Assembly: GCA_001776935.1 (NCBI GenBank)
Contig: MFDN01000005.1
Span: forward strand, 68,893 to 132,892
Direction of reading: 5' to 3'
Source of the DNA: Candidatus Daviesbacteria bacterium RIFCSPLOWO2_01_FULL_39_23
GTDB taxonomy: Bacteria > Patescibacteriota > Microgenomatia > Daviesbacterales > UBA10151
DNA length: 64,000 nt
Shown here: piece after piece, positions 1 through 64,000 of the stretch
Position numbering within the stretch: position 1 is the first letter of the stretch
How the letters are laid out: every line of letters begins with the position of its first letter
Program-made: the position numbers and the translations under genes
The notes under the pieces: generated by a model
Seen by the model: the letters and a program-made list of their open reading frames with translations, nothing else
Told to the model about the DNA's origin: nothing
Databases searched by the model: none

Positions 1-102
1 GGTCCGCCAAAGGCGGACATGATATAGTCCTACCCCTACAGTAATGTAGAAAGGTGCATAATCTTGAGGCAGCGGGTCCGACTCCCGCCCCCGCAACAAT
101 TT

Positions 103-456
103 TTATTTAAAGAAAACTTTCAACCAGCCTAGCCAGTTAGGAAGACGCACCGCTGCTGCTGACGAGCTTGCCCCCAACACCAGCTTTATCTTTTCCTCAG
201 GAATCACCACTATTGTCTCCCCTTTTTTTGTAAAGCCTAATTTATTCCTGACTTCTTCCTCTATAAACTGGGGAGATTGAATTTGGGAAAGTTTTTCTTT
301 TAAAGCCTTATTTTTAACCTCTAGCTTATTGACTTCATCTGCGGCGGCAGACAATCTTTCTCCCGATTTAGTTGCATCCATAATCTGAGCAATCAGATTG
401 TATGCCACCACCAAACTCACCAATATAATCAATCCCAGCACTATCTTTTTACTCAT
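103..456 (-). CDS. FtsB/DivIC-like septum formation initiator (N-terminal TM helix plus coiled coil)
   Basis: 117 aa, single N-terminal TM segment followed by a K/E-rich coiled coil; typical FtsB/DivIC architecture. Motif-level only. Confidence 0.45.
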   Translation of the reverse strand: MSKKIVLGLIILVSLVVAYNLIAQIMDATKSGERLSAAADEVNKLEVKNKALKEKLSQIQSPQFIEEEVRNKLGFTKKGETIVVIPEEKIKLVLGASSSAAAVRLPNWLGWLKVFFK

Positions 457-514
457 TTTTAGAAATATTCACCCTTGACATTCGTATCCTATAACATTAA
501 AATATGTACTTAAT

Positions 515-1378
515 ATGATTACTCTACGCGATGCACATCAACAATTCGTCGGTCACCTGCAAGGCAAGTCACGGGCCTCAGCTACCATTTTAGCTTATGG
601 CAAAGACATTGAACAACTGGTGAATTTTTTGCAGGGAATAAACAAAACCAATCCTGCTTCTGTTGAAACTTCTGATTTAGAAACCTTTATGCAGAAGCTT
701 GCAAACGAAAACTATACTCCTAAGTCAATCTCAAGAAAGACCAATTCCACCCGGACTTTTTTCAAATTCCTAAAATCTTCAAATTTGATAGAAAAAGATC
801 CTGCTGATATATTGGAACATCCCAAATTCGAGAATAAACCTCCGAGAATTTTGGCAAAATTGGAGTACCGGGCGCTCCGCGACGCCGCCAGATCAGATAT
901 CAGAATGCTTGCAGTAATAGAGCTTTTACTCCAAACCGGCATCAGAATCGGAGAGCTTGCGAAACTGCGGGTTGAAGACATTGACCTTACAAATTTCACT
1001 ATCCATGTTCCCCCATTTGAGGATACCCGAGAAAGAACCATTCCCTTAAACAAATCCGCAGCAGAAGCTGTTAAAAATTATTTGCCTATACGGGCAAAAA
1101 CCCCAAATCACGCTTTATTTGTCACCAAAACCGGCAGGCCTTTGCTTATCAGGAATATCCGTACAGCCATTGATAGATACTTTAAGATTGCAGGCATAAA
1201 AGGCGCTAAAGTTAATGATTTAAGACATACCTGGGTAGCATTTCAGCTGCAATCAGGGGTACCTATGACTATGGTCTCAAAATTAGCCGGTCATAAAAGA
1301 CTTTCTACTACTGAAAAATACCTTCAATTTATCCAGGGCCAGACAGTTGAGGGCAAAGTCAAATTAGAAGAACTATAA
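515..1378 (+). CDS. Site-specific tyrosine recombinase, XerC/XerD family
   Basis: 287 aa. N-terminal SAM-like domain; C-terminal catalytic region ARxxI..., LRHTWV..., LAGHKRLSTTEKYLQ (R-H-R-Y signature). Confidence 0.8.
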   Translation: MITLRDAHQQFVGHLQGKSRASATILAYGKDIEQLVNFLQGINKTNPASVETSDLETFMQKLANENYTPKSISRKTNSTRTFFKFLKSSNLIEKDPADILEHPKFENKPPRILAKLEYRALRDAARSDIRMLAVIELLLQTGIRIGELAKLRVEDIDLTNFTIHVPPFEDTRERTIPLNKSAAEAVKNYLPIRAKTPNHALFVTKTGRPLLIRNIRTAIDRYFKIAGIKGAKVNDLRHTWVAFQLQSGVPMTMVSKLAGHKRLSTTEKYLQFIQGQTVEGKVKLEEL

Positions 1379-1477
1379 ATTAACAATTTCCTTACAGCTT
1401 AACTATTTAACAAATATTGACAAAATAACTCTATAGTTTTAGTATTAGGCCGTTGTAAATTTAGCACATCTTTATTT

Positions 1478-2766
1478 ATGTCAGCTAATTTAGAGACTAA
1501 ACTTAGGGAGGGATTTTATAATACTGCCGCAGCAATTCCTCAACATCTAAAAAATCACACGAAAACAGAGCTTGATGCAGAATTTCATCCTCTTTTTGAA
1601 GCTATCGCTACTCACGGATTGATTCCTTTGTTTACTACCGATAGATATGACCAAGATCTTCAGGGTGCAAGCAGAAATGCAATGCGAAGGCCATTTGGTA
1701 TTGTATTAAACACTTTATCTCCTAGTATTCAACTACTTCTTTATCCTGAAATAGTATATAAACCTATTGCTGAAGATAGAACTATTGCTAAAGAAGAAGG
1801 ACTAGAAGTAAGAACTAAAGGACCTCAAGCAATGCTTTATGTCCTTGATGAGTATGCTGGAGAAGTTGGTCAGGTAGAAAACCTTACTGCTAACATTATA
1901 TTCTCTGGTCATATGGCAGATGCTGCCTTAAATAATAGATTTCCTTTTAAAACGGGTGAGAGATCTTCAGAATTTCAAAAAGCAGTCAAAGAGGCTTTTG
2001 AAAAAGCACAAAGATATGTTTTGGCTCTTGAGGAAGAAAGTAGAGGTAAATTATTGCCCAGGATCTCCAAGTTGGGTGATCTTAATGAGATAGCATTAAA
2101 ACAAACCGCTAGGAATTTTGTCCTTTATGAGGTCGAACCCTTAAAAACTCAAGGCTTAATAGAGGTACCACTAAAGGATGATATAAACTTATCCCCAGCA
2201 GATGCAATCGCCACTGGGCAAACTTATTTACATTGCGACGAGAGAGAACTCCCATTTATAAACCCGTTAGGAGACTCATCTTATACAGGAGTACATGCTG
2301 AAGCTTGGTCGGAAATAGATGGGATAGAGATAATCACCTTTATGGTAGGTATGTTACACAAGTAGATGGAGATCGGTTATGTCTTGATTTTAAACTTGAT
2401 AGTACTCATTTCCCCTCGCCATACGGCTTCTTTGACATAATGGAAATTCAAGGACCACCCAAAGACGGATCTGAGCAACATATACTTATTGGCCAGGAAG
2501 TTAATAGGAAGATGGAACCCTTAGCTATGTCAGCAATATTTGCTCAACCCCAAAGAAATATTGGAGAGATATATAGAGAATTACCAGATAAACTAGTTTA
2601 TCCTGTTGTAGTGGCTGGTGATTTTAATTTTTCAATTCCAAGTATTAAGGAAAGATTAGAACAGCTAGCAGCTGATAAAGGTACAAAAGTTGAGATAGCC
2701 GCAGTTTTAAGGGATATTTTGACACTAGCTTCCCAAGATAAACTCAATAGATTAGCTACTAAATAA
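1478..2766 (+). pseudogene. Hypothetical protein apparently split by a frameshift (ORFs 1478-2365 and 2305-2766)
   Basis: The second ORF has no ATG (begins at TTG 2305) and overlaps the first by 60 nt in a different frame. Consistent with one ~430-aa gene carrying a frameshift (real, programmed, or sequencing error). Confidence 0.35.
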
Positions 2767-2828
2767 TATTTCTGTCATAATTATCAAACGGATTTATCCA
2801 AAAAGAGGTAGGCGGACCAGGATTGATG

Positions 2829-2899
2829 TAGGCCCGGAAGGAATCGAACCCTCGTCTTGATTGTATAAGAATCAGGTATTACCATTATACGACGGGCCT
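2829..2899 (-). tRNA. tRNA-Ile, anticodon UAU (reads AUA)
   Basis: Manual cloverleaf fold: acceptor AGGCCCG/CGGGCCU, D-stem GUAU/AUAC, anticodon stem UGAUU/AAUCA with loop CUUAUAC, T-arm GAGGG-UUCGAUU-CCUUC. CCA not encoded. Confidence 0.6.
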
Positions 2900-2907
2900 G
2901 AGCGGGC

Positions 2908-3603
2908 TTAATTGTACCAAAATTTATCACTCTTTGCTCCATAGAATTCACTTATAGCCTTAATAGACATTGCTATCTTCTCACTTAAATCAACGCTGAA
3001 ACAAAGTAAATTGCATGTTCCATGACCAAAGCTTTTGTAGGTTATGCCCTCTCTATTAGTTTTTTTTACATAAGAGGCTTTGAATTGACACTTAGGAATA
3101 TTTAAAGTATCTGACCAAAAAGACTCTTCCGCATTTCGATCCATATCCTTATAAAGATGCAGTCTAACATAGACTTTTTCCTTTTGAACTCCTAAAACCT
3201 TAGTAAGCCAATGTAGTGCAAATTTTATAACCCGTGGGTCTGTATTACTAATAGCAACTGTGCCTCGTTGCTTGCTTCCCTCCCCCCAATAAAGAAATAC
3301 TCCTGCAATAAAGAGTTCTTTTTCTGTCAAAGGCAATAGAACTTTTTCCTGTTCTGATAGCTTGGTTTTTAATCTTGCAATCCATTTATTTCGTGCTGTT
3401 TGACGAAATTTTTCAATTCTAATATCTCTTGAGATAAGTCTATTTTTAGACAACAAAAGAATTTGCTCTTCGGATAGAGGAAGATTTCTTAACCAGCCGC
3501 TAAGAGTGCTCTTAGCAACCCCTAATTCGCGTTTGATTTGCCCGAAAGTATAACCCTGAAGTCTCAGCTTAATTGATTCCCCGCGTAGAACAGTTTTTGC
3601 CAT
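2908..3603 (-). CDS. HTH-domain protein of unknown function; paralog of 33437-34132; abuts the 5' end of tRNA-Ile
   Basis: 231 aa. N-terminal resolvase-like HTH (TFGQIKRELGVAKSTLSGWLRN). Shares FIAGxxLYxGEGxK, SNxDPxxIKF and IPxxQFK motifs with the 33437-34132 protein. Possible LAGLIDADG-like single motif (tentative). Confidence 0.55.
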   Translation of the reverse strand: MAKTVLRGESIKLRLQGYTFGQIKRELGVAKSTLSGWLRNLPLSEEQILLLSKNRLISRDIRIEKFRQTARNKWIARLKTKLSEQEKVLLPLTEKELFIAGVFLYWGEGSKQRGTVAISNTDPRVIKFALHWLTKVLGVQKEKVYVRLHLYKDMDRNAEESFWSDTLNIPKCQFKASYVKKTNREGITYKSFGHGTCNLLCFSVDLSEKIAMSIKAISEFYGAKSDKFWYN

Positions 3604-3660
3604 CTCGTACTCAGCATATTATTTGTATGAACATCTGTCAATGGTACGATTTTTATAACT

Positions 3661-6009
3661 TTATAACCTGGCTCTTGAGGCCAGTTCTGCCTCAACCTGC
3701 ACTACATCCTTACCATGCTTTAACCTGGATAATTCCCTTATTGCCTGACCGATTTGGGGATTTAACATTGCTTTCCATTTTTTCATATCTTTGGTGGTAT
3801 CCAAAGAAAACGGCACCACCGGCTCGCCGTTTACTATGGTTTTAATATAAACATGAGGTGATTCTATATTAACCAAATCTGCCTCTGAAAATGTGGGAGA
3901 AAATTCATGCTGCAGATAATTGGCATCATTGACTCCGACCCGGAAAGCAATCACTGTACCCACATTTCCGAATACGGCATTTTTTAAATCCTCCCCGATT
4001 TGACCGATAAACTGGTTGGCCACCACTAAATTAAGCCTGTATTTTCTGGCCTCCGATAAAATATCTGCAAAAGTATCTGTGGCAAAATTTTGAAACTCAT
4101 CAACATACAGGTAAAAATCCCTTCTTTGCTCCATTGCCATATCTGTCCGCGACATGGCTGCAGCTAAAATCTTCGGCACCAGGATCAAACCTAAGAAGTT
4201 GGAATTTTCTTCCCCTATTTTTCCTTTGGACAAATTCATAATCAGAATTTTTCCTTCATCCATCACTTTGCGCAAATTAAAAGCAGATTTTGACTGGCCA
4301 ATTATATTCCGCATCATTTTATTGGTGACAAAACGGCCGAATTTGGAAACCGTATAATCCAAAACCTCTGATTTATGAAAATCCGTAGTTTGGGCAATCT
4401 GATCTGTCCAGTAACGCCTGACAACCGGATCAGTAACTTTGGGCAGAAGCTCTTTTACAAACTCCGCATCAGTCATAATCCTAACCACCTCCACAAAAGT
4501 GGCTCCCGGATTACTCATGGCAGTTAACATGGCATTTCTGACACCGTGCTCAAAACGCGGACCGATAATACCGGTTTTATTTGGATCAAAAAGCTTGTAC
4601 ATCAAACCAATAATGGAGGACACCACAAAATGCTTTTGCTGCTCATCATATGCTTCAAGCATGTTTAATCCGAAAGGCCGGGTCATATCCGAAGGATCAA
4701 AATAAATTACGTCTTCTGCCCGCTCCGGAGGAATCAATTGCAAAAGCTCCTCTGCAGCATCACCGTGAGGATCGATAAAACACAAACCTTTACCTGCCCG
4801 AATATCCTGCAGCATCAATGTTTTTAAAAGTTCAGACTTGCCAGTACCGGTTCTTCCGATTATATACATGTGCTTACGCCTGTCATCTTCCGAAAGATAC
4901 ACCGGACGGTCCACTCCCCGGAAGACAGATCTCCCAAGGTATAGTCCGGAAACAGGTATTTTCTCCGGAGCAGGAGCCCGTTTCGAGGAAAGCCAGCTGA
5001 TATACGGAGTTTCTATAGACTTGTTCGGAAAATGAAAAATTGAAGCCAGCTCATCAGCTGTAAGTACCGGAACTTTGGAATACCGGGGCATATAACGATA
5101 GATAAAATCAGTTAAAAAGCCTTTTTCCGAATAAACCTTGCCGCCGGTAAAACCATTATAAGGACCGGAGAATTGCTCAAAAGCCGCTTTTATATTAGTT
5201 AAATGAGCTTTAGCGGATTCTTCTGAGGCGCTTGAGACGGCAATCCGCAAACTTACATCAAATCCGGCTTTAACAACTTTATTCTCAACCGCTTCAAGCT
5301 GTTTGGCATCAGGCGGAGCTTTGGGATTTTTTTCATCTCCCGGCTCTTTTTCTTTTTTTAGCCATTTTTTGCCTGCATCTTTCCAAACACTTCCTGAGGG
5401 AGAAATCATCAATTGGATTGCCGCTCCTTCATTAAGCTGCATCTTGGCAAGAGCAGAAGTAATTCCAGAAAGCGGATCTGTCGGCAGATCGCGAAAAGTC
5501 TTTATAGGAAAATGGTCAGCGCTTTTTAACTTCAATTGGGCATAAGCTGTCTCCCCTGTCTCAGAAAAGATATTGTATTCCGAAACTTCTTTAATTTCTG
5601 CATCAGGATAAGCTCCGTGAATTTGTTTTTCAATCAGATCCTGATGGGACTTATGGCAGGAAATAAAAAACCTGATAGACTCATGCAGGGCCACAATCTC
5701 AAAAGAAAGATGAGGCTGGGGGATAAAAGAGCTAAACATGCCTCCGGATTTTCTAAGGGAAGCCAGGGTGGCAAAAAGCTGTTCAGCGGCATCTATTTTG
5801 ATTTCGTTTCCCCTGGGGACTTTAATTTGCAAAAGCACAAACTGCAAAGAAGATTTTTCCCGGCCCCGGTATTTGATCCAACCCACCAGGTATTTTTTTA
5901 AAAACAAAAAAATACCCACAAAAAAGATAACAACCCCTAAGATTGCCACCATTGCCGCCGCTATTGAATTAAAATCTACTGCCCCCCGTGTTGTTTGTGT
6001 GACTTCCAT
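3661..6009 (-). CDS. VirD4/TraG/TraD-like type IV secretion coupling ATPase
   Basis: 782 aa. N-terminal TM segment; Walker A GRTGTGKS; Walker-B-like LYVDEFQNF; overall TraD/T4SS-DNA-transfer architecture. Confidence 0.7.
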   Translation of the reverse strand: MEVTQTTRGAVDFNSIAAAMVAILGVVIFFVGIFLFLKKYLVGWIKYRGREKSSLQFVLLQIKVPRGNEIKIDAAEQLFATLASLRKSGGMFSSFIPQPHLSFEIVALHESIRFFISCHKSHQDLIEKQIHGAYPDAEIKEVSEYNIFSETGETAYAQLKLKSADHFPIKTFRDLPTDPLSGITSALAKMQLNEGAAIQLMISPSGSVWKDAGKKWLKKEKEPGDEKNPKAPPDAKQLEAVENKVVKAGFDVSLRIAVSSASEESAKAHLTNIKAAFEQFSGPYNGFTGGKVYSEKGFLTDFIYRYMPRYSKVPVLTADELASIFHFPNKSIETPYISWLSSKRAPAPEKIPVSGLYLGRSVFRGVDRPVYLSEDDRRKHMYIIGRTGTGKSELLKTLMLQDIRAGKGLCFIDPHGDAAEELLQLIPPERAEDVIYFDPSDMTRPFGLNMLEAYDEQQKHFVVSSIIGLMYKLFDPNKTGIIGPRFEHGVRNAMLTAMSNPGATFVEVVRIMTDAEFVKELLPKVTDPVVRRYWTDQIAQTTDFHKSEVLDYTVSKFGRFVTNKMMRNIIGQSKSAFNLRKVMDEGKILIMNLSKGKIGEENSNFLGLILVPKILAAAMSRTDMAMEQRRDFYLYVDEFQNFATDTFADILSEARKYRLNLVVANQFIGQIGEDLKNAVFGNVGTVIAFRVGVNDANYLQHEFSPTFSEADLVNIESPHVYIKTIVNGEPVVPFSLDTTKDMKKWKAMLNPQIGQAIRELSRLKHGKDVVQVEAELASRARL

Positions 6010-6012
6010 TAT

Positions 6013-6318
6013 TTATGCAGCTTCCTTTTGTAAAAACCGCTTACCTGAAGCTATTGTAACCGGCACTGATCCTTCAACGCTCCGCTCTCCAGTTGATAAA
6101 CCACCACCCCCTGTCTGTTCTTTGATAGTGCTTCCTACTACGTACGTAGCATTACCAAGCATATCTCTTATATTCTCCAGTGGAGATTGATCGTTTGGAT
6201 TAACAGAAACCGGGGTAGTTGTGTATCCACCCTGATTTAATAAATCGCTAGCCTTTCGGTGCAATTCCGGCGTAGGGTCTGCAGATTCAATTATTCCTTT
6301 TGGGACAGGTTCATGCAT
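6013..6318 (-). CDS. Hypothetical protein
   Basis: 101-aa ORF immediately upstream of the coupling ATPase on the same strand; no recognisable motif. Confidence 0.3.
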   Translation of the reverse strand: MHEPVPKGIIESADPTPELHRKASDLLNQGGYTTTPVSVNPNDQSPLENIRDMLGNATYVVGSTIKEQTGGGGLSTGERSVEGSVPVTIASGKRFLQKEAA

Positions 6319-6337
6319 GAATATATTATCTCACATT

Positions 6338-6631
6338 TTAACGGATAAGTATCACCCTGCCGACAATCTGAGAATCATTAATTTCCCCAAAATTTCTGCT
6401 GTCCGTACTTTCCTTAGCATTATCTCCCCTCACATAAATCCTGCTATTTTTATACATATGCACGCGCTTGATTATTTCACGGCTATTTTGCCTGACAACA
6501 ACTATATCCCCTGCTTTCGGCTTTAAAAAAACATATGCCCAATTAAAACACAATACATCCTGACCCGGCTTTAGAGTTGGCAACATGCTGTTGCCATGAA
6601 TTATAAATTTGGAAAAAGGAAAAATAGCCAT
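6338..6631 (-). CDS. sodX: S26-family signal-peptidase-like protease, probable NiSOD maturation peptidase SodX
   Basis: 97 aa with GNSMLPTL (S26/S24 catalytic Ser motif). Lies directly downstream of sodN, the known sodN-sodX arrangement. Confidence 0.65.
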   Translation of the reverse strand: MAIFPFSKFIIHGNSMLPTLKPGQDVLCFNWAYVFLKPKAGDIVVVRQNSREIIKRVHMYKNSRIYVRGDNAKESTDSRNFGEINDSQIVGRVILIR

Positions 6632-6703
6632 CAGTCATCAGTCTTCAGCTATCAGACGCTTTAATTCTTGCTGATCTGATGACTGACAGCTGATAGCTGA
6701 CGA

Positions 6704-7129
6704 CTACTTTTTAGTTTCTTCAAAAATCCCAGCAATCTCGTCTACAGCTTCAATTAACTCCTGAGCCTTGGCTTCATCTACTGCCCTTTTGTTATCAGAG
6801 CACAACTTCGCTGTTTTCCAAATTAACTCATGCAAATTGGGGAATTTTTCCAGGTGTTCAGCCTTAAAATAATCTGTCCATAAAACCAAAACTTCTTTCT
6901 TGCAAATTTCAGCATGAGCTTCTTTTACCATAACCATACGCACAAAATTGTTCCTGTCTAAAACTTGAGGATTTTCTCTGGGCAGCTCATTTATCTTTTG
7001 TACCATAGTCAAAACAGTCTTAGCGGCAATTTGGGCAGGTTTTGGGTCATAAATGCCGCACGGAATATCGCAATGAGCATAAACAGGCTTAGCCGGAAGA
7101 AGTTTCAGCAGTGTTTTTTTTAAATTCAT
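6704..7129 (-). CDS. sodN: Nickel-containing superoxide dismutase precursor
   Basis: 141 aa. Leader MNLKKTLLKLLPAKPVYA followed by the Ni-hook HCDIPCGIYDP (H-C-x-x-P-C-G-x-Y). Confidence 0.85.
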   Translation of the reverse strand: MNLKKTLLKLLPAKPVYAHCDIPCGIYDPKPAQIAAKTVLTMVQKINELPRENPQVLDRNNFVRMVMVKEAHAEICKKEVLVLWTDYFKAEHLEKFPNLHELIWKTAKLCSDNKRAVDEAKAQELIEAVDEIAGIFEETKK

Positions 7130-7181
7130 TAAATTAAATTTTACCGTTATTTTTTATGATTTAAGTAAGTTTCTATACAAT

Positions 7182-8141
7182 TTATTGTAAGATTCCGTTC
7201 CCTTCGGAAGGCAATTCCAACTTCTGCAAATATTCTTCTACGTTTAAGGCAGCTTTACAGCCGGCGCCGGCTGCTGTCACTGCCTGTCTGTAGCGGTGGT
7301 CTGCCAAATCGCCTGCAACATACACCCCCGGAATTTTAGTATAGACTTCATCCTCCACCAATACATAACCTTTTTCGTCCAGCTCCAGTTCTCCCTTTAA
7401 AAACCCTGTATTGGGTTTATGTCCGATGGCAATAAATACTCCGTCAACCTCCAGCTGGCTAATCTTCCCAGTTTGGGTATTTTTTATTTTCACTCCTGTG
7501 ACTTTTTCTTGTCCTAATACTTCTTCAAGTTGTGAATTCAGGATGAAATCAACATTTTTTTTACTCTTTACCAGTTCCTGTAAAGCAGGCTGGGCGCGTA
7601 ATTTATCTCTCCTGTGCACCACGCTCACTTGCTTGCACATACGGGACAGGTAATTTACCTCCCTCATGGCTGTATCTCCGCCGCCTACCACAATCACTTT
7701 TTTGTCTTTAAAAAAGAACCCGTCGCAGACTGCACAAGCAGATACACCCCTGCCGCGAAGACGTTGCTCAGACTCCAACCCCAACCACATTGCTGAAGCC
7801 CCTGTGGCAATAATTAAGCTTTCAGTCGTCAGCTGTCGGCTTTCAGACTGAACTACAAATGGTTTTTTCTTGAGATCCACAGAAATTACATCCTCATTTA
7901 TAAAACGGGTATCAAATCGCTCGGCCTGCTTGCGCATTTTTGCCATCAGATCAGGCCCCAAAACGCCGTTTTCAAACCCCGGATAATCATCAACATCCGT
8001 TGTCCACATGAGTTGTCCCCCCGCTTCCCTGCCCGCAATAACCAAAGGATTTAAATTTCCCCGGGCAGCATAAATTGCGGCTGTCAAACCAGCCGGGCCT
8101 GACCCGATAATAATCAATTTCTCTATTTTTTTATTTGCCAT
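7182..8141 (-). CDS. trxB: Thioredoxin-disulfide reductase
   Basis: 319 aa. FAD motif IIIGSGPAGLTAA, redox-active CAVCDG, NADPH motif VVGGGDTAM. Confidence 0.9.
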   Translation of the reverse strand: MANKKIEKLIIIGSGPAGLTAAIYAARGNLNPLVIAGREAGGQLMWTTDVDDYPGFENGVLGPDLMAKMRKQAERFDTRFINEDVISVDLKKKPFVVQSESRQLTTESLIIATGASAMWLGLESEQRLRGRGVSACAVCDGFFFKDKKVIVVGGGDTAMREVNYLSRMCKQVSVVHRRDKLRAQPALQELVKSKKNVDFILNSQLEEVLGQEKVTGVKIKNTQTGKISQLEVDGVFIAIGHKPNTGFLKGELELDEKGYVLVEDEVYTKIPGVYVAGDLADHRYRQAVTAAGAGCKAALNVEEYLQKLELPSEGNGILQ

Positions 8142-8144
8142 AAC

Positions 8145-8435
8145 CTAGTTTCCACTTGGGCTGACACGGGCGCTTACGCGCGGACTCACCTTAGGTTTAG
8201 CGCTTGGCGTGGCAGTTTTTGTTGATCCGGTAGCTTCTTTTATTCCCGGGGTGGCAGACGGGCTGGATGTTTGAATTACTGAAGCTATCGGAGTCGGTGT
8301 TAATTGCACCTGTTCTTCTATATTAGGCGAAATAACGGGTGAAACCTTACTTCTAAGCCACACCAAATATCCCGCAATAACCACCAACACTAAAATAACA
8401 ACAACTATTGAGACATTTTTATTCATTCTGTACAC
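8145..8435 (-). CDS. Small membrane protein with Pro/Thr/Ser-rich tail
   Basis: 96 aa, one TM helix then a low-complexity P/T/S-rich region. Confidence 0.35.
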   Translation of the reverse strand: MYRMNKNVSIVVVILVLVVIAGYLVWLRSKVSPVISPNIEEQVQLTPTPIASVIQTSSPSATPGIKEATGSTKTATPSAKPKVSPRVSARVSPSGN

Positions 8436-8501
8436 CTCCCCCCGGGCATTTGCCGCTATCTTAAACCTTTTTTGGCTGTAAAATCAACCCTTCGATTACA
8501 C

Positions 8502-9197
8502 TCAGGGTTGATCTCTTCGAGTCTGAGGACGAGATCGCCAGACCTCAGAGTCGAAGACCTGAGCCGGTCGAAGGATCAATACAGAAGCAAAAAGACCAGT
8601 GGCTAAACCCAACAACGCGCCTCCGAAAATATCAGACACCCAGTGCTCACCCAAATAAACTCTGGTTAGCCCCATTAAAAGAGCAAAAAGCAGAATTGAG
8701 CACAAAATAAAAAATCGCGGCACAATATTTTTTGAAGAGAAAATCACCATACAGCAAAAAATCGTCACAATAAAAATAGTCCGGGTCATGTGTCCGGAAG
8801 GATAGGAAAAATCCGTATGGACATAAAAACTAGGTAGAGATGTGGGTGTAAGACTCCGGTGGAAAAAAACCGGAGGACCAGGATGAAAAAGGATTAATTT
8901 CCCAAACACCTCTGCCGCTGTTGCCGGAATAATCATCAGCCAACCTGCAATAGCCAGCCATCTTTTCTTTAATAGATATAAAAACGCTGCTGCCAAACAA
9001 AATCCCACTGTGATTTCTGCGCTTCCTATAAGCGAGAAGTATGAAAAAATTCCATCAAATTTTTGCGGAATGCGGTCCTGCAGTTTAACCGTGGTATCAA
9101 AATCAATTTTTTGCCACCGCTCTTTTGCCACTGAATAGGAAAAGTACGTAAACAGAAAGGCGAAAAGAAGCGAAAGCAGTAATAATTTAATTCTCAC
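8502..9197 (-). CDS. PAP2-family phosphatase (membrane)
   Basis: 231 aa, multiple TM segments. PAP2 motifs SYPSGH and TRVYLGEHWVSD. Confidence 0.7.
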   Translation of the reverse strand: MRIKLLLLSLLFAFLFTYFSYSVAKERWQKIDFDTTVKLQDRIPQKFDGIFSYFSLIGSAEITVGFCLAAAFLYLLKKRWLAIAGWLMIIPATAAEVFGKLILFHPGPPVFFHRSLTPTSLPSFYVHTDFSYPSGHMTRTIFIVTIFCCMVIFSSKNIVPRFFILCSILLFALLMGLTRVYLGEHWVSDIFGGALLGLATGLFASVLILRPAQVFDSEVWRSRPQTRRDQP

Positions 9198-9211
9198 AGA
9201 CTATAATTGTA

Positions 9212-9682
9212 TCATCTGCGATTTAATATTCTGCTTGTAGAATGATCACCCACCATCTTTGTAACATACCTTAACCTGGCTCCGGTTATCTTAGCAACCC
9301 TTTTATGATAAGAATCCTCATATCCCCTGGTTAAGGCGATTATATTAGGTTTGATTTTTTTTACCAGCTTATTGTAGGACTGCTCTGTTGGCATATACGG
9401 CAACATAACCACATAATCCACCACTTCCAAGGCAGATAGAATTTTAGCCCGATCTTTTTGCATATGAACCGGACGATCAGGGCCTTTTATTTTTTTTAGT
9501 TTTTCATCACTTTCCAATAAAACTATTAAGACATCTCCTGCTTCTTTTGCTTTTTGCAGGAAAATTACATGCCCGGGATGCAAAACATCAAAACATCCGC
9601 CTGCCAAAACGATTTTTTTATTTTCGTCTTTGAGGAGTTTAATAAGGTATGAGATTTTTCTACCTGATAGTACACTTCCCAT
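9212..9682 (-). CDS. Cytidylyltransferase-like nucleotidyltransferase (HxGH; RfaE domain II / TagD-like)
   Basis: 156 aa. LAGGCFDVLHPGHVIFL (HxGH nucleotidyltransferase signature). Confidence 0.6.
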   Translation of the reverse strand: MGSVLSGRKISYLIKLLKDENKKIVLAGGCFDVLHPGHVIFLQKAKEAGDVLIVLLESDEKLKKIKGPDRPVHMQKDRAKILSALEVVDYVVMLPYMPTEQSYNKLVKKIKPNIIALTRGYEDSYHKRVAKITGARLRYVTKMVGDHSTSRILNRR

Positions 9683-9762
9683 TTTTACCTACGATACTTA
9701 ACATGAATCCCTGCGCTGCCCATTTGCTGACGAAAGCTTTTCCATTGCAAGGGCAAATTATA

Positions 9763-10164
9763 TCACAAGGTTGTTTTTCGCTTGGAAGGCTGAATTTCTT
9801 GAGCATAGCTTACCCCACTGCTCTGCTGATGCTTAAGCATGCTTCTTAAGTTTGCAATTTCCTCCTTGAGCTCGTCTAATCGCTCAGCTTGTATCTTTTG
9901 ATCTTGCGCATTTTCCCTTAACATTGCCGGCGAAAGCTGCTCTTTCTGTAATGCTTCTTTTTCAGGCACCAAACCAACCTCTCTGCCTTTATCTACAGAA
10001 CAAAGCACCAATCGGTCAACGCGTAGTTCCAGCTTGCCGTGAACTGCCAAACCGGTATCTAAAACCCTTTCCAGTAAAGTAGCAATGCCTTCTGCGATTT
10101 TTTGACCCACATCCTTCTTCTTCCCTCTGCCTTCGCCTTGCCGGACAAGTTGTTTATCTGCCAT
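9763..10164 (-). CDS. Hypothetical coiled-coil protein
   Basis: ORF with a probable start at MADKQ; charged and helical; no clear family. Confidence 0.35.
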   Translation of the reverse strand: MADKQLVRQGEGRGKKKDVGQKIAEGIATLLERVLDTGLAVHGKLELRVDRLVLCSVDKGREVGLVPEKEALQKEQLSPAMLRENAQDQKIQAERLDELKEEIANLRSMLKHQQSSGVSYAQEIQPSKRKTTL

Positions 10165-10619
10165 AATTCTCACCCCTTTCCAATCATTATTTAGCCAAAT
10201 CATATAACCATATTAAAATAACAAGCGTGTGAATCTTCAGTAAGAACAGTACAAGAAATTTAAAACCATTTTAGTTTTTTCTCCACAAGATAATTAAAAT
10301 CGGCATCAGAGCAACACTGATCCCAAGCACCAGATATTCCCCAAATACCGAAGGTTCGCTACCGGTGGTAATATCATCAAGTGCTGCCTAATCAAACACA
10401 AGAATGATTAAAAAAATAGCTGCAATAATTACTCTTCTCATATGTTAGAACTTATTAATATTAATTAAGATTAAAAATTTCAAAATCGTGGTTGCCCTTT
10501 AGATACTTTCCGCCCTGATAATTCCAATCTCAATTATGCGGCCAAAGCGCGAGCTCATGCCGGTGGTTTCCACATCCACAAAGGACAGATTATTGGGAAT
10601 CATAGACTTTCTTTAAAGT

Positions 10620-11939
10620 TTATTTTTTGTTTTGAAAAATGTGTTTTTCCAAAGAATCCTGCTTTTGCCATTTGGGGTTTTGACGGGTGCACATTTCTAT
10701 TTTATGGGCAGCCTTTTCTGCTTTTTCTTTGGCTTTTTGCACATCCGGATCTGTTGCCAAGACTACTCCCATTCTTCTGTTTAGGTGGGCTTCGTTTTTA
10801 CCAAACAGCAATACGCTGACTCCCGGCTCATTCATTACCTCGCTCAAACGATTATAGCCGGGGTCAAAACCTTCAGAAGGAGCTAAAATGACGTGTGAGG
10901 CAGCCGGCGTTAAAATCGGCACCACATCAAAACCCAGCCTTTTAACGGTGGGGATAGGCAGACCGGTGATGGCCCGGACATGCAAGCCGGCTTCGGAAAA
11001 ACCCAGCTGATGCGAGGCAAAAGTAACCATGCCGGTATCATGCGGTCTGGCGCTGCACTCATTTGCCCAAACCATATCACCCTTAACAAACAGCTCGCAG
11101 CCAAAAACTCCGGGTCCACCCAGGGCATCTGTAACTTTTTTGGCAATCTCATACACTTTTTTTTCTGCTGTCTCGGAAATTTCTGCCAGCTGCCAGCTTG
11201 AGTGGTAATCCCCTCCCCGGGTTTGATATTGGCCGACCGGGTGACAAAACGAAGTTTTAAGCGAGCCCGCTTCGCCCGCGAAGCGAGGCGAGCCATTTAC
11301 AAAATACCTGACCACGAGCTCTGTCACTTCCAAATCAAAATCAATGTTTTTTTCTACAATTAATTTTTCCGCAGAGCCGCGGGCGTGAACTTGAGCTCTT
11401 TCATAAGCTTTTTCTATATCAAGTGGGCTTTTAACCTTAGAAGAACCGGCACCCGAGGAATCCTGAATTGCTTTTACCCAACAAGGAAAGCCGGCCTTTT
11501 TACAAGCAGCTTTTAGCTCTTTTAAAGAAGAAGCATAATAATATTCGGAAACCGGCACACCGGTTTTGACAATCAATTCCCGAATCCTTTCCCTTTGCAT
11601 GGCAGTATAGGTGGCTTTGGCGTTGGGGATAATATTAAATCCTTCTTTTTCCAAATCAAACAGCATATCCAAATTAATGGCTTCTATCTCCGGGACAATA
11701 TAGTCAGGTTTTTCTTTTTCAATTAGGGAACGTAAAAAGGCGGCGTCTTTTAAACTACCGGTGTATGAACGGTGAGCAACTTGTTGACCCGGGGCACCTT
11801 CGTAGCGGTCAACAGCAATGGTAAAAAACCCCAGCCGCATGGCTTCTATAATAACTTCTTTGCCTAACTCTCCTGCACCAAGCAGCATAATCTTGGTAGC
11901 TTTGGCAGATAAAGGTGAATAAAGAATCTGGCGCTTCAT
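10620..11939 (-). CDS. purT: Formate-dependent phosphoribosylglycinamide formyltransferase (ATP-grasp)
   Basis: 439 aa. N-terminus KIMLLGAGELGKEVIIEAMRLGFFTIAVDRYEGAPGQQVAHRS...PDYIVPEIEAI closely resembles the PurT N-terminus; ATP-grasp body with an insertion. Confidence 0.7.
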   Translation of the reverse strand: MKRQILYSPLSAKATKIMLLGAGELGKEVIIEAMRLGFFTIAVDRYEGAPGQQVAHRSYTGSLKDAAFLRSLIEKEKPDYIVPEIEAINLDMLFDLEKEGFNIIPNAKATYTAMQRERIRELIVKTGVPVSEYYYASSLKELKAACKKAGFPCWVKAIQDSSGAGSSKVKSPLDIEKAYERAQVHARGSAEKLIVEKNIDFDLEVTELVVRYFVNGSPRFAGEAGSLKTSFCHPVGQYQTRGGDYHSSWQLAEISETAEKKVYEIAKKVTDALGGPGVFGCELFVKGDMVWANECSARPHDTGMVTFASHQLGFSEAGLHVRAITGLPIPTVKRLGFDVVPILTPAASHVILAPSEGFDPGYNRLSEVMNEPGVSVLLFGKNEAHLNRRMGVVLATDPDVQKAKEKAEKAAHKIEMCTRQNPKWQKQDSLEKHIFQNKK

Positions 11940-11998
11940 TTGGCCATTATGATAATGGGAGGAACTAAAATAATCAAGAAGTTTTAATATTAATAGCC

Positions 11999-12217
11999 TT
12001 AACGGGCATTTCCTCTGGCCAGTTTTGCATCAGCTCTGTTTTTAACTATCAGGGCATTTTTGGCAATCCGTTCTGCATTAATTTGATCAAGAATTTTTTG
12101 ACACTCAGCATCAGGACAAACAGTCTGGGTGCAGGTAACCACAACGGTTCCACTCTTTTCTTCCCAGCTCTTACCATCAATTCTTTGCGTTCCGCATCTG
12201 ACACAGGGATTGTTCAT
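11999..12217 (-). CDS. Small zinc-ribbon protein
   Basis: Probable start at MNNPCVRCG; CxxC...C...C arrangement. Confidence 0.35.
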   Translation of the reverse strand: MNNPCVRCGTQRIDGKSWEEKSGTVVVTCTQTVCPDAECQKILDQINAERIAKNALIVKNRADAKLARGNAR

Positions 12218-12341
12218 AATTTTCTCACTTTGGCTGAGGAACCGCATCTTAACAGAACTGAAGGAATAAAACAATGTTAAGCATGAAAATTCAAATGAGG
12301 TATCGCCTGGATAGCTTTTTCTTTATATACTAAATGAAATT

Positions 12342-13700
12342 ATGCATAGGCTTTTAAACGCCAAGATACTGTTAACTTTTGTAATCTTGCTGGGATTATT
12401 TTCGCTGTGGACCTATAAAGGAATCACTGAGACCGGAATCCATGTTGATTTGGCAAGGGATTTAAATGAAGTCTCTAACCTTTGGATGCATAAAATCGTA
12501 TGGCTGGGACCGATGACAAGTGCCAATTTTCCTGCCAGTCCAATTTATTATTATTTGCTCTTCCCCGGCCTCATCCTAAGCGGTGGAAACGGCTTATCCC
12601 TGATTGTTTCTCAAACTTTTTTTGCCCTTTTTGCCTTAGGCATATTTGCTTTTTTTCAGCTTAAAAAATCTTTTGTTTCTACCATCCTTGTGATATTAAC
12701 CATCGGCCTATCTCCATGGTGGATATCATCTTCATCCTTTATTTGGAATGGGCATATGTATGTTTCGTGGGTATTACTGGCTCTGGTAAGCTTATGGTTT
12801 AAAAAACCTTTATTCATATCGGCTCTTCTATTTGGAGTTTCTATAGCCATTAACCCGGTTGCGGCTATGGCTCTTCCAGTCCTCTTTTATGAATGGATTA
12901 TTGAAAAAAGGCGACTGAAAAATTTAATGCATATTTTATTAGGACTTGCTCTTCCCTGGACTCCAATAATCCTTTTTGAAATCATCACCAAAGGTTTTCT
13001 GACTCGTCACTGGCTTCAATACCCTTCTTCTGCCGGAATAACATTTATTCCCAATTTGGGAAATATCATACGTCTTATAAATACAATATATTTACCCAAT
13101 ACAATTGTAGCAATTATTGCTGCAATTTTAACCTTCTTGATGGGATCAAAAAGGGAAAGATATTGGCTTATTTTTATTTCCCTTCCTTTACTCTTCCTGG
13201 CGTTTACTTCCCCTCTTAGGCAATATTACACATTAGGTTTAATCTGCGCGCTAAGTTTTATTTTTGTCATGATTTGGTCCTCTAAAACAATCGGGAAGAT
13301 AATATTGGTAATTATGATTTTTTTATACACTCAAACAATAACATTCACCCCTCTCTCTTTTGCCGGGCGTTCAATCCAAAGAATGGATAATGCGGTAAAT
13401 ACCTTTATACAAAATAATAATTTGGATAAAACAAAAAAGTACGCTGTTGTTTCAGTAAGAGATACACAAAATTCTACCCCACAGGCAGATGACTTCCGAT
13501 TTTTCTTAAGAACAAAGGGAATAAATGCCTTAAATATTGATGAGTACCCGCAAGCTGATAATTTGATCCTTTTTGTTGAAGTTCCAAATTTTAAATGGCA
13601 GGAATGGGAAGATTGGCATATACTACGGTTTGGTAAAAAAAGATTTCTTTCCAATCAAAACATTGATGGAATAGAGATTGTAATGTATGAGAAAGAATGA
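12342..13700 (+). CDS. Polytopic integral membrane protein (possibly a glycosyltransferase-39/ArnT-like fold)
   Basis: 452 aa with more than 10 predicted TM helices and a C-terminal soluble domain. Confidence 0.45.
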   Translation: MHRLLNAKILLTFVILLGLFSLWTYKGITETGIHVDLARDLNEVSNLWMHKIVWLGPMTSANFPASPIYYYLLFPGLILSGGNGLSLIVSQTFFALFALGIFAFFQLKKSFVSTILVILTIGLSPWWISSSSFIWNGHMYVSWVLLALVSLWFKKPLFISALLFGVSIAINPVAAMALPVLFYEWIIEKRRLKNLMHILLGLALPWTPIILFEIITKGFLTRHWLQYPSSAGITFIPNLGNIIRLINTIYLPNTIVAIIAAILTFLMGSKRERYWLIFISLPLLFLAFTSPLRQYYTLGLICALSFIFVMIWSSKTIGKIILVIMIFLYTQTITFTPLSFAGRSIQRMDNAVNTFIQNNNLDKTKKYAVVSVRDTQNSTPQADDFRFFLRTKGINALNIDEYPQADNLILFVEVPNFKWQEWEDWHILRFGKKRFLSNQNIDGIEIVMYEKE

Positions 13701-13737
13701 ATTGGACAATAAATTCTTACAGGTGTAAAATACGCTC

Positions 13738-14511
13738 ATGGGCTTTCTCTTTAGTATCCCGGGACTGATTTTCCTTTTTATTATCTTTGTAATTATCCCT
13801 TCCATAAAACAGGTGAACCAATACGAACGCGGGGTGCGTTTCCGTTTTGGAAAATTTAAAGATGAAATGATACCCGGCTGGAGAATTGTCTGGCCAATAA
13901 TTGAAAGCTGGCAAAGAATAGATATCCGGGTTAAAGCTGTAGATGTCCCTGATCAGGAAGCCATTACAAAAGATAATGTTTCAGCCCGCGTTAATGCCGT
14001 TATCTATTACAGGATAGACGCCGCCCAAAAAGCAGTATTGGAAGTACAAGACTTTTTTTACGCCGTTTCCCAACTTGCACAAACCACTATGAGAAATGTT
14101 ATCGGAGAAACATCTTTGGATGATCTTTTGTCTAAAAGAAACGAAGTTGCCGATAAAATTCAAAGGATTATTGATAAGGCAACTGATCCATGGGGCGTTA
14201 AAGTTGAATCGGTAGAGCTAAAAGATATAATTTTGCCCGATGAGATGAAACGGGTCATTGCCCGTCAGGCAGAGGCAGAAAGAGAAAGAAGGGCAATAGT
14301 TATCCGGGCAGAAGGTGAAAAAGCAGCGGCAGAAAATATTGCCATTGCAGCAGGGAGGCTTGCCAAAACCACCGGAGGATTACATATAAGAACACTGCAA
14401 ACCCTTTCAGAAGTATCGGCAGATAAAAATAACACCATTGTATTTGTCACTCCTTTGGAAATATTACGGGCCTTTGAAGGCCTGGTCAAAAAAGTTAAAC
14501 CCACTAAATAA
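13738..14511 (+). CDS. SPFH/band-7 (stomatin/prohibitin-like) protein
   Basis: 257 aa. N-terminal TM segment then YERGVRFRFGKF...ITKDNVSARVNAVIYYRI, typical of SPFH domains. Confidence 0.8.
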   Translation: MGFLFSIPGLIFLFIIFVIIPSIKQVNQYERGVRFRFGKFKDEMIPGWRIVWPIIESWQRIDIRVKAVDVPDQEAITKDNVSARVNAVIYYRIDAAQKAVLEVQDFFYAVSQLAQTTMRNVIGETSLDDLLSKRNEVADKIQRIIDKATDPWGVKVESVELKDIILPDEMKRVIARQAEAERERRAIVIRAEGEKAAAENIAIAAGRLAKTTGGLHIRTLQTLSEVSADKNNTIVFVTPLEILRAFEGLVKKVKPTK

Positions 14512-14550
14512 TTTTAGACTCCGAGGATAATCTGTGTTAAATTAACCACT

Positions 14551-15144
14551 ATGTTTTTGATAAAAGATGATTTTTGGCAGGTGAAGCGGACAAAAGAAAA
14601 AGGTCTTGGCATCTTTGCCAAAAAAGGAATAGAGGCAGGCACTATAATCGGCGATTACCTTGGAAAGGTAATAGAAACCGCACGATATGATTTTAATAAT
14701 GATAAAGACGGGCTCTATTTAATGTATTATACGGACGAAGCCTCAATTTATCCGAACCTTAAAAAACCCGGCATTCACCTTTTAAATCATTCCTGTGCGC
14801 CAAACTGTTGGATATATACATACCAATATCATACGCTGTTTTTTGCACTGCGGAATATTAAACCCACTGAAGAGCTCACAATCTCCTACCTGCTAAGCCC
14901 CAAAGGAAAAAGCTGTAATCCCTGCAAACACATCTGCAAATGCAACAGCAAATTCTGCACAGGCACAATGCATTTATCAAAAGATAAATATAAAAAATGG
15001 CAAAAATTTCAAGATAACCAAAATAATAAAAAAGCCGCAAAACCACAGGTTATTTTTAATAAAAATTTGCCAAAGCTAACTTCTTACCCGAAAATAATCC
15101 CCACCAACCCAACTATTATCTCTTTGTTCTTCCCGCATGGATAA
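14551..15144 (+). CDS. SET-domain protein (putative lysine methyltransferase)
   Basis: 197 aa. GLGIFAKKGIEAGTIIGDYLG, NHSCAPNC (SET signature), ELTISY, and a post-SET Cys cluster CNPCKHICKCNSKFC. Confidence 0.7.
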   Translation: MFLIKDDFWQVKRTKEKGLGIFAKKGIEAGTIIGDYLGKVIETARYDFNNDKDGLYLMYYTDEASIYPNLKKPGIHLLNHSCAPNCWIYTYQYHTLFFALRNIKPTEELTISYLLSPKGKSCNPCKHICKCNSKFCTGTMHLSKDKYKKWQKFQDNQNNKKAAKPQVIFNKNLPKLTSYPKIIPTNPTIISLFFPHG

Positions 15145-15161
15145 TCACATAGCCTAAAAGG

Positions 15162-15647
15162 CTACATCGTTATTTCTGTCGTACTTAATTCTTCAAGCTT
15201 AGCGATCAATTCTTCCTTTGTGTAGTTAGAAGTATCTATTTGTTTATTTTCAAAAACCCTTAATCCCTCAATGATTCTTCGGGCAAAAACCGCCTCCTTT
15301 TTTCTCAAATTTTTTATTCTGATTTCATTCTGAGTAGAAGTTTTTGAAACGATAACCAGTTGAGCAAAAAAAGGTGCCGTATTGATAAATATATTTGATA
15401 TATCTTTTATATCAACACTGTGCACTTGAGAAGAAGAGAAAAAACTACGGGTGATTATGGTAATCCTCCCCTCTTCTATATTAATGGTGTTTGGAAATAG
15501 ATCAAAAGGAAATCCATGCGAAGAAATGCTCACCAGTATTCGATTGGATTTCCTAACTAAACCCTCTACGGTATTTTTATCTGCACTTTTCTTATCGCTC
15601 GTAATTTGTTCATTTCTTTTAATATCCATAGTTTCACTGGACATCAT
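15162..15647 (-). CDS. Hypothetical protein (possible bacterial PH-like domain)
   Basis: 161 aa; weak resemblance to bPH_2-type domains; no TM segment. Confidence 0.3.
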   Translation of the reverse strand: MMSSETMDIKRNEQITSDKKSADKNTVEGLVRKSNRILVSISSHGFPFDLFPNTINIEEGRITIITRSFFSSSQVHSVDIKDISNIFINTAPFFAQLVIVSKTSTQNEIRIKNLRKKEAVFARRIIEGLRVFENKQIDTSNYTKEELIAKLEELSTTEITM

Positions 15648-15957
15648 TTGATGATACCCAATCCAAGAAGTCCAATAATAATAAGGTACCCGGCTATCAG
15701 ATAGTTAAGAAATTTCGGAAAAATAAGAATCAATACTCCAAATGCTAATGAAGCCAAGGGAGTTAAATTTGCAAAAGATATACTCATATATTATCACCCC
15801 CTCTCCAACAACTCATTTTTTGGACCGATGGCTAAAAAGCAATAACCAATCAGCGGTCTTATCTAAACACTTTTTTAATAAAACCGATATAGCGCTAACT
15901 GTATCTTATAATCGTAAGAAATCAGGCAGAAAACTGCACCTTCTTGGTAAGACAAAC

Positions 15958-16120
15958 AAATACTTTTTCTCTAAAAGCAGGTATAGTTTGACGTTTTGCC
16001 GCATTAAATTCAGGTTGTTTTTCTGGTTCGAGCAAGACAAGTTTGGCTCCGCTGAGTTGGTACACTTACTTGTCGTGAGGAGTCTTCGACGAAGGAGAAC
16101 TGACAATATTGGAATCAAAC
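15958..16120. repeat. Repeat copy 1 (blocks A then B) including a degenerate fic 3'-end remnant
   Basis: 15958-16010 matches 17953-18006 (contains AGTTTGACGTTTTGCCGCATT, encoding ...AAKRQT(I/V)PAFREK on the minus strand). 16043-16120 matches 17853-17925. The two blocks are in opposite order in the two copies. Confidence 0.6.
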
Positions 16121-16139
16121 GACAATTTTGAACCTGTTT

Positions 16140-16529
16140 TTATTTAGCTGCCAATTTATTTAAATCTTTATCAAAAGTAAAAAGAGTAGAATTATTTTCT
16201 TTGGCTTTACATATCAAAAAACAATCAACAAAATCAATATTTTTACTTTTGCAAGCCTCCAACGCTTCTTTAAAAACCATCCTATCTTCAATATCGAGAT
16301 ATGAGGTCACTAAAAGAGTATTCACCTTCTCTATTACTTCAGCTTTGGGAAATTTATAGTATTTATCCAAGGCAAATAAGACTTCAAATATTATTATTTG
16401 GGGAACAAATATCCTTAGTTTTCCTGATTTAGCTTTAATTAATATATTTGCTGCTTCTTTGGCTTGACTTGGAATATCGTCTAGTAGAAACCTTAAAAAG
16501 ACATTTGCATCCAGTGTTGAAGATTCCAT
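16140..16529 (-). CDS. PIN-domain toxin (VapC-like)
   Basis: 129 aa. N-terminal LDANVFLRFLLDD; PIN acidic residues; downstream of and overlapping a small antitoxin gene. Confidence 0.65.
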   Translation of the reverse strand: MESSTLDANVFLRFLLDDIPSQAKEAANILIKAKSGKLRIFVPQIIIFEVLFALDKYYKFPKAEVIEKVNTLLVTSYLDIEDRMVFKEALEACKSKNIDFVDCFLICKAKENNSTLFTFDKDLNKLAAK

Positions 16530-16533
16530 TAAG

Positions 16534-16773
16534 TTATATAGATTTTTTGGCTATATATCCCTCAAATGCTTTACGAATCTCTTTTGGATAAGCTTGTATA
16601 TTAGTTTTTAATGAACCCTTAAGATCCAGCAGATCTTTTACCGGCTCTATAACAAGTTTGCCGTCTTTTTCTGTAACTATAGCTTTTTTAGATTTGTCTA
16701 AGCCTAGCTTCCGACGGATAGGAGCTGGAATACTTATTTGACCTTGAGAAGTAATTGAAACCATGTATGCCAT
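16534..16773 (-). CDS. AbrB/SpoVT/MazE-like antitoxin
   Basis: 79 aa. SITSQGQISIPAPIRRKLGL swapped-hairpin beta-barrel motif; directly upstream of the PIN gene. Confidence 0.6.
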   Translation of the reverse strand: MAYMVSITSQGQISIPAPIRRKLGLDKSKKAIVTEKDGKLVIEPVKDLLDLKGSLKTNIQAYPKEIRKAFEGYIAKKSI

Positions 16774-16909
16774 ACATTACTTATACCATATTACATTATA
16801 TTTGTCAAGATACATTAAATTAAAAACTCAATTAAAGAACTACTTTCTTCTCGCCTTTTACATATTGGCTAATCAGCAAGTTAATAACATTAGAAGTTAT
16901 TTACCAGAA

Positions 16910-17218
16910 CTATTTGAAAACTCCTGAAAAAAGCAGAATCAGGACAACAGCAGTCATAATTGCAAAGATTCCAACAGTTTTAACAAACAGGTTTACTGCT
17001 TCTTTTTTCTTACCTTCAATAAAAAGTAGAAATGGTTGATAAAAAAACAGGAACGCCATGACTGCTGCAGAAAGGGTAAACACGAATAAGGCCGTGATCG
17101 GGGCAAAAAAAGTATCTGGTTTATTCTTTAAAGGTTGCGTCACAAAGGTCATAACAGAGACAACAAGGATTATATAGGCTGAAGCACTCAGTGCATTAAT
17201 AATAGGATTTTTGGACAT
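16910..17218 (-). CDS. Small membrane protein (3 TM)
   Basis: 102 aa, hydrophobic. Confidence 0.35.
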   Translation of the reverse strand: MSKNPIINALSASAYIILVVSVMTFVTQPLKNKPDTFFAPITALFVFTLSAAVMAFLFFYQPFLLFIEGKKKEAVNLFVKTVGIFAIMTAVVLILLFSGVFK

Positions 17219-17289
17219 ATATTAATTATACCAAGCTGGCTCTGTTTAATGTCGGATGTTAGAACTTATTATTCTAAACAAGTTTTTGT

Positions 17290-17778
17290 TTAAGCTGACT
17301 TAAAGTGTTCCACCACTCCATTTAGCATTTGGCGGACACACCATTTAGCATACATATCCCCAAAAAGAACTCCCAATAATTTAGAAACTCCTGTTGGGAA
17401 GTCGTAATCAATAAATATCTTTAATTTCGATTCCTCGTTTTCAGGAACTATCTCTACCCCCATTTGATAGTTCCCAATCACAAGTAGTGTTACATTCCCA
17501 ACTGTTTCCCATGCTTTTCGATGTGGCGGATTATATTCAGTAACAACCTCTTCCAGAAAGAGATTTATTCCCAACACCTTACCGCTCATTCGAATGTGTG
17601 AGCCTACTTTTTGCCCATTGCCTTCATCTACCTGCGTTTCCATTTTTCCTCCACCCATCATCCACGAGGACTTATTCATATGTGATGAGAAAGCATTATG
17701 GTCATCAATGAAATTAAAAGCATCATTAGGAGATGCCTGAATCAGAGCAGCTTCCTGGTAATGATGAGAATACGTCAT
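17290..17778 (-). CDS. SRPBCC (START/polyketide-cyclase-like) ligand-binding protein
   Basis: 162 aa; size and beta-grip-like pattern consistent with the Polyketide_cyc2 family; no database confirmation. Confidence 0.45.
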   Translation of the reverse strand: MTYSHHYQEAALIQASPNDAFNFIDDHNAFSSHMNKSSWMMGGGKMETQVDEGNGQKVGSHIRMSGKVLGINLFLEEVVTEYNPPHRKAWETVGNVTLLVIGNYQMGVEIVPENEESKLKIFIDYDFPTGVSKLLGVLFGDMYAKWCVRQMLNGVVEHFKSA

Positions 17779-17852
17779 GCTTTAAGTATATCAATAGTTT
17801 GAACTGTCCATTAGGGGTAATAAAAATTTAAGGCTAAAATTACTGGCTCCAC

Positions 17853-18006
17853 GGATTTGGCAAACTTACTTGTTTTAAAGGATCTTCGACAAAAGAGGAC
17901 TGGTTATATTGGAATCGCAGAATGCCTATAAACCAATATTTATCTAATACCTATCTTCCAAATACCTTTTTCCCTAAAAGCCGGTACAGTTTGACGTTTT
18001 GCCGCA
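17853..18006. repeat. Repeat copy 2 (blocks B then A) overlapping the fic 3' end and its downstream region
   Basis: See copy 1; here block A is the genuine 3' end of the fic gene. Confidence 0.6.
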
Positions 18007-18812
18007 TTTAAAACTACAGGAGCTGGTTTACCGGTCTTTATTGCATACTCAGTTGCCTCAATAATCTTACTACCCTTCAAGTAGGCTATTCTTTTATGTA
18101 AAGCTTCCATAAGTGCAAGCGATATCAGTCTCTCCATTATTTGAGTTTTTTTGTCATCACGAAACTCTATAAAAGAACTGTAATAATCTGTTTTTTCTTT
18201 ATCGCGGATAATTATACCCGGAAAACCGAATCTATAAAGCTGATAATTTATAATTACCCGTCCAATTCTGCCATTACCATCGTTAAAAGGATGAATTGTT
18301 TCGAATTGCAAATGGAATTTAGCAACCTTGTCTGCAAAATATGTACTTTGATCGCTTGAGTATTCAATTAAAGCTTCTTCAATCATTCTTTCTATATGCT
18401 CCGGAGGCGGAGCAATAAAACTGCCAACGCGCACATATTCCCCTTTTTTACGTAATCTGCCGGCAATCTTTTCATCAATATTTCCTATTAACATCTGATG
18501 AAACAACAATATAGTTTCTTTGGAAAGTTCTTCCGCAATCTTACCCTGGATATATTCCATAACCCGAGCTAAATTTTTTGCTTCAAACACTTCACGTAAG
18601 GAGACATTTTTTGATATTTCCATCTCTAGAAGGATTTTTTCGGTTTCTTTAAGAGTTAATGTGGAGTTTTCTATAGCATTGGAGTTATAAACACTTTCTG
18701 GGATTTCAGCTTCATCAATAATTTTAAGTAAAGACAGCTTGCCTATCTTTAAACGATCATATTCTTTTTTTAGGGTTTCTATTCTTTTTTGAAGGAAAAG
18801 AGGAGTTGGCAT
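17940..18812 (-). CDS. Fic-family protein (class II, canonical motif)
   Basis: 290 aa. HPFNDGNGRIGR (HPFx[DE]GNGRxxR) plus an N-terminal inhibitory-type SNAIEN motif. Confidence 0.85.
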   Translation of the reverse strand: MPTPLFLQKRIETLKKEYDRLKIGKLSLLKIIDEAEIPESVYNSNAIENSTLTLKETEKILLEMEISKNVSLREVFEAKNLARVMEYIQGKIAEELSKETILLFHQMLIGNIDEKIAGRLRKKGEYVRVGSFIAPPPEHIERMIEEALIEYSSDQSTYFADKVAKFHLQFETIHPFNDGNGRIGRVIINYQLYRFGFPGIIIRDKEKTDYYSSFIEFRDDKKTQIMERLISLALMEALHKRIAYLKGSKIIEATEYAIKTGKPAPVVLNAAKRQTVPAFREKGIWKIGIR

Positions 18813-19011
18813 GATGAAATTATTATATCAGATTCACGTTATTTTGTCAAATTAGCGTGAATCGACTGCCATTTACGGTATAAATTCATGCTTTTTGACT
18901 CAAGAAGCGTAATTTTAATATGAGCACGCTCCTGCTTTGCAGTAACCATGAGTTTATTACATATTATCAAGATATTGACTCCTGCGTATCATTATGATAC
19001 GCTAGAAACAT

Positions 19012-20064
19012 ATGAATGATACGCAAGTAAACAACCGGCAGACTAAATTACTGGAATTTTTATTAGTAAACTCTCCGTCTTCAAGATCCAAAATCGAAAA
19101 CCTCCTGAAAGATGACAATGTTTCCCGAATAACCATTATTCGAGACTTAAATTATCTTATCAGCGTTGGTTTAATTGAACAGGTTGGGGGCGGTAAGTAT
19201 GTAAAATACCGTCTCAAGCCAGAGAAAGAATTACTTATTCCCATAGATCTAGAAAAATACTTCTCGACAGTAACCGATACTAGAAAAATCAAATATCCTA
19301 CATTTAATTTTAATTTGATTAATCGTTTGATGGGGTTATTTTCCAAAGACGAATTGGAGTTGTTTGAGACTGGAAAGGACAAATTGAAAAATAAATTTTC
19401 TTCCTTGGACAAAACTATATTAAAACGTGAACTGGAAAGGTTTACGATTGAACTTTCATGGAAATCTTCCCAAATAGAAGGCAACACCTATTCTCTCCTC
19501 GAAACTGAGGAGTTAATAAAAAATAAAAAGGAGGCAAAAGGACACGATAAAAGTGAGGCAATAATGATTCTCAATCACAAGGCAGCCTTTGACACGATTT
19601 TAGAAAAGAAAGAGAGCTTTAAAGAAATCTCGGTTGCGGACATTAGGAGGATTCACTCGGAACTGGTAAGAAAATTGAATATAAAATCTGGAATTAGGGA
19701 ATCTGCCGTGGGAATTACCGGAACTAAATATCGACCCCTAGATAATAAATGGCAAATAGAGGAAGCTCTAAATAAATTTGTGGTTCAGACAAAAAAAATC
19801 AAATCAGTACCAGAAAAAGCTTTAATTTTTCTAGCTGTTATTGCTTATTTGCAACCTTTTACTGACGGCAATAAAAGAACCTCCAGAATGATCAGCAATG
19901 CAGTTCTCCTTTCAAACGGCTATTATCCTCTTTCCTATAGGAGCGTAGACGAAGTTGAATATAAAAAGGCTTTAATTCTTTTTTATGAACAAAATAATCT
20001 TTACCATCTAAAAAGAATCTTTTTAGAACAACAACGTTTTGCGATCGAAAACTACTTTCTCTAA
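19012..20064 (+). CDS. Fic-family protein with N-terminal winged-HTH and a degenerate active-site motif
   Basis: 350 aa. N-terminal DeoR-like wHTH. Fic core reads QPFTDGNKRTSR (His to Gln, Gly to Lys), so it is probably catalytically altered. Confidence 0.7.
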   Translation: MNDTQVNNRQTKLLEFLLVNSPSSRSKIENLLKDDNVSRITIIRDLNYLISVGLIEQVGGGKYVKYRLKPEKELLIPIDLEKYFSTVTDTRKIKYPTFNFNLINRLMGLFSKDELELFETGKDKLKNKFSSLDKTILKRELERFTIELSWKSSQIEGNTYSLLETEELIKNKKEAKGHDKSEAIMILNHKAAFDTILEKKESFKEISVADIRRIHSELVRKLNIKSGIRESAVGITGTKYRPLDNKWQIEEALNKFVVQTKKIKSVPEKALIFLAVIAYLQPFTDGNKRTSRMISNAVLLSNGYYPLSYRSVDEVEYKKALILFYEQNNLYHLKRIFLEQQRFAIENYFL

Positions 20065-20350
20065 ACAGAAAGATCAACGACTGGCTCAAAACATTGGAGC
20101 GACATACAAGGAAGCTGACGACCAACTGAAACGCTACTACCTCAATTTGTTCTTTGGAGGTGGTGGTTTCTTTGTTAAGGATGGAAAGATTGTCAAAGCG
20201 AAGCTCTCAAACGACGTAAAACCCCTCATCAAAGATGGGTCAGTTCGAGTAAGAATGAATTGGCTCGAACGATGGTATGTTTTCCGAAGGACAGACTGGG
20301 TAAACTACCTGGAATATCCAGAATTTACAACTAAGGAAGTGACTAGGTTT

Positions 20351-21151
20351 TTACAAATCTAGCTTGCTAGCCTCTTTGTTTACTCGACCGACTTCGCCAA
20401 GATAGCGTTTTGAAAGATTGTTAAGCTGTTTTGCAATTCCTAGCTTCAGTAACTTATTAGATCTTTCCACAATCGTTAAAAAGAAATCAAATGAGGCAAT
20501 GAGGTCTTCCTCCACCCAGCTTTCACTCCGTCCAATGTCTACGGTATAACCTTTATCATGAGCCTTAACATAATCATTCATTGTTCTGACAGCCGAATGG
20601 GTGATATTGGATTGCAAATAATAAACGGTTTGATAAGCTCCCTCTCTACCAATCTCCTCCGCCATTTGCCTGATTGGTTTATCAGACCATCCCATTCTGC
20701 CATAATTATGCTTTTCCTGAACCAGCTTGGCATATTTTTCTACCTCTTCGATAGTAGTATCCCCAGGTTTGGGGTGAAGTTTCCTCTCCTCAAATAGCTT
20801 TGCGAAGGTAGGCACAGTTTTGGCGTAATCATACATTTTTTTCCTTATTATCGAATCATAATGGAAATATCTTAAAACTCTTTTGTTAGTAGGATCTTTC
20901 AGGATATAAAGGAGCGTAATTGAAAGATCAAAAAGAGAGCGGGTTAGTATTGCAGCGTCCTCACCATACCCCTGCGCACAAAGAAATAAAATAGCGCCAT
21001 GAGTTTTATAAGCCTTACCAAACATAAAGGTGCTAAGAGCAACTTTTGGAGTAATTTTGTGAAACTCCTTGTTCATAACACTATCAACTATCTTCCGAAG
21101 CTCTTCGTTAAAATCAAAGAGGTCTTTGTGTTTCTGATAGATTATATTTGG
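20351..21151 (-). CDS. Hypothetical protein, last gene of the candidate defence operon
   Basis: Probable start at MPNIIYQ (ATG overlapping the stop of the upstream gene); about 266 aa; no recognised motif. Confidence 0.45.
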   Translation of the reverse strand, partial: PNIIYQKHKDLFDFNEELRKIVDSVMNKEFHKITPKVALSTFMFGKAYKTHGAILFLCAQGYGEDAAILTRSLFDLSITLLYILKDPTNKRVLRYFHYDSIIRKKMYDYAKTVPTFAKLFEERKLHPKPGDTTIEEVEKYAKLVQEKHNYGRMGWSDKPIRQMAEEIGREGAYQTVYYLQSNITHSAVRTMNDYVKAHDKGYTVDIGRSESWVEEDLIASFDFFLTIVERSNKLLKLGIAKQLNNLSKRYLGEVGRVNKEASKLDL

Positions 21152-21158
21152 CATAGAT

Positions 21159-21833
21159 TTACCTTTCATCGAGGGCATAAGGACGAGTAATGGCACTAGG
21201 GGGAACTTGCCCACCACCTGATTGCGAAGAAGAAGTTGATGCACAGGTGTTTGTTGAAATAGGTTTTGGATAACCGCTTGCACCACTTGATCGTGTCGTG
21301 GAGGTTACAACCCTAATTGGAAGCTGATCGATCAAATCCTTATACCGAGAGTTTTTATTACCAATAGAATTTTCAGCTTGATTTACCCTTTGGGTATATT
21401 TATCGTCCTCTAATTCCTGCTTAAACTTGTCCAAAGATTCCAAAAAGTCATTAACTAGGGTTTCTGCATCTAGAACTGCCCCTTCGACTTCTTTATAGAC
21501 AGCTGGTTTCCCTCCATCTCTGCTTATACCACCCCTTGCGAAATATTCGTGTGCCAACCCATTTCTAAAAATATCCCTAAGAATTTCTACGGGGTAATCG
21601 CTTGGGTTGGTAAAACACTTGGAAATATACTCCTGGACACTTTGGGCGAAACTGGTGTAACGACCCAGAAGGAAGCTGCCCAAATATTCCATGTAGGCTA
21701 AAACACAAAGGGCTAAGGGGAAGTTAATATTCCCAATCGCAGCGGGCTGCGGTCTTATTCTGTCCCGCATATTTTCTAAGTCTTTTTTAATGTAACCAAA
21801 GACTACTGTGCCTAAGAATGTCTGCCTATCCAT
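21159..21833 (-). CDS. HEPN-like protein (Rx4H motif), third gene of the candidate defence operon
   Basis: 224 aa. FRNGLAHEY fits the HEPN R-x4-6-H motif; C-terminal S/T/G-rich tail. Confidence 0.4.
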   Translation of the reverse strand: MDRQTFLGTVVFGYIKKDLENMRDRIRPQPAAIGNINFPLALCVLAYMEYLGSFLLGRYTSFAQSVQEYISKCFTNPSDYPVEILRDIFRNGLAHEYFARGGISRDGGKPAVYKEVEGAVLDAETLVNDFLESLDKFKQELEDDKYTQRVNQAENSIGNKNSRYKDLIDQLPIRVVTSTTRSSGASGYPKPISTNTCASTSSSQSGGGQVPPSAITRPYALDER

Positions 21834-21835
21834 AT

Positions 21836-23629
21836 TTACTTTCCTTTTATCGAATTAAAGAACTTGCTGACCTCATCTGGTAATCTGCTTAAGTCAATAG
21901 ACTTTATTACTTCAAATTGAAAACCCTTATATGTTAGGTTTTTAACCTTACTCGACTCCGCTGATAGACGGTCATATAGTTTTTTGGTCATTACTTTTCC
22001 GTCAATTTCCATCAATTTAGTTGAGCTGTCCTTTTCTATCGCTTCAAGATGGTTTGTTACATCTTGTGCCTTGTATTGTCTTTCGTCTGAACTGGCGGCG
22101 TCTGCTATCGCTTCAATATCAAAAAGAAAAACATTCTCGAGCGTCTTGTATGGAGTTACTAAAACATTATTGCCAATCTGCCCCAGAACACCTTCGTCAT
22201 CTTTGTCAATTAAGGCTAAGATGTTCAGGGTAGAAGGTTGTTGGGTGAGAGTGCCGATAAATGTCCTAAAAGCATCACTTGTCTGGATTACTCCTGGTTT
22301 ACTCCCAGAACCAGGTTTATTGTCTGTTCCTGCAGGTATGAATACAACACAATTTTTTAGAGGATCTATCAACCTCTGGTAGACCTTAAAGTCCTCTAGA
22401 TGGTCTTTGGCATTTGGGATACCCTCAACATAAACAATCTTAGGGGCAAGAAAGGCTAAATCGAATCTTTTACCAAGAGAGTTGAGAAGCTCAACTCTAG
22501 TGGTCAAATTGTCAACCTTTTCAATAGACTTAGAGTCACTAGTAATCTGATAAACATTCTCGGTGTTAGCGGAAATAAAGTCTGAGGAATGAGTAGAGAC
22601 AAGACAGCTAAAATCCTTCGCTTTAAGAAAAACACCGTTCATAAATTCTGCTAATCTAGTAACATACTCTGGATGAAGGTGAATGTCTGGTTCGTCGATA
22701 AGCACTATCGGTTTGAACGCTTGGCGTTCCCATTGAATTAACATTGCAGCCAAACCGATTACCTGCCGTTCGCCTGAGCTGGCAAACTGGATTGGATAGC
22801 TTCTGTTTATTTTTTTATTAGTCATTCGGAATTTCATTTCCCCTTTCTCAGCTTGAATTTTGTCGAATGAAAGCTCTAGGGGATAAATGATCTCATTGAT
22901 TCTTGAAAGGGTATCTTCTAATTCGGGAAAGGCTACCTTTTGTTGAGAAAAGACTCTCCAAACTGCCATCATTGCTAATCGATTGAGTAGACTACCTAAT
23001 TGAATATTGCTTCTAGTGGTTCTTTGTCTTATGTCAAAATCTCCAGTAACAACCTCTGTCATTTCAACATCACGAGGCGCAGCTCCTAAAAAGGAAGTGC
23101 CTCCCTCGCCAATGTCTTGGAGGGGTTTAACAAACACGCCTAATACTTTATGCCTACCAAGTTCGGATAACCAAGAAGGAATGTCGTTTTGAGAACTGGC
23201 ACCTATGAACTTACGAGTTGATGGTTGCTGAGGAGAAAAGTCAGAAGGTATTGACAGTTCAACAGTAAAAAAATACCTTCCATTTTTCTTCTGAAGGTCG
23301 TTTTGTATCGTTTGCAAAACTGTTTCCCTTGAAGTAAAAGCATTAGGACTTTTTTCAACCAGTATTTCCGCTAGATGTCCAAGGTCGTCATCGCTTAACG
23401 AAACAGAGGCTCGCCACACCGCCTCTGCCCCCGTAATACCACTAACAACTGTCGTATCAATTTGATTTATGTCTACACTATTCAAAAGGAAATTAGCCAC
23501 TTCAAGTATTGTTGACTTGCCTGTCCCGTTCTGACCAGCAAGAACAATAAATCCAGTAAGTTCAGACGCCTTAACTTCAAAGTTCTCAAAACCTCTAAAA
23601 CCAGTAATTTTTATTTCTTCCACTCTCAT
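21836..23629 (-). CDS. OLD-family nuclease-like protein: ABC-type ATPase (AAA_15/21) fused to a TOPRIM-like C-terminal domain
   Basis: 597 aa. Walker A LAGQNGTGKST; Walker B / D-loop VLIDEPDIHLHP; C-terminal IVYVEGIPNAKDH and ALIDKDDEG (TOPRIM-like E and DxD). Confidence 0.65.
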   Translation of the reverse strand: MRVEEIKITGFRGFENFEVKASELTGFIVLAGQNGTGKSTILEVANFLLNSVDINQIDTTVVSGITGAEAVWRASVSLSDDDLGHLAEILVEKSPNAFTSRETVLQTIQNDLQKKNGRYFFTVELSIPSDFSPQQPSTRKFIGASSQNDIPSWLSELGRHKVLGVFVKPLQDIGEGGTSFLGAAPRDVEMTEVVTGDFDIRQRTTRSNIQLGSLLNRLAMMAVWRVFSQQKVAFPELEDTLSRINEIIYPLELSFDKIQAEKGEMKFRMTNKKINRSYPIQFASSGERQVIGLAAMLIQWERQAFKPIVLIDEPDIHLHPEYVTRLAEFMNGVFLKAKDFSCLVSTHSSDFISANTENVYQITSDSKSIEKVDNLTTRVELLNSLGKRFDLAFLAPKIVYVEGIPNAKDHLEDFKVYQRLIDPLKNCVVFIPAGTDNKPGSGSKPGVIQTSDAFRTFIGTLTQQPSTLNILALIDKDDEGVLGQIGNNVLVTPYKTLENVFLFDIEAIADAASSDERQYKAQDVTNHLEAIEKDSSTKLMEIDGKVMTKKLYDRLSAESSKVKNLTYKGFQFEVIKSIDLSRLPDEVSKFFNSIKGK

Positions 23630-24135
23630 ATTAAAAGCTCTCCAATTCGTTTTAATATTTTTCCTTCTGGGGGATAAGCAGAATAAGATGCTTTATCTAT
23701 CTCGAAAGTCTGCCCGTTTTGCTTTAAGACTAGGCGGGGCGTATCGCTGCGATTGTTGTTCCAAACATAACTGTTGCCAGTAAATAAATGATAATCAGCC
23801 CCGATGAAATCCTCTGGAGACAAACTTTCTAGGGGAATTTCACCGCCAGAATGAACCCGCACAATTCGCCCGACTCCAAGATTACCTGAAAATCCCATGA
23901 CTTTTTCCCATACCCCGTTTGGATAGGGAGGCGTATAGGCAACATGCTGGAGTTCAATACTGTTGAGAGAAAAAGACTCGTCACCAATGTTCTTAAAATC
24001 AACCCATTCGCCAGCTAGTTGAGAGAAAGGGACATAATTACCAAGGCGATCTCTGCCAGATGGGTTTGGTTTTACTTGGGTAACATTAAGCCGTTTCATA
24101 GTAATTTTAATCCTTTGTAATGTAGGACTTGACAT
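23626..24135 (-). CDS. Lamin-tail-domain (LTD)-like protein, first gene of the candidate defence operon
   Basis: 169 aa (start may be the internal MKRLNV). VKPNPSGRD...GEWVDFKNIGDESFSL resembles the LTD core (NPxGxD...EWIELxN). Overlaps the ATPase start by 4 nt. Confidence 0.4.
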   Translation of the reverse strand: MSSPTLQRIKITMKRLNVTQVKPNPSGRDRLGNYVPFSQLAGEWVDFKNIGDESFSLNSIELQHVAYTPPYPNGVWEKVMGFSGNLGVGRIVRVHSGGEIPLESLSPEDFIGADYHLFTGNSYVWNNNRSDTPRLVLKQNGQTFEIDKASYSAYPPEGKILKRIGELLI

Positions 24136-24166
24136 TACTGTAAAATTATCATAAAGTTATCATACT
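24136..24166. promoter_or_regulatory. Divergent promoter/operator region between the defence operon and the lexA-like gene
   Basis: 31-bp intergenic segment containing TACTGT and the direct repeat TTATCATA-AAG-TTATCATA; candidate repressor operator. Confidence 0.3.
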
Positions 24167-24766
24167 ATGCCAGTAAAAGTCAAGCCCATTACAGGTAGAC
24201 AAAAAGAGGCGCTCGATTTTATCAATTCCTTTATCCAAGATAATGGATACGCTCCCTCTCTTCGTGAGTTAGCAGCCTTTCTGAAAACCGACAACATTAG
24301 CACGGCTCATTACTTTGTAAAAGAACTTGAAAAGAAGGGTTACCTCAAACGAGATTACTATAAAAACAGAGGGATCACTCCTATTCTTCAAAAACAAACA
24401 GTTCCACTCTTGGGTTATATTGCCGCTGGTGCGCCAATAGAACCAATTGAAGACTCGGAGCCAATACAAGTGCCAACTAACATTAAATTGGCTACAAATC
24501 AGTCTTATTACGCTCTCAAAGTCAAGGGTGATAGCATGATAGATATGGGAATTCTGGACAAAGATATTGTCCTTATTAAGCATCAAATGACAGCAGATGT
24601 CGGCGATGTGGTTGTGGGAATTACAGAAGACGGAGCAACTCTAAAAATTCTAGGAAGAAAAAATGGAAAAACTATCCTTGAACCACGCAACATAAATTAT
24701 AAATCAATAATTCCTAGACAACTTGAGGTTCGAGGAGTTTTTGTAGGTTTAATAAGGGCTGAATAA
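24167..24766 (+). CDS. lexA: LexA-like autocleavable repressor (HTH plus S24 peptidase)
   Basis: 199 aa. N-terminal wHTH (RQKEALDFI...PSLRELAAFL), Ala-Gly cleavage site (IAAGAP), catalytic GDSM and a conserved Lys. Confidence 0.8.
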   Translation: MPVKVKPITGRQKEALDFINSFIQDNGYAPSLRELAAFLKTDNISTAHYFVKELEKKGYLKRDYYKNRGITPILQKQTVPLLGYIAAGAPIEPIEDSEPIQVPTNIKLATNQSYYALKVKGDSMIDMGILDKDIVLIKHQMTADVGDVVVGITEDGATLKILGRKNGKTILEPRNINYKSIIPRQLEVRGVFVGLIRAE

Positions 24767-24802
24767 TAAATTCAAAAATTATAGAATAAGGATAAGATTA
24801 AT

Positions 24803-25588
24803 ATGAATTCAATTAATGACTATCTCAATAAAATAATTTGCGGTGACTGCATTGAAGTCATGCAGAAGATGCCCAATAAAAGCATCGATCTAGCTGTTAC
24901 ATCTCCTCCTTACAATCTTAAAAATTCTACTGGTAATGGTATGAAAGACGGTAGAGGTGGTAAGTGGGCAAACGCAGCTCTCCAGAATGGTTATAGCCAT
25001 CATGATGACTGTATGCCTCACGAAAAATATGTGGCTTGGCAAAGAAAGTGCTTAGAAGAAATGATGAGATTGTTAAAAGACGATGGAGCAATTTTTTACA
25101 ATCACAAATGGCGTGTCCAAAACGGACTGCTTCAAGATAGACAAGACATTGTTTCGGGCTTTCCTGTACGACAAATAATAATTTGGCATCGCAACGGAGG
25201 TATTAATTTTAATAAAGGTTATTTTTTACCCACCTATGAGGTGATTTATCTAATTGCAAAAAAGAACTTCAAGCTAGCACCAAAGGCAAACGCCCTCGGA
25301 GATGTGTGGGACATGGGACAAGACTTAAACAACCCTCACCCCGCACCATTCCCTGTTGAATTGATTGAAAGGATTATCGGATCAACGACTGCCGAAATTG
25401 TTCTAGACCCATTCATGGGTTCAGGTACAACAGCAGTTGCTGCAAAAAATCTCGGCAGAAAGTATATCGGAATTGATGTCTCTCCTGAATATTGCCAGAT
25501 GGCTGAAGAAAGGATCAAAAAGGGACATTTCAATGGCAAGAAACAACAGGATCTTCTTTCTTTGTTTCCCCAAGACTGTTCCGTGTGA
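24803..25588 (+). CDS. DNA methyltransferase, N4/N6 class (PF01555-like), probably m4C
   Basis: 261 aa. DLAVTSPPYNL (SPPY catalytic motif) and DPFMGSGTT AdoMet motif. Confidence 0.85.
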   Translation: MNSINDYLNKIICGDCIEVMQKMPNKSIDLAVTSPPYNLKNSTGNGMKDGRGGKWANAALQNGYSHHDDCMPHEKYVAWQRKCLEEMMRLLKDDGAIFYNHKWRVQNGLLQDRQDIVSGFPVRQIIIWHRNGGINFNKGYFLPTYEVIYLIAKKNFKLAPKANALGDVWDMGQDLNNPHPAPFPVELIERIIGSTTAEIVLDPFMGSGTTAVAAKNLGRKYIGIDVSPEYCQMAEERIKKGHFNGKKQQDLLSLFPQDCSV

Positions 25589-25606
25589 GATAATTAGCTT
25601 AAAGAT

Positions 25607-26398
25607 ATGCAATTATATACAAAAGACGAACTAATTAAGAAACTGAAACAACTTGCCGAAATGGGTTGGATACCAAATGGGAGATTTGGCAACCACGGAG
25701 GAATCGGCAACACTCTTGAGGATTTTTTGGGTATTACAGAAAATAATTTACCAATACCTAATGCTGCCGAGTGGGAGCTAAAAACACAACGGGCAAACAC
25801 ATCGTCGCTAACAACTCTTTTTCATATCGAGCCATCACCAAGAGCCGTAGGTTTTGTTCCAAAAGTATTGTTGCCACTCTATGGGTGGTCGCACCAAGAG
25901 GCAGGAAAACTTTACAAAGATGGCGAAATGAGTTTCAGGCAGACAATCCACGGACTATCCCACAGCGACAGGGGTTTTATCGTTAAAATCGATCGAGCTG
26001 CCAAAAAAGTGCTTATTTCCTTTGATGCAACCAAAGTAGCAGAAAGACATTCTGAATGGCTTCGGGGTGTTGAACAAAAAATGGGGTTAGGGGAACTCAA
26101 TCCACAACCTTACTGGGGATTCGACGATCTAAAACATAAAGCAGGAACTAAACTTCTTAATTGTTTCTATGTGCAAGCGGAAGTAAAAAAGGAAGGTGAA
26201 AAAGAGTTTTACTGGTATAAAAAGGCGCAAATGCTACAAAAGTTCAAATTTGATGGATTACTGGAGGCACTTGAGAAAGGCGCTCTCCTAGTGGATTTTG
26301 ATGCAAGGACAGGTCACAACCATGGCACAAAATTCAGGCTTAGACAAAATCACCTACCTATGCTCTACGAAAAAGTGACCACCGTTGTGAATTCTTAA
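25607..26398 (+). CDS. Type II restriction endonuclease of the MvaI/BcnI family
   Basis: 263 aa. N-terminal ...AAEWELKTQRANTSSLTTLFH and C-terminal LLVDFDARTGHNHGTKFRLRQNH align by eye with conserved BcnI/MvaI blocks (GEFELK...LTLFH; LVMDLCID...GPHLRI). Confidence 0.65.
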   Translation: MQLYTKDELIKKLKQLAEMGWIPNGRFGNHGGIGNTLEDFLGITENNLPIPNAAEWELKTQRANTSSLTTLFHIEPSPRAVGFVPKVLLPLYGWSHQEAGKLYKDGEMSFRQTIHGLSHSDRGFIVKIDRAAKKVLISFDATKVAERHSEWLRGVEQKMGLGELNPQPYWGFDDLKHKAGTKLLNCFYVQAEVKKEGEKEFYWYKKAQMLQKFKFDGLLEALEKGALLVDFDARTGHNHGTKFRLRQNHLPMLYEKVTTVVNS

Positions 26399-26538
26399 CT
26401 CCCTTAAACAGTTTCCCCCATTTCTAACCGCCTGTGTTGACTTGTGTGGGGCTTTCGTGCCTGGGATGGCATAGTTTCACCTCTGTTTGACTTCAGACCC
26501 CTTGTTTGGCATAGTTGCTGGTTACATAAGGTGATAAC

Positions 26539-26824
26539 TATGAATATGAACCAAAATAGACAGTGTCAGCATAATTTAAGGGCAAAAGCCTTTGGCGAAG
26601 CATTAAAAGAAGGCATCAGGGAAGATGTGATGATGCGGTCTTGTTTTCAGTCAGATTTTTCATTAGACAAACATGAGCGTAAATCCAGGCAAAAAATAGA
26701 AAAACTTCTAAACGGAGATCGCAAGAAGGAAATATCAGAGTGGAAGAAAAACAGTAAGACAAGAGCCGAAGCATCCAGACAAGCATTTATAAGAGGGCTG
26801 AAATCGGGAGACAAAACAGAGTAA
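26539..26824 (+). CDS. Hypothetical basic protein
   Basis: Probable ATG at 26539 within ORF 26444-26824; upstream TTGACT and direct repeats TGGCATAGTT x2. Confidence 0.3.
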
Positions 26825-27008
26825 TTTAGTAGCTACAATCTCTAATTAGCGCCCAGTCTACAGTTTGACCACCCTGAGATCTGTTGATCACGCAGCGCAT
26901 AGTTCCCTTAAACCACAGATACTCCAGTGCTAGGAAAAACATAAAGAACAACAGTCCAACTATGAGCATCTTTTTCATAGGTATTTTTACACTACGACAA
27001 TTGCTGTC

Positions 27009-27740
27009 CTAATTTTCAAACAGCGGCACGGTATTCCAATACTGAATCTGTTTGTTGCCATCAACGGTAATGCGGATGGTCGGATAAGAGTAAGGTCTAC
27101 CCTCTAAGCCTTCGGGCAATTTATAACCCTTGTCTTCCCAGAACCACTGATGTAATTCGCCGCCGTATTTTCCAGAATAAATAAACTGTTCTTTGATTTG
27201 ATCAAAGTTCTTTACTCCTCTGACAAGGTAGCCAAAGGCAACGGCTTCAGCTTCCGTCTTGGTAATCTTCGGCATAGTATTTGAACTTGTGTCTGAGCAA
27301 ATAACACCGTTGCTCTTGTAGCCCTCGATTTCACTGGGTTTGAGTCCCGCTATGACAACTGCCACTAAGGAATGGTTTCTGGAATCAACATGATACTCAT
27401 AAACCGAGCATTGTCCATTAAGTAGTTCCTTTTGGTGGTAAATATCTACTTGGCGTGTCCAACCCTCAACTGCCTCCATATTTTCTCCACCCTCCATCTG
27501 GGTGACTTTGCCAACCCTGAAATATACGGGGAAAGGCACATCCGATTTAACAAAGGCTAACTCCAAAGCAGGTTCTGCCATGAAACTGCGAATGGCTGTC
27601 TCATCTTGAGCGGTATTATCAACTTCTTGTTTGGGTAGTAAAGCAGGAACATAGTTGTTTTTCTTTAACCAGACAAAACCAGTCCCCAAGCCAACCAAGA
27701 TAAGTAAGGTAACGATTATTTTTGTCTTCATATTTTTCAC
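27009..27740 (-). CDS. Secreted/membrane-anchored hypothetical protein
   Basis: 243 aa with an N-terminal signal/TM segment. Confidence 0.4.
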   Translation of the reverse strand: MKNMKTKIIVTLLILVGLGTGFVWLKKNNYVPALLPKQEVDNTAQDETAIRSFMAEPALELAFVKSDVPFPVYFRVGKVTQMEGGENMEAVEGWTRQVDIYHQKELLNGQCSVYEYHVDSRNHSLVAVVIAGLKPSEIEGYKSNGVICSDTSSNTMPKITKTEAEAVAFGYLVRGVKNFDQIKEQFIYSGKYGGELHQWFWEDKGYKLPEGLEGRPYSYPTIRITVDGNKQIQYWNTVPLFEN

Positions 27741-27745
27741 CCCCT

Positions 27746-28414
27746 TTACGGATAGGGCGGATAATCAGTCCAGCCCTCTTCTCCTTGAATAAAATAACGA
27801 CTATCGGTGGTATTACAAACCCTGGGATGCCCAGTGCGCCTAGAAGCCTCCTCGCTGGTGACTTGACCACCATCATGCCCGATAGCTTTAAGGCAGTCAT
27901 CATAGTTATTTACCCAGCTATACTTTGCCTGCATTTGCTCTTTCCAGGTTGGAGCAACATCTCCTCCAGGTAAAAGTGCTGGTGTAAAGGGGTTATATTC
28001 CTCACAACCATGATCACAATCCCTGACGCTGGGTATGCCTTCGTTTAGAAGAATTCTGGCTATCTCCCAAGCGCTCATTGACTGGGAAATATCGTAGGCA
28101 GTCTCGGTATCAATGGTGTTATTGCCAACTTTAATCGCTCCAACCTTACCAGGCGTATTGTCCTTGGTGTGTTCAAGAGCGTATTTAAGAGCTTCTTCGT
28201 CTTTGACGAATCCATAATAAGCAAGATTGCCAGTAACCGCTATAAGGGTATTTTGTTTGTCAACTCGGAACTTAACCACAGGAGCAACTTTGCGAGGCGC
28301 TGCAAATTTATTCTGGGACGACTGATACCAATAGAAACCGCCAACAACAAACAGGAGAACAACAAGCAGGAAAGGAATAGTAATCCTAATCTTATTTTTC
28401 ATCTTTATTGTCAT
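27746..28414 (-). CDS. Secreted/membrane-anchored hypothetical protein
   Basis: 222 aa with an N-terminal TM segment; Cys-containing extracytoplasmic domain. Confidence 0.4.
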   Translation of the reverse strand: MTIKMKNKIRITIPFLLVVLLFVVGGFYWYQSSQNKFAAPRKVAPVVKFRVDKQNTLIAVTGNLAYYGFVKDEEALKYALEHTKDNTPGKVGAIKVGNNTIDTETAYDISQSMSAWEIARILLNEGIPSVRDCDHGCEEYNPFTPALLPGGDVAPTWKEQMQAKYSWVNNYDDCLKAIGHDGGQVTSEEASRRTGHPRVCNTTDSRYFIQGEEGWTDYPPYP

Positions 28415-28614
28415 ATTTTGATATAGTTCGGTATGTTAACTTGCTGTCGAGGAGATTGTCAAATCAAACAGAAAGCTCCCCGCCAGCGATAGCCTTTCGA
28501 CTACCCATACCCCTTTCGGGATACAACCTTCGCAGATGCTCTGACTAGGAGCTTTTATCTGCGAAGGTTTTGATGCCATGCCCTTGCGGGTTTAGGCGGT
28601 TAAATTGTTAAATT

Positions 28615-28806
28615 TTATGGCTTATCTCTGCCGTGCATAAGTTTCAAAATATCTTCTTTTTTATAACGACGGTCTTTGCGTTGACCAAAGCGGACAGACT
28701 GTAAAATGCCTTTTTTATCCCATTGACGAAGAGTATTAGGATGAACACTAAGCAATTTGCTTGCCGCTGATAATGTTAAAAGCTGTGGAACGGTTTGGTC
28801 AGTCAT
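28615..28806 (-). CDS. Excisionase/MerR-type HTH DNA-binding protein
   Basis: 63 aa. LLTLSAASKLLSVHPNTLRQWDKKGIL matches the excisionase-family HTH pattern. Confidence 0.55.
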   Translation of the reverse strand: MTDQTVPQLLTLSAASKLLSVHPNTLRQWDKKGILQSVRFGQRKDRRYKKEDILKLMHGRDKP

Positions 28807-28827
28807 AATTGATAGCGGACTCGCTAT

Positions 28828-29799
28828 TTGTTAACATTAGACTACAATAAGCAACAGTTTATTGCAACTATGACGATGAAAATTGACGAGGAATACAAAA
28901 CCTACACAGCTTTTGTTACGAAACTCGCTGTTATAAAGCAACTCTTGCTTAATCAGGAAGAACCTTCTTATATCTTGGAACGCTACACTCAGAAACACTT
29001 ACTAAGTGAGGAGCAGTTTCAAGGGATACAATCTTTGGTTAACAAAGACAAGAACGAGTTAATAAGACTCTTGGACAAAAGTATAAAAGATTTCATGGCT
29101 GGTAGACATCTCGATAAAATTACAAATCCAGAGCTAATAAAATACTCCTATAAATACCAAAAAGATAACTTTATCAACAAAATCGCAGATTATATAAAAC
29201 AATATGGACTAAAAATACCACTCCATTTCGAGGAGGACGCTTCTCTCTTCGGAGAGAACACAACCAGGATAACCTTCATAGAAACTTTAATAGCCTTAGA
29301 GTCGGAAGGATTTATCTCGATTGTTAGTATTAGAGAAGGGACTTCAAAACCACACGAAATCATTACCGCAGACGCTGGCGTTTGGTCTTTGACCAAAGAT
29401 GAAAACAGAAGTGGTTTTACCGTTTACCCAGTTCCTATTGCTACTATACAGCTTACAAGAAAGTTAATTAGCCTTATCGAGCCCCGACTCTCATATACCC
29501 CTCACAAACTGTCCTTCAAAGGCAAAGTAATTTTTATTCCAGAAGGCGACCAAGATACACTCTGTAGGGTAATTTTGCGAAATAAAAATGCAATGAAAAG
29601 AGAGTGGTCATGGGATGAAGTGCTAGAAAAATCAGGAGAAAGAAATATCGACACAAATATGTGGCGCAGGGTTTATAACGCAGGGCGTGAGATCAATAAA
29701 AAAGTGGCAATAGAAACAACAATTAAGGATCTGCTCGATGTTAGAAAGCAGACAATCTCAGTAAACACAAAATATCTGCCATTTCCCCCGAACAAGTAG
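28828..29799 (+). CDS. Hypothetical protein
   Basis: 323-aa ORF in the island; no motif recognised. Confidence 0.35.
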   Translation: MLTLDYNKQQFIATMTMKIDEEYKTYTAFVTKLAVIKQLLLNQEEPSYILERYTQKHLLSEEQFQGIQSLVNKDKNELIRLLDKSIKDFMAGRHLDKITNPELIKYSYKYQKDNFINKIADYIKQYGLKIPLHFEEDASLFGENTTRITFIETLIALESEGFISIVSIREGTSKPHEIITADAGVWSLTKDENRSGFTVYPVPIATIQLTRKLISLIEPRLSYTPHKLSFKGKVIFIPEGDQDTLCRVILRNKNAMKREWSWDEVLEKSGERNIDTNMWRRVYNAGREINKKVAIETTIKDLLDVRKQTISVNTKYLPFPPNK

Positions 29800-29865
29800 T
29801 TAGATAACTTTATATAACCCCTTAGGAGCTAGGCTTATGTTAATAGCCTAGCTTTTTTTATAACT

Positions 29866-30117
29866 ATGAACCAGCAATTAAACGAGAATTACTATCAGAC
29901 CAGCGATCTATCTCTCGCCACAACCCTCTCTTTATTTGCGCCGATAGAAGAAATTGATCGTTCTACTAATCCCCGCAAAGCACTGTTTATCTTCCGCAAA
30001 ACTCCTGAACTGGAGAAGCTAATTGACCAGTATTTCCGAAACGAAATCAAAATCTCGCCTCAGACCTATTTTAATCAGTTGCGTGTCGTGAAGGCACGGC
30101 TCTATGCCAACGAATAA
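29866..30117 (+). CDS. Hypothetical small protein
   Basis: 83-aa ORF. Confidence 0.3.
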   Translation: MNQQLNENYYQTSDLSLATTLSLFAPIEEIDRSTNPRKALFIFRKTPELEKLIDQYFRNEIKISPQTYFNQLRVVKARLYANE

Positions 30118-30264
30118 CTATGATAGATAAAAATTTACTATTGGAACTAAAACAAATCTTAAAAGAAGACTTTGATCTGGAATTAAGCCTCCAGGAAGTT
30201 ACAGAGATAGGCACAACCCTACTGGCTTTTACCGAGACTTTATTAAAAATCGAGTCAACAAACA

Positions 30265-30528
30265 GTGGAGGAAACAGTTATGACGCCCATAGATAAATTT
30301 GTAAGCATTCTAAAACCGCTTTTATTAGCAGGGTGCGGTATTGAATTAACCACAGAAGAAGCGTCGATTGTGGCAAATACGCTGACAGATTTCTTTGAGG
30401 CATTGGCATTAATCGAACACAAAAAGGATTGTCCTAAGAAAGAAAAGCTTGAAGAATACTTGAGACAAAAATGGGGCGGTAAAAGAAAAATTAATATGAC
30501 CATAAATAACCATGATGATCTCAATTAA
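30265..30528 (+). CDS. Hypothetical small protein
   Basis: 87-aa ORF. Confidence 0.3.
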   Translation: MEETVMTPIDKFVSILKPLLLAGCGIELTTEEASIVANTLTDFFEALALIEHKKDCPKKEKLEEYLRQKWGGKRKINMTINNHDDLN

Positions 30529-30868
30529 CGATATAACTATCAAAATTAAACTCTTGAAATCAGAAACCATGCTAGCCCAGGCAACCGTAATACTTTTTGG
30601 TGTCTGGAAAGAACATGGCTGGAAGGTGTTGAGATCTGATCGACCACATCCAAAACATCAAGATTCCCTATGGTTTCAAGCGCCAAGCTATCGACTAGGT
30701 AGTGGTTGGCACGAAATCGTCTTTATCGATGATCTTGATCTATACGAGGCTGTGATAGAGAAGATTTACAACGCCTATTGCCTTGCCAAAAGCAAACAAC
30801 CCGATCAGGGAGAAAAAGAGGAAGAAATCAATCCAGAGGATGTCGATTTAGAAAGCATTAACTTATGA
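30512..30868 (+). CDS. Hypothetical protein
   Basis: 118-aa ORF. Confidence 0.3.
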   Translation: MMISINDITIKIKLLKSETMLAQATVILFGVWKEHGWKVLRSDRPHPKHQDSLWFQAPSYRLGSGWHEIVFIDDLDLYEAVIEKIYNAYCLAKSKQPDQGEKEEEINPEDVDLESINL

Positions 30869-30973
30869 AAAGACATAGTAACTATATAGGGACTTATAAA
30901 GGGAATTTTATAGTAACAATTTTTCCCTTTAAGAGGAAATGTATTTATATAAGTTACTATAGCTAATTTAACT

Positions 30974-31546
30974 ATGAATATCGTTACATCAAAGATACCA
31001 GGAGAACGAGCAAAACAATACGCCGCTTGGCTTCTTTATTGCGAAGTAGGCAGTTTAGAAAAAACGCTCAGGATGTGGGAGCGAATTTCAGCTCAAGATG
31101 ATACCGAAATGATACCGTTTTTTGGGGTTTTCCTGGGTAAACCCGCTGGTTTGGCAACACTCAAACGCTGGTCAGTCAAATATCGCTGGCAGGAACGAAC
31201 TGAGTTGAAAAACACAGAAGATCTGGAAGACATGAGGTTCAAGTTTAAGAGGATTAAGCAAACAAGAGCATATAAAATTGCCATTTTATTAGACAGGGTT
31301 CTTGATAGATTGGGTCGGCAGTTGGATCAAGGCATGTATGTCAGCACAAGAGATCTTTACACGCTTTGGAAGATGCACCGAGTTGAAGAGGGACTGAGTA
31401 TCGGAAACTACCAAGTTATCACTTACCAAGAACCGCCAGCAGAACCAAAAACCCCAGAAGAAATAGAGTTAGACAAGAAGATACAGGAAATAGTCAGTAG
31501 GTATCACAAGAACAACGACAAGGAGGAGCAACCTACCATTACTTGA
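30974..31546 (+). CDS. Hypothetical protein
   Basis: 190-aa ORF upstream of the serine recombinase. Confidence 0.35.
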   Translation: MNIVTSKIPGERAKQYAAWLLYCEVGSLEKTLRMWERISAQDDTEMIPFFGVFLGKPAGLATLKRWSVKYRWQERTELKNTEDLEDMRFKFKRIKQTRAYKIAILLDRVLDRLGRQLDQGMYVSTRDLYTLWKMHRVEEGLSIGNYQVITYQEPPAEPKTPEEIELDKKIQEIVSRYHKNNDKEEQPTIT

Positions 31547-31592
31547 TATTGCCAAACAATTTGTTTATGTTCTGTGTTACATCAAAATTACT

Positions 31593-33275
31593 ATGAAAAC
31601 TGCCATATTCTGCCGAGTAAGCAGTAAAGAACAAGAAGAAACAGGCTACTCCCTGCCAGCTCAGGAGAAGTTCTTGAGAGAGTATGCTGACAAACAGGGC
31701 TTGGAAGTCGCCAAAGTCTTCGCCGTCTCCGAGTCCGCAGCAGGCAAGGTTCAGAGAAAAATCTTCATCGAGATGGTCGCCTATGTCCGCAAGCATACCA
31801 TTCCCACGATTATCGTGGAAACAACTGACCGTTTAACCAGGAATTTCTCTGATGTCCCCACCATTGACTTATGGATTACCGAGAACGAAGAACACCAAGT
31901 CCACCTGGCAAAAGAAGGCTGTATCCTCCACAACTCCTCCCGCTCTCACGAATGGTTTATGTGGCGGGTCAAAGTGGCCACCGCCGAGTATTACGTCCGT
32001 CTTCTTTCAGAGAATGTGAAGAAGGGGCAGAAAGAAAAACTAGCCCAAGGCTGGATCCCCACCAAACCACCACTTGGGTACAAAACAGTGGGTGAAACCG
32101 GCCACAAAATCCATGTCGTTGATGAAGGTGCTTCTAAGCTAGTAATCAAGATGTTTGAGCTCTACGCCTCCGGCGATTATTCCATCAAAAAGCTTGCAAC
32201 CACTATGTATGAAGAAGGCATGCGCTCACCGCAGGGCAACAGACTGGCGATCAGCAGGACCCACTCCCTGCTGCGTGATCCTTTCTATATGGGTAAAATA
32301 AGGTGGAACAATGAGATCAGCGAAGGCAAACATCAACCGTTAATCAGTAAAGAACTATTTGATAAGGTCCAAAATATGCTTGTGAGCAAAACCACCCCTA
32401 AATATATGAAGCACGACTACCTCTTCAAAGGATTAATCCGCTGTGCAGGCTGTGACGGACTGATTACCTGGGAACTACATCGGGGTCATCACTACGGACA
32501 TTGCAACCACTATCACGACTGTACCCAAGAAACGTGGGTCAAGGAACCGGAAACCGAAGAACAACTCTTAGACGGTTTTGATAGCCTCCGCATCAAAAAC
32601 CAGCGGGTAACTGAGTGGCTCAAGAAAGCTCTCAAAGAAAGCCACCAGGACGAAGTTCAATACCACAACAGCACCGTCGGCGATCTGGAAACCCGCTATG
32701 AAGCTGTCAGCAGAAGAATGGACAAGTTGTACGATGACAAGCTCGATGAGAAAATTACTCAGGAGTTTTATAACCGCAAGTTCAAGCAATACTCCAATGA
32801 AAAAGACGAACTAACCGAAACCATCAAACGCCACTCCATCGCCAGCACTGGCTACATAAACTTTGGTATTAATCTCTATGATCTCTCGCAACGAGCCAAA
32901 AACATCTACCTAACCGCCAAAAATAAAGATATGTTGGACGAACAACGAGCACTGATTAGGCTGGTCTTCGCCAAGTTAACGCTCAATGAAGGCAAACTTA
33001 GCTGGGAATACTCCAAGGCATTTAAAATGCTTTCAGAAGCAGTAGCCCAAACCAATTGTTCTAAAGTGGAAAATTTAGAGGATTTTGAAAAAGGAACTTT
33101 CGAACATGCAGAATTGCCCGACAATTCAACACAAAAGGACGCTTTATTGCCTCTGCGTCCCATCTGGCTCCCCCGCGTGGATTCGAACCACGAACCTCGA
33201 TCTTACAGAATTCCACTTGTTACCAAATGGTCTGGACTATCTAATCATCCCAAGATGCGGGAGCCGGGTATATAG
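31593..33275 (+). CDS. Large serine recombinase (resolvase catalytic domain, recombinase domain, zinc ribbon)
   Basis: 560 aa. N-terminal AIFCRVSSKEQ (catalytic Ser); zinc ribbon CAGCDGL...HCNHYHDC. The last ~37 codons run antisense over the tRNA-Asn 3' exon and intron. Confidence 0.85.
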   Translation: MKTAIFCRVSSKEQEETGYSLPAQEKFLREYADKQGLEVAKVFAVSESAAGKVQRKIFIEMVAYVRKHTIPTIIVETTDRLTRNFSDVPTIDLWITENEEHQVHLAKEGCILHNSSRSHEWFMWRVKVATAEYYVRLLSENVKKGQKEKLAQGWIPTKPPLGYKTVGETGHKIHVVDEGASKLVIKMFELYASGDYSIKKLATTMYEEGMRSPQGNRLAISRTHSLLRDPFYMGKIRWNNEISEGKHQPLISKELFDKVQNMLVSKTTPKYMKHDYLFKGLIRCAGCDGLITWELHRGHHYGHCNHYHDCTQETWVKEPETEEQLLDGFDSLRIKNQRVTEWLKKALKESHQDEVQYHNSTVGDLETRYEAVSRRMDKLYDDKLDEKITQEFYNRKFKQYSNEKDELTETIKRHSIASTGYINFGINLYDLSQRAKNIYLTAKNKDMLDEQRALIRLVFAKLTLNEGKLSWEYSKAFKMLSEAVAQTNCSKVENLEDFEKGTFEHAELPDNSTQKDALLPLRPIWLPRVDSNHEPRSYRIPLVTKWSGLSNHPKMREPGI

Positions 33276-33433
33276 TCTCTACACATTTACCCCGCCACAG
33301 CGGGGATTTAGCTCGGGATTACCCTTCGATTACTCTCAGGGCTTCCCCGAATTAGCCCGATTTTCATCTCGGCATTACTGCCGGGAGCTGCCTATTTTGA
33401 CAGGATCTCGCTCTACCGTTGAGCTACAGGGGA
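33165..33433 (-). tRNA. tRNA-Asn (GUU) interrupted by a group I intron; exons 33433-33400 and 33205-33165
   Basis: 5' exon UCCCCUGUAGCUCAACGGUAGAGCGAGAUCCUGU resembles the E. coli tRNA-Asn 5' half. 3' exon UAAGAUCGAGGUUCGUGGUUCGAAUCCACGCGGGGGAGCCA. Joined anticodon loop CUGUUAA. Acceptor pairs with a G-U wobble; CCA encoded. Confidence 0.7.
33206..33399 (-). ncRNA. Group I intron (~194 nt) in the tRNA-Asn anticodon loop, between nt 35 and 36
   Basis: 5' exon ends in U and the intron ends in G (omega-G). The core contains GUGUAGAGACUAUAUACCCGG and UAGAUAGUCCAGACC, which resemble conserved group I P7/P3 and S-element segments recalled from the Azoarcus tRNA-Ile intron (GUGUAGAGACUAGACGG, AGAUAGUCC). 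Confidence 0.6.
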
Positions 33434-33436
33434 TTA

Positions 33437-34132
33437 TTAATGTACGTGAGCTATTCTATCATCCATCAAAGCTGAAATCCACCCCATTATTCGTCGCTGC
33501 TTATCAGAAACACTAAAATTAATCGAAAAAATCCCATATTTATGAATATTTTTTCTAACTTTTCTGCTGTTTATTTTATTTTCTGCAATATATGTTTTGA
33601 AGAATTGGTTCTCCGGAATCCCAGTTATCTTTGTCCAGTATTTCTTTGCTCTATCCACATCTAATCCTTCATGTATCCAAATAGCTCCTCTAAATCTAGA
33701 CAAAGGAATCTCACAAAATTCTTTAAACCAGCTCATCATAAACTTAATTATCTTAGGGTCACTATTGGCCAAGCCAGCCCGACCATCTCCCTTATTCCCT
33801 TCTCCTGCATATAATGTTATTCCTGCTATAAATCTATCCCTTTTGCTTAGATCTCCAAGTTCTTTTTTTGCTTCTTCATAAATAGTTTGTGTTCTAAGAA
33901 TCCTAGCACGTCTTTTATTATCTGCTGCTACAATCGAACCCTTCTTTTGGCCGAACATCTTGTTCTCAAGAAGCTTCTTTTTTTGGTCTTGTGTAAGCTT
34001 AATATCCCGACACCATCTGCTAATAGTATCCTTTGACACATGAATTTGTTGCATTATTTTACCGTAAGATAAACCCTTTTTGCGTAGCGCCTGAGCTTTA
34101 ATCTTCTCTTCTAATTTTCCAACATATCCCAT
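33437..34132 (-). CDS. HTH-domain protein of unknown function; paralog of 2908-3603; abuts the 5' end of tRNA-Asn
   Basis: 231 aa. N-terminal HTH (LSYGKIMQQIHVSKDTISRWCRD). Shares FIAGITLYAGEGNKG, SDPKIIKF and IPENQFFK motifs with its paralog. Confidence 0.55.
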   Translation of the reverse strand: MGYVGKLEEKIKAQALRKKGLSYGKIMQQIHVSKDTISRWCRDIKLTQDQKKKLLENKMFGQKKGSIVAADNKRRARILRTQTIYEEAKKELGDLSKRDRFIAGITLYAGEGNKGDGRAGLANSDPKIIKFMMSWFKEFCEIPLSRFRGAIWIHEGLDVDRAKKYWTKITGIPENQFFKTYIAENKINSRKVRKNIHKYGIFSINFSVSDKQRRIMGWISALMDDRIAHVH

Positions 34133-34245
34133 ACTTACATTATCAAATTAGGACTAAGTATTGTCAATATATTACTATGGTTGGTAATACGATTTGAATT
34201 CTCCAATTAAAAGTAGCACACTAAAGATTAAGGAGGTGAGAAATT

Positions 34246-34512
34246 TTGAAACTGAATCCTAACAAAACAGCTTTGACTGTCGGAACCTTCGTTGGGCTGT
34301 GGCATTTTGTCTGGGGGCTACTGGTAACTTTTGGATTTGCTCAAATCCTTTTGGACTTTATTTATGGTATTCATTTTATGAATAATCCATTTACGATCCA
34401 GCCATTTGATCTGATTAAATGGATTACTCTAGTCGTGGTAACAACCATAGTCGGTTATATTTTTGGTTATATTTTTACCATAATTTGGAATAAAGTTCAG
34501 AAACAGAAATAG
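34246..34512 (+). CDS. Small membrane protein (2-3 TM)
   Basis: 88-aa hydrophobic ORF. Confidence 0.3.
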   Translation: MKLNPNKTALTVGTFVGLWHFVWGLLVTFGFAQILLDFIYGIHFMNNPFTIQPFDLIKWITLVVVTTIVGYIFGYIFTIIWNKVQKQK

Positions 34513-34568
34513 TAGAGATTGCCGCGTCGGGTCGAAGAATCGACCCTCCTCGCAATGACGGGATGGGG

Positions 34569-35660
34569 TTATTCCAGGTAGTCCCGCAGCTTTTTGGCTC
34601 TGGTGGGGTGCTTTAATTTTCTGATGGCTTTGGCTTCAATTTGTCTGATTCTTTCCCTGGTTACCCCAAATTCTTTGCCTACTTCCTCCAAAGTCCGCTG
34701 CTTTCCATCTTCCAAACCAAACCTAAGCTGCAGCACCCTTTTTTCCCGGGGGGAAAGCGAATCCAAAACCTCATCAAGGTGTATTTTTAAAAGCTCTCTT
34801 GTTGCCTGCTCATCCGGCTGTAAACCCTGATCTGCGATAAAATCCCCTAAATGAGAATCTTCCTCATCCCCGACAGGAGTTTCCAGGGAGGTTGGTTCCT
34901 GTGACACTTTTATAATTTCCCGAGCTTTAGTTTCATCAATTCCTAATGCTTTGGCCACTTCTTCCGGGGTCGGCTCCCTGCCCAGTTCCTGCATCAATTT
35001 TCTTTGAGTCCTGTTAAAGCGATTTATAGTTTCAACCATATGAACAGGAATGCGGATTGTCCTGGCCTGATCTGCAATTGCCCGGGTGATTGCCTGCCTG
35101 ATCCACCAGGTGGCATAAGTTGAGAACTTATATCCCCTTCTCCAGTCATACTTATCAACCGCCCTCATCAAACCAATATTCCCCTCTTCAATTAAATCAA
35201 GTAAACTCATTCCGCGCCCGACATATTTTTTGGCAATGGAAACAACCAGCCTTAAATTAGCGCTGATTAATTTATCACGGGCAGCTTTAACATTTTTCTC
35301 TGCTTTTTTTGCAAGCTCTATTTCATCCGCTGCTGTTAAAAGCGGAATTTTGCCGATATCCCGCAAATACTGCCGGACAGGATCTGTAACAGAACCTGCC
35401 TCCAAAGTAGATAAAACTTCCAGTTCTTTTTCAAGCTCTGTTGTGGATTTAGTCTCAACTTCAAGCTCCTCTGCCGTAGTTTCAAAAACATCAATGTTTT
35501 CATCGGTCAGTTGGAGAAAAAATGCATCCAGGGCTTCTATGGTTTCTTCAGGTTTTGGGAAAATCTGCAGGATTTCTTCCTGCGTTACAAAGCCTCTGCT
35601 TTTACCCAGCTTAAGCAGTTTTTTGATATCTAAAGATGTTTGTTTTTTTTGTTTAGCCAT
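34569..35660 (-). CDS. rpoD: RNA polymerase sigma-70 factor (primary sigma)
   Basis: 363 aa. Regions 2-4 including [30 protein letters not shown] and the region-4 [23 protein letters not shown]. Confidence 0.9.
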
Positions 35661-35665
35661 GGTGG

Positions 35666-37471
35666 TTATAAATTCTTTAATTTCACTGACAAATCCCTAA
35701 ACCGCTTGTTTAGAGACTCAACTGTATCCATCTTATCAAACTCTTGGGCATTTTTTATTTCCAGGGAGAGCTTTTCCAAGGATGCTTTAATTAAGGCTTT
35801 TTTAAGTTCCGATATAACCCCTTCCAACTCTTTTTTCCAGTGTTTATCCTCACTAAACCTTTCGTCAAGCTCCATTAAGTATAGCCTATCTACTTCTACA
35901 GTCAACTCGGAAGGCAAAGTAGAGACAAAATCATTAATATTAAATGCCGTACTTTTAAAAGATATCGAGTCTAAATAAAGCACTAAAAGTACGTAAAGCT
36001 GGCGCCATTTTTCTGCCAAAAACAACGTTTCGGGAAAACCGGGGACAAAATCACTTTCCTGGGGCGGGTGCAGGAGCAAAGCTATTAAATATTCTTCCAA
36101 AAGCTCCCTTCGCCCTTTAACAGGCACAACATTATCTGCAGTTTTGGTAGTTTGCAGCAGCGGAGCATAGCTTTTCGGAGAAGCAGTGCGGGCTTTTTCT
36201 ACCGCCACACGTAAGATCTTCTCATCTGTTTTCAAAAAAGAAGCCAGTCTTTGAATATACCGCTCCCTTACCAAATCATCTGTAATTTTTGCCCAGACAG
36301 GAATTAACTCTTCTCCAATTTTGCGCAAATCAGAAGGCTTTTTGCTGTCATATCTTTTTGCAATAGAGGTTAAGTAATAATCATAAATCGGAACTGCCCC
36401 GGAAATTGCTTTTTGCCAAATAGCCGGATCGCTTTTAATAACCTCTGCCGCGTCTTTGCCGCCCTCAAGCTGCACCACTTGAATATTTAATCCTGCTTTA
36501 TCCGCAATTTCGATACCGCGCCGACAGGCGCTGTCTCCTGCCAGATCCATATCAAAACCCAAACTCAAATTTTCAGTAAATTTTTTCAGCATGTCAATTT
36601 GCCCTTCGGTTAAAGCAGTGCCTTTTGAGGCAACAACATTTTTAAACCCCGCCTGGTAAGAGGCAATCATATCCATCTCCCCCTCTACAAGCACTACTTC
36701 TTTTTTGTTTCTGATCTCTCCTTTTGCCAGATTTAAACCAAATAAGAAATTACCTTTATCAAAAATAGGGGTCTGCGGAGTATTAATGTATTTTGGTTCT
36801 GCAGGCATTAACACCCTGCCGGAAAAACCTCTTAAGTTGCCTTTCGCGTCAATTAAAGGAAAAGTAATCCTGCCTCTGAAACGATCATAACTGCCGCTTT
36901 TTGAAGCCACTCCAAGTCCTGAGGAAATAATTTCCTGATGAGTAAATCCTCTTTTTAATAGAAACCTTGTCAAGGATTCCCATGAGTTAGGGGCATAACC
37001 TATACCAAACTCCTCAATTATTTCAGTTAAAATTCCCCTTTCCTGCAAATAATTCAAAGCTTTTTTACCTAAAGGGTGTTTGGTTAAAATATAGTGGAAA
37101 AACTCCTGGGCTTTTAAGTTGATTTCAAACAACCTGTCTTTAAAATCTTTTTTATCATCGGCTTTTTTTTGCAAAACCACGCCGGCTTTTTTGGCCAGCA
37201 TTTCCAAAGCTTCTTTAAATTCCATCCCCTCTTTTTCCATTAAAAAAGTAAACAAATCTCCACCTTTTTGGCAGCCAAAGCAATGCCAAATTTGACGTTC
37301 AGGAGAGACTACAAAAGAAGGAGTTTTTTCGTTATGAAAAGGACAAGGGGCTTTAAAATTTACACCGGCTTTTTTTAAAGTAAGATATTCAGAAATCAAA
37401 TCAACAATATTGATTTTCTCTTTAATAAGTTCAACATCATCCATAGGTTTACAATAATCCCAAAAGCCCAT
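35666..37471 (-). CDS. dnaG: DNA primase
   Basis: 601 aa. CHC2 zinc finger [11 protein letters not shown]...[10 protein letters not shown]; TOPRIM (EGEMD...D); classic dnaG-rpoD order. Confidence 0.9.
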
Positions 37472-37547
37472 GCAAAATTAAGCTTCCAGGTATTGTTGCG
37501 GCCGATTGTACACTAAAAAGTTCCCGAAGACAAGCCTGGATAGAGTC

Positions 37548-37577
37548 TAGTGACTAGAGTCTGGAATCCAGGTATAA
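37548..37577 (+). promoter_or_regulatory. Putative sigma-70 promoter for tRNA-Ser
   Basis: TGACTA, 16-nt spacer, TATAAT, ending ~12 nt before the tRNA 5' end. Confidence 0.35.
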
Positions 37578-37589
37578 TGTGAAACACTT

Positions 37590-37674
37590 GGAGGGATCGC
37601 ATAGTGGCCTAGTGCGCGGGCTTGGAAAGCTCGTATACCGCAAGGTATCGTGGGTTCAAATCCCACTCCCTCCG
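37590..37674 (+). tRNA. tRNA-Ser (GGA)
   Basis: Acceptor GGAGGGA/UCCCUCC; anticodon loop UUGGAAA; long variable arm; T-loop UUCAAAU. Confidence 0.85.
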
Positions 37675-37701
37675 CAGGTTGTCATAGTGTATAATAATTT
37701 T

Positions 37702-37959
37702 ATGTTTAATAACTGGCAGATGCCGAATTTAGGAGCAGGAATATATTTGCTGATTTTGTGGGAAATTTTTTGGAAGGGAGTGGGTCTTTGGAAATCTGCC
37801 AAAAAAGGCGACCTGATCTGGTTTTTGGCAATATTTTTGATTAATTTTTTTGGCATTATTCCCCTCTTTTACCTTTGGAAAACCAAACAATTAGACGGAG
37901 TTATTAAAGATTTTCAAAATTTCTTTAAATCGCTGTTTTTAAGGTTTCAAAAGAAGTAA
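37702..37959 (+). CDS. Small membrane protein (2 TM)
   Basis: Downstream part of ORF 37579-37959, beginning at MFNNWQ after the tRNA; hydrophobic. Confidence 0.3.
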   Translation: MFNNWQMPNLGAGIYLLILWEIFWKGVGLWKSAKKGDLIWFLAIFLINFFGIIPLFYLWKTKQLDGVIKDFQNFFKSLFLRFQKK

Positions 37960-38580
37960 ATATTCCCTGTTCCCTGCTCCACCCAGGATTGGGGAATCAA
38001 TACAATTTACAATGTACAATTTACAATGTACAATTTTTTCCAGCACCTGATTTTTTACTCTTTCTGCAATTTCAGAAGGCAAAACACCTTTTATGAGATC
38101 TCTTTTATCAGCTTCGTAATGAGGTTTGAGTAAAGCAATAATCAAACCATCCGGTTTAAGGAAATTCTTAACAATAGGTAAAATCAGCTCCAGTTTGGTC
38201 CAGCCGGCATCAATTGTGATTAAGTCAACTCCATCCACCTCGGAGGAGTCATGGCTTCCGCTTCGCTCCAGCCTGCCACCATCCGAGGTGTTTTCAAAGT
38301 CACCTTCCAGGTGGGCTTTGACTCCTGGAAGGTGTGTCAGGCGAAGAATATTTGTCCGCTCCATTACTACTACTCTGGGATCATTGCGCAGTTTCCAGGC
38401 CAGTTCCCCATACGCAGTATCCAAAGCATAAACTTTTCTTGCTCCATTTTGCAGTAAACAATCTACAAATCCGCCTGTTGAGGAACCTACGTCGAGGACG
38501 ACGTAATCTTCAATCCTCAATTTCCAATTTTCAATAGCGGATTGCAGTTTTATTCCGCCCCGGGAAACAAATTGATTCAT
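37939..38580 (-). CDS. TlyA-like rRNA 2'-O-methyltransferase (FtsJ fold, no S4 domain)
   Basis: SRGGIKLQSAIENW...VLDVGSSTGGFVDCLLQNGARKVYALDTAYGELAWKLRNDPRV matches the conserved TlyA/FtsJ motifs. Confidence 0.7.
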   Translation of the reverse strand: MNQFVSRGGIKLQSAIENWKLRIEDYVVLDVGSSTGGFVDCLLQNGARKVYALDTAYGELAWKLRNDPRVVVMERTNILRLTHLPGVKAHLEGDFENTSDGGRLERSGSHDSSEVDGVDLITIDAGWTKLELILPIVKNFLKPDGLIIALLKPHYEADKRDLIKGVLPSEIAERVKNQVLEKIVHCKLYIVNCIDSPILGGAGNREYLLLLKP

Positions 38581-38987
38581 ATCTCCTTCCATCTGTCTAC
38601 TGCTTTTTTTAGCAGTTCCTTATCCTGATTAAAAGTCAACTTCTTCATGGCTTCCTCCTGCTCATACCAGCCGATATCACTAACTTCCCAGTCATGGTCT
38701 TTAATATCTCCTGAGACATATTTCATTAAAAAATAAGTCACTACTTTAAAAATCTTCACATTATTAAAAGTATAGACATATTTGGAATAACCTACCTTCC
38801 CAGCAATCTCAGCCAACACTCCACCCTCTTCCCGGACTTCTCTTAAGGCAGACTCTTCCGTTGTTTGCTCCGGATGATCAAGCAAGCCTTTAGGAAAGCT
38901 CCAATGATGATTTTGGGAATGCTGAGTCAGAAGCACCTGCCCCTTATCATTAAAAACAATTCCTCCTGCTGAAAATTCTTGTTTCAC
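38577..38987 (-). CDS. NUDIX hydrolase
   Basis: 136 aa. Nudix box GLLDHPEQTTEESALREVREEGGV. Confidence 0.8.
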   Translation of the reverse strand: MKQEFSAGGIVFNDKGQVLLTQHSQNHHWSFPKGLLDHPEQTTEESALREVREEGGVLAEIAGKVGYSKYVYTFNNVKIFKVVTYFLMKYVSGDIKDHDWEVSDIGWYEQEEAMKKLTFNQDKELLKKAVDRWKEI

Positions 38988-39088
38988 GTTTTTAATTCTA
39001 TCTTTTTTAATTGTGCCCTCGGCGGGAATTGAATCCTTCGATCCTTCGACATACTCAGGACTCAGGACCTTCGGCCCACATCAATCAG

Positions 39089-39162
39089 TATGCCCGAGAG
39101 GACTTGAACCTCCAACCTCAAGATCCGGAATCTTGTGCTCTATCCAATTGAGCCACGGGCAC
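39089..39162 (-). tRNA. tRNA-Arg (CCG)
   Basis: Acceptor GUGCCCG/CGGGCAU; anticodon stem CAAGA/UCUUG with loop UUCCGGA; T-arm GGAGG-UUCAAGU-CCUCU. Confidence 0.75.
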
Positions 39163-39170
39163 ATATTTTT

Positions 39171-39255
39171 TGGCGGAGGGTGCAGGAGTCGAACCTGCTA
39201 GGGCTTTCACCCGATGGTTTTCGAAACCATTACCTTACCGTTCGGCCAACCCTCC
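39171..39255 (-). tRNA. tRNA-Ser (CGA)
   Basis: Acceptor GGAGGGU; anticodon loop UUCGAAA; long variable arm; CCA encoded. Confidence 0.8.
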
Positions 39256-39406
39256 GAATGCGGGTCGCATTCGTAAATGCGACACCTCCGAAAACTTGTC
39301 TTTTGGAAATTTATGCCAAGTTTTCTTCGGCGCGCCCGGCGGGATCTTTACTTCGTAAAGCATAGTGCACTTCGTTTGCACTATGAACGAACCCACGAGC
39401 GCTTTG

Positions 39407-39478
39407 CGCCCCTGGCGGGAATCGAACCCACATTACGAGATCCGCAATCTCGAGGTTTATCCGTTAGCCTACAGGGAC
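39407..39478 (-). tRNA. tRNA, anticodon GCG (Arg) by manual fold
   Basis: Acceptor GUCCCUG/CAGGGGC; anticodon stem CGAGA/UCUCG with loop UUGCGGA; T-arm GUGGG-UUCGAUU-CCCGC. D-stem has one mismatch. Confidence 0.5.
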
Positions 39479-39536
39479 AACATGGGTATTTTAACAGAAA
39501 TCCAGTCTGAAAGCTGAAGCCTGTGACAACTGAAAA

Positions 39537-40148
39537 CTATCTATGGGTATTTTCCAGGGGGAAGTGTTTTTGTAAACCTTCTGACCATTTTTCCATCCAG
39601 CTTTTATACGGCACCTCAACATACGGCAAAAATTTGGCTACAGTTTTTTTAACTTTTTCTTCATCATGCTCTTCCAGTACCAACATAAGCTGAGCCGGAA
39701 ACCTCAGGCGCGTTTGAATATGCAAAATATTTGAACCATCTTTTTTCTTAAACCAAAAAGCATCCAGGTAATGCCAAAGGTAAAAATCTTCCCCGATAGT
39801 AATACCTTGTGTTGAAATCCTGTAAGTAACTTTATGAGGCGGCACAAAAGCCAAAACATAGGCCACAAAAGCTAAGGATAAAAGTGTGGCGATAAGTAAA
39901 AATTCCTTAGCCAAAAGCAATATTAAAACCAGCAAAATCACAATTATCGCCAAAGTGGTGTAGTAAGACCGGTCTTTTTTTCTAAAAGGACGGGATGGCG
40001 CTTCCCACGAGAGTAACGTTTCAATCTCCTCTGTCTCCATCATCTTAGGAGTAAAAAATTCATGGCCAAGATTTTCCTCAGGAGGATTTTTTGGATGCTC
40101 CTTTTTAGGAGGATTCTGCTGGTGTTTTTCAGGATTATCCTTGGGCAT
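39537..40148 (-). CDS. Hypothetical membrane protein (2 TM, charged termini)
   Basis: 203-aa ORF. Confidence 0.4.
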   Translation of the reverse strand: MPKDNPEKHQQNPPKKEHPKNPPEENLGHEFFTPKMMETEEIETLLSWEAPSRPFRKKDRSYYTTLAIIVILLVLILLLAKEFLLIATLLSLAFVAYVLAFVPPHKVTYRISTQGITIGEDFYLWHYLDAFWFKKKDGSNILHIQTRLRFPAQLMLVLEEHDEEKVKKTVAKFLPYVEVPYKSWMEKWSEGLQKHFPLENTHR

Positions 40149-40198
40149 GTTGATTTTAGTTTAACTTTAAATTCCTAAACTGTAAAGACCGATTGCTG

Positions 40199-40283
40199 CG
40201 GAGGCGGCAGGATTCGAACCTGCGAGCCCTTTCGAGCCAATGGTTTTCAAGACCATCTCCATAAACCGCTCGGACACGCCTCC
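40199..40283 (-). tRNA. tRNA-Ser (UGA)
   Basis: Acceptor GGAGGCG; anticodon loop CUUGAAA; long variable arm; T-loop UUCGAAU. Confidence 0.8.
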
Positions 40284-40288
40284 TTAGG

Positions 40289-40372
40289 CGGAGGGTACAG
40301 GATTCGAACCTGTGTGACATTTCTGCCAACGGTTTAGCGAACCGTCTCCTTAAACCACTCGGACAACCCTCC
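40289..40372 (-). tRNA. tRNA-Ser (GCU)
   Basis: Acceptor GGAGGGU; anticodon stem ACGGU/ACCGU with loop UCGCUAA; long variable arm. Confidence 0.8.
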
Positions 40373-40424
40373 AGCAGGCCTAATTTTAACAGAATAGAGT
40401 TTTTCTATCTAGCCAACAGGATTT

Positions 40425-40685
40425 TTATTGGCTAGCATATTTATGCAGGATTGAAGCAGCTAAGGTTTGATAAGGAATGCCCTCTTCTATAGCTTTAGCC
40501 TTAAGTTTCAATAAATCCCTTTCTGAAATCCTTAAATTAATATTTTTATTCTTTTTAACAGTGTTTTTGGCTGCTTCTATGGCATCTTTTTTAGCTTGTT
40601 CAAAATTCTTAACCCTTTTAAACTCTCCTGCCTCAACAGCCTTGAGGATTTCTTCCTCCTCTTTTGTGAGTTCAAAATATTTCAT
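40425..40685 (-). CDS. brnA: BrnA-like antitoxin
   Basis: 86 aa; downstream of and overlapping brnT; C-terminal RHH-like region. Confidence 0.65.
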   Translation of the reverse strand: MKYFELTKEEEEILKAVEAGEFKRVKNFEQAKKDAIEAAKNTVKKNKNINLRISERDLLKLKAKAIEEGIPYQTLAASILHKYASQ

Positions 40686-40972
40686 TTCTTCCTCCTTTCT
40701 ATTAGGTATATTTTAGTCATTTTTCTGCTTGGATAAAGAGTTTTCAAAAAATATTTCTCTTTATCTTCCACAAACGGAATCAGATAAATATAATCATCAA
40801 ACTCAATTACAAACACTTGTTGATTGGAAAATTTTTCCTTGTTGGGATGATCGATAATATCTAACAAACCACCCTCAATAATTACATTAACTAGTTCTTC
40901 AAAAGATACTCCTCTTTTCTTCTTTAATAAAACGCTTTTCTCCCTATTCCAATCAAAGTACTTCACTTTCAT
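40682..40972 (-). CDS. brnT: BrnT-family (DUF497) ribonuclease toxin
   Basis: 96 aa. FDWNREKSVLLKKKRGVSFEEL matches the BrnT N-terminal signature. Confidence 0.7.
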   Translation of the reverse strand: MKVKYFDWNREKSVLLKKKRGVSFEELVNVIIEGGLLDIIDHPNKEKFSNQQVFVIEFDDYIYLIPFVEDKEKYFLKTLYPSRKMTKIYLIERRKK

Positions 40973-41005
40973 ATTTTATGACAATGTATATGTTTTGTCA
41001 ATGTA

Positions 41006-41713
41006 TTACCTGGCCAAAGTTAAAGCCCACACTTTTTTGGCGCCGTTTCTTTTTAAGACATAACAGCATTCACGCAGAGTTGAACCTGTGGTCCAGACAT
41101 CGTCAATAAGCAAAATGCTCTTAGCTATTTGCTTTTCGCTGTTGGCAAGCGCAAAGGCATTTTTGATATTTTGACGGCGGCCATGACCTTTTAATTTTAC
41201 CTGCGGCTTGGTATAACGAATACGCTTTATCGCATCACAATAGGTTAAACCTAACTTTTTGGATAAAAGTTGCCCCATCAAGGCAGACTGGTTAAAACCG
41301 CGGGAATTTTCTCTCCAAAAGTAAAGCGGCACAGAAACAACCCCCCATCCTTCCCCCCTATCTTTTTTAATCTGATCTAAAACAAAAGGCTGATATTTTG
41401 CCCAATATTCCAAAGTTATATTAACCAATGCTTCTGCCAATTCTTTTACTTTCCTGTATTTTAATTGTTTGATTGCTTCCCGGAGCGACCCCTGGTAAAT
41501 TCCCAGACTCCAAAGTCCATCAAGTGCGTATTTCCTCCCACACACCGGATGGGTTTGACCGCCCAGTGCCAATCTTTCGCACCGCGGGCAAACTAAATCT
41601 GTTTGCATAATTTCGGAAACACAACCTTTGCAAAAGTATGTATCAAATTTTTTGCAGCCAACACATCTTTTAGGGAAAAGAAAATCTAAAAACATCCAGT
41701 ATAAATAGTACAC
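41006..41713 (-). CDS. comFC: ComF family protein (ComFC; phosphoribosyltransferase domain)
   Basis: 235 aa. N-terminal Cys4 zinc finger; PRTase motif LLIDDVWTTGSTL. Confidence 0.8.
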   Translation of the reverse strand: MYYLYWMFLDFLFPKRCVGCKKFDTYFCKGCVSEIMQTDLVCPRCERLALGGQTHPVCGRKYALDGLWSLGIYQGSLREAIKQLKYRKVKELAEALVNITLEYWAKYQPFVLDQIKKDRGEGWGVVSVPLYFWRENSRGFNQSALMGQLLSKKLGLTYCDAIKRIRYTKPQVKLKGHGRRQNIKNAFALANSEKQIAKSILLIDDVWTTGSTLRECCYVLKRNGAKKVWALTLAR

Positions 41714-41910
41714 TACTTAAACCACAAAAAAATCAGTTGTAGGGTAAGAGCGAGAACCAGCAGTTGATTATATTTATTAAATCGTAACTCGCTTTTTATC
41801 TCTCTCTTACCCCCAACCTGATTAACACCCACTATATAGAAGATTTTTGATAAACAAATAATAATGGTGTAAACATCCGGTAAGAAGCCGCTTGACAAGT
41901 CCAGCAGCTT

Positions 41911-43098
41911 ATGTCTTTAATGAATATAGTGAATAAATTTAAAGCGCTGTCCAACCAAAAAGGTTTTGCCCATATATTGCTTTTGGGGGTTATCGTTGCT
42001 GGTTTGGCAGTTGCAGTATATGTGGTTGGTATTGAAACTAAAATATTCCCCAAAGCTGCTGAATTTAAGCAAAGTGTTTCCGGACCGGTTCCTGTTTGCC
42101 AAAAAGGCCTGAATACTTTCAGTTTAGAACAACCTTGCCCGGGTAGCGATCTTTACAAACAAGCCAGTTATACCTGTTTTGGCGGTAAAAGTGGTGTGGT
42201 GGGGAACAGTACTTGTCAAACACCTGCAAAATTACAAATGCTTGCTAAACAGGCTTGTAAGGGCCAGTCCAACTGCCCCTTACCTACCTCAACACCAGTT
42301 AATTTAGGTAGTTGTACAATCAGGGATGCATATACGACGCTACCTGTTTATTCTGCTCCCAGTTTAGGTAATGGTTACGCACAAATCAGTCTTGGTCAGG
42401 TTAAAGATTTAGCAGACGCAAAAGCAAGATGTACAGATGCAATTTTTAATGCCTTAATGACAAATTATTGCTCTGTCAATAACCGCCCCGCCCAATGGGG
42501 TGTAGCATTTCACACAAACCCAAACAGCTTAACAGGCACATCTTCAACCTGCGCTGCAAGTGGTTGCAATAATCATGTTTGTCCAACTTCCTCCCCAACT
42601 CCAACATCCACACCGACTCCTATTCCTACCCTAACAGGGACAGGACAAGGAACATTTGATTTCACCGTTGGCACTTATTCATTACCGATAAACGGAACAG
42701 TTACTGTTGATCAACAAAACAAAATGATTACATTAAGCTGCAAACAAGGAGTTGCAGGCTGCGCTTTTTCGGCTGTTTACCGGGCTAGAAACAGAACCAC
42801 GTCTAACCTATACCACCTCGCCATGTGGGTGGCAAATCCTTCGGGAATATCAAATCTACTCCGCTTCAATGGTTTTGATGGAATCATGACGAATGGAAGA
42901 AGCGAGCTAGATAGAATGGTAGAACCTGGACAGGAAGCAATAAACACTGCAATTAGAGTTGAAGCCCAACAGAACTTAGGAACTGCTTTGGCTTATATGT
43001 ATAGCGATGGAAAAATATGCATCTCGCCAGCAAATCCTCAGAGTTGTACATATAACGGAGGATCAAGCTTTACAATTAAGGTAGTAGTCAGCCCCTAA
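41911..43098 (+). CDS. Secreted Cys-rich protein with pilin-like N-terminal hydrophobic segment and a Thr/Pro linker
   Basis: 395 aa. N-terminus KGFAHILLLGVIVAGLAV (prepilin-like but without Glu5); multiple Cys; TPTSTPTPIPT linker. Confidence 0.4.
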   Translation: MSLMNIVNKFKALSNQKGFAHILLLGVIVAGLAVAVYVVGIETKIFPKAAEFKQSVSGPVPVCQKGLNTFSLEQPCPGSDLYKQASYTCFGGKSGVVGNSTCQTPAKLQMLAKQACKGQSNCPLPTSTPVNLGSCTIRDAYTTLPVYSAPSLGNGYAQISLGQVKDLADAKARCTDAIFNALMTNYCSVNNRPAQWGVAFHTNPNSLTGTSSTCAASGCNNHVCPTSSPTPTSTPTPIPTLTGTGQGTFDFTVGTYSLPINGTVTVDQQNKMITLSCKQGVAGCAFSAVYRARNRTTSNLYHLAMWVANPSGISNLLRFNGFDGIMTNGRSELDRMVEPGQEAINTAIRVEAQQNLGTALAYMYSDGKICISPANPQSCTYNGGSSFTIKVVVSP

Positions 43099-43925
43099 AT
43101 TACAAATAACCACAGCTACCACAAGGTTAGGCAGCTATTTTTAGTTTGCCGCCTATTGAAACAGCCTGCATGGTGATTAAATTGGATAACATTGAAGGTA
43201 TACTAATAGTCCCCCTGCTTTGCAATCCCTCTTTAAGGTTTCTGGCATTCGCCAAGTCAGACTTGGCATCCGCCAGAGATTCTTCACTGTGCTCAGAATG
43301 ACAATGAGTAATTTTAGGATGACTCGTGGGATGTAATTGCATGTTGGGAAAGATAATACCTTAAGAAAATAAAGATAAGATATAAAAAGAGTAAGAATTA
43401 AGAAAGTAATAGGTGGAGATGTCGGCTTTGCAGCCGAGTCCAAAATTGTAACTTTTCAAACCTCTACAAGCTTATCCAGTTAATTTTTGTTCATCAGTTG
43501 TAACCAACTGGAAGGAAAACTAATGAATGATTGAATTGTCTTTTGTAACTTCGGATCAACCAACACCAAAATTACAGCATCCTGACTTTGTACGTACCTT
43601 AGTATTCCGTCAGAAGGAGAACATTTTCTAAGGTAACCTTTAGCTTAAGCTACTAAAGCAGGCTGTAAACCCGCGAACGGGTTAACAGTACCTGTAAATT
43701 TAGCAGCGAACTGCTTCAGGTAACGAGCAATATCATTGCCGTTTGTGTTTTGAAACCATATTTAACGCTTAAGATTTCTTTAGCGGCTTGCAGTTTTCAA
43801 AGAGCAATCCTGTCGAAACTATACATCCCCAGGAGTGTATATTACCACAAAACAACGCTCAAAAGCAAATCGCCAATACCCAGACAAAACATTCAACGAT
43901 CGTGGTATGTTTTGTATAAGATAAT

Positions 43926-44366
43926 TCAGGCTTTTCCCCGGAGTTCCTGCTCTACTCTGCGGGCATGATCCTGTTCTTTGATTGCTTTGCGGTGGTCAAA
44001 TTCCTTTTTACTCCTGGCCAGACCTACTTCTACTTTAAACCGGTTATTTTTTTCATAAATAGACAAAGGGATCAAAGTAGTGTTTTTACCGGAAGTCTTG
44101 CCTATTAAAGAATCAATCTGGTGCCTGTGAAGCAGCAGCTTCCTGGATTTTTGGGCATCATATTCTTTATCAGAAGCCTGATTATACATAGGGATATTGG
44201 CATTAATTAGAAAAGCTTCTCCGTTTAACACCCTTATGTGACTTTCTCCTAAATCAATTCTCCCTGCCCTGATGGATTTAACCTCAGAACCGGATAAAAC
44301 TATCCCTGCTTCAAAGTGTTCAAGAATATGATAGTTATGAAGGGCTTTTTTATTGATGATTTTCAT
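43926..44366 (-). CDS. smpB: SsrA-binding protein
   Basis: 146 aa. NKKALHNYHILE...GIVLSGSEVKSIR canonical SmpB N-terminus. Confidence 0.9.
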   Translation of the reverse strand: MKIINKKALHNYHILEHFEAGIVLSGSEVKSIRAGRIDLGESHIRVLNGEAFLINANIPMYNQASDKEYDAQKSRKLLLHRHQIDSLIGKTSGKNTTLIPLSIYEKNNRFKVEVGLARSKKEFDHRKAIKEQDHARRVEQELRGKA

Positions 44367-44430
44367 ATGGCTATTAGCTTTTAGCTATTGGCTATTCGCT
44401 ACGAAAAGCTAACGACCAAAAGCTAACAGC

Positions 44431-46263
44431 TCATTTTAGCTCTACTGAGTAAATCTTGCTTCGCTCAAGCAAATACACTTTTTTCCCTTTTTCATCTACC
44501 ACCAAATCCGTAGCAGAGCCAAATCCGCTTCCCATCATTTGCCCTTTATAGCCGCCTGTTTTTGTTAGGATCAGGAGCCGGGAATTTCCGGAATCCAAAA
44601 GATATAAATTATCCGTGTCTGATGAGACAAAAAGGCTTTTGGGGCTTTTTACCGGAGAAGGTAAACCGTCATAGGAAAAATTATCTTTGTCTCCTTTTGT
44701 AAAGCGTAATATTTCCCCGTCGCTTTTTAGCACATACACCGAAGATTCAATCTGCATTCTTATGGCATTTGCAAAATCTGCTTTTGTACCTTTGGTTAGG
44801 TATTCCCTTTTATCCGAATATCCGTCTGCAGCAGGCAGGTATTTCCAGATTTGACCTGAATCCAAAAGATATATATTTCCGGCAAAACCATAAATATCCT
44901 TAATTTCCTCCCAATCTTTATCCGCTTTGGAAACTGTAGTTGCTTTCTGTTTTGCGCTGTCCACCCTTATAATTCCTTTATCCTTTGAGAAAACAAAAGC
45001 AAAACTGCCGTTTAAAGAAGCGAAAACAGCCTCTCCTAACCCGTCTGAGCCTGCTAAAATTTGATTGCTCTTTTTTGCCATATCTACAACAACCAATGTT
45101 TTAGTGCCGGGATCCAAAAGCAGCAGTTTATCTTTGGATAAACTCATAGAGACGGCGCGGAAGTCTTTTTTAACCAAATCCATATCTAAAAATTCCGGAA
45201 AATTAGACACCTCCGCAGCCTGCAGTATTGAGGAAGATTCATTTTCAAGGGTGTTTTTAAAATTATTCGCTTCCTGGTCTTTTGGCGCAAGCACCAATGC
45301 TTTACTCACCTTATCCTTGGCAGATTCCAGCCTTTTTTTTGCCTCAGCGGGATTTAAGCTGGCCAAACCCTTAGCTCCCTCAAAATCCTCTTTAGCAGAT
45401 GCAAAGATTTGGTTAAATTGCAAAAGCTTTTCACTGTCCTTGTTAACTTTATATTTATATCCTGCTCCTGCCAGTGCAATAACAATTAAAACAATTGCTA
45501 TTGCCAGCCTCCCTCTGCCGCTTTTTGGAAAATAGGTTTTAAGTTGAGAAAACCCCCAAATGATTTTTTTGAAAAAAGCTCCAAAAACCGCCTTTATTTT
45601 GCCCGGGGAATCCGAAACTTCCTGTTGCAAAGTCTCATCTTCCTCTTTTTGCTTGCTGACAGGGGAGATTTCTACATTTTCCTCCGATATCTCCACTGCT
45701 AAAGCTGCCACCCCTTTCTCTTCGAGCTCTGAGGCGCCAATTTTACCTTGCACTTCTTCTTCAAAACTCTCCAGGGGCAATTCCAAACATTTTGTAAAAT
45801 CTGAACCCAAAAAAGCTGTTAAGCTCCTTGTAGAAAATACCAGTTTATCTCCGGCGTTTATAAAACCGGACACAAGCTGAACTGATGCCACTTTCAAAAG
45901 CGATGAGATTTTATCTGACCGTTTCAGGTAAACATCCACCTCTCCTTTGCCGATAAGATATAAAACCTTTCCGGAAACTGCTGCCAACACCAGGTCCCAA
46001 TCCGTAACCTGCTCTGAAAGTTTTTTTTGAGCCTCTGCAAAAGCTGCATCCAGCTTCTCTGCCACTGTCCCCTCGGACTCAAAATAAAAATCTTCAAGCT
46101 CAGATAAAACTTGCCTGCCCTTGGTGAAAGCATCATCACAGGTAAGTGATAACACCGCAAAAAAACTGTTTCCGTCCCGCTCGCTTGAGGTAACCTGAGC
46201 AGCTTTTTGATCTGTATTTAACCCGATAACTTGTGCAATGTTTAATTTCATAGAATTCCCCAC
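44431..46263 (-). CDS. Large hypothetical protein with one TM segment; C-terminal region possibly beta-propeller-like
   Basis: 610 aa. Central TM segment LAIAIVLIVIALAGAGY; repeated hydrophobic-strand patterns in the C-terminal region. Confidence 0.4.
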   Translation of the reverse strand: MGNSMKLNIAQVIGLNTDQKAAQVTSSERDGNSFFAVLSLTCDDAFTKGRQVLSELEDFYFESEGTVAEKLDAAFAEAQKKLSEQVTDWDLVLAAVSGKVLYLIGKGEVDVYLKRSDKISSLLKVASVQLVSGFINAGDKLVFSTRSLTAFLGSDFTKCLELPLESFEEEVQGKIGASELEEKGVAALAVEISEENVEISPVSKQKEEDETLQQEVSDSPGKIKAVFGAFFKKIIWGFSQLKTYFPKSGRGRLAIAIVLIVIALAGAGYKYKVNKDSEKLLQFNQIFASAKEDFEGAKGLASLNPAEAKKRLESAKDKVSKALVLAPKDQEANNFKNTLENESSSILQAAEVSNFPEFLDMDLVKKDFRAVSMSLSKDKLLLLDPGTKTLVVVDMAKKSNQILAGSDGLGEAVFASLNGSFAFVFSKDKGIIRVDSAKQKATTVSKADKDWEEIKDIYGFAGNIYLLDSGQIWKYLPAADGYSDKREYLTKGTKADFANAIRMQIESSVYVLKSDGEILRFTKGDKDNFSYDGLPSPVKSPKSLFVSSDTDNLYLLDSGNSRLLILTKTGGYKGQMMGSGFGSATDLVVDEKGKKVYLLERSKIYSVELK

Positions 46264-46484
46264 ACCAAAACAATTAACCCAACTGCAAAACCAACATTAA
46301 GCAAAGAGAGGGCTTTGAGAACCGGAGATACTTTGGTAATTAAGGTTTGACTCATTAAATTCACCTGTCTGACAACCACCAACGCAAATATAGCGTAAAG
46401 CACCAAAATTATCAAAATTGCAGCCTTAAGCAATATTCTTATTGACTCAAATTCAAAAGGATTAGACGGGATGGTGACTGGCAT
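46248..46484 (-). CDS. Small membrane protein
   Basis: 78 aa, 2 TM. Confidence 0.3.
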   Translation of the reverse strand: MPVTIPSNPFEFESIRILLKAAILIILVLYAIFALVVVRQVNLMSQTLITKVSPVLKALSLLNVGFAVGLIVLVWGIL

Positions 46485-47037
46485 GATTTCCTCCTTTGCT
46501 GTGAATATTGTGCGTTAGATCCAGAATAAAATCAGCCACATGATGAGGCCTTGGGACATCCAACAAATCAATATTTTTAGAAGTCCCGGCTGTCTGAATA
46601 AAAACATCTCCATAATGAAAAATCGACTGCAATATTCCTCCCATGGATGATGAAGTATCTTCTACATTCCGCAGGGGTGCCATATCGATATTCTTAAAAA
46701 GAAGCGAATGAAAATCTACATCCACTATATTTTTCTCAGTTACTATAATGACATTAAAATACCATTGCAAAAAGCCTTCAAAAACAATAATTAACACCAC
46801 CAGATAGTTGACAATTAAAAATAATATTTCAAAAGTTTGGGGAATAGTCTCAAGATCCAAATTAAAAATAGGTAAAAACCTGGCAGCTATAAAAGGCACA
46901 AAAAATATTACAATAGCTGCAGTGATCCAGCCTAAATTAGTAATCGGGTGGGCCCTCAGTAAAAGAAATATCTTTTCGTCCGGATCCTGACCTTCAAAAC
47001 GGCAATTGGTAGGATTTTCTATATAAGAGGAGAACAT
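46462..47037 (-). CDS. Membrane protein, possible bacterial PH (YdbS/YdbT-like) domain
   Basis: 191 aa; two TM helices followed by a soluble domain. Confidence 0.35.
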   Translation of the reverse strand: MFSSYIENPTNCRFEGQDPDEKIFLLLRAHPITNLGWITAAIVIFFVPFIAARFLPIFNLDLETIPQTFEILFLIVNYLVVLIIVFEGFLQWYFNVIIVTEKNIVDVDFHSLLFKNIDMAPLRNVEDTSSSMGGILQSIFHYGDVFIQTAGTSKNIDLLDVPRPHHVADFILDLTHNIHSKGGNHASHHPV

Positions 47038-47140
47038 TAAGGAAAGTATATCATAGAGATAAATAGAAATATGCTTCGCGAAATAAATTGAAATTTCAAT
47101 AAATTTCTACCTGTTTCTATGTATATCTACAAGTTTCTGC

Positions 47141-48850
47141 TTATTTTTTCTCTATATTAAAAAATGCAAAGCCTTTTTGGGGAATTGCTAGATACCCTGG
47201 TGCTCTAATATTAAACGCCTCCTTAAATACTCCTGCACTTATTCGAATCTCTCCTATGTTGGTTTGAAAAATTATTTCGTTTGTGGAACCGTTACCCTGA
47301 ATTACAGTTACTGAAGAAACCGCAGACGGACCGTTGGACTTTTCGCGAAGCTCTGCATGAGAATAAGGATTAGTACCTGGGTAGCATGAGGTAGTCACCG
47401 GAGTCACTCGATCATCCCTGTATCGCGTTGCGTTAATAATATCCGCCATCTCTTCAGGAGATAACCAGGCATTAGATCTTCCACATTTATTACTATTAAT
47501 ACTGTATCTCTCAGTATACCAGGCCTTATAAAGCCATGGCGAGCCGCCTAATTTATCGTAAGCCTTATCTATAAAATTACTTCCACCAGAACCATCTGTA
47601 GTATCCCAGCCAATCGGTGAAGCAAACCCTCCGTGTGTTGAAGCGTAAAAAGTAACCACATCCTCAACCACCTGACCGCGGGTAGCATTGACCGCATTTT
47701 TCCATGCTTGAGGTGGATTATCAGATTTAGACTTATTAAATACTTGGGCCGCTTCTGTAGTCTTAATCGCCTCTCCTGATTGTTTATATCTCAACGCATA
47801 TGTTCTTGCTGCAACAGCCTGGGCTTTCAACGCTTCCGAATGCCAACTGGAAGGCATCTCAGCAATTCCATATAAGTATTTTTCTTCAAAATTCATCGAG
47901 CCAAAACCTGACACGTTGATATCCCCTCCTGTATCTTTACCCACAGGCTCTTTGCCATAATATGCTTTTAAAATTGCTTTGTAATCCTGACCTGACTCTG
48001 CCCTGCCTCTGGCCCCATATTGGCTCATGCCTTTCCGATGGGTATGCGCACCAAAGGAAAACACCCCAAAATATCCAGCAGGAGCGTTGGCTTTAAAGCC
48101 TTTAATTGAAGCATTTATATCATCTGCCTCTTCACTATCTCCAATAGTCGCAGTAAATTGGCCAGATCTTGCTGCCAAAATCTCCTGTTGTTTGGCGGAA
48201 AGCTCGGCAATTTTCCCTGTCAAATCTGCCTGGTAAGCCTTGGCTTTCTTAATTTCTCCGCCTAAAAAGTCTGCATTTTTATCAACTTCTGCCTGCAAAG
48301 AAGAAAGCTTTACTTTATCTTTTTCCAGTTTTTCTTTTTGGGTTAGAAGATCTATAACTTCCCCTGTAACAGAAGCAATAATCGAGCGGTCTTCGCGGGT
48401 AACTGTCTGCCTATAAGACAGCTCGCGGAACAAATCTCCTGAAGAAATGGATGACAAAAGCACAAGCAAAGGTTCTGCTAAATAAGAGCGGATATAGTAG
48501 GCTTTAACCCGTGTCTCAAGGAGTGCCTGTTGAAGCGCCAGCTTATCCTCCCGGATATCCAAATCTTTTTGCTTTTGCTTAATACTTAAAGATAAATTAT
48601 TTAAATTTGCCTGAATTTGGGCAAGCTGCATTTTTAAGGATTCCAATTGCCCTTCCAAAGGCTTTGTGGCTTTAACAGATGATTCCCTTGCTTTGTTTAA
48701 CTCATCAATTTGTTTTTGCAGGTCTTCTATTTCGTCAGCCTGAGCAGTTGGCAGTAAGTAGCTGGCAGTAAGTATTAAGGGTAAAACAAAAAACAGCATT
48801 CCCATAATACATAATACAAATCCCTTAATACTGCTTTTACGGGCAAACAT
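47141..48850 (-). CDS. SpoIID/LytB-domain protein with N-terminal coiled coil
   Basis: 569 aa. Signal/TM segment, long coiled coil, then the SpoIID signature SEALKAQAVAARTYAL. Confidence 0.65.
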   Translation of the reverse strand: MFARKSSIKGFVLCIMGMLFFVLPLILTASYLLPTAQADEIEDLQKQIDELNKARESSVKATKPLEGQLESLKMQLAQIQANLNNLSLSIKQKQKDLDIREDKLALQQALLETRVKAYYIRSYLAEPLLVLLSSISSGDLFRELSYRQTVTREDRSIIASVTGEVIDLLTQKEKLEKDKVKLSSLQAEVDKNADFLGGEIKKAKAYQADLTGKIAELSAKQQEILAARSGQFTATIGDSEEADDINASIKGFKANAPAGYFGVFSFGAHTHRKGMSQYGARGRAESGQDYKAILKAYYGKEPVGKDTGGDINVSGFGSMNFEEKYLYGIAEMPSSWHSEALKAQAVAARTYALRYKQSGEAIKTTEAAQVFNKSKSDNPPQAWKNAVNATRGQVVEDVVTFYASTHGGFASPIGWDTTDGSGGSNFIDKAYDKLGGSPWLYKAWYTERYSINSNKCGRSNAWLSPEEMADIINATRYRDDRVTPVTTSCYPGTNPYSHAELREKSNGPSAVSSVTVIQGNGSTNEIIFQTNIGEIRISAGVFKEAFNIRAPGYLAIPQKGFAFFNIEKK

Positions 48851-48885
48851 TGTCCTAAAATTTTACCATAAACTCTAATCTCTAG

Positions 48886-48967
48886 ACCCTAAATCCCAAA
48901 ATGTGCTAAGCGCTAAGCTGAAATTTATTGTCCAAAACCATTTTATAGATGGTATAATATAAACATT
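48886..48967 (+). promoter_or_regulatory. Repeated cassette-leader element, copy 1 (CCCTAAATCCCAAAATGTGCTAAGC ... TGTCCAAAA ... TATAAT)
   Basis: Shares CCCTAAA...GTGCTAAGC, AATGTCCA and a -10-like TATAAT with copies at 49569, 50345 and 50650. Confidence 0.5.
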
Positions 48968-49240
48968 ATGAACAAAGCCCAAATCATATCTAACCCCAAA
49001 ATCTTAGGTGGAAAACCCGTGATTGCCGGCACCAGAATTTCAGTGGAACTCATACTGGATAGGATCTCTACCGGAATGAGCGAAAAAGAAATATTAATTG
49101 ATTATCCGCATTTAACAGCTAAACAGATTCAGGCAGCCGTAGCATACGCCAAACGAATAGTTATACAAAAAACTGGCACAAAATTGTCAAGTAAAGACAC
49201 TACACCCGTCACCTTATATACCCATGAAATTTCTCGCTGA
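48968..49240 (+). CDS. DUF433-family protein (antitoxin-like)
   Basis: 90 aa. NPKILGGKPVIAGTRISVELIL typical DUF433. Confidence 0.6.
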   Translation: MNKAQIISNPKILGGKPVIAGTRISVELILDRISTGMSEKEILIDYPHLTAKQIQAAVAYAKRIVIQKTGTKLSSKDTTPVTLYTHEISR

Positions 49241-49565
49241 TGAGGATTTCCCCAAACCTCTGATAATCAAAATTAGGAACTTTGGCTTTTCAATCAAAAC
49301 TATCCAGCAGAAAGATCTTCAAGGATCTTCTGATGAAAGAGTAGCAAGTATCGCTCTCAAAGAAAAACGAATACTTTTAACCTTTGATAAGGATTTCTTA
49401 AAAAACCAGTCTAAAAAATTGCAAGCGGTCATTTTCAGCTTCCCTAAAACTCCAACCGCCGAGATACTTTCTTTAATAGAAATGTTCCTGCGAAATTTGC
49501 CGGAAGAATTATTGAAAAGGAAAATATTAAGATTCAGCAAACGTGGATTTGAAATAATTACTTAG
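49224..49565 (+). CDS. DUF5615/Mut7-C PIN-like protein (toxin-like partner of DUF433)
   Basis: 113 aa. MKFLADEDFP...ILLTFDKDF. Confidence 0.55.
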   Translation: MKFLADEDFPKPLIIKIRNFGFSIKTIQQKDLQGSSDERVASIALKEKRILLTFDKDFLKNQSKKLQAVIFSFPKTPTAEILSLIEMFLRNLPEELLKRKILRFSKRGFEIIT

Positions 49566-49568
49566 TAT

Positions 49569-49662
49569 GACCCTAAATCCCAAAATGTGCTAAGCCACAA
49601 CCAGTTTCATAGTTGTGATAAACTAACTTTAATGTCCAAAAAGATGATATAATACAATCAAT
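49569..49662 (+). promoter_or_regulatory. Repeated cassette-leader element, copy 2
   Basis: CCCTAAATCCCAAAATGTGCTAAGCC...TTAATGTCCAAAAAGATGATATAATAC. Confidence 0.5.
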
Positions 49663-49923
49663 ATGAAAAATATTATTACCAGGAATCCAAAAATTTTAGG
49701 CGGGAAACCCATTATTGCCGGCACCCGGATGTCTGTAGAAGTTATTCTGGAATCTTTAGCCGGAGGCATGAGCATAGAAGAAATGCTAAAAGAATATCCT
49801 TTCTTAAAGAAAGAACATATCCAAGCAGCCATAGATTATGCCGCTAAAATTGTTGGTAAAGAAGAAAGCTACTTGTTTGAAAAAGCTTCTGCTATTACCC
49901 ATGAGATTCATCGCCGACGTTAA
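49663..49923 (+). CDS. DUF433-family protein (second copy)
   Basis: 86 aa. NPKILGGKPIIAGTRMSVEVIL. Confidence 0.6.
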   Translation: MKNIITRNPKILGGKPIIAGTRMSVEVILESLAGGMSIEEMLKEYPFLKKEHIQAAIDYAAKIVGKEESYLFEKASAITHEIHRRR

Positions 49924-50260
49924 TATTCCTCAATTACTTATCACGCGGTTAATCGATTTAGATCATAATGTCCTTGACATTAAAAAACATAATCTGGAAA
50001 TCAGCGATATAGAAATTATTAAGATTGCAAAGAAGGAATCAAGAGTAATACTTACCCGGGATAAAGACTATATAATTTTGGTTCAATTCCCTAGGTATCA
50101 AGTTCCTATTATCGCCATCAGGTTGATCAATCAAACTGATACCCAATATATTACCAGCAAAGTTTTGGAATTTATTAAAAATAATAAAGAATCAATTATC
50201 TTAAATTCTTTAACTGTTATCAGAGAGAATGCTGCTACTTCCTATCAGTACCCACTGTGA
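49901..50260 (+). CDS. DUF5615/Mut7-C PIN-like protein (second copy)
   Basis: Start at MRFIADVN overlapping the DUF433 stop; ...ILTRDKDY. Confidence 0.5.
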   Translation: MRFIADVNIPQLLITRLIDLDHNVLDIKKHNLEISDIEIIKIAKKESRVILTRDKDYIILVQFPRYQVPIIAIRLINQTDTQYITSKVLEFIKNNKESIILNSLTVIRENAATSYQYPL

Positions 50261-50344
50261 TTTTCCTGTCTCAAAAATATATACGATCGTATTAAGTTTT
50301 GTCTATTTTACTAATCATTAAAATTCTAACCACCATTCCCTAGT

Positions 50345-50440
50345 CACTAGGCCCTAAACCCTATCTTGTACTAAGCCACAATCAATTCACGTAGTTGTGG
50401 TAAACTAAAATCAATGTCCAAAATACCTTCTATAGCAATA
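50345..50440 (+). promoter_or_regulatory. Repeated cassette-leader element, copy 3, followed by a truncated 5' remnant of a pilin-like gene
   Basis: CCCTAAACCCTATCTTGTACTAAGCCACAA...TCAATGTCCAAAA. After it, MSKIPSIAIFFV* mirrors the signal peptide of the 50693 gene. Confidence 0.45.
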
Positions 50441-50516
50441 TTTTTTGTATAGTTATTTTTTTCTCCGGTTTCAACCATACCGCCTACGCAATAGACCCAA
50501 AAGATGATTATATTCA

Positions 50517-50690
50517 GACCACCTCTTTAGGAGGAAGGGCTGATTATTTGGTGACAGGAGACGAAGATTTGCTTGCGCTTAGTGCCAAACCTGATTTGGG
50601 AGAACTGAAGATTGTTACGACCAAACAGTTCCTGGCTAAAATTTTACCACAAACTCTGGACCCCAAACTTCTCTTGTGCTAAGCTAAAAT
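50517..50690 (+). pseudogene. 3' remnant of a PIN-domain gene
   Basis: Encodes ...GRADYLVTGDEDLLALSAKPDLGELKIVTTKQFLAKIL*, resembling a PIN-domain C-terminus, with no N-terminal part; overlaps leader element copy 4 (50650-50700). Confidence 0.35.
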
Positions 50691-50692
50691 TA

Positions 50693-52204
50693 ATGTCCAG
50701 GATATTCACTATACCAATAATTTTCCTTTCTGTTGTTATATTTTTCTTCGGTTTTAACCGCATCACCTACGCTATAGATCCAAGAGATCCAAACCTTGAA
50801 ATCATACCCCCATCTCCTGCGGTTACAGACTCACAAGTAACCATCACTGTACAAACCAAAGACGGCAGTAGTTCTTTTAATGAAAAAAAATATTCTTTCG
50901 CTGCATGGAAAGGCGATCTCAGTCTGGTAAACTTTGGTATTTATAAGAGACTCGTAGATTATAATTGTGTTTATATAAACTTTAATGAGAACATCTCTAA
51001 TAGAAAAAACGCAGATCTTAGAATTACTCTGGATAAATCAAAAGCTATTGCTATCTGGCCAGTAGATAACAAGTGCGTAAAAATGGGTGACGTCTGGCAT
51101 TTTCGCTTATGGGCATCTCCAAGCATTGATCCTATGGGTAGCGACTGGGATACCATGATTGAAAATAATTTTCTGGTAGAAGACTACAAGTTTCAGTTTG
51201 TTCAACCAAACGGCAAGATTGCTGCAATCAAAGCAGGAGGAAATACCCAAGATTCTAATGTTTACTCTGGGGAAAATGCAACAGTTGTGCTTTCTAATGC
51301 AGCCGATGGTGCCTCCTACACGTTTTGGTGGCATGGCGCATATGGTATTGCTGAAATATATCATAGCAAAGGATCAGGAAACTTTGAAATCGAAATTAAG
51401 GACCGCTTGAATGGCAAGCAAAGATTGTGTATGGAATTTGGTGATGCTGGATTGCAACCGCCAAAAGGTCATCCTTGCAATCAGCCTGGAAAATTTGTTG
51501 ATTTTGAGTTCCATGGCATTAAAAGACCTCCGACAGCTACTTTGCCTCCTGGAATTCAAACTAAATGTTTTTTATATGCTGCCCACCTGCCAACACTTAA
51601 GGAAAGGGATTCCCTAGCAGTCGGTTACATGAATTTACCTCCACGTCAGGAATTCAAGGCAACACTTGTTAATAAAGATGGCACCGAAGTAAATTCCGCA
51701 AAAGCCGTATCCGACCAAAAAGGAAGTCTACTCATCTCTGTAATAACAGAAATTGGTATTGGTGAAGATTATAAGGTCACCATCACTGATTCTAGCAATA
51801 AAGAGGTTTGCTCAGAAATCTTTTCAGCAACAACAGACGGCACAAGTCCTAAATTCGCTAAATGCGACGATTCTTCTTGCACCCGCTTACCGGATAATAT
51901 GGAATGTAAAGACGGTAGCGGAATCGGTATTAATACTGCCATTGGCTGTATTCATACCAATCCGGCAGCGTTGGTAAAAGATCTTTTAAGGTTTATCCTT
52001 GGAATAGGAGGAGGAATTGCATTTTTAATGATGCTTTTGGGGGTTTTCCAGATGCTGACTTCTGCCGGAAATCCCGAGACTTTAAATGCCGGAAAGGAAA
52101 GATTAACCAGTGCGGTGATTGGACTGCTGTTTGTTATCTTCTCCATCTTGCTGTTACAAATTATAGGGTGGGGTATCTTGAAAATACCGGGATTAGGATC
52201 TTAA
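50693..52204 (+). CDS. Large secreted protein with a C-terminal TrbC/VirB2-like pilin module
   Basis: Probable start at MSRIFTIP inside ORF 50612-52204; signal peptide ...NRITYA/IDP. C-terminus FILGIGGGIAFLMMLLGVFQMLTSAGNPETLNAGKERLTSAVIGLLFVIF matches the pilin-like paralog motif. Confidence 0.5.
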   Translation: MSRIFTIPIIFLSVVIFFFGFNRITYAIDPRDPNLEIIPPSPAVTDSQVTITVQTKDGSSSFNEKKYSFAAWKGDLSLVNFGIYKRLVDYNCVYINFNENISNRKNADLRITLDKSKAIAIWPVDNKCVKMGDVWHFRLWASPSIDPMGSDWDTMIENNFLVEDYKFQFVQPNGKIAAIKAGGNTQDSNVYSGENATVVLSNAADGASYTFWWHGAYGIAEIYHSKGSGNFEIEIKDRLNGKQRLCMEFGDAGLQPPKGHPCNQPGKFVDFEFHGIKRPPTATLPPGIQTKCFLYAAHLPTLKERDSLAVGYMNLPPRQEFKATLVNKDGTEVNSAKAVSDQKGSLLISVITEIGIGEDYKVTITDSSNKEVCSEIFSATTDGTSPKFAKCDDSSCTRLPDNMECKDGSGIGINTAIGCIHTNPAALVKDLLRFILGIGGGIAFLMMLLGVFQMLTSAGNPETLNAGKERLTSAVIGLLFVIFSILLLQIIGWGILKIPGLGS

Positions 52205-52224
52205 TGTAAAGATCAAAAATCAAA

Positions 52225-52596
52225 ATGCAAAATGACAGTGTAAAATTCAAAATTGAGTTCAAGAAAAGACTGTACAGTTTTGCATTAAAACTCATAACAT
52301 TTATCGATCAGCTACCAAATGATAATGTTTCTAAAAGAATCGGAGACCAACTTTTAAGAAGCGGCACGAGTATCATAGGAAATTATATCGAAGCCACAGC
52401 CTCCAGCTCAAAAAAAGACTTCACTAATTTTTTTAATCATTCGTTAAAATCAGCTAACGAAAGCAAACTATGGGTATCCCTTTTAAAAGACACAGGCAGG
52501 GCTGTAAAAGAAAAAACCGAATGGTTTATTGTTGAACTGGATGAAATATCAAAAATTTTTGCCTCTTCAATATTAACTCTAAAAGGTAGAAAATAA
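52225..52596 (+). CDS. Four-helix-bundle protein (23S rRNA intervening-sequence protein family)
   Basis: 123 aa. IGDQLLRSGTSIIGNYIEA...KKDFTNFFNHSLKSANESKLW matches the family signature. Confidence 0.55.
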   Translation: MQNDSVKFKIEFKKRLYSFALKLITFIDQLPNDNVSKRIGDQLLRSGTSIIGNYIEATASSSKKDFTNFFNHSLKSANESKLWVSLLKDTGRAVKEKTEWFIVELDEISKIFASSILTLKGRK

Positions 52597-52662
52597 TGTT
52601 ATTAACATTTTAGATTTTGATATGTCATTTTGATATTTACATTTTAATTTTTAAATTTACTT

Positions 52663-52986
52663 ATGAAGATTGCTCAAGTACTACCTGACCTTCAAAAAAT
52701 ATATGATGCCAAGCCGGCAAAAGATATTAACAGCTTAGGCGATCTTATTTCCGTCTTTCTAAACATTGTTTTTTATGCAGCCGGATTTTTAGCTTTCTAC
52801 TATCTGGTTTGGGGAGCGCTCTCCTATATTATGGCTCAGGGAAATAAAGAAAGTCTGGCCAAAGCCAGAGCCAGGATTACCTGGGCAATTATCGGACTGA
52901 TGGTAGTATTTTTGGCATTTTTCATAGCTAGATTCGCAGGGGAAATATTCCCGCCCAGTCCGGACAGAGGAGGGTTGCCATTTTGA
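52663..52986 (+). CDS. TrbC/VirB2-like pilin-family protein (paralog 1)
   Basis: 107 aa. Hydrophobic helix, then AQGNKESLAKARARITWAIIGL, then a second hydrophobic helix. Confidence 0.55.
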   Translation: MKIAQVLPDLQKIYDAKPAKDINSLGDLISVFLNIVFYAAGFLAFYYLVWGALSYIMAQGNKESLAKARARITWAIIGLMVVFLAFFIARFAGEIFPPSPDRGGLPF

Positions 52987-53426
52987 GAGAAATATCAAAT
53001 ATCAAATATCAAATATCAAAATGTTTAAAACATTTTAGATTTTACATTGTCATTTTGATATTTACATTTTACATTTTAATTTTACCTCCCACCCCTGTTT
53101 ATGCTGCCAACCCCTGCACTCCCGACCCAAAAGGAGGATTTAATATAGGCAGCTGCTTTGGCTTTGGGGATATCACTTCTTTGGGTCAGGCTACCAGCAG
53201 ACTGGTTATACCTGTATTTTCCATAGCCGCGGCAGCAGTAGTAATATATTTTTTACTGGGGGCTTTTAAATATTTGAGTTCAGGGGGAAATAAAGAAGCC
53301 GTAGCAGGAGCCCGAGGAATGATTACTCATGCCATTATTGGATTTTTAATATTAATGTTTGCCTTTTTGATATTACAATTCTTAATATCAAGCTTATTCG
53401 GGATTACCAATTTTCAACTATTTTAA
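52983..53426 (+). CDS. TrbC/VirB2-like pilin-family protein (paralog 2)
   Basis: 147 aa. ...LSSGGNKEAVAGARGMITHAIIGFL... The 5' end contains the (ATATCAA)x4 tandem repeat. Confidence 0.5.
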   Translation: MREISNIKYQISKCLKHFRFYIVILIFTFYILILPPTPVYAANPCTPDPKGGFNIGSCFGFGDITSLGQATSRLVIPVFSIAAAAVVIYFLLGAFKYLSSGGNKEAVAGARGMITHAIIGFLILMFAFLILQFLISSLFGITNFQLF

Positions 53427-53435
53427 AGTTAGAAA

Positions 53436-54074
53436 TTAAAAATGCGGACCGGGAATATGAGTCCCTATATTTTTTACCCAGGGAATTTTATACCTGAAAG
53501 CATAAATACTTGCTATTAAACCAATCAAACCACTACCAATAATAATCTGTCCTAAAGGCAACTCGCTATTATCCCTATTTTCTAACTTCTCAGAAATAAA
53601 AGTGGCTGTTGGAGAAGGAACCGGTGTATAAGTCGGGAATAATCCAGCCCGTTGCCTAATTCTAATCTGTTCTTCTGTAAACGTAGGAGTTACAGTAGAA
53701 GTTACTGTAGGCGTTCCTGTTTCTGTAGGGGTTGGAGTTAGTGTCGGTATACTGGTTTTTGTAGGTGTTCCCTTTATAGCACTTATTTCATCGGCTATAG
53801 CAGTGTGAGTTGCCTCACGAAAGGCTAAATCCCTTTCTTTGGATAAAGCAGTTGTGGTTTTATCTGCAATAGCGATTTTAATATCCTGAACATCCGGTGT
53901 TGGTGTTACAGTAGCGGTCGGAGTCCTTGTTGCGGTAACAGTTGAAGAAGGCTTAGGTCCGTCAGCATAAACGTTTTGTGCGGTGTTATCTATCGCAACA
54001 TTTATCGCTGCGCCCAATACTAACGCGCCTATGGTTCGTCTTCCTATTTCTACAATTCCGGGTTGTTTTTCCAT
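53436..54074 (-). CDS. Hypothetical Thr/Pro-rich membrane-anchored protein
   Basis: 212 aa. TPT repeats (TPTATVTPTP, TPTPTETGTPTVTSTVTPT) and a C-terminal TM segment. Confidence 0.35.
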   Translation of the reverse strand: MEKQPGIVEIGRRTIGALVLGAAINVAIDNTAQNVYADGPKPSSTVTATRTPTATVTPTPDVQDIKIAIADKTTTALSKERDLAFREATHTAIADEISAIKGTPTKTSIPTLTPTPTETGTPTVTSTVTPTFTEEQIRIRQRAGLFPTYTPVPSPTATFISEKLENRDNSELPLGQIIIGSGLIGLIASIYAFRYKIPWVKNIGTHIPGPHF

Positions 54075-54184
54075 AATTAAAGCAATATTTTAGCACAATA
54101 AGACCATTTTGTCAAAATTATAGGATATAATAACTGCCATCTTTCTAATTTCTCTTTTTAAGTGATAATATTAGTCTAGAAGTC

Positions 54185-54823
54185 ATGAACTTATTTACTT
54201 TTGCTAGAAAAATAACCCTGTTGATACTATTTTTTTATCTCATTTCTTTTATTATGCCTGCCTCCTCTTTAGCGATCGAACCAGGACTTCCTTGTGACCC
54301 CCAGGCTGCCAAAAATGAGTGTGAAAAAGATCAAGATGGTTTCAGTTATTCCTGCCAGCGGGTTAAAACCCAATTCCTTTGTGAACGCGATATATTTGGC
54401 ACTGTTGATCCTCCTCCGGTTTTAAATCCTTTTTTAAAAAAAGATTCCACAGGTTCTGGGGCTATTAGTGATTTTTTATCCAGATTAATAGTTTTAATTT
54501 ATTCCATAGCAGGTATAGTTTTACTTTTTATGATCCTTTGGGGAGCTTTGGAATGGATGTTATCCGGAGGAGATAAGGAAAAAATTGCCTCTGCAAGAGG
54601 CAGGATTTTTAATGCCATTATCGGCATCATCCTGTTTGCAATAGCTTTTGCTATAATAAGAGTCATTGGGCAATTTACCGGGTTTACGTTTTTTAAAGGA
54701 CAAAATGATGTCGTTATTGTAAGCACTGGCTATGACTCCACCAGTCAAAGTTCTTATGTTTTATGTTCAAACGGACGAAAGCTCTTCACCCCTAGAAAAG
54801 ACAACGCTGTCTGCACTGAATAG
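54185..54823 (+). CDS. TrbC/VirB2-like pilin-family protein (paralog 3) with Cys-containing N-terminal domain
   Basis: 212 aa. ...LSGGDKEKIASARGRIFNAIIGIILF... Confidence 0.5.
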   Translation: MNLFTFARKITLLILFFYLISFIMPASSLAIEPGLPCDPQAAKNECEKDQDGFSYSCQRVKTQFLCERDIFGTVDPPPVLNPFLKKDSTGSGAISDFLSRLIVLIYSIAGIVLLFMILWGALEWMLSGGDKEKIASARGRIFNAIIGIILFAIAFAIIRVIGQFTGFTFFKGQNDVVIVSTGYDSTSQSSYVLCSNGRKLFTPRKDNAVCTE

Positions 54824-54866
54824 CACTTGACAAGTGCTTTGAAATATAGATATAGTTAAGCTACTA

Positions 54867-55238
54867 ATGAAAAAATTAGCATTTTTAGGATCTTCAGTTT
54901 TATCTTTTTTATCACCGGCTTTAACATTAGCCGCTGATCCAATACAAATCCAAAAACCTGCGGGAGTTGGTTTTTCAACTATTGGAAATTTTATCAGCAA
55001 TATATTAACGGTTGTTTTCAGTATAGCTATTTTAGCAGTACTGGTAATGCTGATCTGGGGGGCTTTTGAATGGATCACTTCAGGCGGAGATAAAGAAGCT
55101 GTTGGTAAAGCAAGAGGGAAAATTATTAATGCCTTAATAGGTTTGGCTGTTTTGGCAGTAGCTTTTGCTTTAGCCAGATTAGGCGGACAATTCGTAGGAG
55201 TAGATATTACTAACCTGCCTATCCCCGATCCCCTGTAA
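54867..55238 (+). CDS. TrbC/VirB2-like pilin-family protein (paralog 4)
   Basis: 123 aa. Signal peptide ...ALTLA/ADP; ...ITSGGDKEAVGKARGKIINALIGLAVLAVAFA. Confidence 0.6.
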   Translation: MKKLAFLGSSVLSFLSPALTLAADPIQIQKPAGVGFSTIGNFISNILTVVFSIAILAVLVMLIWGAFEWITSGGDKEAVGKARGKIINALIGLAVLAVAFALARLGGQFVGVDITNLPIPDPL

Positions 55239-55288
55239 TCTTTAAAACCTTAGTTGTGATTCAAAAAAATTAATGATAAGTTAGAATA

Positions 55289-55756
55289 ATGACAGGTTAT
55301 ATGTTACAGGTTACAGGAATAAAAATACTAGCTTTATTTTTTGCTATCCTTGTCTTTCTTTACCCTTTACCCTTTACCCTTTACCCTGCCTTTGCTGCTA
55401 CTGCCCCTTGCGATGATGCAAATTCCATCAGAGCAGGTTACGGGCCTTGCCCTGCAGGACTTTCAGAAATCGAACAAGTAGTGGCTAACGTAATTTCCGT
55501 AATAGTAGGATTGGGGTTTATTACCATGCTGGTAATGCTTATTTTTGCAGGGATTAAATACTTAACCTCAGGAGGAGAACCTAAAGCCTTGCAAGCTGCT
55601 CATATGACTGTTACCTGGGCCCTTTTGGGAATCTTCTTTCTGGCTTTGGCCTGGCTGGCATTACAACTTATTGCAAACTTAACAGGAATAGACGTTACTG
55701 TATTTAATATAAAAGCCTTGTGCGGCGGAACAGGATTGCCGTTTTGCCAACCTTAA
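55289..55756 (+). CDS. TrbC/VirB2-like pilin-family protein (paralog 5)
   Basis: 155 aa. ...LTSGGEPKALQAAHMTVTWALLGIFFLALAW. Contains the (CTTTACC)x4 tandem repeat encoding YPLPFTLYP. Confidence 0.5.
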   Translation: MTGYMLQVTGIKILALFFAILVFLYPLPFTLYPAFAATAPCDDANSIRAGYGPCPAGLSEIEQVVANVISVIVGLGFITMLVMLIFAGIKYLTSGGEPKALQAAHMTVTWALLGIFFLALAWLALQLIANLTGIDVTVFNIKALCGGTGLPFCQP

Positions 55757-55987
55757 TCAATTTTTTAAGGCTTTACTGAATTCTTCTATAGACATATTTA
55801 GGTCGTCAATTATGGCTTTTAATGTTCCGCGCCTTATTTCTTGAGTTGGATGATAAGGGATAGTGGTTCTTCTGCCGTCGGCATGCTTAAGTTGAACATG
55901 ACTGCCTACCTGATGATATTTCAAAAATCCCAATTTGTTGAGCGTTTTTAGAAGTTGTCTGGCTTTAACAACAGGTAACTTAGGCAT
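55757..55987 (-). CDS. hicA: HicA-like mRNA interferase toxin
   Basis: 76 aa. ...LKYHQVGSHVQLKHADGRRTTIPYHP... HicA/YcfA pattern. Confidence 0.65.
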   Translation of the reverse strand: MPKLPVVKARQLLKTLNKLGFLKYHQVGSHVQLKHADGRRTTIPYHPTQEIRRGTLKAIIDDLNMSIEEFSKALKN

Positions 55988-56216
55988 TAAAAGTAATTGT
56001 TTGGATTACCTCCAGGGAATTTTTCTCCTGCGGAGGCGTGACACCATCTTTGTGCAACCCTTCCAGATGGCAACGGATAGCTTCTTCTAAATTATCTTTA
56101 GTTTCTTCGATAGTATCACCCACAGTATGAACGCCCTTTAAAATAGGCACAAATCCATGGTAACCCTTTTCATCAGGTTCAATAATGGTTCTATAAGTAT
56201 ATGTTTTCATATTCAA
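55980..56216 (-). CDS. hicB: HicB-like antitoxin
   Basis: 78 aa. YRTIIEPDEKGYHGFVPILKGVHTVGDTIEE... HicB/UPF0150 pattern; overlaps hicA. Confidence 0.65.
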   Translation of the reverse strand: MNMKTYTYRTIIEPDEKGYHGFVPILKGVHTVGDTIEETKDNLEEAIRCHLEGLHKDGVTPPQEKNSLEVIQTITFNA

Positions 56217-56275
56217 ATTATACTTGATACAGACAAGACTTGCAAAAGGGACTTAGTTTAAGTTAGTGTTAAAAT

Positions 56276-58195
56276 ATGACTGCCCGATTTGAATTTACAA
56301 TTTACAATTTGTTTTTCAAACTGCCTCCGGCAGAGCACTTTACAATTAAATTCTTAATAATCTCTCTTCTGGCTTTTGTTTGTACATTATACATTGTACA
56401 TTTTACATTCCTCACCCCTGCTTCTGCCCAGACCCCTTCTGCTGTTACTGTAGCCACCTCTTCATCCACCTCGGGGGAGCCAAAGCTCACCCCCGAGGTG
56501 TCTCAAACAATACCCTCCTATATCCCCCCTACTTCCCCTCTTTATACTGATCTTTTGGTAAATAATTTATTCCATTCCTTCAGTTGTCTGGCAATCGGGC
56601 AATCCATGATCGGACAACCCTGCTTGACTTATAAAGTCACCAAAAACGCCCAAGGCGCACTTCAGGGCATACCGGTTCTATCCCAGGTGAACCTGTCCGG
56701 CGGTGCATTAGGCTCTGTAACTTCGGTCATCGGAGCTTTGTACCTAAATCCTCCGGTAAGAACTGCTGATTATTTAGCTTCTGTGGGAACCGGATTAGGG
56801 ATTGTTAAAGAAGCCAATGCACAGGTTGTCGGTTCAGGCGCGGCAGTATTAAGTCCTATTTTAAGCCTTTGGCAGGTTTCCAGAAATGTTTCATACGTTA
56901 TCATGATCATTATTTTTGTGGTGATCGGGCTAATGGTGATGTTCCGGAATAAACTTAACCCCCAAACAGTTATTACAGCCCAGGCAGCTTTACCAGGACT
57001 GGTGATTGGCTTAATTTTAATCACTTTTTCCTACTTTTTAGCAGGACTTATTTCCGATATGGCTTTTGTGGGAACCAATGTAGTAGGTTATTATTTTGTG
57101 GCTGCCCAGGGCAGATTAGACGATCCACAGTTTAAGGACCAGCTCAATTTAACACAGAAAATCTCTCAAAGTAGTATCCTAGACATTTTAGCCCCACTAA
57201 CAGGAATAGTAACACGGGAAAGAGCAGACGATGCAGCCAACCGCTTTGTCAGCCAACTGGGAGATGCCATCTGGCCAATAAGAATAGCAATATTCTTCCT
57301 AAGCGCACAATTTTTGATGCCCATTGCCGGCGGTATTCCCCCTCCTTTTGGTTTGATTGCAGCTCCAATAGTCAGCCTGTTTGGCGGAGCTGTTGCTAAC
57401 ATCGGTCTACCCTTCTTTTTGGGTTACTTTTTAAGCTTTGCTGCTGCTTTGGCACTCACCTATCAAATGATCAAACTGCTGATTAAACTGATTATGGCAT
57501 ATCTGACAATAATTTTTTTGACAATCAGCGCCCCGTTTCAGTTTTTGTTTGCTTCTTTACCGGGCAGACAGGGAATAGCCACCGGCTGGATTATGAACAT
57601 GTTGGGAAATATTTTAATATTTCCGGCAGTGGTGGCAGTCATTTATTTTGTAGCATTCCTGCTTGGTCCTGAACTAATGGCGCCGCATTGCCCCCAAGCT
57701 ACCTGCCCATTTAAGGTTTCCAATTTAAATCAGGAGAGTAACATTGCTCTTGTATCTCCAGTATATGCCCAAGGTGCTAATGAAATAATCGGCAACTCAA
57801 CTTTCCCTTTATTAGGAGGAATGGATTTGAATTTTGTCAAGATTTTACTGGCTTTTGGGGCTTTAATGGCATTACCCACAATCCCTGATATAATAACCAG
57901 AGCCATTGGCAAAGGAGGACAAGCAGGATCTATGATCGGACAAGAAATTATGGGTGGCTTTAGAGAAGGCCAAGGCTACGCCCAAAGAACCTACATGGGG
58001 GGACTAAACTATGCTCAGGGAGCTAAGACAAGTATCTTTGGAGAGAAACAGTTCTCTAGAAACCCCACGACAGGAAGATGGGCGGCTACTTATGGAAAAC
58101 CTGGTGCGGTTCATTGGGGTCAGATTGAAAGGGGTAAAACAGATGCAGATATGACAGAAGGCACGAAAGCAGGCACTCAGGCTTTAGGAAGTTAA
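56276..58195 (+). CDS. Polytopic membrane protein, VirB6/TrbL-like T4SS component
   Basis: 639 aa with many TM helices and a Ser/Thr-rich N-terminal region; position next to the pilin genes; no catalytic motif. Confidence 0.45.
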   Translation: MTARFEFTIYNLFFKLPPAEHFTIKFLIISLLAFVCTLYIVHFTFLTPASAQTPSAVTVATSSSTSGEPKLTPEVSQTIPSYIPPTSPLYTDLLVNNLFHSFSCLAIGQSMIGQPCLTYKVTKNAQGALQGIPVLSQVNLSGGALGSVTSVIGALYLNPPVRTADYLASVGTGLGIVKEANAQVVGSGAAVLSPILSLWQVSRNVSYVIMIIIFVVIGLMVMFRNKLNPQTVITAQAALPGLVIGLILITFSYFLAGLISDMAFVGTNVVGYYFVAAQGRLDDPQFKDQLNLTQKISQSSILDILAPLTGIVTRERADDAANRFVSQLGDAIWPIRIAIFFLSAQFLMPIAGGIPPPFGLIAAPIVSLFGGAVANIGLPFFLGYFLSFAAALALTYQMIKLLIKLIMAYLTIIFLTISAPFQFLFASLPGRQGIATGWIMNMLGNILIFPAVVAVIYFVAFLLGPELMAPHCPQATCPFKVSNLNQESNIALVSPVYAQGANEIIGNSTFPLLGGMDLNFVKILLAFGALMALPTIPDIITRAIGKGGQAGSMIGQEIMGGFREGQGYAQRTYMGGLNYAQGAKTSIFGEKQFSRNPTTGRWAATYGKPGAVHWGQIERGKTDADMTEGTKAGTQALGS

Positions 58196-61100
58196 TTCCT
58201 AAAATCACCTTTTTTGATACCTGGAAACATCTCGGTGTTGCCTGCAACAGCTTCTTTACGGACTAGCGGCGGGATACTCTCTCCCAAATTCCTTATCTTT
58301 TCTTGATCATATTTGCCTGTTTTTCTATTTAACGTATACCAGTAGAAACCTTCTTCCCGCATAAACTCTAGAAGACCTCTTCTCCTTACATTTTCCAAAG
58401 CTTTTTTGACTTCCTTATGCAACCCTGGATCATTCCAGGTTTCTTCATTCAGCAGTGACCGCCCTTTTTGTTTTGCCGCGTTATCTGGCCTAGGTGCCTT
58501 TATCGTATTCCCTTGCGTATCTGTTTTAGGCCGACCTTTATCATCCAGTACCGGATCCATAATAATGTTTCCATCCTGATCCCGTTCATGCAATACTTTG
58601 GATAAAATTAGAGCTCCTTCCTGAGCTAATCTGTTTCTTTCATAATCTCTGAGGATCAGATAATCGCCATCCATGAGCATTGTTTCAACCATTGCAAGAG
58701 ATATCTCGCTGAAAGCTTCTCTTGAATATCCCAGCCGGTCAACAATGCCCCTTCCTCCTTTATCCAAACTTTCTCTGAGCAGCCTTCTAAAGGCATACCA
58801 CCTTATAGTATTCTCATAGACATAGTTTCTGGGCGCATTTCCAATCCTGTTTTGTTCAACTTCTTTTTCTGCCTTTAGCCACATTGTGAAATAGTCAAAT
58901 ACTTTAGCTGTTGTATTATAGAGCTCATTTGATTTTACTTTTCCCTTAGATGCTAGTTTATTGTGATCTACCCAAGTTAATTGTCTGGCTACTTCCAAAT
59001 CAGGATCATTAGACAAGCGTTTTCCTGATCGTACTTCATCCATAAGAATAATATATGTCTTTGTATACCCCAGGCCGAGACTATGCAGGATATTTTCTGC
59101 TACTATACTACGCATCACGTCAGCTACCTGCCAGGCACCATGAATGGGTTCCATTAAAAATCCGGGGGTGAATTGACCTTCTCCTAAGCTCCCGCCTGTC
59201 AAAGCTGTCCTAGCTTTATAAGCTGCTGCTTGTGCTTTGGCGTTTTGAGTCATATCTTTTCTAGGATCAAGCATTTTCTGCTTATGAGCCTCAACCTCAT
59301 TCCTCCTTTTCATGTAATTATTTATATCCCCAATACTTCGGCATCCTAACCATATTCCTAAAGGAAAATAGTTTGTCCCAGCAAAAGGAATAAATTCTGG
59401 AAATTTTACTCCCCCGCTGGTAGAAATATTATATTCTGCCTCAGTAACCGTAAGATTTTCTGGATCATCTCCTGAATCAACTACCCTTAATCTGTCTTCC
59501 ATTTCCTGTGGTTCACCCCAGTCATCAGACATGGTAAACAAAGAAACAGCCGGTTTAGGCACCCCCTGCACCTTCACAACCTTGCCATTAATATCACGCT
59601 CATAAATTGGATATTTCCCAAGCATAAATTCATTATTTGCGCGTCTCGTTTCTGAACGCAAACCTCTTCTTTCGCGTTCCAAAAATTCATAAATTTCTTT
59701 TTTATAATCCGCAAAAGGTAAACCCGGGGCTACTTCTACTCCAAACTCTGCCAGGATTCCCCCGAAAAATTTAATCCCGGAGTTATCAAGAGCGCTGGTG
59801 TGCGGCGTGGTTGGAAATCTTCCGTTTACCATACCCTTAGCTTTAAAAGCATGGGTAACTAAAAACTGACAGTCGACTAATTTATTCCTTAAATTTTTCG
59901 TAGTTTCATCCAAAGCCCGGGTTGCAGTATCAATTGCAGTCTGATCTTTAGCGAGCTCTGCTTTATACAAGGCTTTTTGTGTCTGACGCTTGGCATCTTT
60001 AAAGGGTTTTATTTCTGCCTCTTCATCAGCAATAGCCTTTGCCAACCGCGCCTCAATCACATCCCATACACGAAGACTTTTTCTTTCCGGGTCTACAATA
60101 ATAGCTTCACCATTAGCATCTCTTTCAACTTCAACCTCGCGAGTAACAGGATTTATCCTCCCTTTAATCAGACCTAACAATACACTGGTTTCATCATCAG
60201 CCAGTCTGCCTGTATATTCCCCTGCTTGTGGATGACCTTTTGGCATAATCATTCTAATTCTCATCCCGCCCAGTAAACTACTTTCCATCAAAAACCCCTG
60301 AAAAGACCGGGCCAGTTCAAAACCAAATCTTGCTTCCTCTATACGCCCAGCTTGAAGATCTTTAATTCTTGCCTGAACCTCAACATCGCCATCCGCCGCC
60401 TCCGGAAAATAGGCTGATTCATACATTGCCACCCGTTCTTCGTCTGTTAAGGAACGATCAATTACTTTAGCTGCCCGATCTATCTTCAGCCTGACTTTGT
60501 CCCAACCGCTTGGATACCATCTTCTTTGATGAGTTAAAATCCGTTTATCGTTATAATCTTTTACCCATCTCCAGGCAATGCGATCGCACTCTGTTAGGTC
60601 TCCTTTTTTCTTAGCTTCATCAAATTGAGCCATAGCATTTTTGCTCGGACGTATAAAATAACTCCTTTTTTTATTACTTAACAACTCCATCTGCTCCCGG
60701 ATCCTAGTCCTGACAGCTTCTTGTCTTGTGCTTTCTGTTTTTTGCTCAACTTCTTTTTCAATCCATGCTTTGCTTTCATCAGAATCAGGATTTTTACCCT
60801 CATTACGCAACCGGATACGTAACTGCTCCCGGAAAACATCTTTGCGCACTTCAGCTAAATCAAATAATTCCTCGTCTGATAAAGGTCTGCGCCTACGCTT
60901 TTCCTCTTGTTCAATTTCAGCCCGTGTAACAAAATCAAACCCATCCTCGCGGTCTAATTGCTGTTTTATCCTGCGGAAAACTTTGACACGTAAATCATGT
61001 CTTGTTAAAGCCTCATCATCCTTTGTGTCTGCAATTCTTTTCCTGATTTCATCGTTGGGATCCAAGAGTAATATTTCCAAAGGATCGTTTGCGGAATATT

Positions 61101-63219
61101 GCAATTTATAAAATTCCCTTAGTTCAAAAAAACCTTTATAAGCTAACCTTGCATCTTCCTCGTCGTCTTTACTTCTGATCAACCTTAAATCTTCCTCGCC
61201 TTGTTTTGGCTCTTTACTGAACAGATCTCTGTGCAACCCAAAGAGAGATTCCGTAAAAAAATCCAGAGTGGCAGCTTCATCTATCAACTCCTCCTGTATT
61301 TCTGTCCTGTAATCAAGAATATCGCCCTCTTCGGCTTTATCTGTGCGCCAATTATGTCCAGTCCAGTAAGTTCCATCCTTATGCCTTCTTATTCTCTGCA
61401 TCAGATAAGCTGCACACCTGTTTTCCAAATACATGGCATTAAAATTTGCAATAAACCTGGCAGCAAATCTTTCTTTTGCCTGTGGCCCATATTCAGTATT
61501 ACCAGCTTTCATAATCATATCGTTGGCAAAAACATCAGGTAAAGCTTCGCTTATAGCTCTTGCTCTCAGGTAGTCCGGGTTTGTTTCCAGGATTTTTCCA
61601 AACAGTGCAACTAATCCTGGTTCATCATTACACCGGATGCGGCTGTTTTTAAGTAACATCGGACCAGTCTTTCTAGCTTCTTCAAACTCCTGATTTGCAG
61701 TTCCCGCATCACGCTGACCTATATCTGCTATACGGTCCTTCATCCAGTCCATTACAGTCAGAATCATGTCTCTTGCGCTTTCAGGCCATCCGAATATAGT
61801 AATAGTTGCTCCTCCCCAATAAGATTCGGCTTGAAAATACCTGTTTTCGGATGTACTCATCCTATCCTTAGCCCGTTGACGTTTAATTATGGTGAAGATT
61901 CTTTCTACGGCAGGATGTTTAATTATTCTGTTGATGCCTTCCTCCTCAAAACCGATTAACGCATGAATCCCATCCCATAAATATTGATATATACCTCCAA
62001 TCTCAGCTTTTAACGGCGCAAGTTCAGCAGCATCTTCCAATATTTGTTCCTGCATCCGCGCCCGGCTTCTTTCCTGCTCGATCACAGCTTCTCTTCCCCT
62101 GCCCTGTAACTCACGAACTCTGGTTTCCTTAATCTTTTTATAAGAATCCAGAACCCTTCTAAAAAACTCCTTTAAGGGTTTTACCGGATGATTTTCTGCT
62201 TCAAGCGCCAATTGCTCAATCCTTTGCCTGCTTTGTTCTTGAAGCAGTTTAAGTTGCTGTTGCTCAATTGGGTCTTTCGGTATCGGCCTTGACATTAATT
62301 GTTCATAAACAATTCGAGCTTGAGTAAAAACGCTTGGCCGTTCCGGATTATTTAACTCTATAGCCCTATTCCGGAGTATTTCAACTTCATCCAAAAGACC
62401 ATTTGCTTTATCTGCGGCAGCATCGGGTATCTTTCCTTCATACAGTTGTGCTTCAACAAATACTGCGATTCTGTTAAAAAAGTCTTCATCTGCAAGACCC
62501 CGATCAACGGCATGTTTTACTCTTGTCGCAACCTGTTTTAGCATTGGATTAATACCATAGTCATCCGGATTAATACTTCTTTCTCCCGGAGAGAGACGAC
62601 CCACTAATCCTGCTTCAAAAAGTTTACGTCTTTCTTCTTTAGTAAAACTTGATAATTCTTCTGCTTTTCCCCGGATCTGTTCCCGCTTTAAATTGTATAC
62701 ACCCGCCCGGTATTCTTCATTAAGACCTGCTTCCTTTGATGCTTTTTCATGAGCAGCTATAAGCTCCTTCTGCTGTTGTTCAGACAGTTCTTTGCCTAAC
62801 ACTTCTGCTGCTTTTTGCTTGCGCTCTTCGTCCCCAAGCGCGGCATTTTCTAAAACAGTTCCCTCTACTATTATCTTTCCGTTTATTACCTGTCCAGGTG
62901 ATAATGGCATATTTGGCAAATTAACCTTTGTTGATTCCGGCTGACCCGTTACTTTTTCATTATTGGCCTTTTGAGCGAGCGCAGTACGTATACGCTCCGC
63001 TTCTTGTTCTGCATCTTTAAGAAAGTCTTCGTGAGTTTCATATTTATACCGTTGCTGTTGAATAACTTCCAGAGGATGACGCTGGTTTAGCGTCGCAAAT
63101 AGCTGACGGGACATGCCTGGAATAGGAGATTTAACCGCTGCATTTTCGGCTTGGGGTCCTGGTTGTGTAACTTCTGGTCCTGCATTTGTTCCTTCTGCCA
63201 TATTTCTTTCTTGCGCCAT
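58192..63219 (-). CDS. Very large (1675 aa) charged, coiled-coil-rich hypothetical protein
   Basis: Single uninterrupted ORF; E/K/R-rich; no TM segment, Walker motif or recognisable catalytic signature; sits in the T4SS-like region. Confidence 0.5.
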   Translation of the reverse strand: MAQERNMAEGTNAGPEVTQPGPQAENAAVKSPIPGMSRQLFATLNQRHPLEVIQQQRYKYETHEDFLKDAEQEAERIRTALAQKANNEKVTGQPESTKVNLPNMPLSPGQVINGKIIVEGTVLENAALGDEERKQKAAEVLGKELSEQQQKELIAAHEKASKEAGLNEEYRAGVYNLKREQIRGKAEELSSFTKEERRKLFEAGLVGRLSPGERSINPDDYGINPMLKQVATRVKHAVDRGLADEDFFNRIAVFVEAQLYEGKIPDAAADKANGLLDEVEILRNRAIELNNPERPSVFTQARIVYEQLMSRPIPKDPIEQQQLKLLQEQSRQRIEQLALEAENHPVKPLKEFFRRVLDSYKKIKETRVRELQGRGREAVIEQERSRARMQEQILEDAAELAPLKAEIGGIYQYLWDGIHALIGFEEEGINRIIKHPAVERIFTIIKRQRAKDRMSTSENRYFQAESYWGGATITIFGWPESARDMILTVMDWMKDRIADIGQRDAGTANQEFEEARKTGPMLLKNSRIRCNDEPGLVALFGKILETNPDYLRARAISEALPDVFANDMIMKAGNTEYGPQAKERFAARFIANFNAMYLENRCAAYLMQRIRRHKDGTYWTGHNWRTDKAEEGDILDYRTEIQEELIDEAATLDFFTESLFGLHRDLFSKEPKQGEEDLRLIRSKDDEEDARLAYKGFFELREFYKLQYSANDPLEILLLDPNDEIRKRIADTKDDEALTRHDLRVKVFRRIKQQLDREDGFDFVTRAEIEQEEKRRRRPLSDEELFDLAEVRKDVFREQLRIRLRNEGKNPDSDESKAWIEKEVEQKTESTRQEAVRTRIREQMELLSNKKRSYFIRPSKNAMAQFDEAKKKGDLTECDRIAWRWVKDYNDKRILTHQRRWYPSGWDKVRLKIDRAAKVIDRSLTDEERVAMYESAYFPEAADGDVEVQARIKDLQAGRIEEARFGFELARSFQGFLMESSLLGGMRIRMIMPKGHPQAGEYTGRLADDETSVLLGLIKGRINPVTREVEVERDANGEAIIVDPERKSLRVWDVIEARLAKAIADEEAEIKPFKDAKRQTQKALYKAELAKDQTAIDTATRALDETTKNLRNKLVDCQFLVTHAFKAKGMVNGRFPTTPHTSALDNSGIKFFGGILAEFGVEVAPGLPFADYKKEIYEFLERERRGLRSETRRANNEFMLGKYPIYERDINGKVVKVQGVPKPAVSLFTMSDDWGEPQEMEDRLRVVDSGDDPENLTVTEAEYNISTSGGVKFPEFIPFAGTNYFPLGIWLGCRSIGDINNYMKRRNEVEAHKQKMLDPRKDMTQNAKAQAAAYKARTALTGGSLGEGQFTPGFLMEPIHGAWQVADVMRSIVAENILHSLGLGYTKTYIILMDEVRSGKRLSNDPDLEVARQLTWVDHNKLASKGKVKSNELYNTTAKVFDYFTMWLKAEKEVEQNRIGNAPRNYVYENTIRWYAFRRLLRESLDKGGRGIVDRLGYSREAFSEISLAMVETMLMDGDYLILRDYERNRLAQEGALILSKVLHERDQDGNIIMDPVLDDKGRPKTDTQGNTIKAPRPDNAAKQKGRSLLNEETWNDPGLHKEVKKALENVRRRGLLEFMREEGFYWYTLNRKTGKYDQEKIRNLGESIPPLVRKEAVAGNTEMFPGIKKGDFRN

Positions 63220-63396
63220 AAATTCCTTTCTTTAGAGTCTAGTCGCTAGAGTCAAGAGTCTAGAATTTATGATCTTAACTCCAGCATAGAACTTCCAAAA
63301 TTAAAAGTCAAAACTCAAAGTTCAAAGCTCAAAACTACAGCTTAAAGCTTAAAACTTACAAGTAGTTTATACTGAGTAAAATCGAAGCGCTTGATT

Positions 63397-63714
63397 TTAT
63401 TTTGACAAAATCCTGACGGGTTTAAAGTTAAATATTGATCTACCTAATTCCAAAACACTCCCTCTGCATTGTCCCCCAAAACCATGTTTCCCATTACACT
63501 GAAAACATCTCCGCCGACTCCCTCTTGCACGACGAATCCTTTTTGACCCTCTATTAGCTTTTAATTCGCCGGACAAAAAATCCGGAATTAACCTGCTTAC
63601 AGACGAAGTCTCGTTAAACCGAGCCATGATTGTTTCTGGAAAAGAAGGATTAACCCTCTGCATAACATCTGGGTAAACTAGACCGTTAATTCTTAAAGGT
63701 ATTTCTACTGGCAT
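63397..63714 (-). CDS. Hypothetical basic protein
   Basis: 105-aa ORF with an Arg-rich stretch and CFQCNGKHGFGGQC. Confidence 0.25.
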   Translation of the reverse strand: MPVEIPLRINGLVYPDVMQRVNPSFPETIMARFNETSSVSRLIPDFLSGELKANRGSKRIRRARGSRRRCFQCNGKHGFGGQCRGSVLELGRSIFNFKPVRILSK

Positions 63715-63788
63715 ATTGTAACTCCTTACAGAAACGCAATATTACAATATTTTTCCTTATGCAACAACCAAACTAATAGCTCAAAACT

Positions 63789-63959
63789 CTATGCTGCTTT
63801 TGGTAATTCATAATCTTCTTTCTTTTCTTCTTTCTTTGCTCCTGATGGAGCACAGGAAACTTTATCTGTCCCGCAGCTCTGACAATTATTAACATATCCT
63901 TCCCAAGGCCTCTTGTTAATTGCTCCACAAACAGGACAAGGAAAGTATAGCGAACCCAT
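63789..63959 (-). CDS. Small zinc-ribbon protein (56 aa) missed by the ORF track
   Basis: Minus-strand frame encodes MGSLYFPCPVCGAINKRPWEGYVNNCQSCGTDKVSCAPSGAKKEEKKEDYELPKAA; CPVC...CQSC. Confidence 0.3.
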   Translation of the reverse strand: MGSLYFPCPVCGAINKRPWEGYVNNCQSCGTDKVSCAPSGAKKEEKKEDYELPKAA

Positions 63960-64000
63960 GGAATCTGATTCACCAATAACAGATGCCCCGGCTATACCTG

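Follow-up and report, generated by a model that had tools for sequence, protein, structure and literature searches.

The accessory DNA that follows rpoD and tRNA-Asn on contig MFDN01000005.1, from a Candidatus Daviesbacteria host (CPR/Patescibacteria; a tiny groundwater bacterium), was probably built up by tandem accretion at the host's tRNA-Asn(GUU) gene, with the 3' (CCA) end of that gene as its anchor. It occupies ~16.04-33.17 kb of the window, by which we mean the whole 64,000-nt stretch that was analysed, and it is made up of about seven separately acquired cassettes, not one island. From left to right, the order is VapBC, a 102-aa gene, SRPBCC, FicA, FicB with the relic of a second serine recombinase (ΨLSR), a 12.9-kb element and the tRNA gene. 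Each cassette terminates in a copy of the tRNA 3'-end core, TGGCTC(C) on the + strand, with boundaries at 16044, ~16866, 17237, 17844, ~18895, 20261 and 33165; other genomes confirm these boundaries, in that the same blocks abut real tRNA ends or tRNA remnants there. VapBC, the 102-aa gene, SRPBCC, FicA and FicB are the older cassettes, and the newest unit is the element of a large serine recombinase (LSR) at 20267-33163 (12.9 kb). Sequence comparison shows the architecture and the junctions, which recur in other genomes, as well as two classes of recombinase C-terminus.

In the mechanism that we propose, an incoming unit would recombine at a short core, 5'-GGAGCCA-3' in the tRNA (TGGCTCC on the window + strand). 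The tRNA would remain intact, and earlier arrivals would be displaced leftwards with each insertion, for which the LSR is the presumed catalyst. TGGCTCC is enriched in the region (three copies vs 0.4 expected, P=0.007). The direct repeats at the junctions are only 6-8 nt long, and two of the cores, at ~16866 and 18895, are degenerate.

Composition and synteny of the region

An earlier, sequence-only reading had described 15958-33433 as an integrated defence island, a view against which homogeneous composition and conserved synteny in related genomes would have counted. The composition is not homogeneous: GC is the same in the block and its flanks (0.393 vs 0.402, p=0.37), and in tetranucleotide signature each of the six 3-kb blocks in 15-33 kb shows a larger deviation than any flank block (U=78 of 78, p=4e-5, leave-one-out). 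Left of ~15 kb the composition is host-like again. Nor is synteny conserved. The order dnaG-rpoD-tRNA-Asn is kept in ~55 Candidatus Daviesbacteria loci, and the sequence that follows it differs in nearly every species; at more than 12 loci, a serine recombinase (21-35% identity) abuts or overlaps the tRNA 3' end. In L037 there is a 17-nt direct repeat of the tRNA end. The older cassettes are found in other species in other combinations. The region is thus accessory and tRNA-anchored, as had been proposed; the single island gives way to some seven cassettes, and the LSR is linked only to 20267-33163.

These comparisons also bear on whether site-specific recombination is needed at all. Vertical inheritance of a fast-evolving locus, remodelled by deletions and rearrangements and with a domesticated invertase or resolvase as its recombinase, would suit the fixation of the block in all same-strain assemblies, the homogeneous GC and the signs of decay (a Fic remnant and ΨLSR). 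We find this hardly credible: unrelated hosts share one and the same junction nucleotide, the blocks are flanked by remnants of tRNA ends, similarity between species is higher for the blocks than for core genes, and the domain architecture is of the LSR (integrase) type.

The tRNA-Asn gene and its intron

The tRNA-Asn(GUU) gene lies on the - strand at 33165..33433 (exon 1 33433-33400, intron 33399-33206, exon 2 33205-33165, CCA encoded). The tRNA that had been placed at the right edge is therefore real and intron-split, and the limit given for the island, 33433, is exactly its 5' end. The intron belongs to group I, is 194 nt long and sits between anticodon-loop positions 35/36; the Rfam Intron_gpI match at 33213-33409(-) scores 55.1 bits (gathering score, 50). 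Near 33.4 kb, ARAGORN misses the tRNA in the unspliced sequence, and calls a canonical 75-nt tRNA-Asn(gtt) once exons 1 and 2 are joined by hand parsing. Across Daviesbacteria, tRNA-Asn is kept downstream of rpoD with or without the intron.

The active recombination core, CTGGCTCC, is found at 33164..33171 (+), where it forms the element/host junction and is complementary to the tRNA's final acceptor bases, discriminator and CCA. In five related elements, homology continues through ...CGTCCCATCTGGCTCC and then diverges into host-specific tRNA acceptor stems; the exception is L097, where ...CGTCCCATCTGGCTCC is followed by non-tRNA DNA. Homology among the elements stops after ...CATCTGGCTCC, beyond which the acceptor stems are host-specific and self-complementary, and homology with other Daviesbacteria stops at 33157-33167.

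A recombinase gene apparently divided by integration

The LSR gene (31593..33275, +) encodes 560 aa as integrated, with Pfam Resolvase and Recombinase domains, the catalytic motif RVSS and a zinc-ribbon domain that falls short of the Pfam threshold. The element encodes residues 1-526 (to 33170); residues 527-537 are antisense to tRNA exon 2 and 538-560 to the intron. A stretch matching the native end of this protein, the 'arm', lies at the far side of the element (20267..20362, +) and consists of 31 codons, ERWYVFRRTDWVNYLEYPEFTTKEVTRFLQI, plus a stop. Joining body and arm gives an in-frame protein of 557 aa, the tail of which aligns with those of intact-tail homologs; copies of the arm show protein-like conservation, with the stop codon at a constant position. 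The attP core appears to lie inside the LSR ORF, 31 codons before the native stop, so that integration would partition the gene. Insertion would leave the 526-codon body at the tRNA and the native tail at the far left end of the element.

The body would in turn gain a host-encoded tail, read antisense through the tRNA and normally 11 residues long, which would end with a TAA, the complement of anticodon-loop positions 35-37. The group I intron at 35/36 would turn this stop into TAC and lengthen the integrated recombinase by 23 residues. The codon at 33204-33206 is indeed TAC here, vs the stop TAA in intronless hosts, and in-silico removal of the intron gives an LSR of 537 aa; the protein has 560 aa instead because the intron destroys the usual stop codon. 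Read-through of the same kind is seen in five homologs. In other hosts, every close homolog of the LSR (76-86% identity) has its end on the opposite strand of an intronless tRNA-Asn(GTT), 36-42 nt into that gene, a sign of site specificity. Among the best 120 homologs, the tail is tRNA-antisense in at least 54 and native in at least 16; none of the contigs with an intact-tail homolog is demonstrably circular.

The predicted attP junction, GTCCCATCTGGCTCGAACGATGGTATG, is matched exactly in three metagenome contigs, which belong to related elements (68-86% identity) and not to this one. Because at least L104 and L105 of these are chromosomal arrays, tandem elements would yield the same junction as a circle. 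For the 12.9-kb element, we detected no excision product and found no empty site in metagenome contigs, and the whole block is present in every same-strain assembly. None of this points to current mobility, although the element may still be able to excise.

Content of the 12.9-kb element

The left part of the element carries a four-gene operon on the - strand (20351..24135), earlier labelled 'OLD/HEPN'. It comprises a DUF5677 gene (20351-21286; Pfam), a gene for a 224-aa protein with an RNGLAH (Rx4H) motif (21159-21833), an AAA_15/AAA_21 OLD/AriA/PtuA-like ATPase gene (21836-23629; Pfam, PADLOC, PDB) and a gene for an LTD-like protein (23626-24135; Pfam). The ATPase matches AriAB, AriA, PtuA and Old in PADLOC, and AriA and the retron Ec83 ATPase in the PDB; it belongs to the AriA/PtuA/OLD ABC clade. 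Four genes and an ATPase of that clade are what stands of the label, and the rest is at the level of motifs: a Toprim-like VEG...DKDD at the ATPase C-terminus and the RNGLAH of the 224-aa protein.

On the + strand follow a LexA-like S24 repressor (24167-24766), an N4/N6 DNA methyltransferase (N6_N4 methylase; 24803-25588) and an MvaI/BcnI-type restriction endonuclease (25607-26398), all recognized by Pfam; the last two are a type II, MvaI-type restriction-modification pair. The remaining cargo (26444..28414) is a 126-aa ORF (+) and genes for 243-aa and 222-aa proteins (-), none with family matches. Both of the latter proteins have N-terminal hydrophobic segments (membrane anchors), which fits the 'secreted proteins' listed earlier. 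Nearly all of the genes named in that list (VapBC, SRPBCC, two divergent Fic genes, lexA-like, the restriction-modification pair, excisionase-like and the serine recombinase) are borne out by Pfam.

A LOOT RNA (RF03000; 28488..28598, -; Rfam 78.7 bits) marks the left edge of a module conserved among related LSR elements, the DNA homology of which starts at 28395-28427; the RNA also occurs 2.9-4.4 kb from the LSR start in L022, L094, L097 and L102. Beside it is a module of small genes on both strands (28615..31546; Pfam, PHROGs), with proteins of 323, 87 and 118 aa among its members along with a MerR/HTH_17 excisionase-like gene (28615-28806, -; Pfam), DUF5659 (29866-30117; Pfam) and a 190-aa protein with a small-terminase-like PHROG match (30974-31546). 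This module is conserved beside close LSR homologs in other hosts (MerR 95%, DUF5659 67-90%). The conserved backbone of the element is the LOOT RNA, the MerR/excisionase-like gene, the small ORFs and the LSR.

Such a backbone raises the question of a degraded prophage or phage satellite, in which the LSR would be the phage integrase and the small module would serve lysogeny or packaging. PHROG matches point that way: a small terminase for the 190-aa protein (2e-8), excisionases for the MerR-like gene and the integrase phrog_95 for the LSR (5e-72). So do the LexA/CI-like repressor of the element and, in intact-tail relatives, genes of the Rep_O, Cro/CI-type HTH and ImmA-like kinds. However, the unit is without capsid, portal, tail, large-terminase and lysis genes, no relative turned up in IMG/VR, its best phage-genome matches are only 24-27% identical and its cargo is mostly of the defence type. 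On balance, we think a phage origin of this kind unlikely.

Older cassettes and their scars

Immediately left of the element is the scar TTGGCTC (20260..20266, +), the junction with the remnant of an older recombinase. That remnant, ΨLSR (20042..20266, +), holds the C-terminal ~75 codons of a serine recombinase of a different family and is the relic of an earlier integration. In tblastn, it matches the C-termini of LSRs beside tRNA-Asn in L044 (3e-10), L039, L019, L050, L078 and L023, and it ends at the homologous 'NWL' junction. The scar is homologous in position to 'NWL|PRED...' of the intact L078 recombinase, the point from which that protein is tRNA antisense, and family-specific homology switches there.

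The Fic cassettes (17851..20064) include a 'B' block (17851-17916) and two divergent genes recognized by Pfam, FicA (17940-18812, -), which has an HPFNDGNGR motif and a promoter/operator at 18821-18896, and FicB (19012-20064, +), with a degenerate core, TGACTC, between them at 18895-18900. The FicA block is 75-81% identical in seven species, and in L028 it ends ...GCTC|CCCCGAGAGGA, a tRNA remnant; in L021, FicB remnants (86-89% identity) abut tRNA-Asn. The scar CTGGCTCC recurs at 17843..17850 (+), at the right end of the SRPBCC cassette (17243..17842, -; gene 17290-17778, Pfam Polyketide_cyc2). The SRPBCC block is 89% identical in L045, where it has identical end points, a different left neighbour and a continuation into TGGCTCCCCCGA..., the real tRNA-Asn 3' end.

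Further left, CTGGCTC (17236..17242, +) closes the cassette of the 102-aa membrane protein (16910-17218, -). In L071, this block ends ...CTGGCTC|CCCCGCGTGG, a 17-nt tRNA 3' remnant, and in L021 it ends at the matching place. A degenerate core, TTGGCTA (16865-16871), separates it from VapBC: in L058, the VapBC block terminates at TTGGCT, and the 102-aa block starts at 16879. The leftmost cassettes (16043..17235) comprise a B' block (to 16116), VapC (PIN; 16140-16529, -; Pfam), VapB (MazE/AbrB-type antitoxin; 16534-16773, -; Pfam) and the 102-aa gene, and begin at the core TTGGCTCC (16043-16050). Outside this core is the remnant of a Fic gene 3' end (15957..16008, -; tblastn to FicA residues 268-282).

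A permuted repeat had been seen here and taken as the left limit of the island. The repeat exists: 15957-16008 is 90.6% identical in DNA to 17959-18011 (the FicA 3' end) and 16044-16116 is 76.7% identical to 17844-17916, with the two pairs in swapped order. It is a rearranged remnant of the Fic locus, not an att repeat; the limit itself holds up insofar as TTGGCTCC lies within the repeat and host-like composition resumes nearby. Acquisition of the whole of 15958-33433 as one defence island, between the tRNA and this repeat, would agree with that core copy, with the tRNA and recombinase at one end and with deviating composition throughout 15-33 kb, and arrays could in principle co-move via their outermost sites. 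We nevertheless consider it improbable: core scars lie internally at block edges, the blocks are separate or reordered beside tRNA-Asn in L021, L028, L045, L058 and L071, a second recombinase remnant lies in the middle, and the arm matching this LSR family is at 20267, not 16 kb.

How the single-gene blocks travelled is another matter, as simple decay of full elements does not explain cassettes that lack an LSR. It is possible, and we hold the idea tentatively, that they are autonomous cassettes inserted and excised in trans by recombinases encoded elsewhere, integron-like, with serine recombinases as the enzymes and the tRNA end as acceptor. The end points of the SRPBCC block (~600 bp) are the same in two genomes in which its neighbours differ, and in L045 it lies beside a live tRNA without a recombinase; L105 and L109 have arm-bounded units without an LSR; and the FicA, 102-aa, SRPBCC and FicB blocks are 79-89% identical in DNA between species (VapBC ~70%), vs 73-78% for rpoD/dnaG, which only VapBC falls below. 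On the other hand, the 6-8-nt core is the one site that the ends recognizably share, circular cassettes were not seen, and deletion of a recombinase gene plus homologous-recombination transfer via conserved flanks would give an equal picture.

Comparison with known systems

Accretion at the tRNA end resembles Islander/TIGER-type arrays, in which a tRNA 3' end serves repeatedly as the attachment site, earlier islands are pushed aside, att scars separate the units and the cargo includes toxin-antitoxin and defence genes. Those arrays have tyrosine integrases and tRNA-fragment repeats of 15-60 nt, whereas the present array has serine-type recombinases, repeats of 6-8 nt (as long as 17 nt in relatives) and several single-gene cassettes with no integrase. 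The LSR itself is like the phiC31, Bxb1, A118 and TnpX/TndX types in its Resolvase and Recombinase domains, its very short identical core and its position at the element end. Known serine-integrase elements insert mostly in protein-coding genes (PMC5704250). Use of tRNA genes by serine integrases was called unknown in 2014 (PMC4383910); in 2020, computation had turned it up in only 14 of 297 cases, with experimental proof still required (PMC7192596).

Introns of group I at position 35/36 of tRNA-Asn have been described in Patescibacteria, where standard tRNA finders miss the gene (PMC13011429); the tRNA, insertion position, phylum and missed detection are all as here. That paper makes no mention of recombinases or integration, whereas the intron here also removes the stop codon of a recombinase gene that overlaps the tRNA gene in antisense.

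Two systems divide an integrase gene in a comparable way. Myxococcus phage Mx8, as summarized in PMC6070905 (citing Tojo 1996 and Magrini 1999) and PMC4383910, has attP inside its integrase gene, and integration at a tRNA 3' end alters the C-terminus (intP to intX) while the catalytic part is kept. An attP inside the integrase coding sequence and a new 3' end at a tRNA gene are thus common to both; however, Mx8 is a complete temperate phage with a tyrosine recombinase and tRNA-Asp, compared with an LSR, the CCA end of tRNA-Asn and a CPR host here, where antisense reading of the tRNA supplies the replacement tail. In the SSV1-type 'suicidal' archaeal integrases, insertion into a tRNA gene splits the integrase gene into two parts, one on either side of the element (PMC8371274), as here; but these are tyrosine recombinases split into non-functional Int(N) and Int(C), whereas in our case only the last 31 codons are detached and the catalytic body is intact. 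An attP inside the ORF of a large serine recombinase itself was not described in the literature searched, in which an insertion-cut recombinase gene appears only for a different enzyme class. Exchanging the native tail for one encoded by the host tRNA gene may affect the activity or directionality of the enzyme.

Accessory character and gene content of the region

Read on its own, the sequence had suggested a single integrated defence island at 15958-33433, with tRNA-Asn as its right border and a permuted repeat as its left. Homogeneous composition and synteny conserved among relatives would both argue against an accessory block, and since neither is found, its accessory nature is supported. 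GC content does not differ between the block and its flanks; in tetranucleotide frequencies, compared in non-overlapping 3-kb blocks against a leave-one-out background, each of the six blocks at 15-33 kb is more deviant than any of the thirteen from the flanks (p=4e-5), and the block at 12-15 kb has a host-like signature. Loci for the synteny comparison were collected by a DnaG scan of species-representative genomes, which returned about 55 from Daviesbacteria (57-81% DnaG identity). The order dnaG-rpoD-tRNA-Asn is common to Daviesbacteria, and the content downstream differs in nearly every one of the about 55 species. In L037 (L-numbers denote the loci compared, from same-strain assemblies, Daviesbacteria relatives and metagenome contigs), only about 450 nt separate the tRNA from the homolog of the 452-aa gene of the left flank. 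The region is absent at the same site in relatives and, GC aside, compositionally distinct, which is what characterizes a genomic island. The window is DNA of a groundwater Candidatus Daviesbacteria (CPR/Patescibacteria), and proteins identical to its own are encoded on contigs from the Rifle aquifer, among them GCA_001776705.1 and a 267-kb JGI contig.

The flanks have features of their own. To the left, L049 lacks 9600-12000, the stretch with an ATP-grasp gene and a 146-aa ORF; its counterparts of 9392-9601 and 12058-12219 are adjacent, which makes this a second variable segment, to the left of the array. ARAGORN and Rfam both call a tRNA-Ile at 2828-2899 (minus strand) whose anticodon is UAU, an uncommon bacterial route for reading AUA codons. 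On the right are a six-tRNA cluster (37590-40372; four Ser, two Arg) and a standard one-piece tmRNA (43411-43830) adjoining smpB.

Essentially every gene assignment of the sequence-only reading is borne out by Pfam: VapBC; SRPBCC; two divergent Fic genes (FicA, 17940-18812, minus strand; FicB, 19012-20064, plus strand); a four-gene minus-strand operon encoding a DUF5677 protein, a 224-aa protein, an AAA_15/AAA_21 ATPase and an LTD-like protein; a LexA-like protein; an N4/N6 methylase with an MvaI/BcnI endonuclease, recognized by Pfam as a restriction-modification pair; an excisionase-like MerR/HTH_17 gene; and a large serine recombinase (LSR; 31593-33275, plus strand) with Resolvase and Recombinase domains. 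N-terminal membrane anchors are present on the 243-aa and 222-aa proteins. The operon had been read as OLD/HEPN. Its ATPase is a member of the AriA/PtuA/OLD ABC clade and the only operon protein that PADLOC matches (AriAB at 2.6e-24, PtuA, Old); a Toprim nuclease and HEPN are supported at motif level only. PADLOC matches neither the DUF5677, the 224-aa nor the LTD protein, and these and the remaining searched unknown proteins have zero matches in NCBIfam, PDB and PADLOC. Both Fic proteins match SoFic and PDC-S04 in PADLOC. FicB lacks the canonical HxFx(D/E)GNGR motif present in FicA and so may be catalytically inactive or divergent. A FicB-like gene, 49-50% identical, occurs in L018 and L020 with its orientation relative to FicA reversed. 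Upstream of FicA, a block of about 75 nt (18821-18896) carries a perfect TTGACA-17 nt-TATAAT promoter overlapping a palindrome (GATTCACG...CGTGAATC), and this block is kept at 82-85% even where the locus has no FicA (L026, L045, L071).

A tandem array of cassettes at tRNA-Asn

What did not stand is the single island: the block is a multi-event array, accessory and tRNA-anchored as first read and rich in defence and toxin genes. Its newest unit, at 20267-33163, is an element of 12.9 kb with a serine recombinase. From left to right, a core at 16044 is followed by VapBC, a core at ~16866, a 102-aa gene, a core at 17237, SRPBCC, a core at 17844, FicA, a core at ~18895, FicB with an older recombinase remnant (ΨLSR, 20042-20266), a core at 20261, the 12.9-kb element, a core at 33165 and tRNA-Asn. 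The block edges coincide with plus-strand copies of TGGCTC(C), the complement of the ...GGAGCCA end of the tRNA; two cores are degenerate, one of them TGACTC at the right edge of FicA (~18895). The plus strand of 16.0-33.2 kb has three copies of TGGCTCC where 0.4 are expected (P=0.007), all of them at boundaries. As in a tRNA island, an intact tRNA stands at one end with an integrase gene beside it, the LSR overlapping the 3' part of the tRNA.

The same blocks recur beside the tRNA in other species, in other combinations. Their DNA identity there is 75-81% for the FicA block, 89% for SRPBCC, 84% for the 102-aa block and 86-89% for FicB remnants, all exceeding that of rpoD/dnaG (73-78%), but only 70% for VapBC, which does not. 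Junctions in relatives show where the blocks end. The SRPBCC block begins at the same nucleotide in L045 as in the window, after a different neighbour; in L045 it runs into TGGCTCCCCCGA..., the real tRNA, and in the window into TGGCTCC at 17844, after which the two diverge. In L071 the 102-aa block ends in CTGGCTC followed by CCCCGCGTGG, a 17-nt tRNA remnant, and in the window in CTGGCTC (17236-17242) followed by the SRPBCC block. In L028, a 15-nt tRNA remnant closes the FicA block at the position of the degenerate TGACTC of the window. Remnants in relatives are 15-17 nt; in the window there is no displaced tRNA fragment of 11 nt or more, and the repeated part is the 6-8-nt core TGGCTC(C) only. 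A search of 12-33.1 kb for long att repeats or a displaced tRNA 3' half gave nothing above chance. In L037 (12170-12340), the tRNA-Asn 3' end (ATCCACGCGGGGGAGCA) is present as a 17-nt direct repeat about 140 nt downstream, and the tiny insert enclosed by the pair could be an emptied or miniature element using the same attachment site.

Several single-gene cassettes have no recombinase; these may have been inserted in trans, or may have arisen by decay followed by homologous exchange. Two blocks of ~70 nt (17851-17916 and 16051-16116), 77% identical, each directly follow a core copy. They show no coding conservation and were found elsewhere weakly in one locus, L047; a reading as decayed tRNA halves was rejected, permissive Rfam thresholds giving no tRNA signal. 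Pfam finds no tyrosine integrase in the region and the cassette ends have no attC-like structure, so the array falls outside the definition of an integron. More than 12 Daviesbacteria loci have a distant serine recombinase (21-35% identity) that abuts the 3' end of tRNA-Asn and is oriented in the same way.

The left boundary of the newest element falls within the ‘107-aa ORF’ at 20039-20362, which contains the C-terminal remnant of a second recombinase of a different family. The remnant ends in ‘...MNWL’ (TGGCTC, 20261-20266), where the intact enzyme of L078 continues ‘NWLPREDSN’ in tRNA antisense. The segment beyond it (the arm, 20267-20362) fits the right-hand LSR family and not ΨLSR, and hence the whole 12.9 kb, defence cargo included, is one element. 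Another candidate for the left att scar, CTGGCTC at 20081-20087, looked attractive as a 7-nt repeat at a distance of only 17 nt from the stop codon of FicB (about P=0.002); it was rejected because it lies inside conserved ΨLSR coding sequence (‘LAQNIG’).

The tRNA-Asn gene and its intron

ARAGORN calls no tRNA near 33.4 kb; standard tools miss intron-containing tRNAs, a pitfall for annotation. Rfam places a group I intron at 33213-33409 (minus strand) above its gathering score. Read on the minus strand, exon 1 is 33433-33400, the 194-nt intron 33399-33206 and exon 2 33205-33165; spliced in silico, they give a canonical 75-nt tRNA-Asn(GTT). The anticodon loop is interrupted between nucleotides 35 and 36 by the intron, whose P1 contains a U·G pair and which has a terminal G. 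By its sequence it is assigned to the position-35/36 tRNA introns of Patescibacteria, a recently described class for which self-splicing has been shown (PMC13011429), and is thus of a known kind. Among Daviesbacteria the same tRNA-Asn lies downstream of rpoD, with the intron in some species and none in others. That the intron is cargo of the element was considered and rejected, its presence being uncorrelated with that of a recombinase across loci.

A further arrangement is seen in L021 (5183-5425) and L036 (9512-9936), where an insert of 150-280 nt separates the start of a tRNA-Asn (its first 11-18 nt, preceded by the upstream region) from a complete second tRNA-Asn with a different acceptor stem. 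This pattern suggests another class of event, in which the tRNA gene itself is replaced.

The recombinase and its crossover site

The LSR has a serine-nucleophile domain (Pfam Resolvase, 1.3e-18, residues 4-153) with an N-terminal ...CRVSSKEQ motif, and a Recombinase domain (3.1e-16); Zn_ribbon_recom scores 18.9 bits, below its 25.3-bit cut-off. Close homologs (76-86% identity) come from other hosts, one annotated as Roizmanbacteria. Their elements share a backbone of LOOT RNA, the MerR-like gene (95% amino acid identity in L102), DUF5659, small ORFs and the LSR, and differ in upstream cargo, which is mostly defence (restriction-modification, Mrr, SLFN/AlbA, HEPN_AbiU2). In the element itself phage structural genes are absent. 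The 190-aa protein has one weak small-terminase-like match (2e-8) and a chance-level match in PDB. A viral origin is judged unlikely: IMG/VR gave no relative, and phage genomes gave only remote integrase matches.

Wherever a close LSR homolog has a tRNA beside it, this is a tRNA-Asn(GTT) that has no intron and is encoded on the other strand, and the LSR gene extends 36-42 nt into it before stopping. The stop codon itself, TAA, is complementary to tRNA positions U35-U36-A37 in L098 and L101. The window intron splits positions 35 and 36, so the codon becomes TAC and the ORF gains 23 codons, to 560 aa; with the intron deleted in silico, the length returns to 537 aa. One could suppose that the anticodon loop is where crossover takes place and that the intron blocks or locks the att site. 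In the junction alignment, element sequence stops after ...CATCTGGCTCC, at the CCA end, and host-specific, self-complementary acceptor stems follow. This places the crossover at the CCA-end core, with the entire tRNA, intron included, as host DNA, and rejects the anticodon loop. The junction sequences alone give a shared core of 6-8 nt.

All same-strain assemblies carry the full block. Several independent ones have contig ends within the newest element and not at its borders, at ~28196, ~28804, ~30067 and ~31791 (L002, L003, L004 and L010/L017), and the 231-aa gene beside the tRNA is often on contigs below 2 kb, where the recombinase never is. Both may point to heterogeneity among strains in the region of the tRNA and the element.

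A probable attachment site inside the recombinase gene

The 96 nt to the right of the 20261 core encode ERWYVFRRTDWVNYLEYPEFTTKEVTRFLQI and a stop codon, in frame with the Trp-Leu of the core. Body and arm joined give an in-frame 557-aa protein, whose tail aligns with the conserved native tail of intact homologs (W.DFRT..W...PE....VK.LL). Copies of the arm differ mostly at synonymous positions, and the stop keeps its place. Among the 120 best of roughly 1,660 LSR homologs, at least 16 have the native tail and at least 54 a tRNA-antisense tail, (W/L)L(P/R)..DSN, in which DSN is T-loop antisense; five read past the Tyr codon into intron antisense, like the window gene.

On the simplest reading, the recombination core would lie 31 codons before the native stop, and integration would leave the native tail at the element's distal end and supply a host-encoded one in its place. 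Judged from sequence comparison, the gene would then span attP, with the core inside the integrase ORF and the gene altered on integration. The attP junction predicted for the excised form joins LSR end, core and arm (...GCGTCCCATCTGGCTCGAACGATGGTATG...). Exact matches were found in three metagenome contigs: in L106 the junction is contiguous with a 68%-identical LSR, and in L105 and L104 its surroundings are arrays of units bounded by arms. These junctions are those of related elements and could stem from tandem arrays rather than circles. The empty-site (attB) junction, ...AGAATGAATTGGCTCCCCCGCGTGGATT..., has zero matches in metagenome contigs, and contigs with intact-tail homologs have no terminal overlaps and are not demonstrably circular.

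Integrase genes that span attP have been described for Mx8 (PMC6070905) and for the SSV-type ‘suicidal’ integrases, which a review gives as exclusive to Archaea (PMC8371274). Those are tyrosine recombinases, whereas the window enzyme is a serine recombinase; it works like the Mx8 and SSV1 systems and is not a member of their families. Elements with serine recombinases have been described as inserting within protein-coding genes (PMC5704250), and a computational survey of 2020 placed t(m)RNA genes in only 14 of 297 cases, flagged as needing proof (PMC7192596). A literature search of limited reach turned up no serine recombinase whose own ORF is described as containing attP, which is no proof of novelty. 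What is unusual here is tRNA targeting by a serine recombinase, the apparent partition of its own gene on integration and the read-through caused by the intron.

LOOT RNA

In five independent tRNA-Asn-linked elements, a LOOT RNA (Rfam RF03000) lies 2.9-4.4 kb from the start of the serine recombinase gene: at 28488-28598 (minus strand) in the window, 18201-18311 in L022, 18992-19105 in L094, 6436-6549 in L097 and 7005-7112 in L102. Identity among some of the recombinases concerned is only 25-28%. In the window and in L102 the RNA is found just 3' of the MerR/excisionase-like gene, at the border between conserved backbone and variable cargo. The literature search found no description of its function, and the locus supplies a genomic context for it.

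Implications

Targeting of tRNA genes has so far been treated as a property of tyrosine integrases, with few, unverified computational cases among serine integrases. In Daviesbacteria and other Patescibacteria, Roizmanbacteria included, a whole group of serine recombinases sits consistently at the tRNA-Asn 3' end. The length of the recombinase gene (537, 557 or 560 aa) depends on integration state and intron. Partition of the integrase's own gene is known so far from archaeal SSV-type and Mx8 tyrosine enzymes; a serine counterpart, if true, would be an independent evolution, and would offer a natural pair of free and integrated recombinase isoforms for studies of directionality, which matters for the serine integrases used in genome engineering. 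We put forward only tentatively, as a possibility we rate below even chances, a broader scheme: LSR families of CPR bacteria may occupy the tRNA 3'-end niche of tyrosine integrases, with attP in their own gene and the tail swap acting as a switch of activity or directionality; repeated use of their 7-nt CCA-end core may build integron-like arrays of single-gene toxin and defence cassettes that are swapped between species; and LOOT RNA may be a functional component of these elements. In these very small CPR genomes, toxin and anti-phage genes are concentrated in one replaceable array.

Follow-up and report, generated by a model that had tools for sequence, protein, structure and literature searches.

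Four neighbouring genes on the minus strand of a Candidatus Daviesbacteria contig raise the question of whether they encode a single undescribed defence system, as the original prediction held, or have come together one by one in a place where defence genes collect. The host belongs to the CPR bacteria, and the window examined here is a stretch of 64,000 nucleotides. We lean towards the second answer and read the cluster as a mosaic at a variable locus next to lexA, a defence hotspot in Daviesbacteria-like CPR bacteria, rather than as a dedicated four-protein system. What is shown are the domains of the four proteins, the independent occurrence of their genes, the tie to lexA and the exchange of cargo, whereas the biochemical activities, the part played in defence and the regulation are inferred. 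In this model, the stop codon of a conserved lamin-tail-domain (LTD)-like gene, gene 1, is the point at which different cargo genes attach. The first cargo would be gene 2, and the second would be gene 3 with its facultative DUF5677 partner, gene 4.

All four predicted open reading frames are present and tightly packed (Table 1). The stop of gene 1 and the start of gene 2 share an ATGA at 23629-23626, and a 2-nt gap lies between the stop of gene 2 (21836) and the ATG of gene 3 (21833), both as first described. The start of gene 4 had been placed at 21151, overlapping the stop of gene 3, but its ATG is at 21154-21152, 4 nt past that stop (21161-21159), and is the start in all database gene calls and in the homologues. 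Two other in-frame ATGs (21178 and 21169), which would overlap gene 3, were rejected, as similarity to the homologues starts only at ~21156-21163. For gene 1, a start at 24135 had been given; the ATG at 24099 is most likely instead, because homologues align from that methionine and because in one related locus (L091) the upstream ATG meets a stop codon. The tight packing of the four genes is real, but it is not rare in the window, where gaps of 5 nt or less occur in 11 of 49 co-directional neighbour pairs by crude open reading frame calls.

Table 1. Features of the gene cluster and its surroundings, in window coordinates.
Feature	Position	Strand	Description
Conserved ~95-nt element	20261..20356	+	Distal end of the variable cargo; reads ...WLERW.FRRTDWVNYLEYPEFTTKEVTRFLQI*
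Gene 4	20351..21154	-	267-aa DUF5677 protein
Gene 3	21159..21833	-	224-aa HEPN-fold protein with a disordered Ser/Thr/Pro-rich tail
Gene 2	21836..23629	-	597-aa OLD-family protein; ABC ATPase, DUF4435/TOPRIM-like domain and helical tail
Gene 1	23626..24099	-	157-aa lamin-tail-domain-like protein; longest open reading frame would begin at 24135
lexA/gene 1 intergenic control region	24100..24166	.	Candidate divergent promoters and LexA operators
lexA	24167..24766	+	199 aa, divergent from gene 1; Pfam LexA_DNA_bind 5e-14, Peptidase_S24 3e-20
Restriction-modification pair	24803..26398	+	Co-directional with lexA; Pfam N6_N4_Mtase 4.5e-45, MvaI_BcnI 4.7e-64

In the protein encoded by gene 2, the ABC ATPase covers residues 1 to ~370 and the DUF4435/TOPRIM-like domain ~395-500, followed by the helical tail. 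The motifs reported for it, Walker A (GQNGTGKST), Walker B (LIDEPDIHLHP), YVEG and IDKD, are all present, and the proposed OLD-family ATPase-TOPRIM architecture is backed by Pfam and PADLOC matches, conserved residues and Foldseek. The N-terminal ABC-type ATPase has a Walker A, a signature motif and a Walker B, and the C-terminal TOPRIM has a conserved glutamate (E402) and a DxD motif (D475-x-D477). These TOPRIM residues are invariant in 16 homologues, as are K38 and D312/E313; D413 and E498 are also invariant in the homologue alignment. In the structural model, residues 397-491 follow a TOPRIM-like beta-alpha-beta-alpha-beta pattern. The Pfam matches are to AAA_15 and AAA_21, and the best Foldseek matches are GajA, the Eco8 OLD protein and TsOLD, aligned full-length over 651-797 alignment columns. 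The TOPRIM motifs also align, weakly, with those of an OLD-TOPRIM protein encoded in another of the related loci (L094). The gene 2 family is small, at ~20 sequences: one is annotated as Patescibacteria, another as Candidatus Daviesbacteria and the rest are unlabelled metagenome sequences.

The PARIS system, in which AriA and AriB are occasionally fused into one protein (PMC11464382), offers the closest comparison. AriAB is the best PADLOC model for gene 2, at a modest 84 bits (2.6e-24; alignment to position 594 of 694), and is matched by gene 2 relatives at 3e-27 to 9e-37. AriAB and AriA rank top in PADLOC for gene 2 and for three diverse relatives (P0009, P0017 and P0019), and a sequence search of the PDB places AriA among the top matches (2.6e-11). 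The C-terminal domain matches DUF4435 in 2 of 12 relatives (best 3.7e-5), whereas gene 2 itself has no match to Pfam DUF4435 or Pfam OLD-like_TOPRIM, and a C-terminal profile recovered no AriB chain when run against PDB sequences. The acidic residues of AriB (E26, D30, D88, E90 and E122) are paralleled in gene 2 by E402, D413, D475, D477 and E498 (PMC11464382). In addition, relatives of gene 2 exist as single genes, and gene 2 lies near a restriction-modification system, which fits the sensing of anti-restriction proteins by PARIS (PMC11464382). Set against this, gene 2 is very divergent, at 84 bits to AriAB, and has no DUF4435 match of its own. [quoted passage not shown] The best reading of these similarities is that gene 2 encodes a divergent single-polypeptide PARIS/OLD-family protein, predicted to combine an AriA-like ABC ATPase with an AriB-like DUF4435/TOPRIM nuclease.

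Gene 2 had been thought to lack the usual partners of such proteins, a UvrD-like helicase or a DUF4435 protein. The first part stands, in that no UvrD-like helicase is encoded nearby. The second probably does not: since the closest described relative is fused AriA-AriB PARIS, the DUF4435 partner is probably within gene 2. Gabija, a Class 2 OLD system, was considered and set aside, as neither the operon nor its flanks encode a UvrD/PcrA-like GajB helicase. The same applies to the retron-associated Class 3 OLD systems, there being no reverse transcriptase-like open reading frame nearby and no Rfam noncoding RNA match in 19800-24400. Relatives of gene 2 at 41% identity are solitary amid housekeeping genes and those at 59% have unrelated neighbours, a pattern consistent with a gene 2 that is probably self-sufficient.

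PARIS is triggered by a phage anti-restriction protein and cleaves tRNA (PMC11464382). By analogy, the ATPase part of gene 2 may sense a phage-encoded trigger and license the TOPRIM nuclease, and tRNA cleavage by the latter would lead to translation shutdown and abortive infection. In E. coli PARIS, the AriB nuclease is released from the AriA scaffold, which is impossible in the fused gene 2; activation must therefore differ.

The HEPN-type Rx4H motif recognized in gene 3 (FRNGLAHEY) is present, and residues 1 to ~170 adopt the HEPN helical-bundle fold. Across 43 homologues, R90, G92, L93 and H95 never vary, and N91 and A94 hardly do (R-N-G-L-A-H). A similar helical bundle with an Rx4H motif, here R90...H95, is found in HEPN toxins and abortive-infection proteins (HEPN/MNT, AbiV and Csm6/LsoA-type), and gene 3 may analogously act as a HEPN RNase-type protein. 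It differs from them in having a small beta insertion and, within its long disordered tail, a conserved SGASGYPxPI motif, and in that its partner, if any, is a DUF5677 protein. No match to gene 3 was found in the Pfam, NCBIfam, PADLOC or PHROG models. Assignment to the HEPN/MNT toxin-antitoxin systems was rejected: there is no MNT nucleotidyltransferase or other NTase domain, the neighbours of gene 3 being gene 2 and the DUF5677 gene.

Gene 4, in which no motif had been noticed before, matches Pfam DUF5677 at 130.2 bits against a cutoff of 27.1 (1e-37; profile positions 4-165 of 166). Among its 67 homologues, some have N-terminal SEC-C or HTH_17 fusions. It adjoins gene 3 relatives in two other contexts (L166 and L017) and is solitary, at 81-90% identity, in three more (L021, L023 and L085), while gene 3 occurs at 76-85% identity in L084, L166 and L168 without the full set of other genes. 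Gene 4 thus recurs beside gene 3 without being an obligate neighbour, and each also occurs alone; as a pair, they probably form a toxin/regulator-like module or one for abortive infection. The one DUF5677 gene put to an experimental test, in Enterococcus, gave no phage defence (PMC12632615). No homologues of genes 1, 3 or 4 were found in viral contigs.

If the LTD, OLD ATPase-TOPRIM, HEPN and fourth proteins were interdependent parts of one undescribed system, the tight junctions would be readily accommodated, and there are relatives that keep several of the genes together. In the L006 locus, genes 1, 2 and 3 occur at 78%, 92% and 80% identity with unchanged junctions, followed by a remnant of gene 4; the same junctions are kept in L007, and relatives of genes 2 (94%), 3 (82%) and 4 (87%) are all listed with a longest contig of 6360 nt, so that they probably share it. 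A check of co-occurrence nevertheless found each of the genes separated from the rest in other places, in many cases at 76-90% identity. In five independent gene 2 contexts, genes 1 and 3 are present solely with the 92%-identical relative. Gene 2 is found in one of 17 gene 3 contexts and, of the 80 metagenome loci that have a gene 1 relative, in the copy from the same organism alone, although most contigs are short metagenome fragments and such absences are partly limited by contig ends. Gene 1 occurs with other cargo at 63-82% identity, and gene 2 relatives at 41-59% identity stand alone or with other neighbours. Joint occurrence of the set is restricted to relatives in which gene 2 is at least 92% identical, and shared ancestry explains it. 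The gene distribution thus largely refutes the idea of one system, which we consider improbable, even if genes 1-3 may be functionally linked inside the lineage of L006.

The conserved part of the locus lies instead at gene 1 and lexA. The lamin-tail-like core ascribed to gene 1 (NPSGRD...EWVDFKN) is present, and the protein is LTD-like by both Pfam and its family. Its own Pfam LTD match (25.4 bits, E = 2e-5) is below the gathering score of 34.3, but 46 of 56 full-length family members match at E <= 0.01 (best 8.3e-13), and NCBI names its relatives 'lamin tail domain-containing protein'. The family comprises 141 cluster representatives, and in 24 of 66 loci a LexA homologue adjoins the gene 1 relative. 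Together, gene 1 and lexA are the conserved flank of the locus, with lexA as a conserved backbone gene.

Among close relatives, the ATGA that joins the gene 1 stop to the next start is found in 12 of 14 loci, although the genes that follow it fall into no fewer than seven unrelated families, among them Old, a GajB-like helicase and Rx4H-motif proteins; in two further loci, a Ppl-like gene lies 117 nt past gene 1. So precise and recurrent a junction could mean that gene 1 works with the cargo, as a shared component (a sensor, adaptor or regulator, for instance) that is translationally coupled to the interchangeable effectors of a polymorphic defence locus. Such effectors would be the PARIS-like nuclease and HEPN/DUF5677 here and, at other loci, Old, Rx4H-motif proteins or a GajB-like helicase together with a Cas4-like nuclease. 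The partners of gene 1 are typical defence effectors, and variable genes (SMODS, MBL and RmuC-like) also come next in distant lexA-gene 1 operons. We nonetheless find such a role for gene 1 doubtful: its divergence follows LexA and the backbone rather than the cargo, many distant loci have just a small DUF2188 gene or nothing co-directional after it, relatives of gene 2 occur in genomes without gene 1 nearby, and a PADLOC model search gave no match to gene 1.

The mosaic reading that we prefer agrees with how related loci differ from one another. Blocks of similarity between them end at gene boundaries. Between L091 and L094, nucleotide identity is 93% until the gene 1 stop and LexA is 99% identical, whereas the cargo is unrelated. 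Where the cargo is a different one, it matches Old, Ppl, GajB-like, Cas4-like and PbeA-like models. The original description of the surroundings holds: there are two Fic genes, the divergent lexA and a restriction-modification system, which pairs an N4/N6 methyltransferase with an MvaI/BcnI endonuclease and also follows lexA in L087 and L089.

Defence hotspots with conserved core-gene flanks are known in E. coli, Pseudomonas and Vibrio and at the P2 old/tin locus. The present locus resembles them in having conserved flanks (lexA-gene 1 at one end and a ~95-nt element at the other) and unrelated defence cargo in near-identical backgrounds. It differs in that its left boundary is a stop codon overlapping the cargo start codon, its flank is an SOS repressor gene and its host belongs to the CPR bacteria. 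Neither an integrase nor attC-like repeats were seen at the locus.

The intergenic region between lexA and gene 1 is nearly invariant in more than 10 related loci. It contains promoter-like hexamers on both strands, among its features a TTGACA at 24129-24134, an inverted repeat at 24120-24135 and two TTATCATA palindromic boxes (24146-24154 and 24157-24165) that may serve as LexA operators. The four genes are probably co-transcribed from this promoter/operator region, which is common to lexA, and LexA/SOS control of their expression would therefore be possible.

A non-immune role could be imagined on the same grounds, with the locus as part of the LexA/SOS DNA-damage regulon and the variable genes after gene 1 (OLD-type ATPase-nuclease, UvrD-like helicase, SMC-like ATPase, RmuC-like and metallo-beta-lactamase) acting in DNA repair or recombination. 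The strong lexA linkage and conserved operator-like region would suit it, as would the likeness of several of these families to repair proteins; one archaeal OLD-family ATPase is described as having a cell-cycle role and not a defensive one (PMC12796447). Yet loci whose LexA proteins are 99% identical carry different cargo, as is usual at defence hotspots but not typical of core repair genes, the cargos include matches to HEPN, Schlafen/AlbA_2, SMODS, Old and Ppl, and restriction-modification, Fic and PIN genes occur in the flanks. A repair function is thus very improbable.

A wider reading, offered tentatively, is that in CPR bacteria, and perhaps in other groups, the lexA-LTD pair is the mark of a polymorphic defence locus wired to the SOS response, with the LTD protein as a common first component, translationally coupled through the ATGA to exchangeable effectors of the PARIS-like, Old, helicase-nuclease and HEPN types, and with HEPN and DUF5677 as a new two-gene abortive-infection or toxin-antitoxin module.

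The ~95-nt element at the far end of the cargo has no Rfam match. It lies behind differing cargos in six hotspot loci (L087, L088, L091, L092, L094 and L095) and is also found in L084 and directly after solo copies of gene 4 (L023/L024 and L085).

The most economical reading of this region is that lexA and gene 1, a small gene of lamin-tail-domain (LTD) type, form a conserved flank, and that the space following the LTD gene is a hotspot for the exchange of defence cargo. In the window, that cargo would then be a single-gene PARIS-like OLD-family protein (gene 2) plus a HEPN gene (gene 3) with its occasional DUF5677 partner (gene 4). Across the close clade, at least seven unrelated families supply the gene directly after gene 1, and the gene 1 stop codon overlaps the next start codon as ATGA in 12 of the 14 close-clade loci that have downstream sequence. 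Two comparison loci, L091 and L094, are 93% identical in nucleotide sequence over 5.1 kb, a similarity that stops exactly at the gene 1 stop codon. The two loci are 99% identical in LexA and 90% in the gene 1 protein and carry unrelated cargos, similarity returning only over an element of 81 nt at the distal end. Likewise, where nucleotide similarity to genes 2, 3 or 4 begins or ends, a gene boundary lies no more than a few bases away, a pattern that marks the reshuffling of gene-sized modules. A pure SOS repair role for the locus is unlikely, since the cargo turns over between near-identical backgrounds and its domains are of defence type. A lexA-LTD hotspot with start/stop-overlap junctions appears to be unreported in the literature searched, in which no link between a lamin-tail domain and LexA was found either. 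A 100% match carries the name Candidatus Daviesbacteria bacterium GW2011_GWB1_39_5, which belongs to the CPR/Patescibacteria. Little of the immunity of this group has been mapped, and most of it cannot be tested in culture; lexA together with a small LTD gene is a simple genomic marker by which candidate defence genes can be collected from CPR metagenomes. Several more unannotated multi-gene cargos follow the LTD gene in L088, L092 and L095.

Coordinates of features in the window and in comparison loci (L numbers) that carry relatives of genes 1-4
Feature	Locus (strand)	Position (nt)	Remarks
tRNA-Ile, anticodon TAT	window	2828-2899	ARAGORN
PIN-domain gene	window	16140-16529	just beyond the cluster
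Two Fic-domain genes	window	17940-20064	just beyond the cluster
~95-nt element	window (+)	~20261-20356	directly after gene 4
Gene 4 start codon	window (-)	21154	ATG
Gene 3 stop codon	window (-)	21161-21159	
Gene 3 C-terminal tail	window (-)	21159-21330	disordered, Ser/Thr/Pro-rich
Gene 1/gene 2 overlap	window (-)	23629-23626	ATGA
Gene 1 start codon, most likely	window (-)	24099	ATG; 157 aa
lexA/gene 1 intergenic region	window	24100-24166	
lexA, N4/N6 methyltransferase, MvaI/BcnI endonuclease	window	24167-26398	co-directional; lexA 36 nt upstream
Six Ser/Arg tRNAs	window	37590-40372	clustered
DUF2188 gene	L006	3060-3299	
DUF2188 gene	L025	5760-5993	
Three Rx4H-motif proteins in a row	L084	3960-6672	
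Cargo: gene 2	window		ATGA junction
Cargo: Old-type OLD nuclease	L094	5131-7011	PADLOC Old, 3e-26; Pfam OLD-like_TOPRIM
Cargo: GajB-like UvrD helicase, then Cas4-like nuclease	L091	5471-8649	
Cargo (two families): different Rx4H-motif proteins			
Cargo: relative of the L084 368-aa protein	L112		
Cargo: 184-aa unknown protein			
Further cargo: Ppl-like PHP-ATPase	L096/L097	L096:5592-8585	2e-24; gap 117 nt

More than 10 related loci have nearly the same sequence between lexA and gene 1, and L025 keeps it although a DUF2188 gene, not gene 1, comes downstream. This intergenic region contains promoter-like hexamers, a TTGACA, two TTATCATA palindromic boxes 11 nt apart, and an inverted repeat, which is ATGT-N8-ACAT in the window, ATGTC-N6-GACAT in most relatives and, in L092, a compensatory variant (TTGTC...GACAA). 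The palindromic boxes and the inverted repeat are candidate LexA operators. By homology, transcription out of this shared control region would be LexA-dependent, and the locus raises the testable idea that defence cargo has been placed under SOS control. Among the 66 loci that reach far enough upstream of gene 1, 24 have a LexA homologue directly adjacent to it, many of the contigs compared being short; 14 of these pairs are divergent, the arrangement of every close-clade locus, and 10 are co-directional and abutting. A DUF2188 gene of 76-82 aa recurs as a neighbour of lexA, the LTD gene or both, and can lie to either side (L006, L025, L101, L106 and others), and is found immediately 3' of gene 1 relatives in at least eight more distant loci.

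The lamin-tail-like character originally proposed for gene 1 applies at the level of the family, which is LTD-like because 46 of 56 members match Pfam LTD (best 8e-13), but the window protein itself scores below the Pfam threshold. An exhaustive search yields 141 cluster representatives, including Acidobacteriota proteins named lamin-tail; there is nothing for gene 1 in PADLOC, NCBIfam or PHROGs, and no relatives occur in the viral contigs. It may be that the LTD protein is a working partner to all of the cargos, a role for which the invariant ATGA coupling speaks most strongly. Against it, divergence in gene 1 follows that of the backbone, and relatives of gene 2 are found in places that lack gene 1. 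A metagenome scan for gene 1, run with closer sequences, gave 80 loci; gene 2 is present in one alone, the copy from this organism itself.

The four minus-strand ORFs of the original prediction are present, as are all the motifs quoted, the ATGA overlap of genes 1 and 2 and the 2-nt spacing of genes 2 and 3. Two start codons are revised. Gene 4 does not begin with an overlapping ATG at 21151, but 4 nt past the gene 3 stop, at the codon used by database gene calls; nucleotide similarity to its homologues begins at ~21156-21163. Gene 1 most likely starts downstream of position 24135, because its homologues begin at the corresponding Met and the upstream ATG in L091 runs into a stop. The tight packing is real but not unusual for this genome: with crude ORF calls, 11 of the 49 co-directional pairs in the window have gaps of 5 nt or less. 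The proposal that genes 1-4 constitute one system survives only within near relatives, among which co-occurrence holds; each of the four is found elsewhere without the other three. A 92%-identical gene 2 relative in L006 is accompanied by gene 1, gene 3 and a 26-codon gene 4 remnant, the 59%-identical relatives in L001 and L003 have unrelated neighbours, and the 41%-identical relatives in L002 and L005 stand alone amid housekeeping genes. The 178-aa and 185-aa proteins 3' of the 59%-identical relatives are unrelated to gene 3.

The assignment of gene 2 (597 aa) as an OLD-family ATPase-TOPRIM protein holds. It contains the Pfam ATPase domains AAA_15 and AAA_21, and Walker A, signature and Walker B motifs are kept in its homologues (n = 16). 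Its best PADLOC match is the fused PARIS model AriAB (2.6e-24), which is also the best match for three diverse relatives (3e-27, 1e-33 and 9e-37) and which outranks AriA, PtuA, retron ATPase-Toprim, Old and GajA; these are single-model matches rather than system-level calls. In the C-terminal part, E402, D413, D475, D477 and E498 are kept across the 16 homologues, an acidic set of the same kind as that of PARIS AriB (E26, D30, D88, E90 and E122; PMC11464382). Pfam DUF4435, the AriB domain, is matched by the C-terminal domains of two of 12 relatives, though not by that of the window protein, and the AF2 model (pLDDT 77) has a beta-alpha-beta-alpha-beta unit at residues 397-491. Profile comparison of the C-terminal part with PDB sequences gave chance matches only, and viral contigs gave only generic ABC-ATPase matches. 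From the PADLOC ranking, the conserved residues, the DUF4435 matches and the model, the nearest described relative is therefore the fused AriA-AriB form of PARIS, an already known form (PMC11464382), and gene 2 can be classed as a divergent representative, or a variant, of the known OLD/PARIS kind. By analogy with PARIS, its ATPase would sense a trigger and the TOPRIM nuclease would be licensed, leading to cleavage of tRNA and a halt in translation. If gene 2 does work as a single-chain PARIS relative, PARIS extends to ultra-small bacteria, and the protein would be a natural fusion for studying nuclease licensing without release.

Gene 3 encodes a 224-aa protein with a confidently predicted helical core. 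It has 117 homologues. In 43 sequences of the family, the R-N-G-L-A-H motif never varies at R90, G92, L93 or H95 and scarcely does at N91 and A94; no library model matches the protein, including those of PADLOC, NCBIfam and PHROGs. Within its C-terminal tail, SGASGYPxPI is kept across most of the family and the remainder is not conserved. Gene 4 is unambiguously a DUF5677 protein (Pfam, 130 bits), with no match in PADLOC or NCBIfam, one unannotated family in PHROGs (1.3e-5) and chance matches only when its profile is compared with PDB sequences. Neither gene 3 nor gene 4 has relatives in viral contigs, and profile comparison shows no relation between DUF5677 and the gene 3 HEPN family.

Gene 3 relatives occur without gene 1 or gene 2 in thirteen species-representative genomes from several phyla. 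One copy, 78% identical, follows two other Rx4H-motif proteins in L084, and another, 76% identical, is part of yet another operon in L168; gene 4 copies that are 81-90% identical are solitary in three contexts. With local HMMs, gene 4 adjoins gene 3 in three of 17 gene 3 contexts (one a remnant only), and gene 3 adjoins gene 4 in two of six intact gene 4 contexts. The two form a pair in L166, 3' of a DUF5655 gene with gaps of 4 nt, and in L017, a gammaproteobacterial MAG in which the gap is 1 nt and the DUF5677 protein is divergent. On the basis of these counts and contexts, the pair is recurrent but facultative. The gene 3 family and its DUF5677 link are undescribed in the libraries searched, and the pairing gives a first functional lead for DUF5677. 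By homology, the HEPN protein may cleave RNA, possibly restrained or directed by DUF5677. In the one relevant paper found, a preprint (PMC12632615), DUF5677 was enriched beside defence-marking serine recombinases, but the gene tested was not protective. The 186-aa protein of L025 and the 174-aa protein of L009 share only the Rx4H motif with gene 3, without significant profile similarity. In L084, the first Rx4H-motif protein (368 aa, RNRIVH) belongs to a family also found directly 3' of a gene 1 relative in L112, and the second (305 aa, RDVVIH) has a zinc-ribbon-like CxxC pair at its C-terminus.

The ~95-nt element, which is the window's copy of the 81-nt one shared by L091 and L094, closes the variable cargo in many loci and is also found 3' of solo DUF5677 genes. 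Its translation resembles the last ~32 residues of a protein (W..FRTTDW.NYLEYPEFT.KE.NRFLQ*) and its substitutions look synonymous-biased, with open frames of 32-65 codons only; candidates for its nature are a gene remnant, a micro-ORF and a recombination site. An integron-like reading was set aside, given the protein-like conservation, the lack of an integrase and the lack of repeats between genes 2, 3 and 4 (gaps 2-4 nt). No Rfam family falls within 19800-24400 of the window.

PARIS is described as guarding against anti-restriction proteins (PMC11464382), which fits, circumstantially, the restriction-modification system adjoining this cluster. L087 and L089 share the lexA-methyltransferase-endonuclease trio; in L006 and L025, lexA is followed by restriction-modification genes of other types. 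Restriction-modification operons of these bacteria may begin with LexA. As for the two Fic genes of the window, relatives of both flank gene 3 in L009, 290-aa Fic relatives are located near DUF5677 in L025 and L026, and a 350-aa Fic relative neighbours gene 4 in L085. The tRNA-Ile in the window has the TAT anticodon, an unusual bacterial route for reading AUA.

Follow-up and report, generated by a model that had tools for sequence, protein, structure and literature searches.

A lexA promoter between exchangeable defence genes in Microgenomates: a putative SOS-responsive hub for restriction-modification and other anti-phage systems

Introduction

In the lexA-dinF operon of E. coli, the SOS response induces the gene that follows lexA. 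In Candidatus Daviesbacteria (Microgenomates, CPR), a groundwater bacterium, lexA is followed by a restriction-modification pair and faces a defence operon on the opposite strand, which raises the question of whether LexA controls these neighbors. The original prediction, made for the window (the whole 64,000-nucleotide stretch of DNA analyzed here), was that a RecA/SOS-responsive repressor regulates the pair, the operon or both, in place of a classical C protein. Our literature search found nothing that directly tied LexA to restriction-modification or to defence islands in CPR. A LexA motif of Patescibacteria is cited in PMC8565304 as published by Sanchez-Osuna et al. (2017).

Results

lexA and Its Protein

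24167-24766, + strand: lexA, 199 aa, winged-helix DNA-binding domain and Peptidase_S24 domain
24425-24430, + strand: Ala87-Gly88 cleavage site of LexA
24533-24535, + strand: Ser123 of LexA
24644-24646, + strand: Lys160 of LexA

LexA matched LexA_DNA_bind (PF01726, 5.3e-14) and Peptidase_S24 (PF00717, 3.4e-20) of Pfam and scored 146.4 bits against the NCBIfam equivalog model TIGR00498, whose cut-off is 110.95. Its closest solved structure was Thermotoga LexA (3k2z), matched over the full length with an E value of 4e-25. Ala87-Gly88, Ser123, which lies within a GDSM motif, and Lys160 were invariant in an alignment of 33 LexA orthologs. Together with the HTH domain, they make up the autocleavage features that had been predicted, and the sequence is consistent with a self-cleaving repressor. 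The view of the protein as a LexA-like accessory has to be revised, as it is a LexA ortholog kept across the clade. Orthologs with the same promoter were present in many Microgenomates lineages and were near rpoD in several of them. Neither the window nor the fetched lexA loci contained a DNA-repair gene.

The lexA Promoter and the Putative Operator

24129-24157, + strand: lexA promoter, -35 TTGACA (24129-24134), 17-bp spacer, -10 TAAAGT (24152-24157)
24135-24164, + strand: putative LexA operator, three 11-bp-phased TTAYYRTA repeats
24135-24142, + strand: first repeat, TTACTGTA
24146-24153, + strand: second repeat, TTATCATA
24157-24164, + strand: third repeat, TTATCATA

The lexA promoter was the top promoter match in 23500-26900 (10 of 12 positions), and its hexamers and their spacing were conserved in 61 distinct orthologous sequences. 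The ATG of lexA follows the -10 box by 9 nt and no Shine-Dalgarno sequence precedes it. Thus, the lexA mRNA appears to be leaderless or nearly so. The TTAYYRTA repeats lie across the spacer, the -10 box and the start of transcription. All three phased repeats were conserved in the 61 distinct sequences, whatever the neighboring genes, and they also contain promoter elements. Both TACTGT (24136-24141) and the direct repeat TTATCATA-N3-TTATCATA (24146-24164) were present in the intergenic region as predicted. LexA may bind the repeats. Each repeat is near-palindromic (TAT-N-ATA), so a palindromic reading of the operator was not adopted, direct and inverted readings being inseparable by sequence alone. 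On the opposite strand the repeats read TATGAT, which resembles a -10 box.

A degenerate two-repeat pattern occurred twice in the window, both times at the lexA promoter, where 0.03 occurrences were expected. Weak matches to the operator with three mismatches at 37690, 41846, and 58293 were at chance level for the window, and the genes flanking the one at 41846 are unrelated to repair. A position weight matrix of the repeats matched lexA promoters only in 674 kb of related loci, all of it lexA-proximal, and no second operator copy was found before the methyltransferase gene, before the endonuclease gene or elsewhere in the window and these loci. Absence of the operator from any other promoter in the 674 kb would fit a dedicated repressor borne by the island described below, which regulates island genes or mobility only while the SOS regulon is under another lexA or absent. 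We consider such a role quite improbable. The scanned DNA is all lexA-proximal and is thus uninformative on the promoters of recA and uvrA; the equivalog score and the same-promoter orthologs of many lineages, several near rpoD, also speak against it.

The region shared by lexA and the divergent operon had been put at 31 bp. This length holds for the longest ORF of the divergent gene (169 aa), whose ATG (24133-24135), however, falls inside the -35 hexamer of lexA. The gene callers and most family members place the start at 24099 (157 aa), 11 nt downstream of AAGGA. Thus, the shared region is most likely 67 bp long (24100-24166).

The Divergent Operon

23626-24099, - strand: stand-alone lamin-tail-domain protein, 157 aa, first gene of the operon
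21836-23629, - strand: ABC/OLD-type defence ATPase, 597 aa, AAA_15, AAA_21 and SMC_N
21159-21833, - strand: hypothetical protein, 224 aa
20351-21154, - strand: DUF5677 protein, fourth gene (to 21286 with the longest ORF)

The four genes of this operon are tightly spaced, and a 4-nt overlap joins the stop of the lamin-tail-domain gene to the start of the ATPase gene. The lamin-tail-domain protein matched Pfam LTD weakly; its AlphaFold2 model had a pLDDT of 92.6, and the top PDB matches of the model were all lamin Ig-folds. The top PADLOC models for the ATPase were AriAB, AriA, mad3 and PtuA, and no single named system fitted. The lamin-tail-domain gene was the upstream neighbor of lexA in 15 fetched lexA loci. 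Elsewhere, such genes adjoin another LexA or pairs of XRE-HTH and Peptidase_M78 genes; in other phyla, the HTH and M78 pairs take the position equivalent to that of lexA. Both lamin-tail-domain genes, in other phyla, and DUF2188 genes were linked to further repressors of the damage-cleavable kind, and palindromic operators occupied the region shared with the repressor. The CapH/CapP literature likewise links DUF2188 operons to a damage-responsive repressor.

The Restriction-Modification Genes Behind lexA

24767-24802, + strand: lexA-M gap, 36 bp, with the -10-like TATAGAAT (24780-24787) and AAGGA
24803-25588, + strand: methyltransferase (M), type II, beta class, SPPY and DPFMGSGTT motifs
25607-26398, + strand: endonuclease (R), MvaI/BcnI-family type II restriction endonuclease, 18-bp gap after M

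The layout of lexA, M, and R on one strand was as originally placed. M matched N6_N4_Mtase (PF01555) at 4.5e-45 and MTase_II of PADLOC at 1.8e-125, and is probably an N4-cytosine enzyme judging from its SPPY motif. R matched MvaI_BcnI of Pfam (PF15515) at 4.7e-64 and R.MvaI (2oa9) over the full length with an E value of 2.8e-16; its match to R.BcnI was limited to the N-terminal 80 aa. With an MvaI_BcnI endonuclease adjoining a methyltransferase, the pair is a type II MvaI/BcnI restriction-modification system. Of CCWGG and CCSGG, the recognition sites of this family, CCWGG was not depleted (109 observed vs. 95 expected). The lack of CCSGG was not taken to indicate specificity, since the surrounding island lacks CCGG and GGCC sites as a whole.

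lexA, M, and R form a single tightly packed unit on the same strand; searches ahead of M and R revealed neither a terminator nor a strong promoter separate from that of lexA. The lexA-M gap, proposed earlier as a regulatory site, contained no operator copy, terminator or promoter that passed the scan (fold -8.4 kcal/mol, z 0.27); operator-like repeats were found at 24135-24164 only. Its -10-like TATAGAAT might conceivably serve as a weak internal promoter for M-R. An Rfam search of 19900-27100 for structured RNAs gave no matches.

As a true substitute for a C protein, LexA would time the establishment of a new cassette so that the endonuclease appears later than the methyltransferase. The regulator is indeed encoded first in the lexA-M-R unit and would be autoregulated. 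In addition, no controller gene or small HTH ORF was found in this unit or in the cassettes examined, and the only methyltransferase with its own fused HTH (locus L016) comes with a long gap (102 bp). However, LexA is a resident protein that does not arrive with the cassette, and cassettes are swapped independently of lexA. Moreover, LexA precedes M and not R, no XRE-type controller gene, C-box or operator before M or R was found, and there is neither an activation step nor any sign of endonuclease delay. This role is thus highly unlikely, and the predicted replacement of a C protein is reduced to an analogy.

Census of lexA Neighborhoods in Microgenomates

A restriction-modification gene was next downstream of lexA on the same strand in 47 of the 58 distinct lexA loci with enough flanking sequence, and no recognizable one followed lexA in the other 11 of 58. 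The gap between lexA and the cassette ranged from -26 to +46 bp in 44 loci (median 10); in 21 it did not exceed 5 bp or the genes overlapped. Methyltransferase homologs were found at the first downstream position in 45/58 cases, at the second in 18/45 and further on in 1/36 and 0/59, and at none of the 223 upstream positions. The cassettes covered four methyltransferase classes (Dam, C5, N4/N6, and N6-gamma) and at least six endonuclease families (MvaI/BcnI, Eco57I type IIG, EcoO109I, ThaI plus Vsr, BglI, and BsuBI/PstI). The upstream neighbor was divergent from lexA in 57 of 60 loci and varied widely, including CBASS (SMODS, SAVED), OLD, AbiV, Schlafen, HerA-like, DUF2188, small HNH, and lamin-tail-domain genes. 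Cassette types were scattered across the LexA tree, suggesting that the slot position persists through many swaps. In the sister group WWE3, lexA was divergent from uvrB and without restriction-modification genes. Loci that have a cassette and loci that lack one were compared for terminators after lexA, which gave no useful signal; canonical terminators are few in these genomes.

The Island and Its Exchange

19719-32097, strand not assigned: compositional island, CCGG absent, GGCC and CGCG nearly absent, TCGA enriched
20261-20361, + strand: conserved C-terminal peptide fragment WLERWY.FRRTDWVNYLEYPEF, marking the left edge of the upstream defence slot
26436-26509, + strand: restriction-modification slot, its conserved right flank

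The compositional island contains lexA and both slots, ends inside a large serine recombinase gene (31593-33275), and the region also has an excisionase-like gene. In loci L009 and L058, the right flank recurs just after a cassette of the unrelated Eco57I type, and the left-boundary fragment was also found in L045, L048, L050/L057, L069, and L107. Blocks of homology break exactly at the cassette borders, with conserved flanks on either side. Among carriers of the same cassette, M and R were 83-90% conserved vs. 72-82% for the adjacent LexA, which suggests lateral exchange.

These features, together with the scatter of cassette types over the LexA tree and the -10-like TATAGAAT in the lexA-M gap, would also be expected if lexA merely flanked a recombination hot spot. 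Read-through from lexA would then be incidental, M-R would be transcribed from weak promoters of their own and cleavage of LexA would matter little; exchange would proceed by homologous recombination between the conserved flanks or be carried out by the serine recombinase close by. Such a hot spot, by either route, seems rather unlikely to be the whole explanation. It does not explain why methyltransferase-first cassettes are always on the lexA strand with gaps of 1-20 bp or overlaps, which leave no space for element ends or promoters, nor why methyltransferases were at 0/223 positions upstream, where all other defence types were confined.

The island also bears on the dedicated-repressor role considered above. 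lexA is inside this 12-kb zone lacking CCGG and GGCC, and one Roizmanbacteria contig has two complete lexA modules with identical operators 7.6 kb apart. Given these modules and the island with its serine recombinase, lexA may be island-borne and not a global SOS regulator. However, the LexA phylogeny was independent of cassette type, and such lexA genes were absent from the IMG/VR viral contigs. A prophage origin was rejected on the same absence of Microgenomates-type lexA from IMG/VR.

Discussion

Proposed Control by LexA

Our preferred reading, to which we assign a probability of roughly 0.6, is that the lexA promoter serves as an invariant hub within a defence island of exchangeable parts, where it would drive lexA-M-R and overlap the divergent promoter, both being SOS-inducible. 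LexA dimers would bind the three phased TTAYYRTA repeats over the -10 box and the transcription start, which implies negative autoregulation of the lexA-M-R transcript, and the site would also overlap the divergent promoter (TATGAT on the other strand). Upon DNA damage, or breakage of DNA caused by phage, RecA filaments would trigger self-cleavage of LexA at Ala87-Gly88, and the restriction-modification pair and the lamin-tail-domain/ATPase operon would then rise together. With a swappable restriction-modification cassette behind lexA and other swappable anti-phage genes facing it, part of the cell's immunity is probably induced by DNA damage. The predicted control of the neighbors by LexA has strong comparative support, namely the cassettes behind lexA, the operator-like element confined to the lexA promoter and the lamin-tail-domain pairings, while regulation itself is still at the stage of a prediction from sequence.

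More tentatively, at somewhat less than even odds, canonical LexA could have come to control a modular immune locus of Microgenomates as its master switch, with SOS serving as an infection alarm that couples first-line restriction to second-line defences. Promoterless, methyltransferase-first cassettes of any type would occupy the lexA operon, and abortive-infection-type systems (CBASS, OLD, AbiV, and lamin-tail-domain/ATPase) would be divergent under the same operator; selection would maintain the slot architecture and not any one cassette.

If true, restriction-modification and other anti-phage systems throughout a candidate-phylum group are under the classical SOS repressor itself, without a need for dedicated regulators such as C proteins, CapH/CapP or BrxR. 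The locus would then be a natural promoter-and-operator platform accepting unrelated cassettes, a concrete link from DNA breakage by restriction to induction of back-up immunity, and a rule for finding defence genes in CPR, which is to inspect both sides of lexA. Separately, stand-alone lamin-tail-domain proteins emerge from the results as a gene family that is probably regulated by damage in several phyla.

Comparison With Known Systems

Similar to canonical LexA of the SOS response, the protein described here belongs to the same family and has its catalytic and cleavage residues, and its putative operator overlaps its own promoter. Similar to lexA-dinF of E. coli, a gene downstream of lexA in the same unit would become damage-inducible. 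Different from the canonical system, the downstream genes are restriction-modification cassettes that vary by lineage, the putative operator consists of three 11-bp-phased direct repeats instead of CTGT-N8-ACAG, and the mRNA is apparently leaderless. The 11-bp period is shared with the GTTC-N7-GTTC boxes of Alphaproteobacteria LexA, as the repeats read TATC-N7-TATC here and TTCG-N7-TTCG in WWE3; the half-site sequence, however, differs from those boxes, and the candidate operator has a third repeat on the upstream side.

C.PvuII, C.AhdI, and C.Esp1396I of type II restriction-modification systems are autoregulated DNA-binding proteins encoded upstream of restriction-modification genes in the same unit, as is proposed here for LexA. 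Different from these C proteins, LexA is not of the XRE type, has a predicted self-cleaving peptidase domain and outlives the swaps of cassettes as a resident gene. The dedicated-repressor role would instead liken LexA to CI, SetR, and ImmR. The genes of CapH/CapP, BrxR/CapW, and DdaA of Moraxellaceae likewise precede, and diverge from, many kinds of defence operon, those of CBASS and DUF2188 among them, and DdaA also controls restriction-modification systems. With these regulators a damage signal raises the expression of defence genes, as is proposed here for LexA. Different from all of them, the regulator here is one canonical LexA protein, whose S24 domain would undergo RecA-stimulated self-cleavage, and not an HTH and M78 pair or a WYL protein, and the restriction-modification genes are in its own predicted operon.

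Gene organization around lexA

The open reading frames (ORFs) originally predicted for LexA, the methyltransferase and the endonuclease were recovered at the same coordinates. The gene layout was as follows.

20351-21154, minus strand: DUF5677 protein, fourth gene of the divergent operon
21159-21833, minus strand: hypothetical protein, 224 aa, third gene
21836-23629, minus strand: ABC/OLD-type ATPase, 597 aa, 4-nt overlap with the 157-aa protein gene
23626-24099, minus strand: 157-aa protein, first gene of the divergent operon
24167-24766, plus strand: LexA
24803-25588, plus strand: N4/N6-family DNA methyltransferase (M), 36-bp gap after lexA
25607-26398, plus strand: MvaI/BcnI-family endonuclease (R), 18 bp after M

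LexA carried both Pfam domains, passed the NCBIfam LexA equivalog model (146.4 bits against a cut-off of 110.95) and could be aligned with solved LexA structures along its entire length. Ala87-Gly88, Ser123 and Lys160 were invariant among 33 orthologues. Exact copies of the protein, with the same gene order, were found in several Candidatus Daviesbacteria assemblies and in groundwater metagenomes. The endonuclease was closer to R.MvaI than to R.BcnI.

The four minus-strand genes opposite lexA formed a closely spaced operon. The predicted divergent layout was present, but probably not the 31-bp gap, which rests on a 169-aa ORF whose ATG falls within the lexA -35 hexamer. The start at 24099 is backed by gene callers and most family members, which makes the shared region most likely 67 bp. 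The best PADLOC models for the ATPase were AriAB, AriA, mad3 and PtuA, and it could be assigned to no one named system. The top model, at 84 bits, was AriAB, a fused PARIS-like ATPase-nuclease; if this match is real, an anti-restriction-protein-triggered system would face the restriction-modification (RM) pair on the opposite strand. In addition, ARAGORN identified a tRNA-Ile at 2828-2899 of the window; its anticodon, TAT, is seldom seen in bacteria.

The lexA promoter and its repeats

The top sigma-70-type match in a scan of 23500-26900 was TTGACA-17-TAAAGT at 24129-24157. The lexA ATG follows the -10 box by 9 nt, a spacing found in all orthologues (window 24152-24169), and has no Shine-Dalgarno sequence. 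Thus, the lexA mRNA probably has little or no leader. The methyltransferase genes abutting lexA likewise had no Shine-Dalgarno sequences.

Upstream regions were aligned for lexA loci drawn from genomes and metagenomes, and all 61 distinct sequences had a single architecture: TTGACA, two bases, three 11-bp-phased TTAYYRTA units and ATG. The units of the window are TTACTGTA, TTATCATA and TTATCATA; they correspond to the TACTGT and direct repeat of the original prediction. ACTGTA and ATCATA interchanged at identical positions across lineages, which favors their being copies of a single element. Conservation was far lower 5' of the -35 box. The element occurred once in the window, at the lexA promoter, and across 674 kb of related loci every match to its weight matrix was a lexA promoter; no copy preceded M or R in either search. 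We infer that LexA would bind the repeats.

The lexA promoters of the sister lineage WWE3 (L025-L033 and L039) possessed a conserved direct repeat, TTCG-N7-TTCG, between the -35 and -10 boxes, again with an 11-bp period, and a long leader containing GGAGG. In WWE3, lexA and uvrB were divergent, and a membrane-protein gene lay downstream of lexA in convergent orientation. As no RM genes were found at WWE3 lexA loci, the lexA-RM association is specific to the Microgenomates clade.

RM genes downstream of lexA

Clustering at 97% lexA nucleotide identity gave 67 groups, 58 of them with at least 250 bp after lexA. In 44 of the 58 groups the next gene was a same-strand RM gene, with gaps from -26 to +46 bp and a median of 10. 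In 21 of these 44 the gap was at most 5 bp or the genes overlapped; junctions read, for example, TAAcATG or TAAtATG. Three further groups had an RM gene at 66-161 bp. The methyltransferase position was tightly delimited: homologues made up 45/58 of the first, 18/45 of the second, 1/36 of the third and 0/59 of the later downstream ORFs, and 0/223 of the upstream ORFs.

The RM cassettes were mutually unrelated by Pfam. They included a PF01555 methyltransferase with an MvaI/BcnI, EcoO109I or BglI endonuclease; an Eco57I-type IIG enzyme with M.Eco57I; an N6 methyltransferase with TaqI_C or with a BsuBI/PstI endonuclease; a C5 methyltransferase with ThaI and Vsr; and a Dam-type methyltransferase. 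Because these types were scattered over the LexA tree, and M and R of the MvaI/BcnI-cassette loci were 83-90% similar vs 72-82% for LexA, the cassettes appear to be laterally exchanged while the slot persists. The slot borders were exact breakpoints of nucleotide homology between loci, and the conserved right flank (26436-26509) was present after unrelated cassettes.

Between the RM slot and rpoD (34569-35660), the segment 28615-33275 contained a MerR/HTH_17 excisionase-like gene, several hypothetical genes, DUF5659 and a gene for a 560-aa large serine recombinase; similar recombinase genes were at the same relative place in three other lexA loci (L011, L014 and L022). A pure recombination hot spot would fit such nearby mobile-element genes, the clean cassette borders and the lateral exchange. 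It is nevertheless rather unlikely, as it does not account for the choice of strand, for cassettes beginning with the methyltransferase, for gaps close to zero or for the strict sorting of gene types to one or the other side of lexA.

The sequence around lexA was free of CCGG (19719-32097) and GGCC (17091-31975) over 12-15 kb, with about 4 CCGG per kb in the flanks of the CCGG-free stretch. It also had very few CGCG, GGWCC and GTAC sites, and TCGA at three times the flank level; pooled relatives showed a weaker dip around lexA. Such a pattern resembles avoidance of restriction sites in DNA that is exchanged laterally. A dedicated LexA borne on an island would fit the location of lexA in this stretch, which includes the excisionase-like gene and terminates in the recombinase gene. 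Moreover, Roizmanbacteria contig Ga0210019_1000107 carried two complete lexA modules (L050 and L057) 7.6 kb apart with identical promoter/operator sequences, one with a divergent TPR-PIN gene and a downstream C5 methyltransferase, the other with a divergent lamin-tail-domain gene and a downstream Eco57I-type system. However, the protein passes the equivalog model, its orthologues are clade-wide, lexA is near rpoD in several loci and no such lexA was found on the viral contigs searched, which makes such a dedicated LexA unlikely. That LexA is a real substitute for a C-protein, as also proposed originally, is more doubtful still, as the defining features of that family were absent.

Divergent genes upstream of lexA

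In 57 of 60 groups the upstream neighbor was encoded on the strand opposite lexA, and it was as variable as the downstream cassettes. Neighbors included CBASS-like SMODS cyclases and SAVED effectors, an ATPase-TOPRIM protein of the OLD family, AbiV-HEPN, Schlafen/AlbA_2, HerA-like or TPR-PIN proteins, a small HNH protein or DUF2188 and, in 15 of the fetched loci, the 157-aa protein of the window. At the far end of this slot, a C-terminal peptide fragment, WLERWY.FRRTDWVNYLEYPEF, was conserved in several loci (window 20261-20361; L045:298-363; L048:4304-4374; L057:158-253; L069:59-123; L107:600-658). The sequences preceding it were unrelated from locus to locus, and the fragment may represent what is left of an integration target.

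The model of the 157-aa protein was confident, with a pLDDT of 92.6, and its top solved matches were all lamin-tail Ig-folds. Stand-alone members of this family (~155 aa) were found in Nitrospira, Zixibacteria and other groups (loci L126, L128, L129, L133 and L135). Among six contexts outside CPR, the gene adjoined in three an XRE-HTH gene whose M78-type peptidase partner was confirmed or possible; such pairs are damage-cleaved repressors of the CapH/CapP, ImmR/ImmA and DdrO/IrrE type. In a fourth the adjacent gene call was Peptidase_M78 only, one was divergent from another LexA, and in one no damage-responsive regulator was seen. Two of the shared intergenic regions read contained clear palindromes. 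Other neighbors sometimes included DUF2188, DUF3892, Schlafen and E1/E2/JAB genes. That the same target gene is paired with different damage-responsive repressors is a good comparative argument for its control by the adjacent repressor, and the family appears to be an uncharacterized damage-regulated gene. The CapH/CapP paper describes the same pairing for DUF2188 operons, and the divergent layout.

Proposed regulation and comparison with known systems

Neither the lexA-M gap nor the sequence after R contained a terminator-like hairpin, and no promoter before M passed the scan of 23500-26900. The absence of a hairpin and a promoter between lexA and M suggests, as a structural reading, a single lexA-M-R transcript from the lexA promoter. 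The repeats overlap both the -10 box and the start site. LexA bound to them would negatively autoregulate lexA-M-R, and RecA filaments would derepress it by triggering LexA self-cleavage. Candidate promoters on the minus strand have their TATGAT or GATAAT hexamers within these repeats as well, so the divergent operon would be co-repressed if LexA binds. Gene order, spacing and the conservation and exclusivity of the repeats are direct observations. We give this overall model, in which LexA represses both lexA-M-R and the divergent operon until DNA damage, a probability of about 0.6; LexA binding, co-transcription, induction and any benefit are its inferred parts.

LexA, RM pairs and damage-inducible defense are each already known. 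Our literature search found no report that lexA operons systematically house RM cassettes or that a two-sided defense island is centered on lexA; a 2017 publication, which reportedly describes a LexA motif of Patescibacteria, may touch on this. The logic of the proposed model matches that of E. coli lexA-dinF, an established example, and that of the defense regulators CapH/CapP, BrxR/CapW and DdaA. Similar to the repeats of the window and of WWE3, the known direct-repeat LexA boxes of Alphaproteobacteria have an 11-bp period (PMC8565304).
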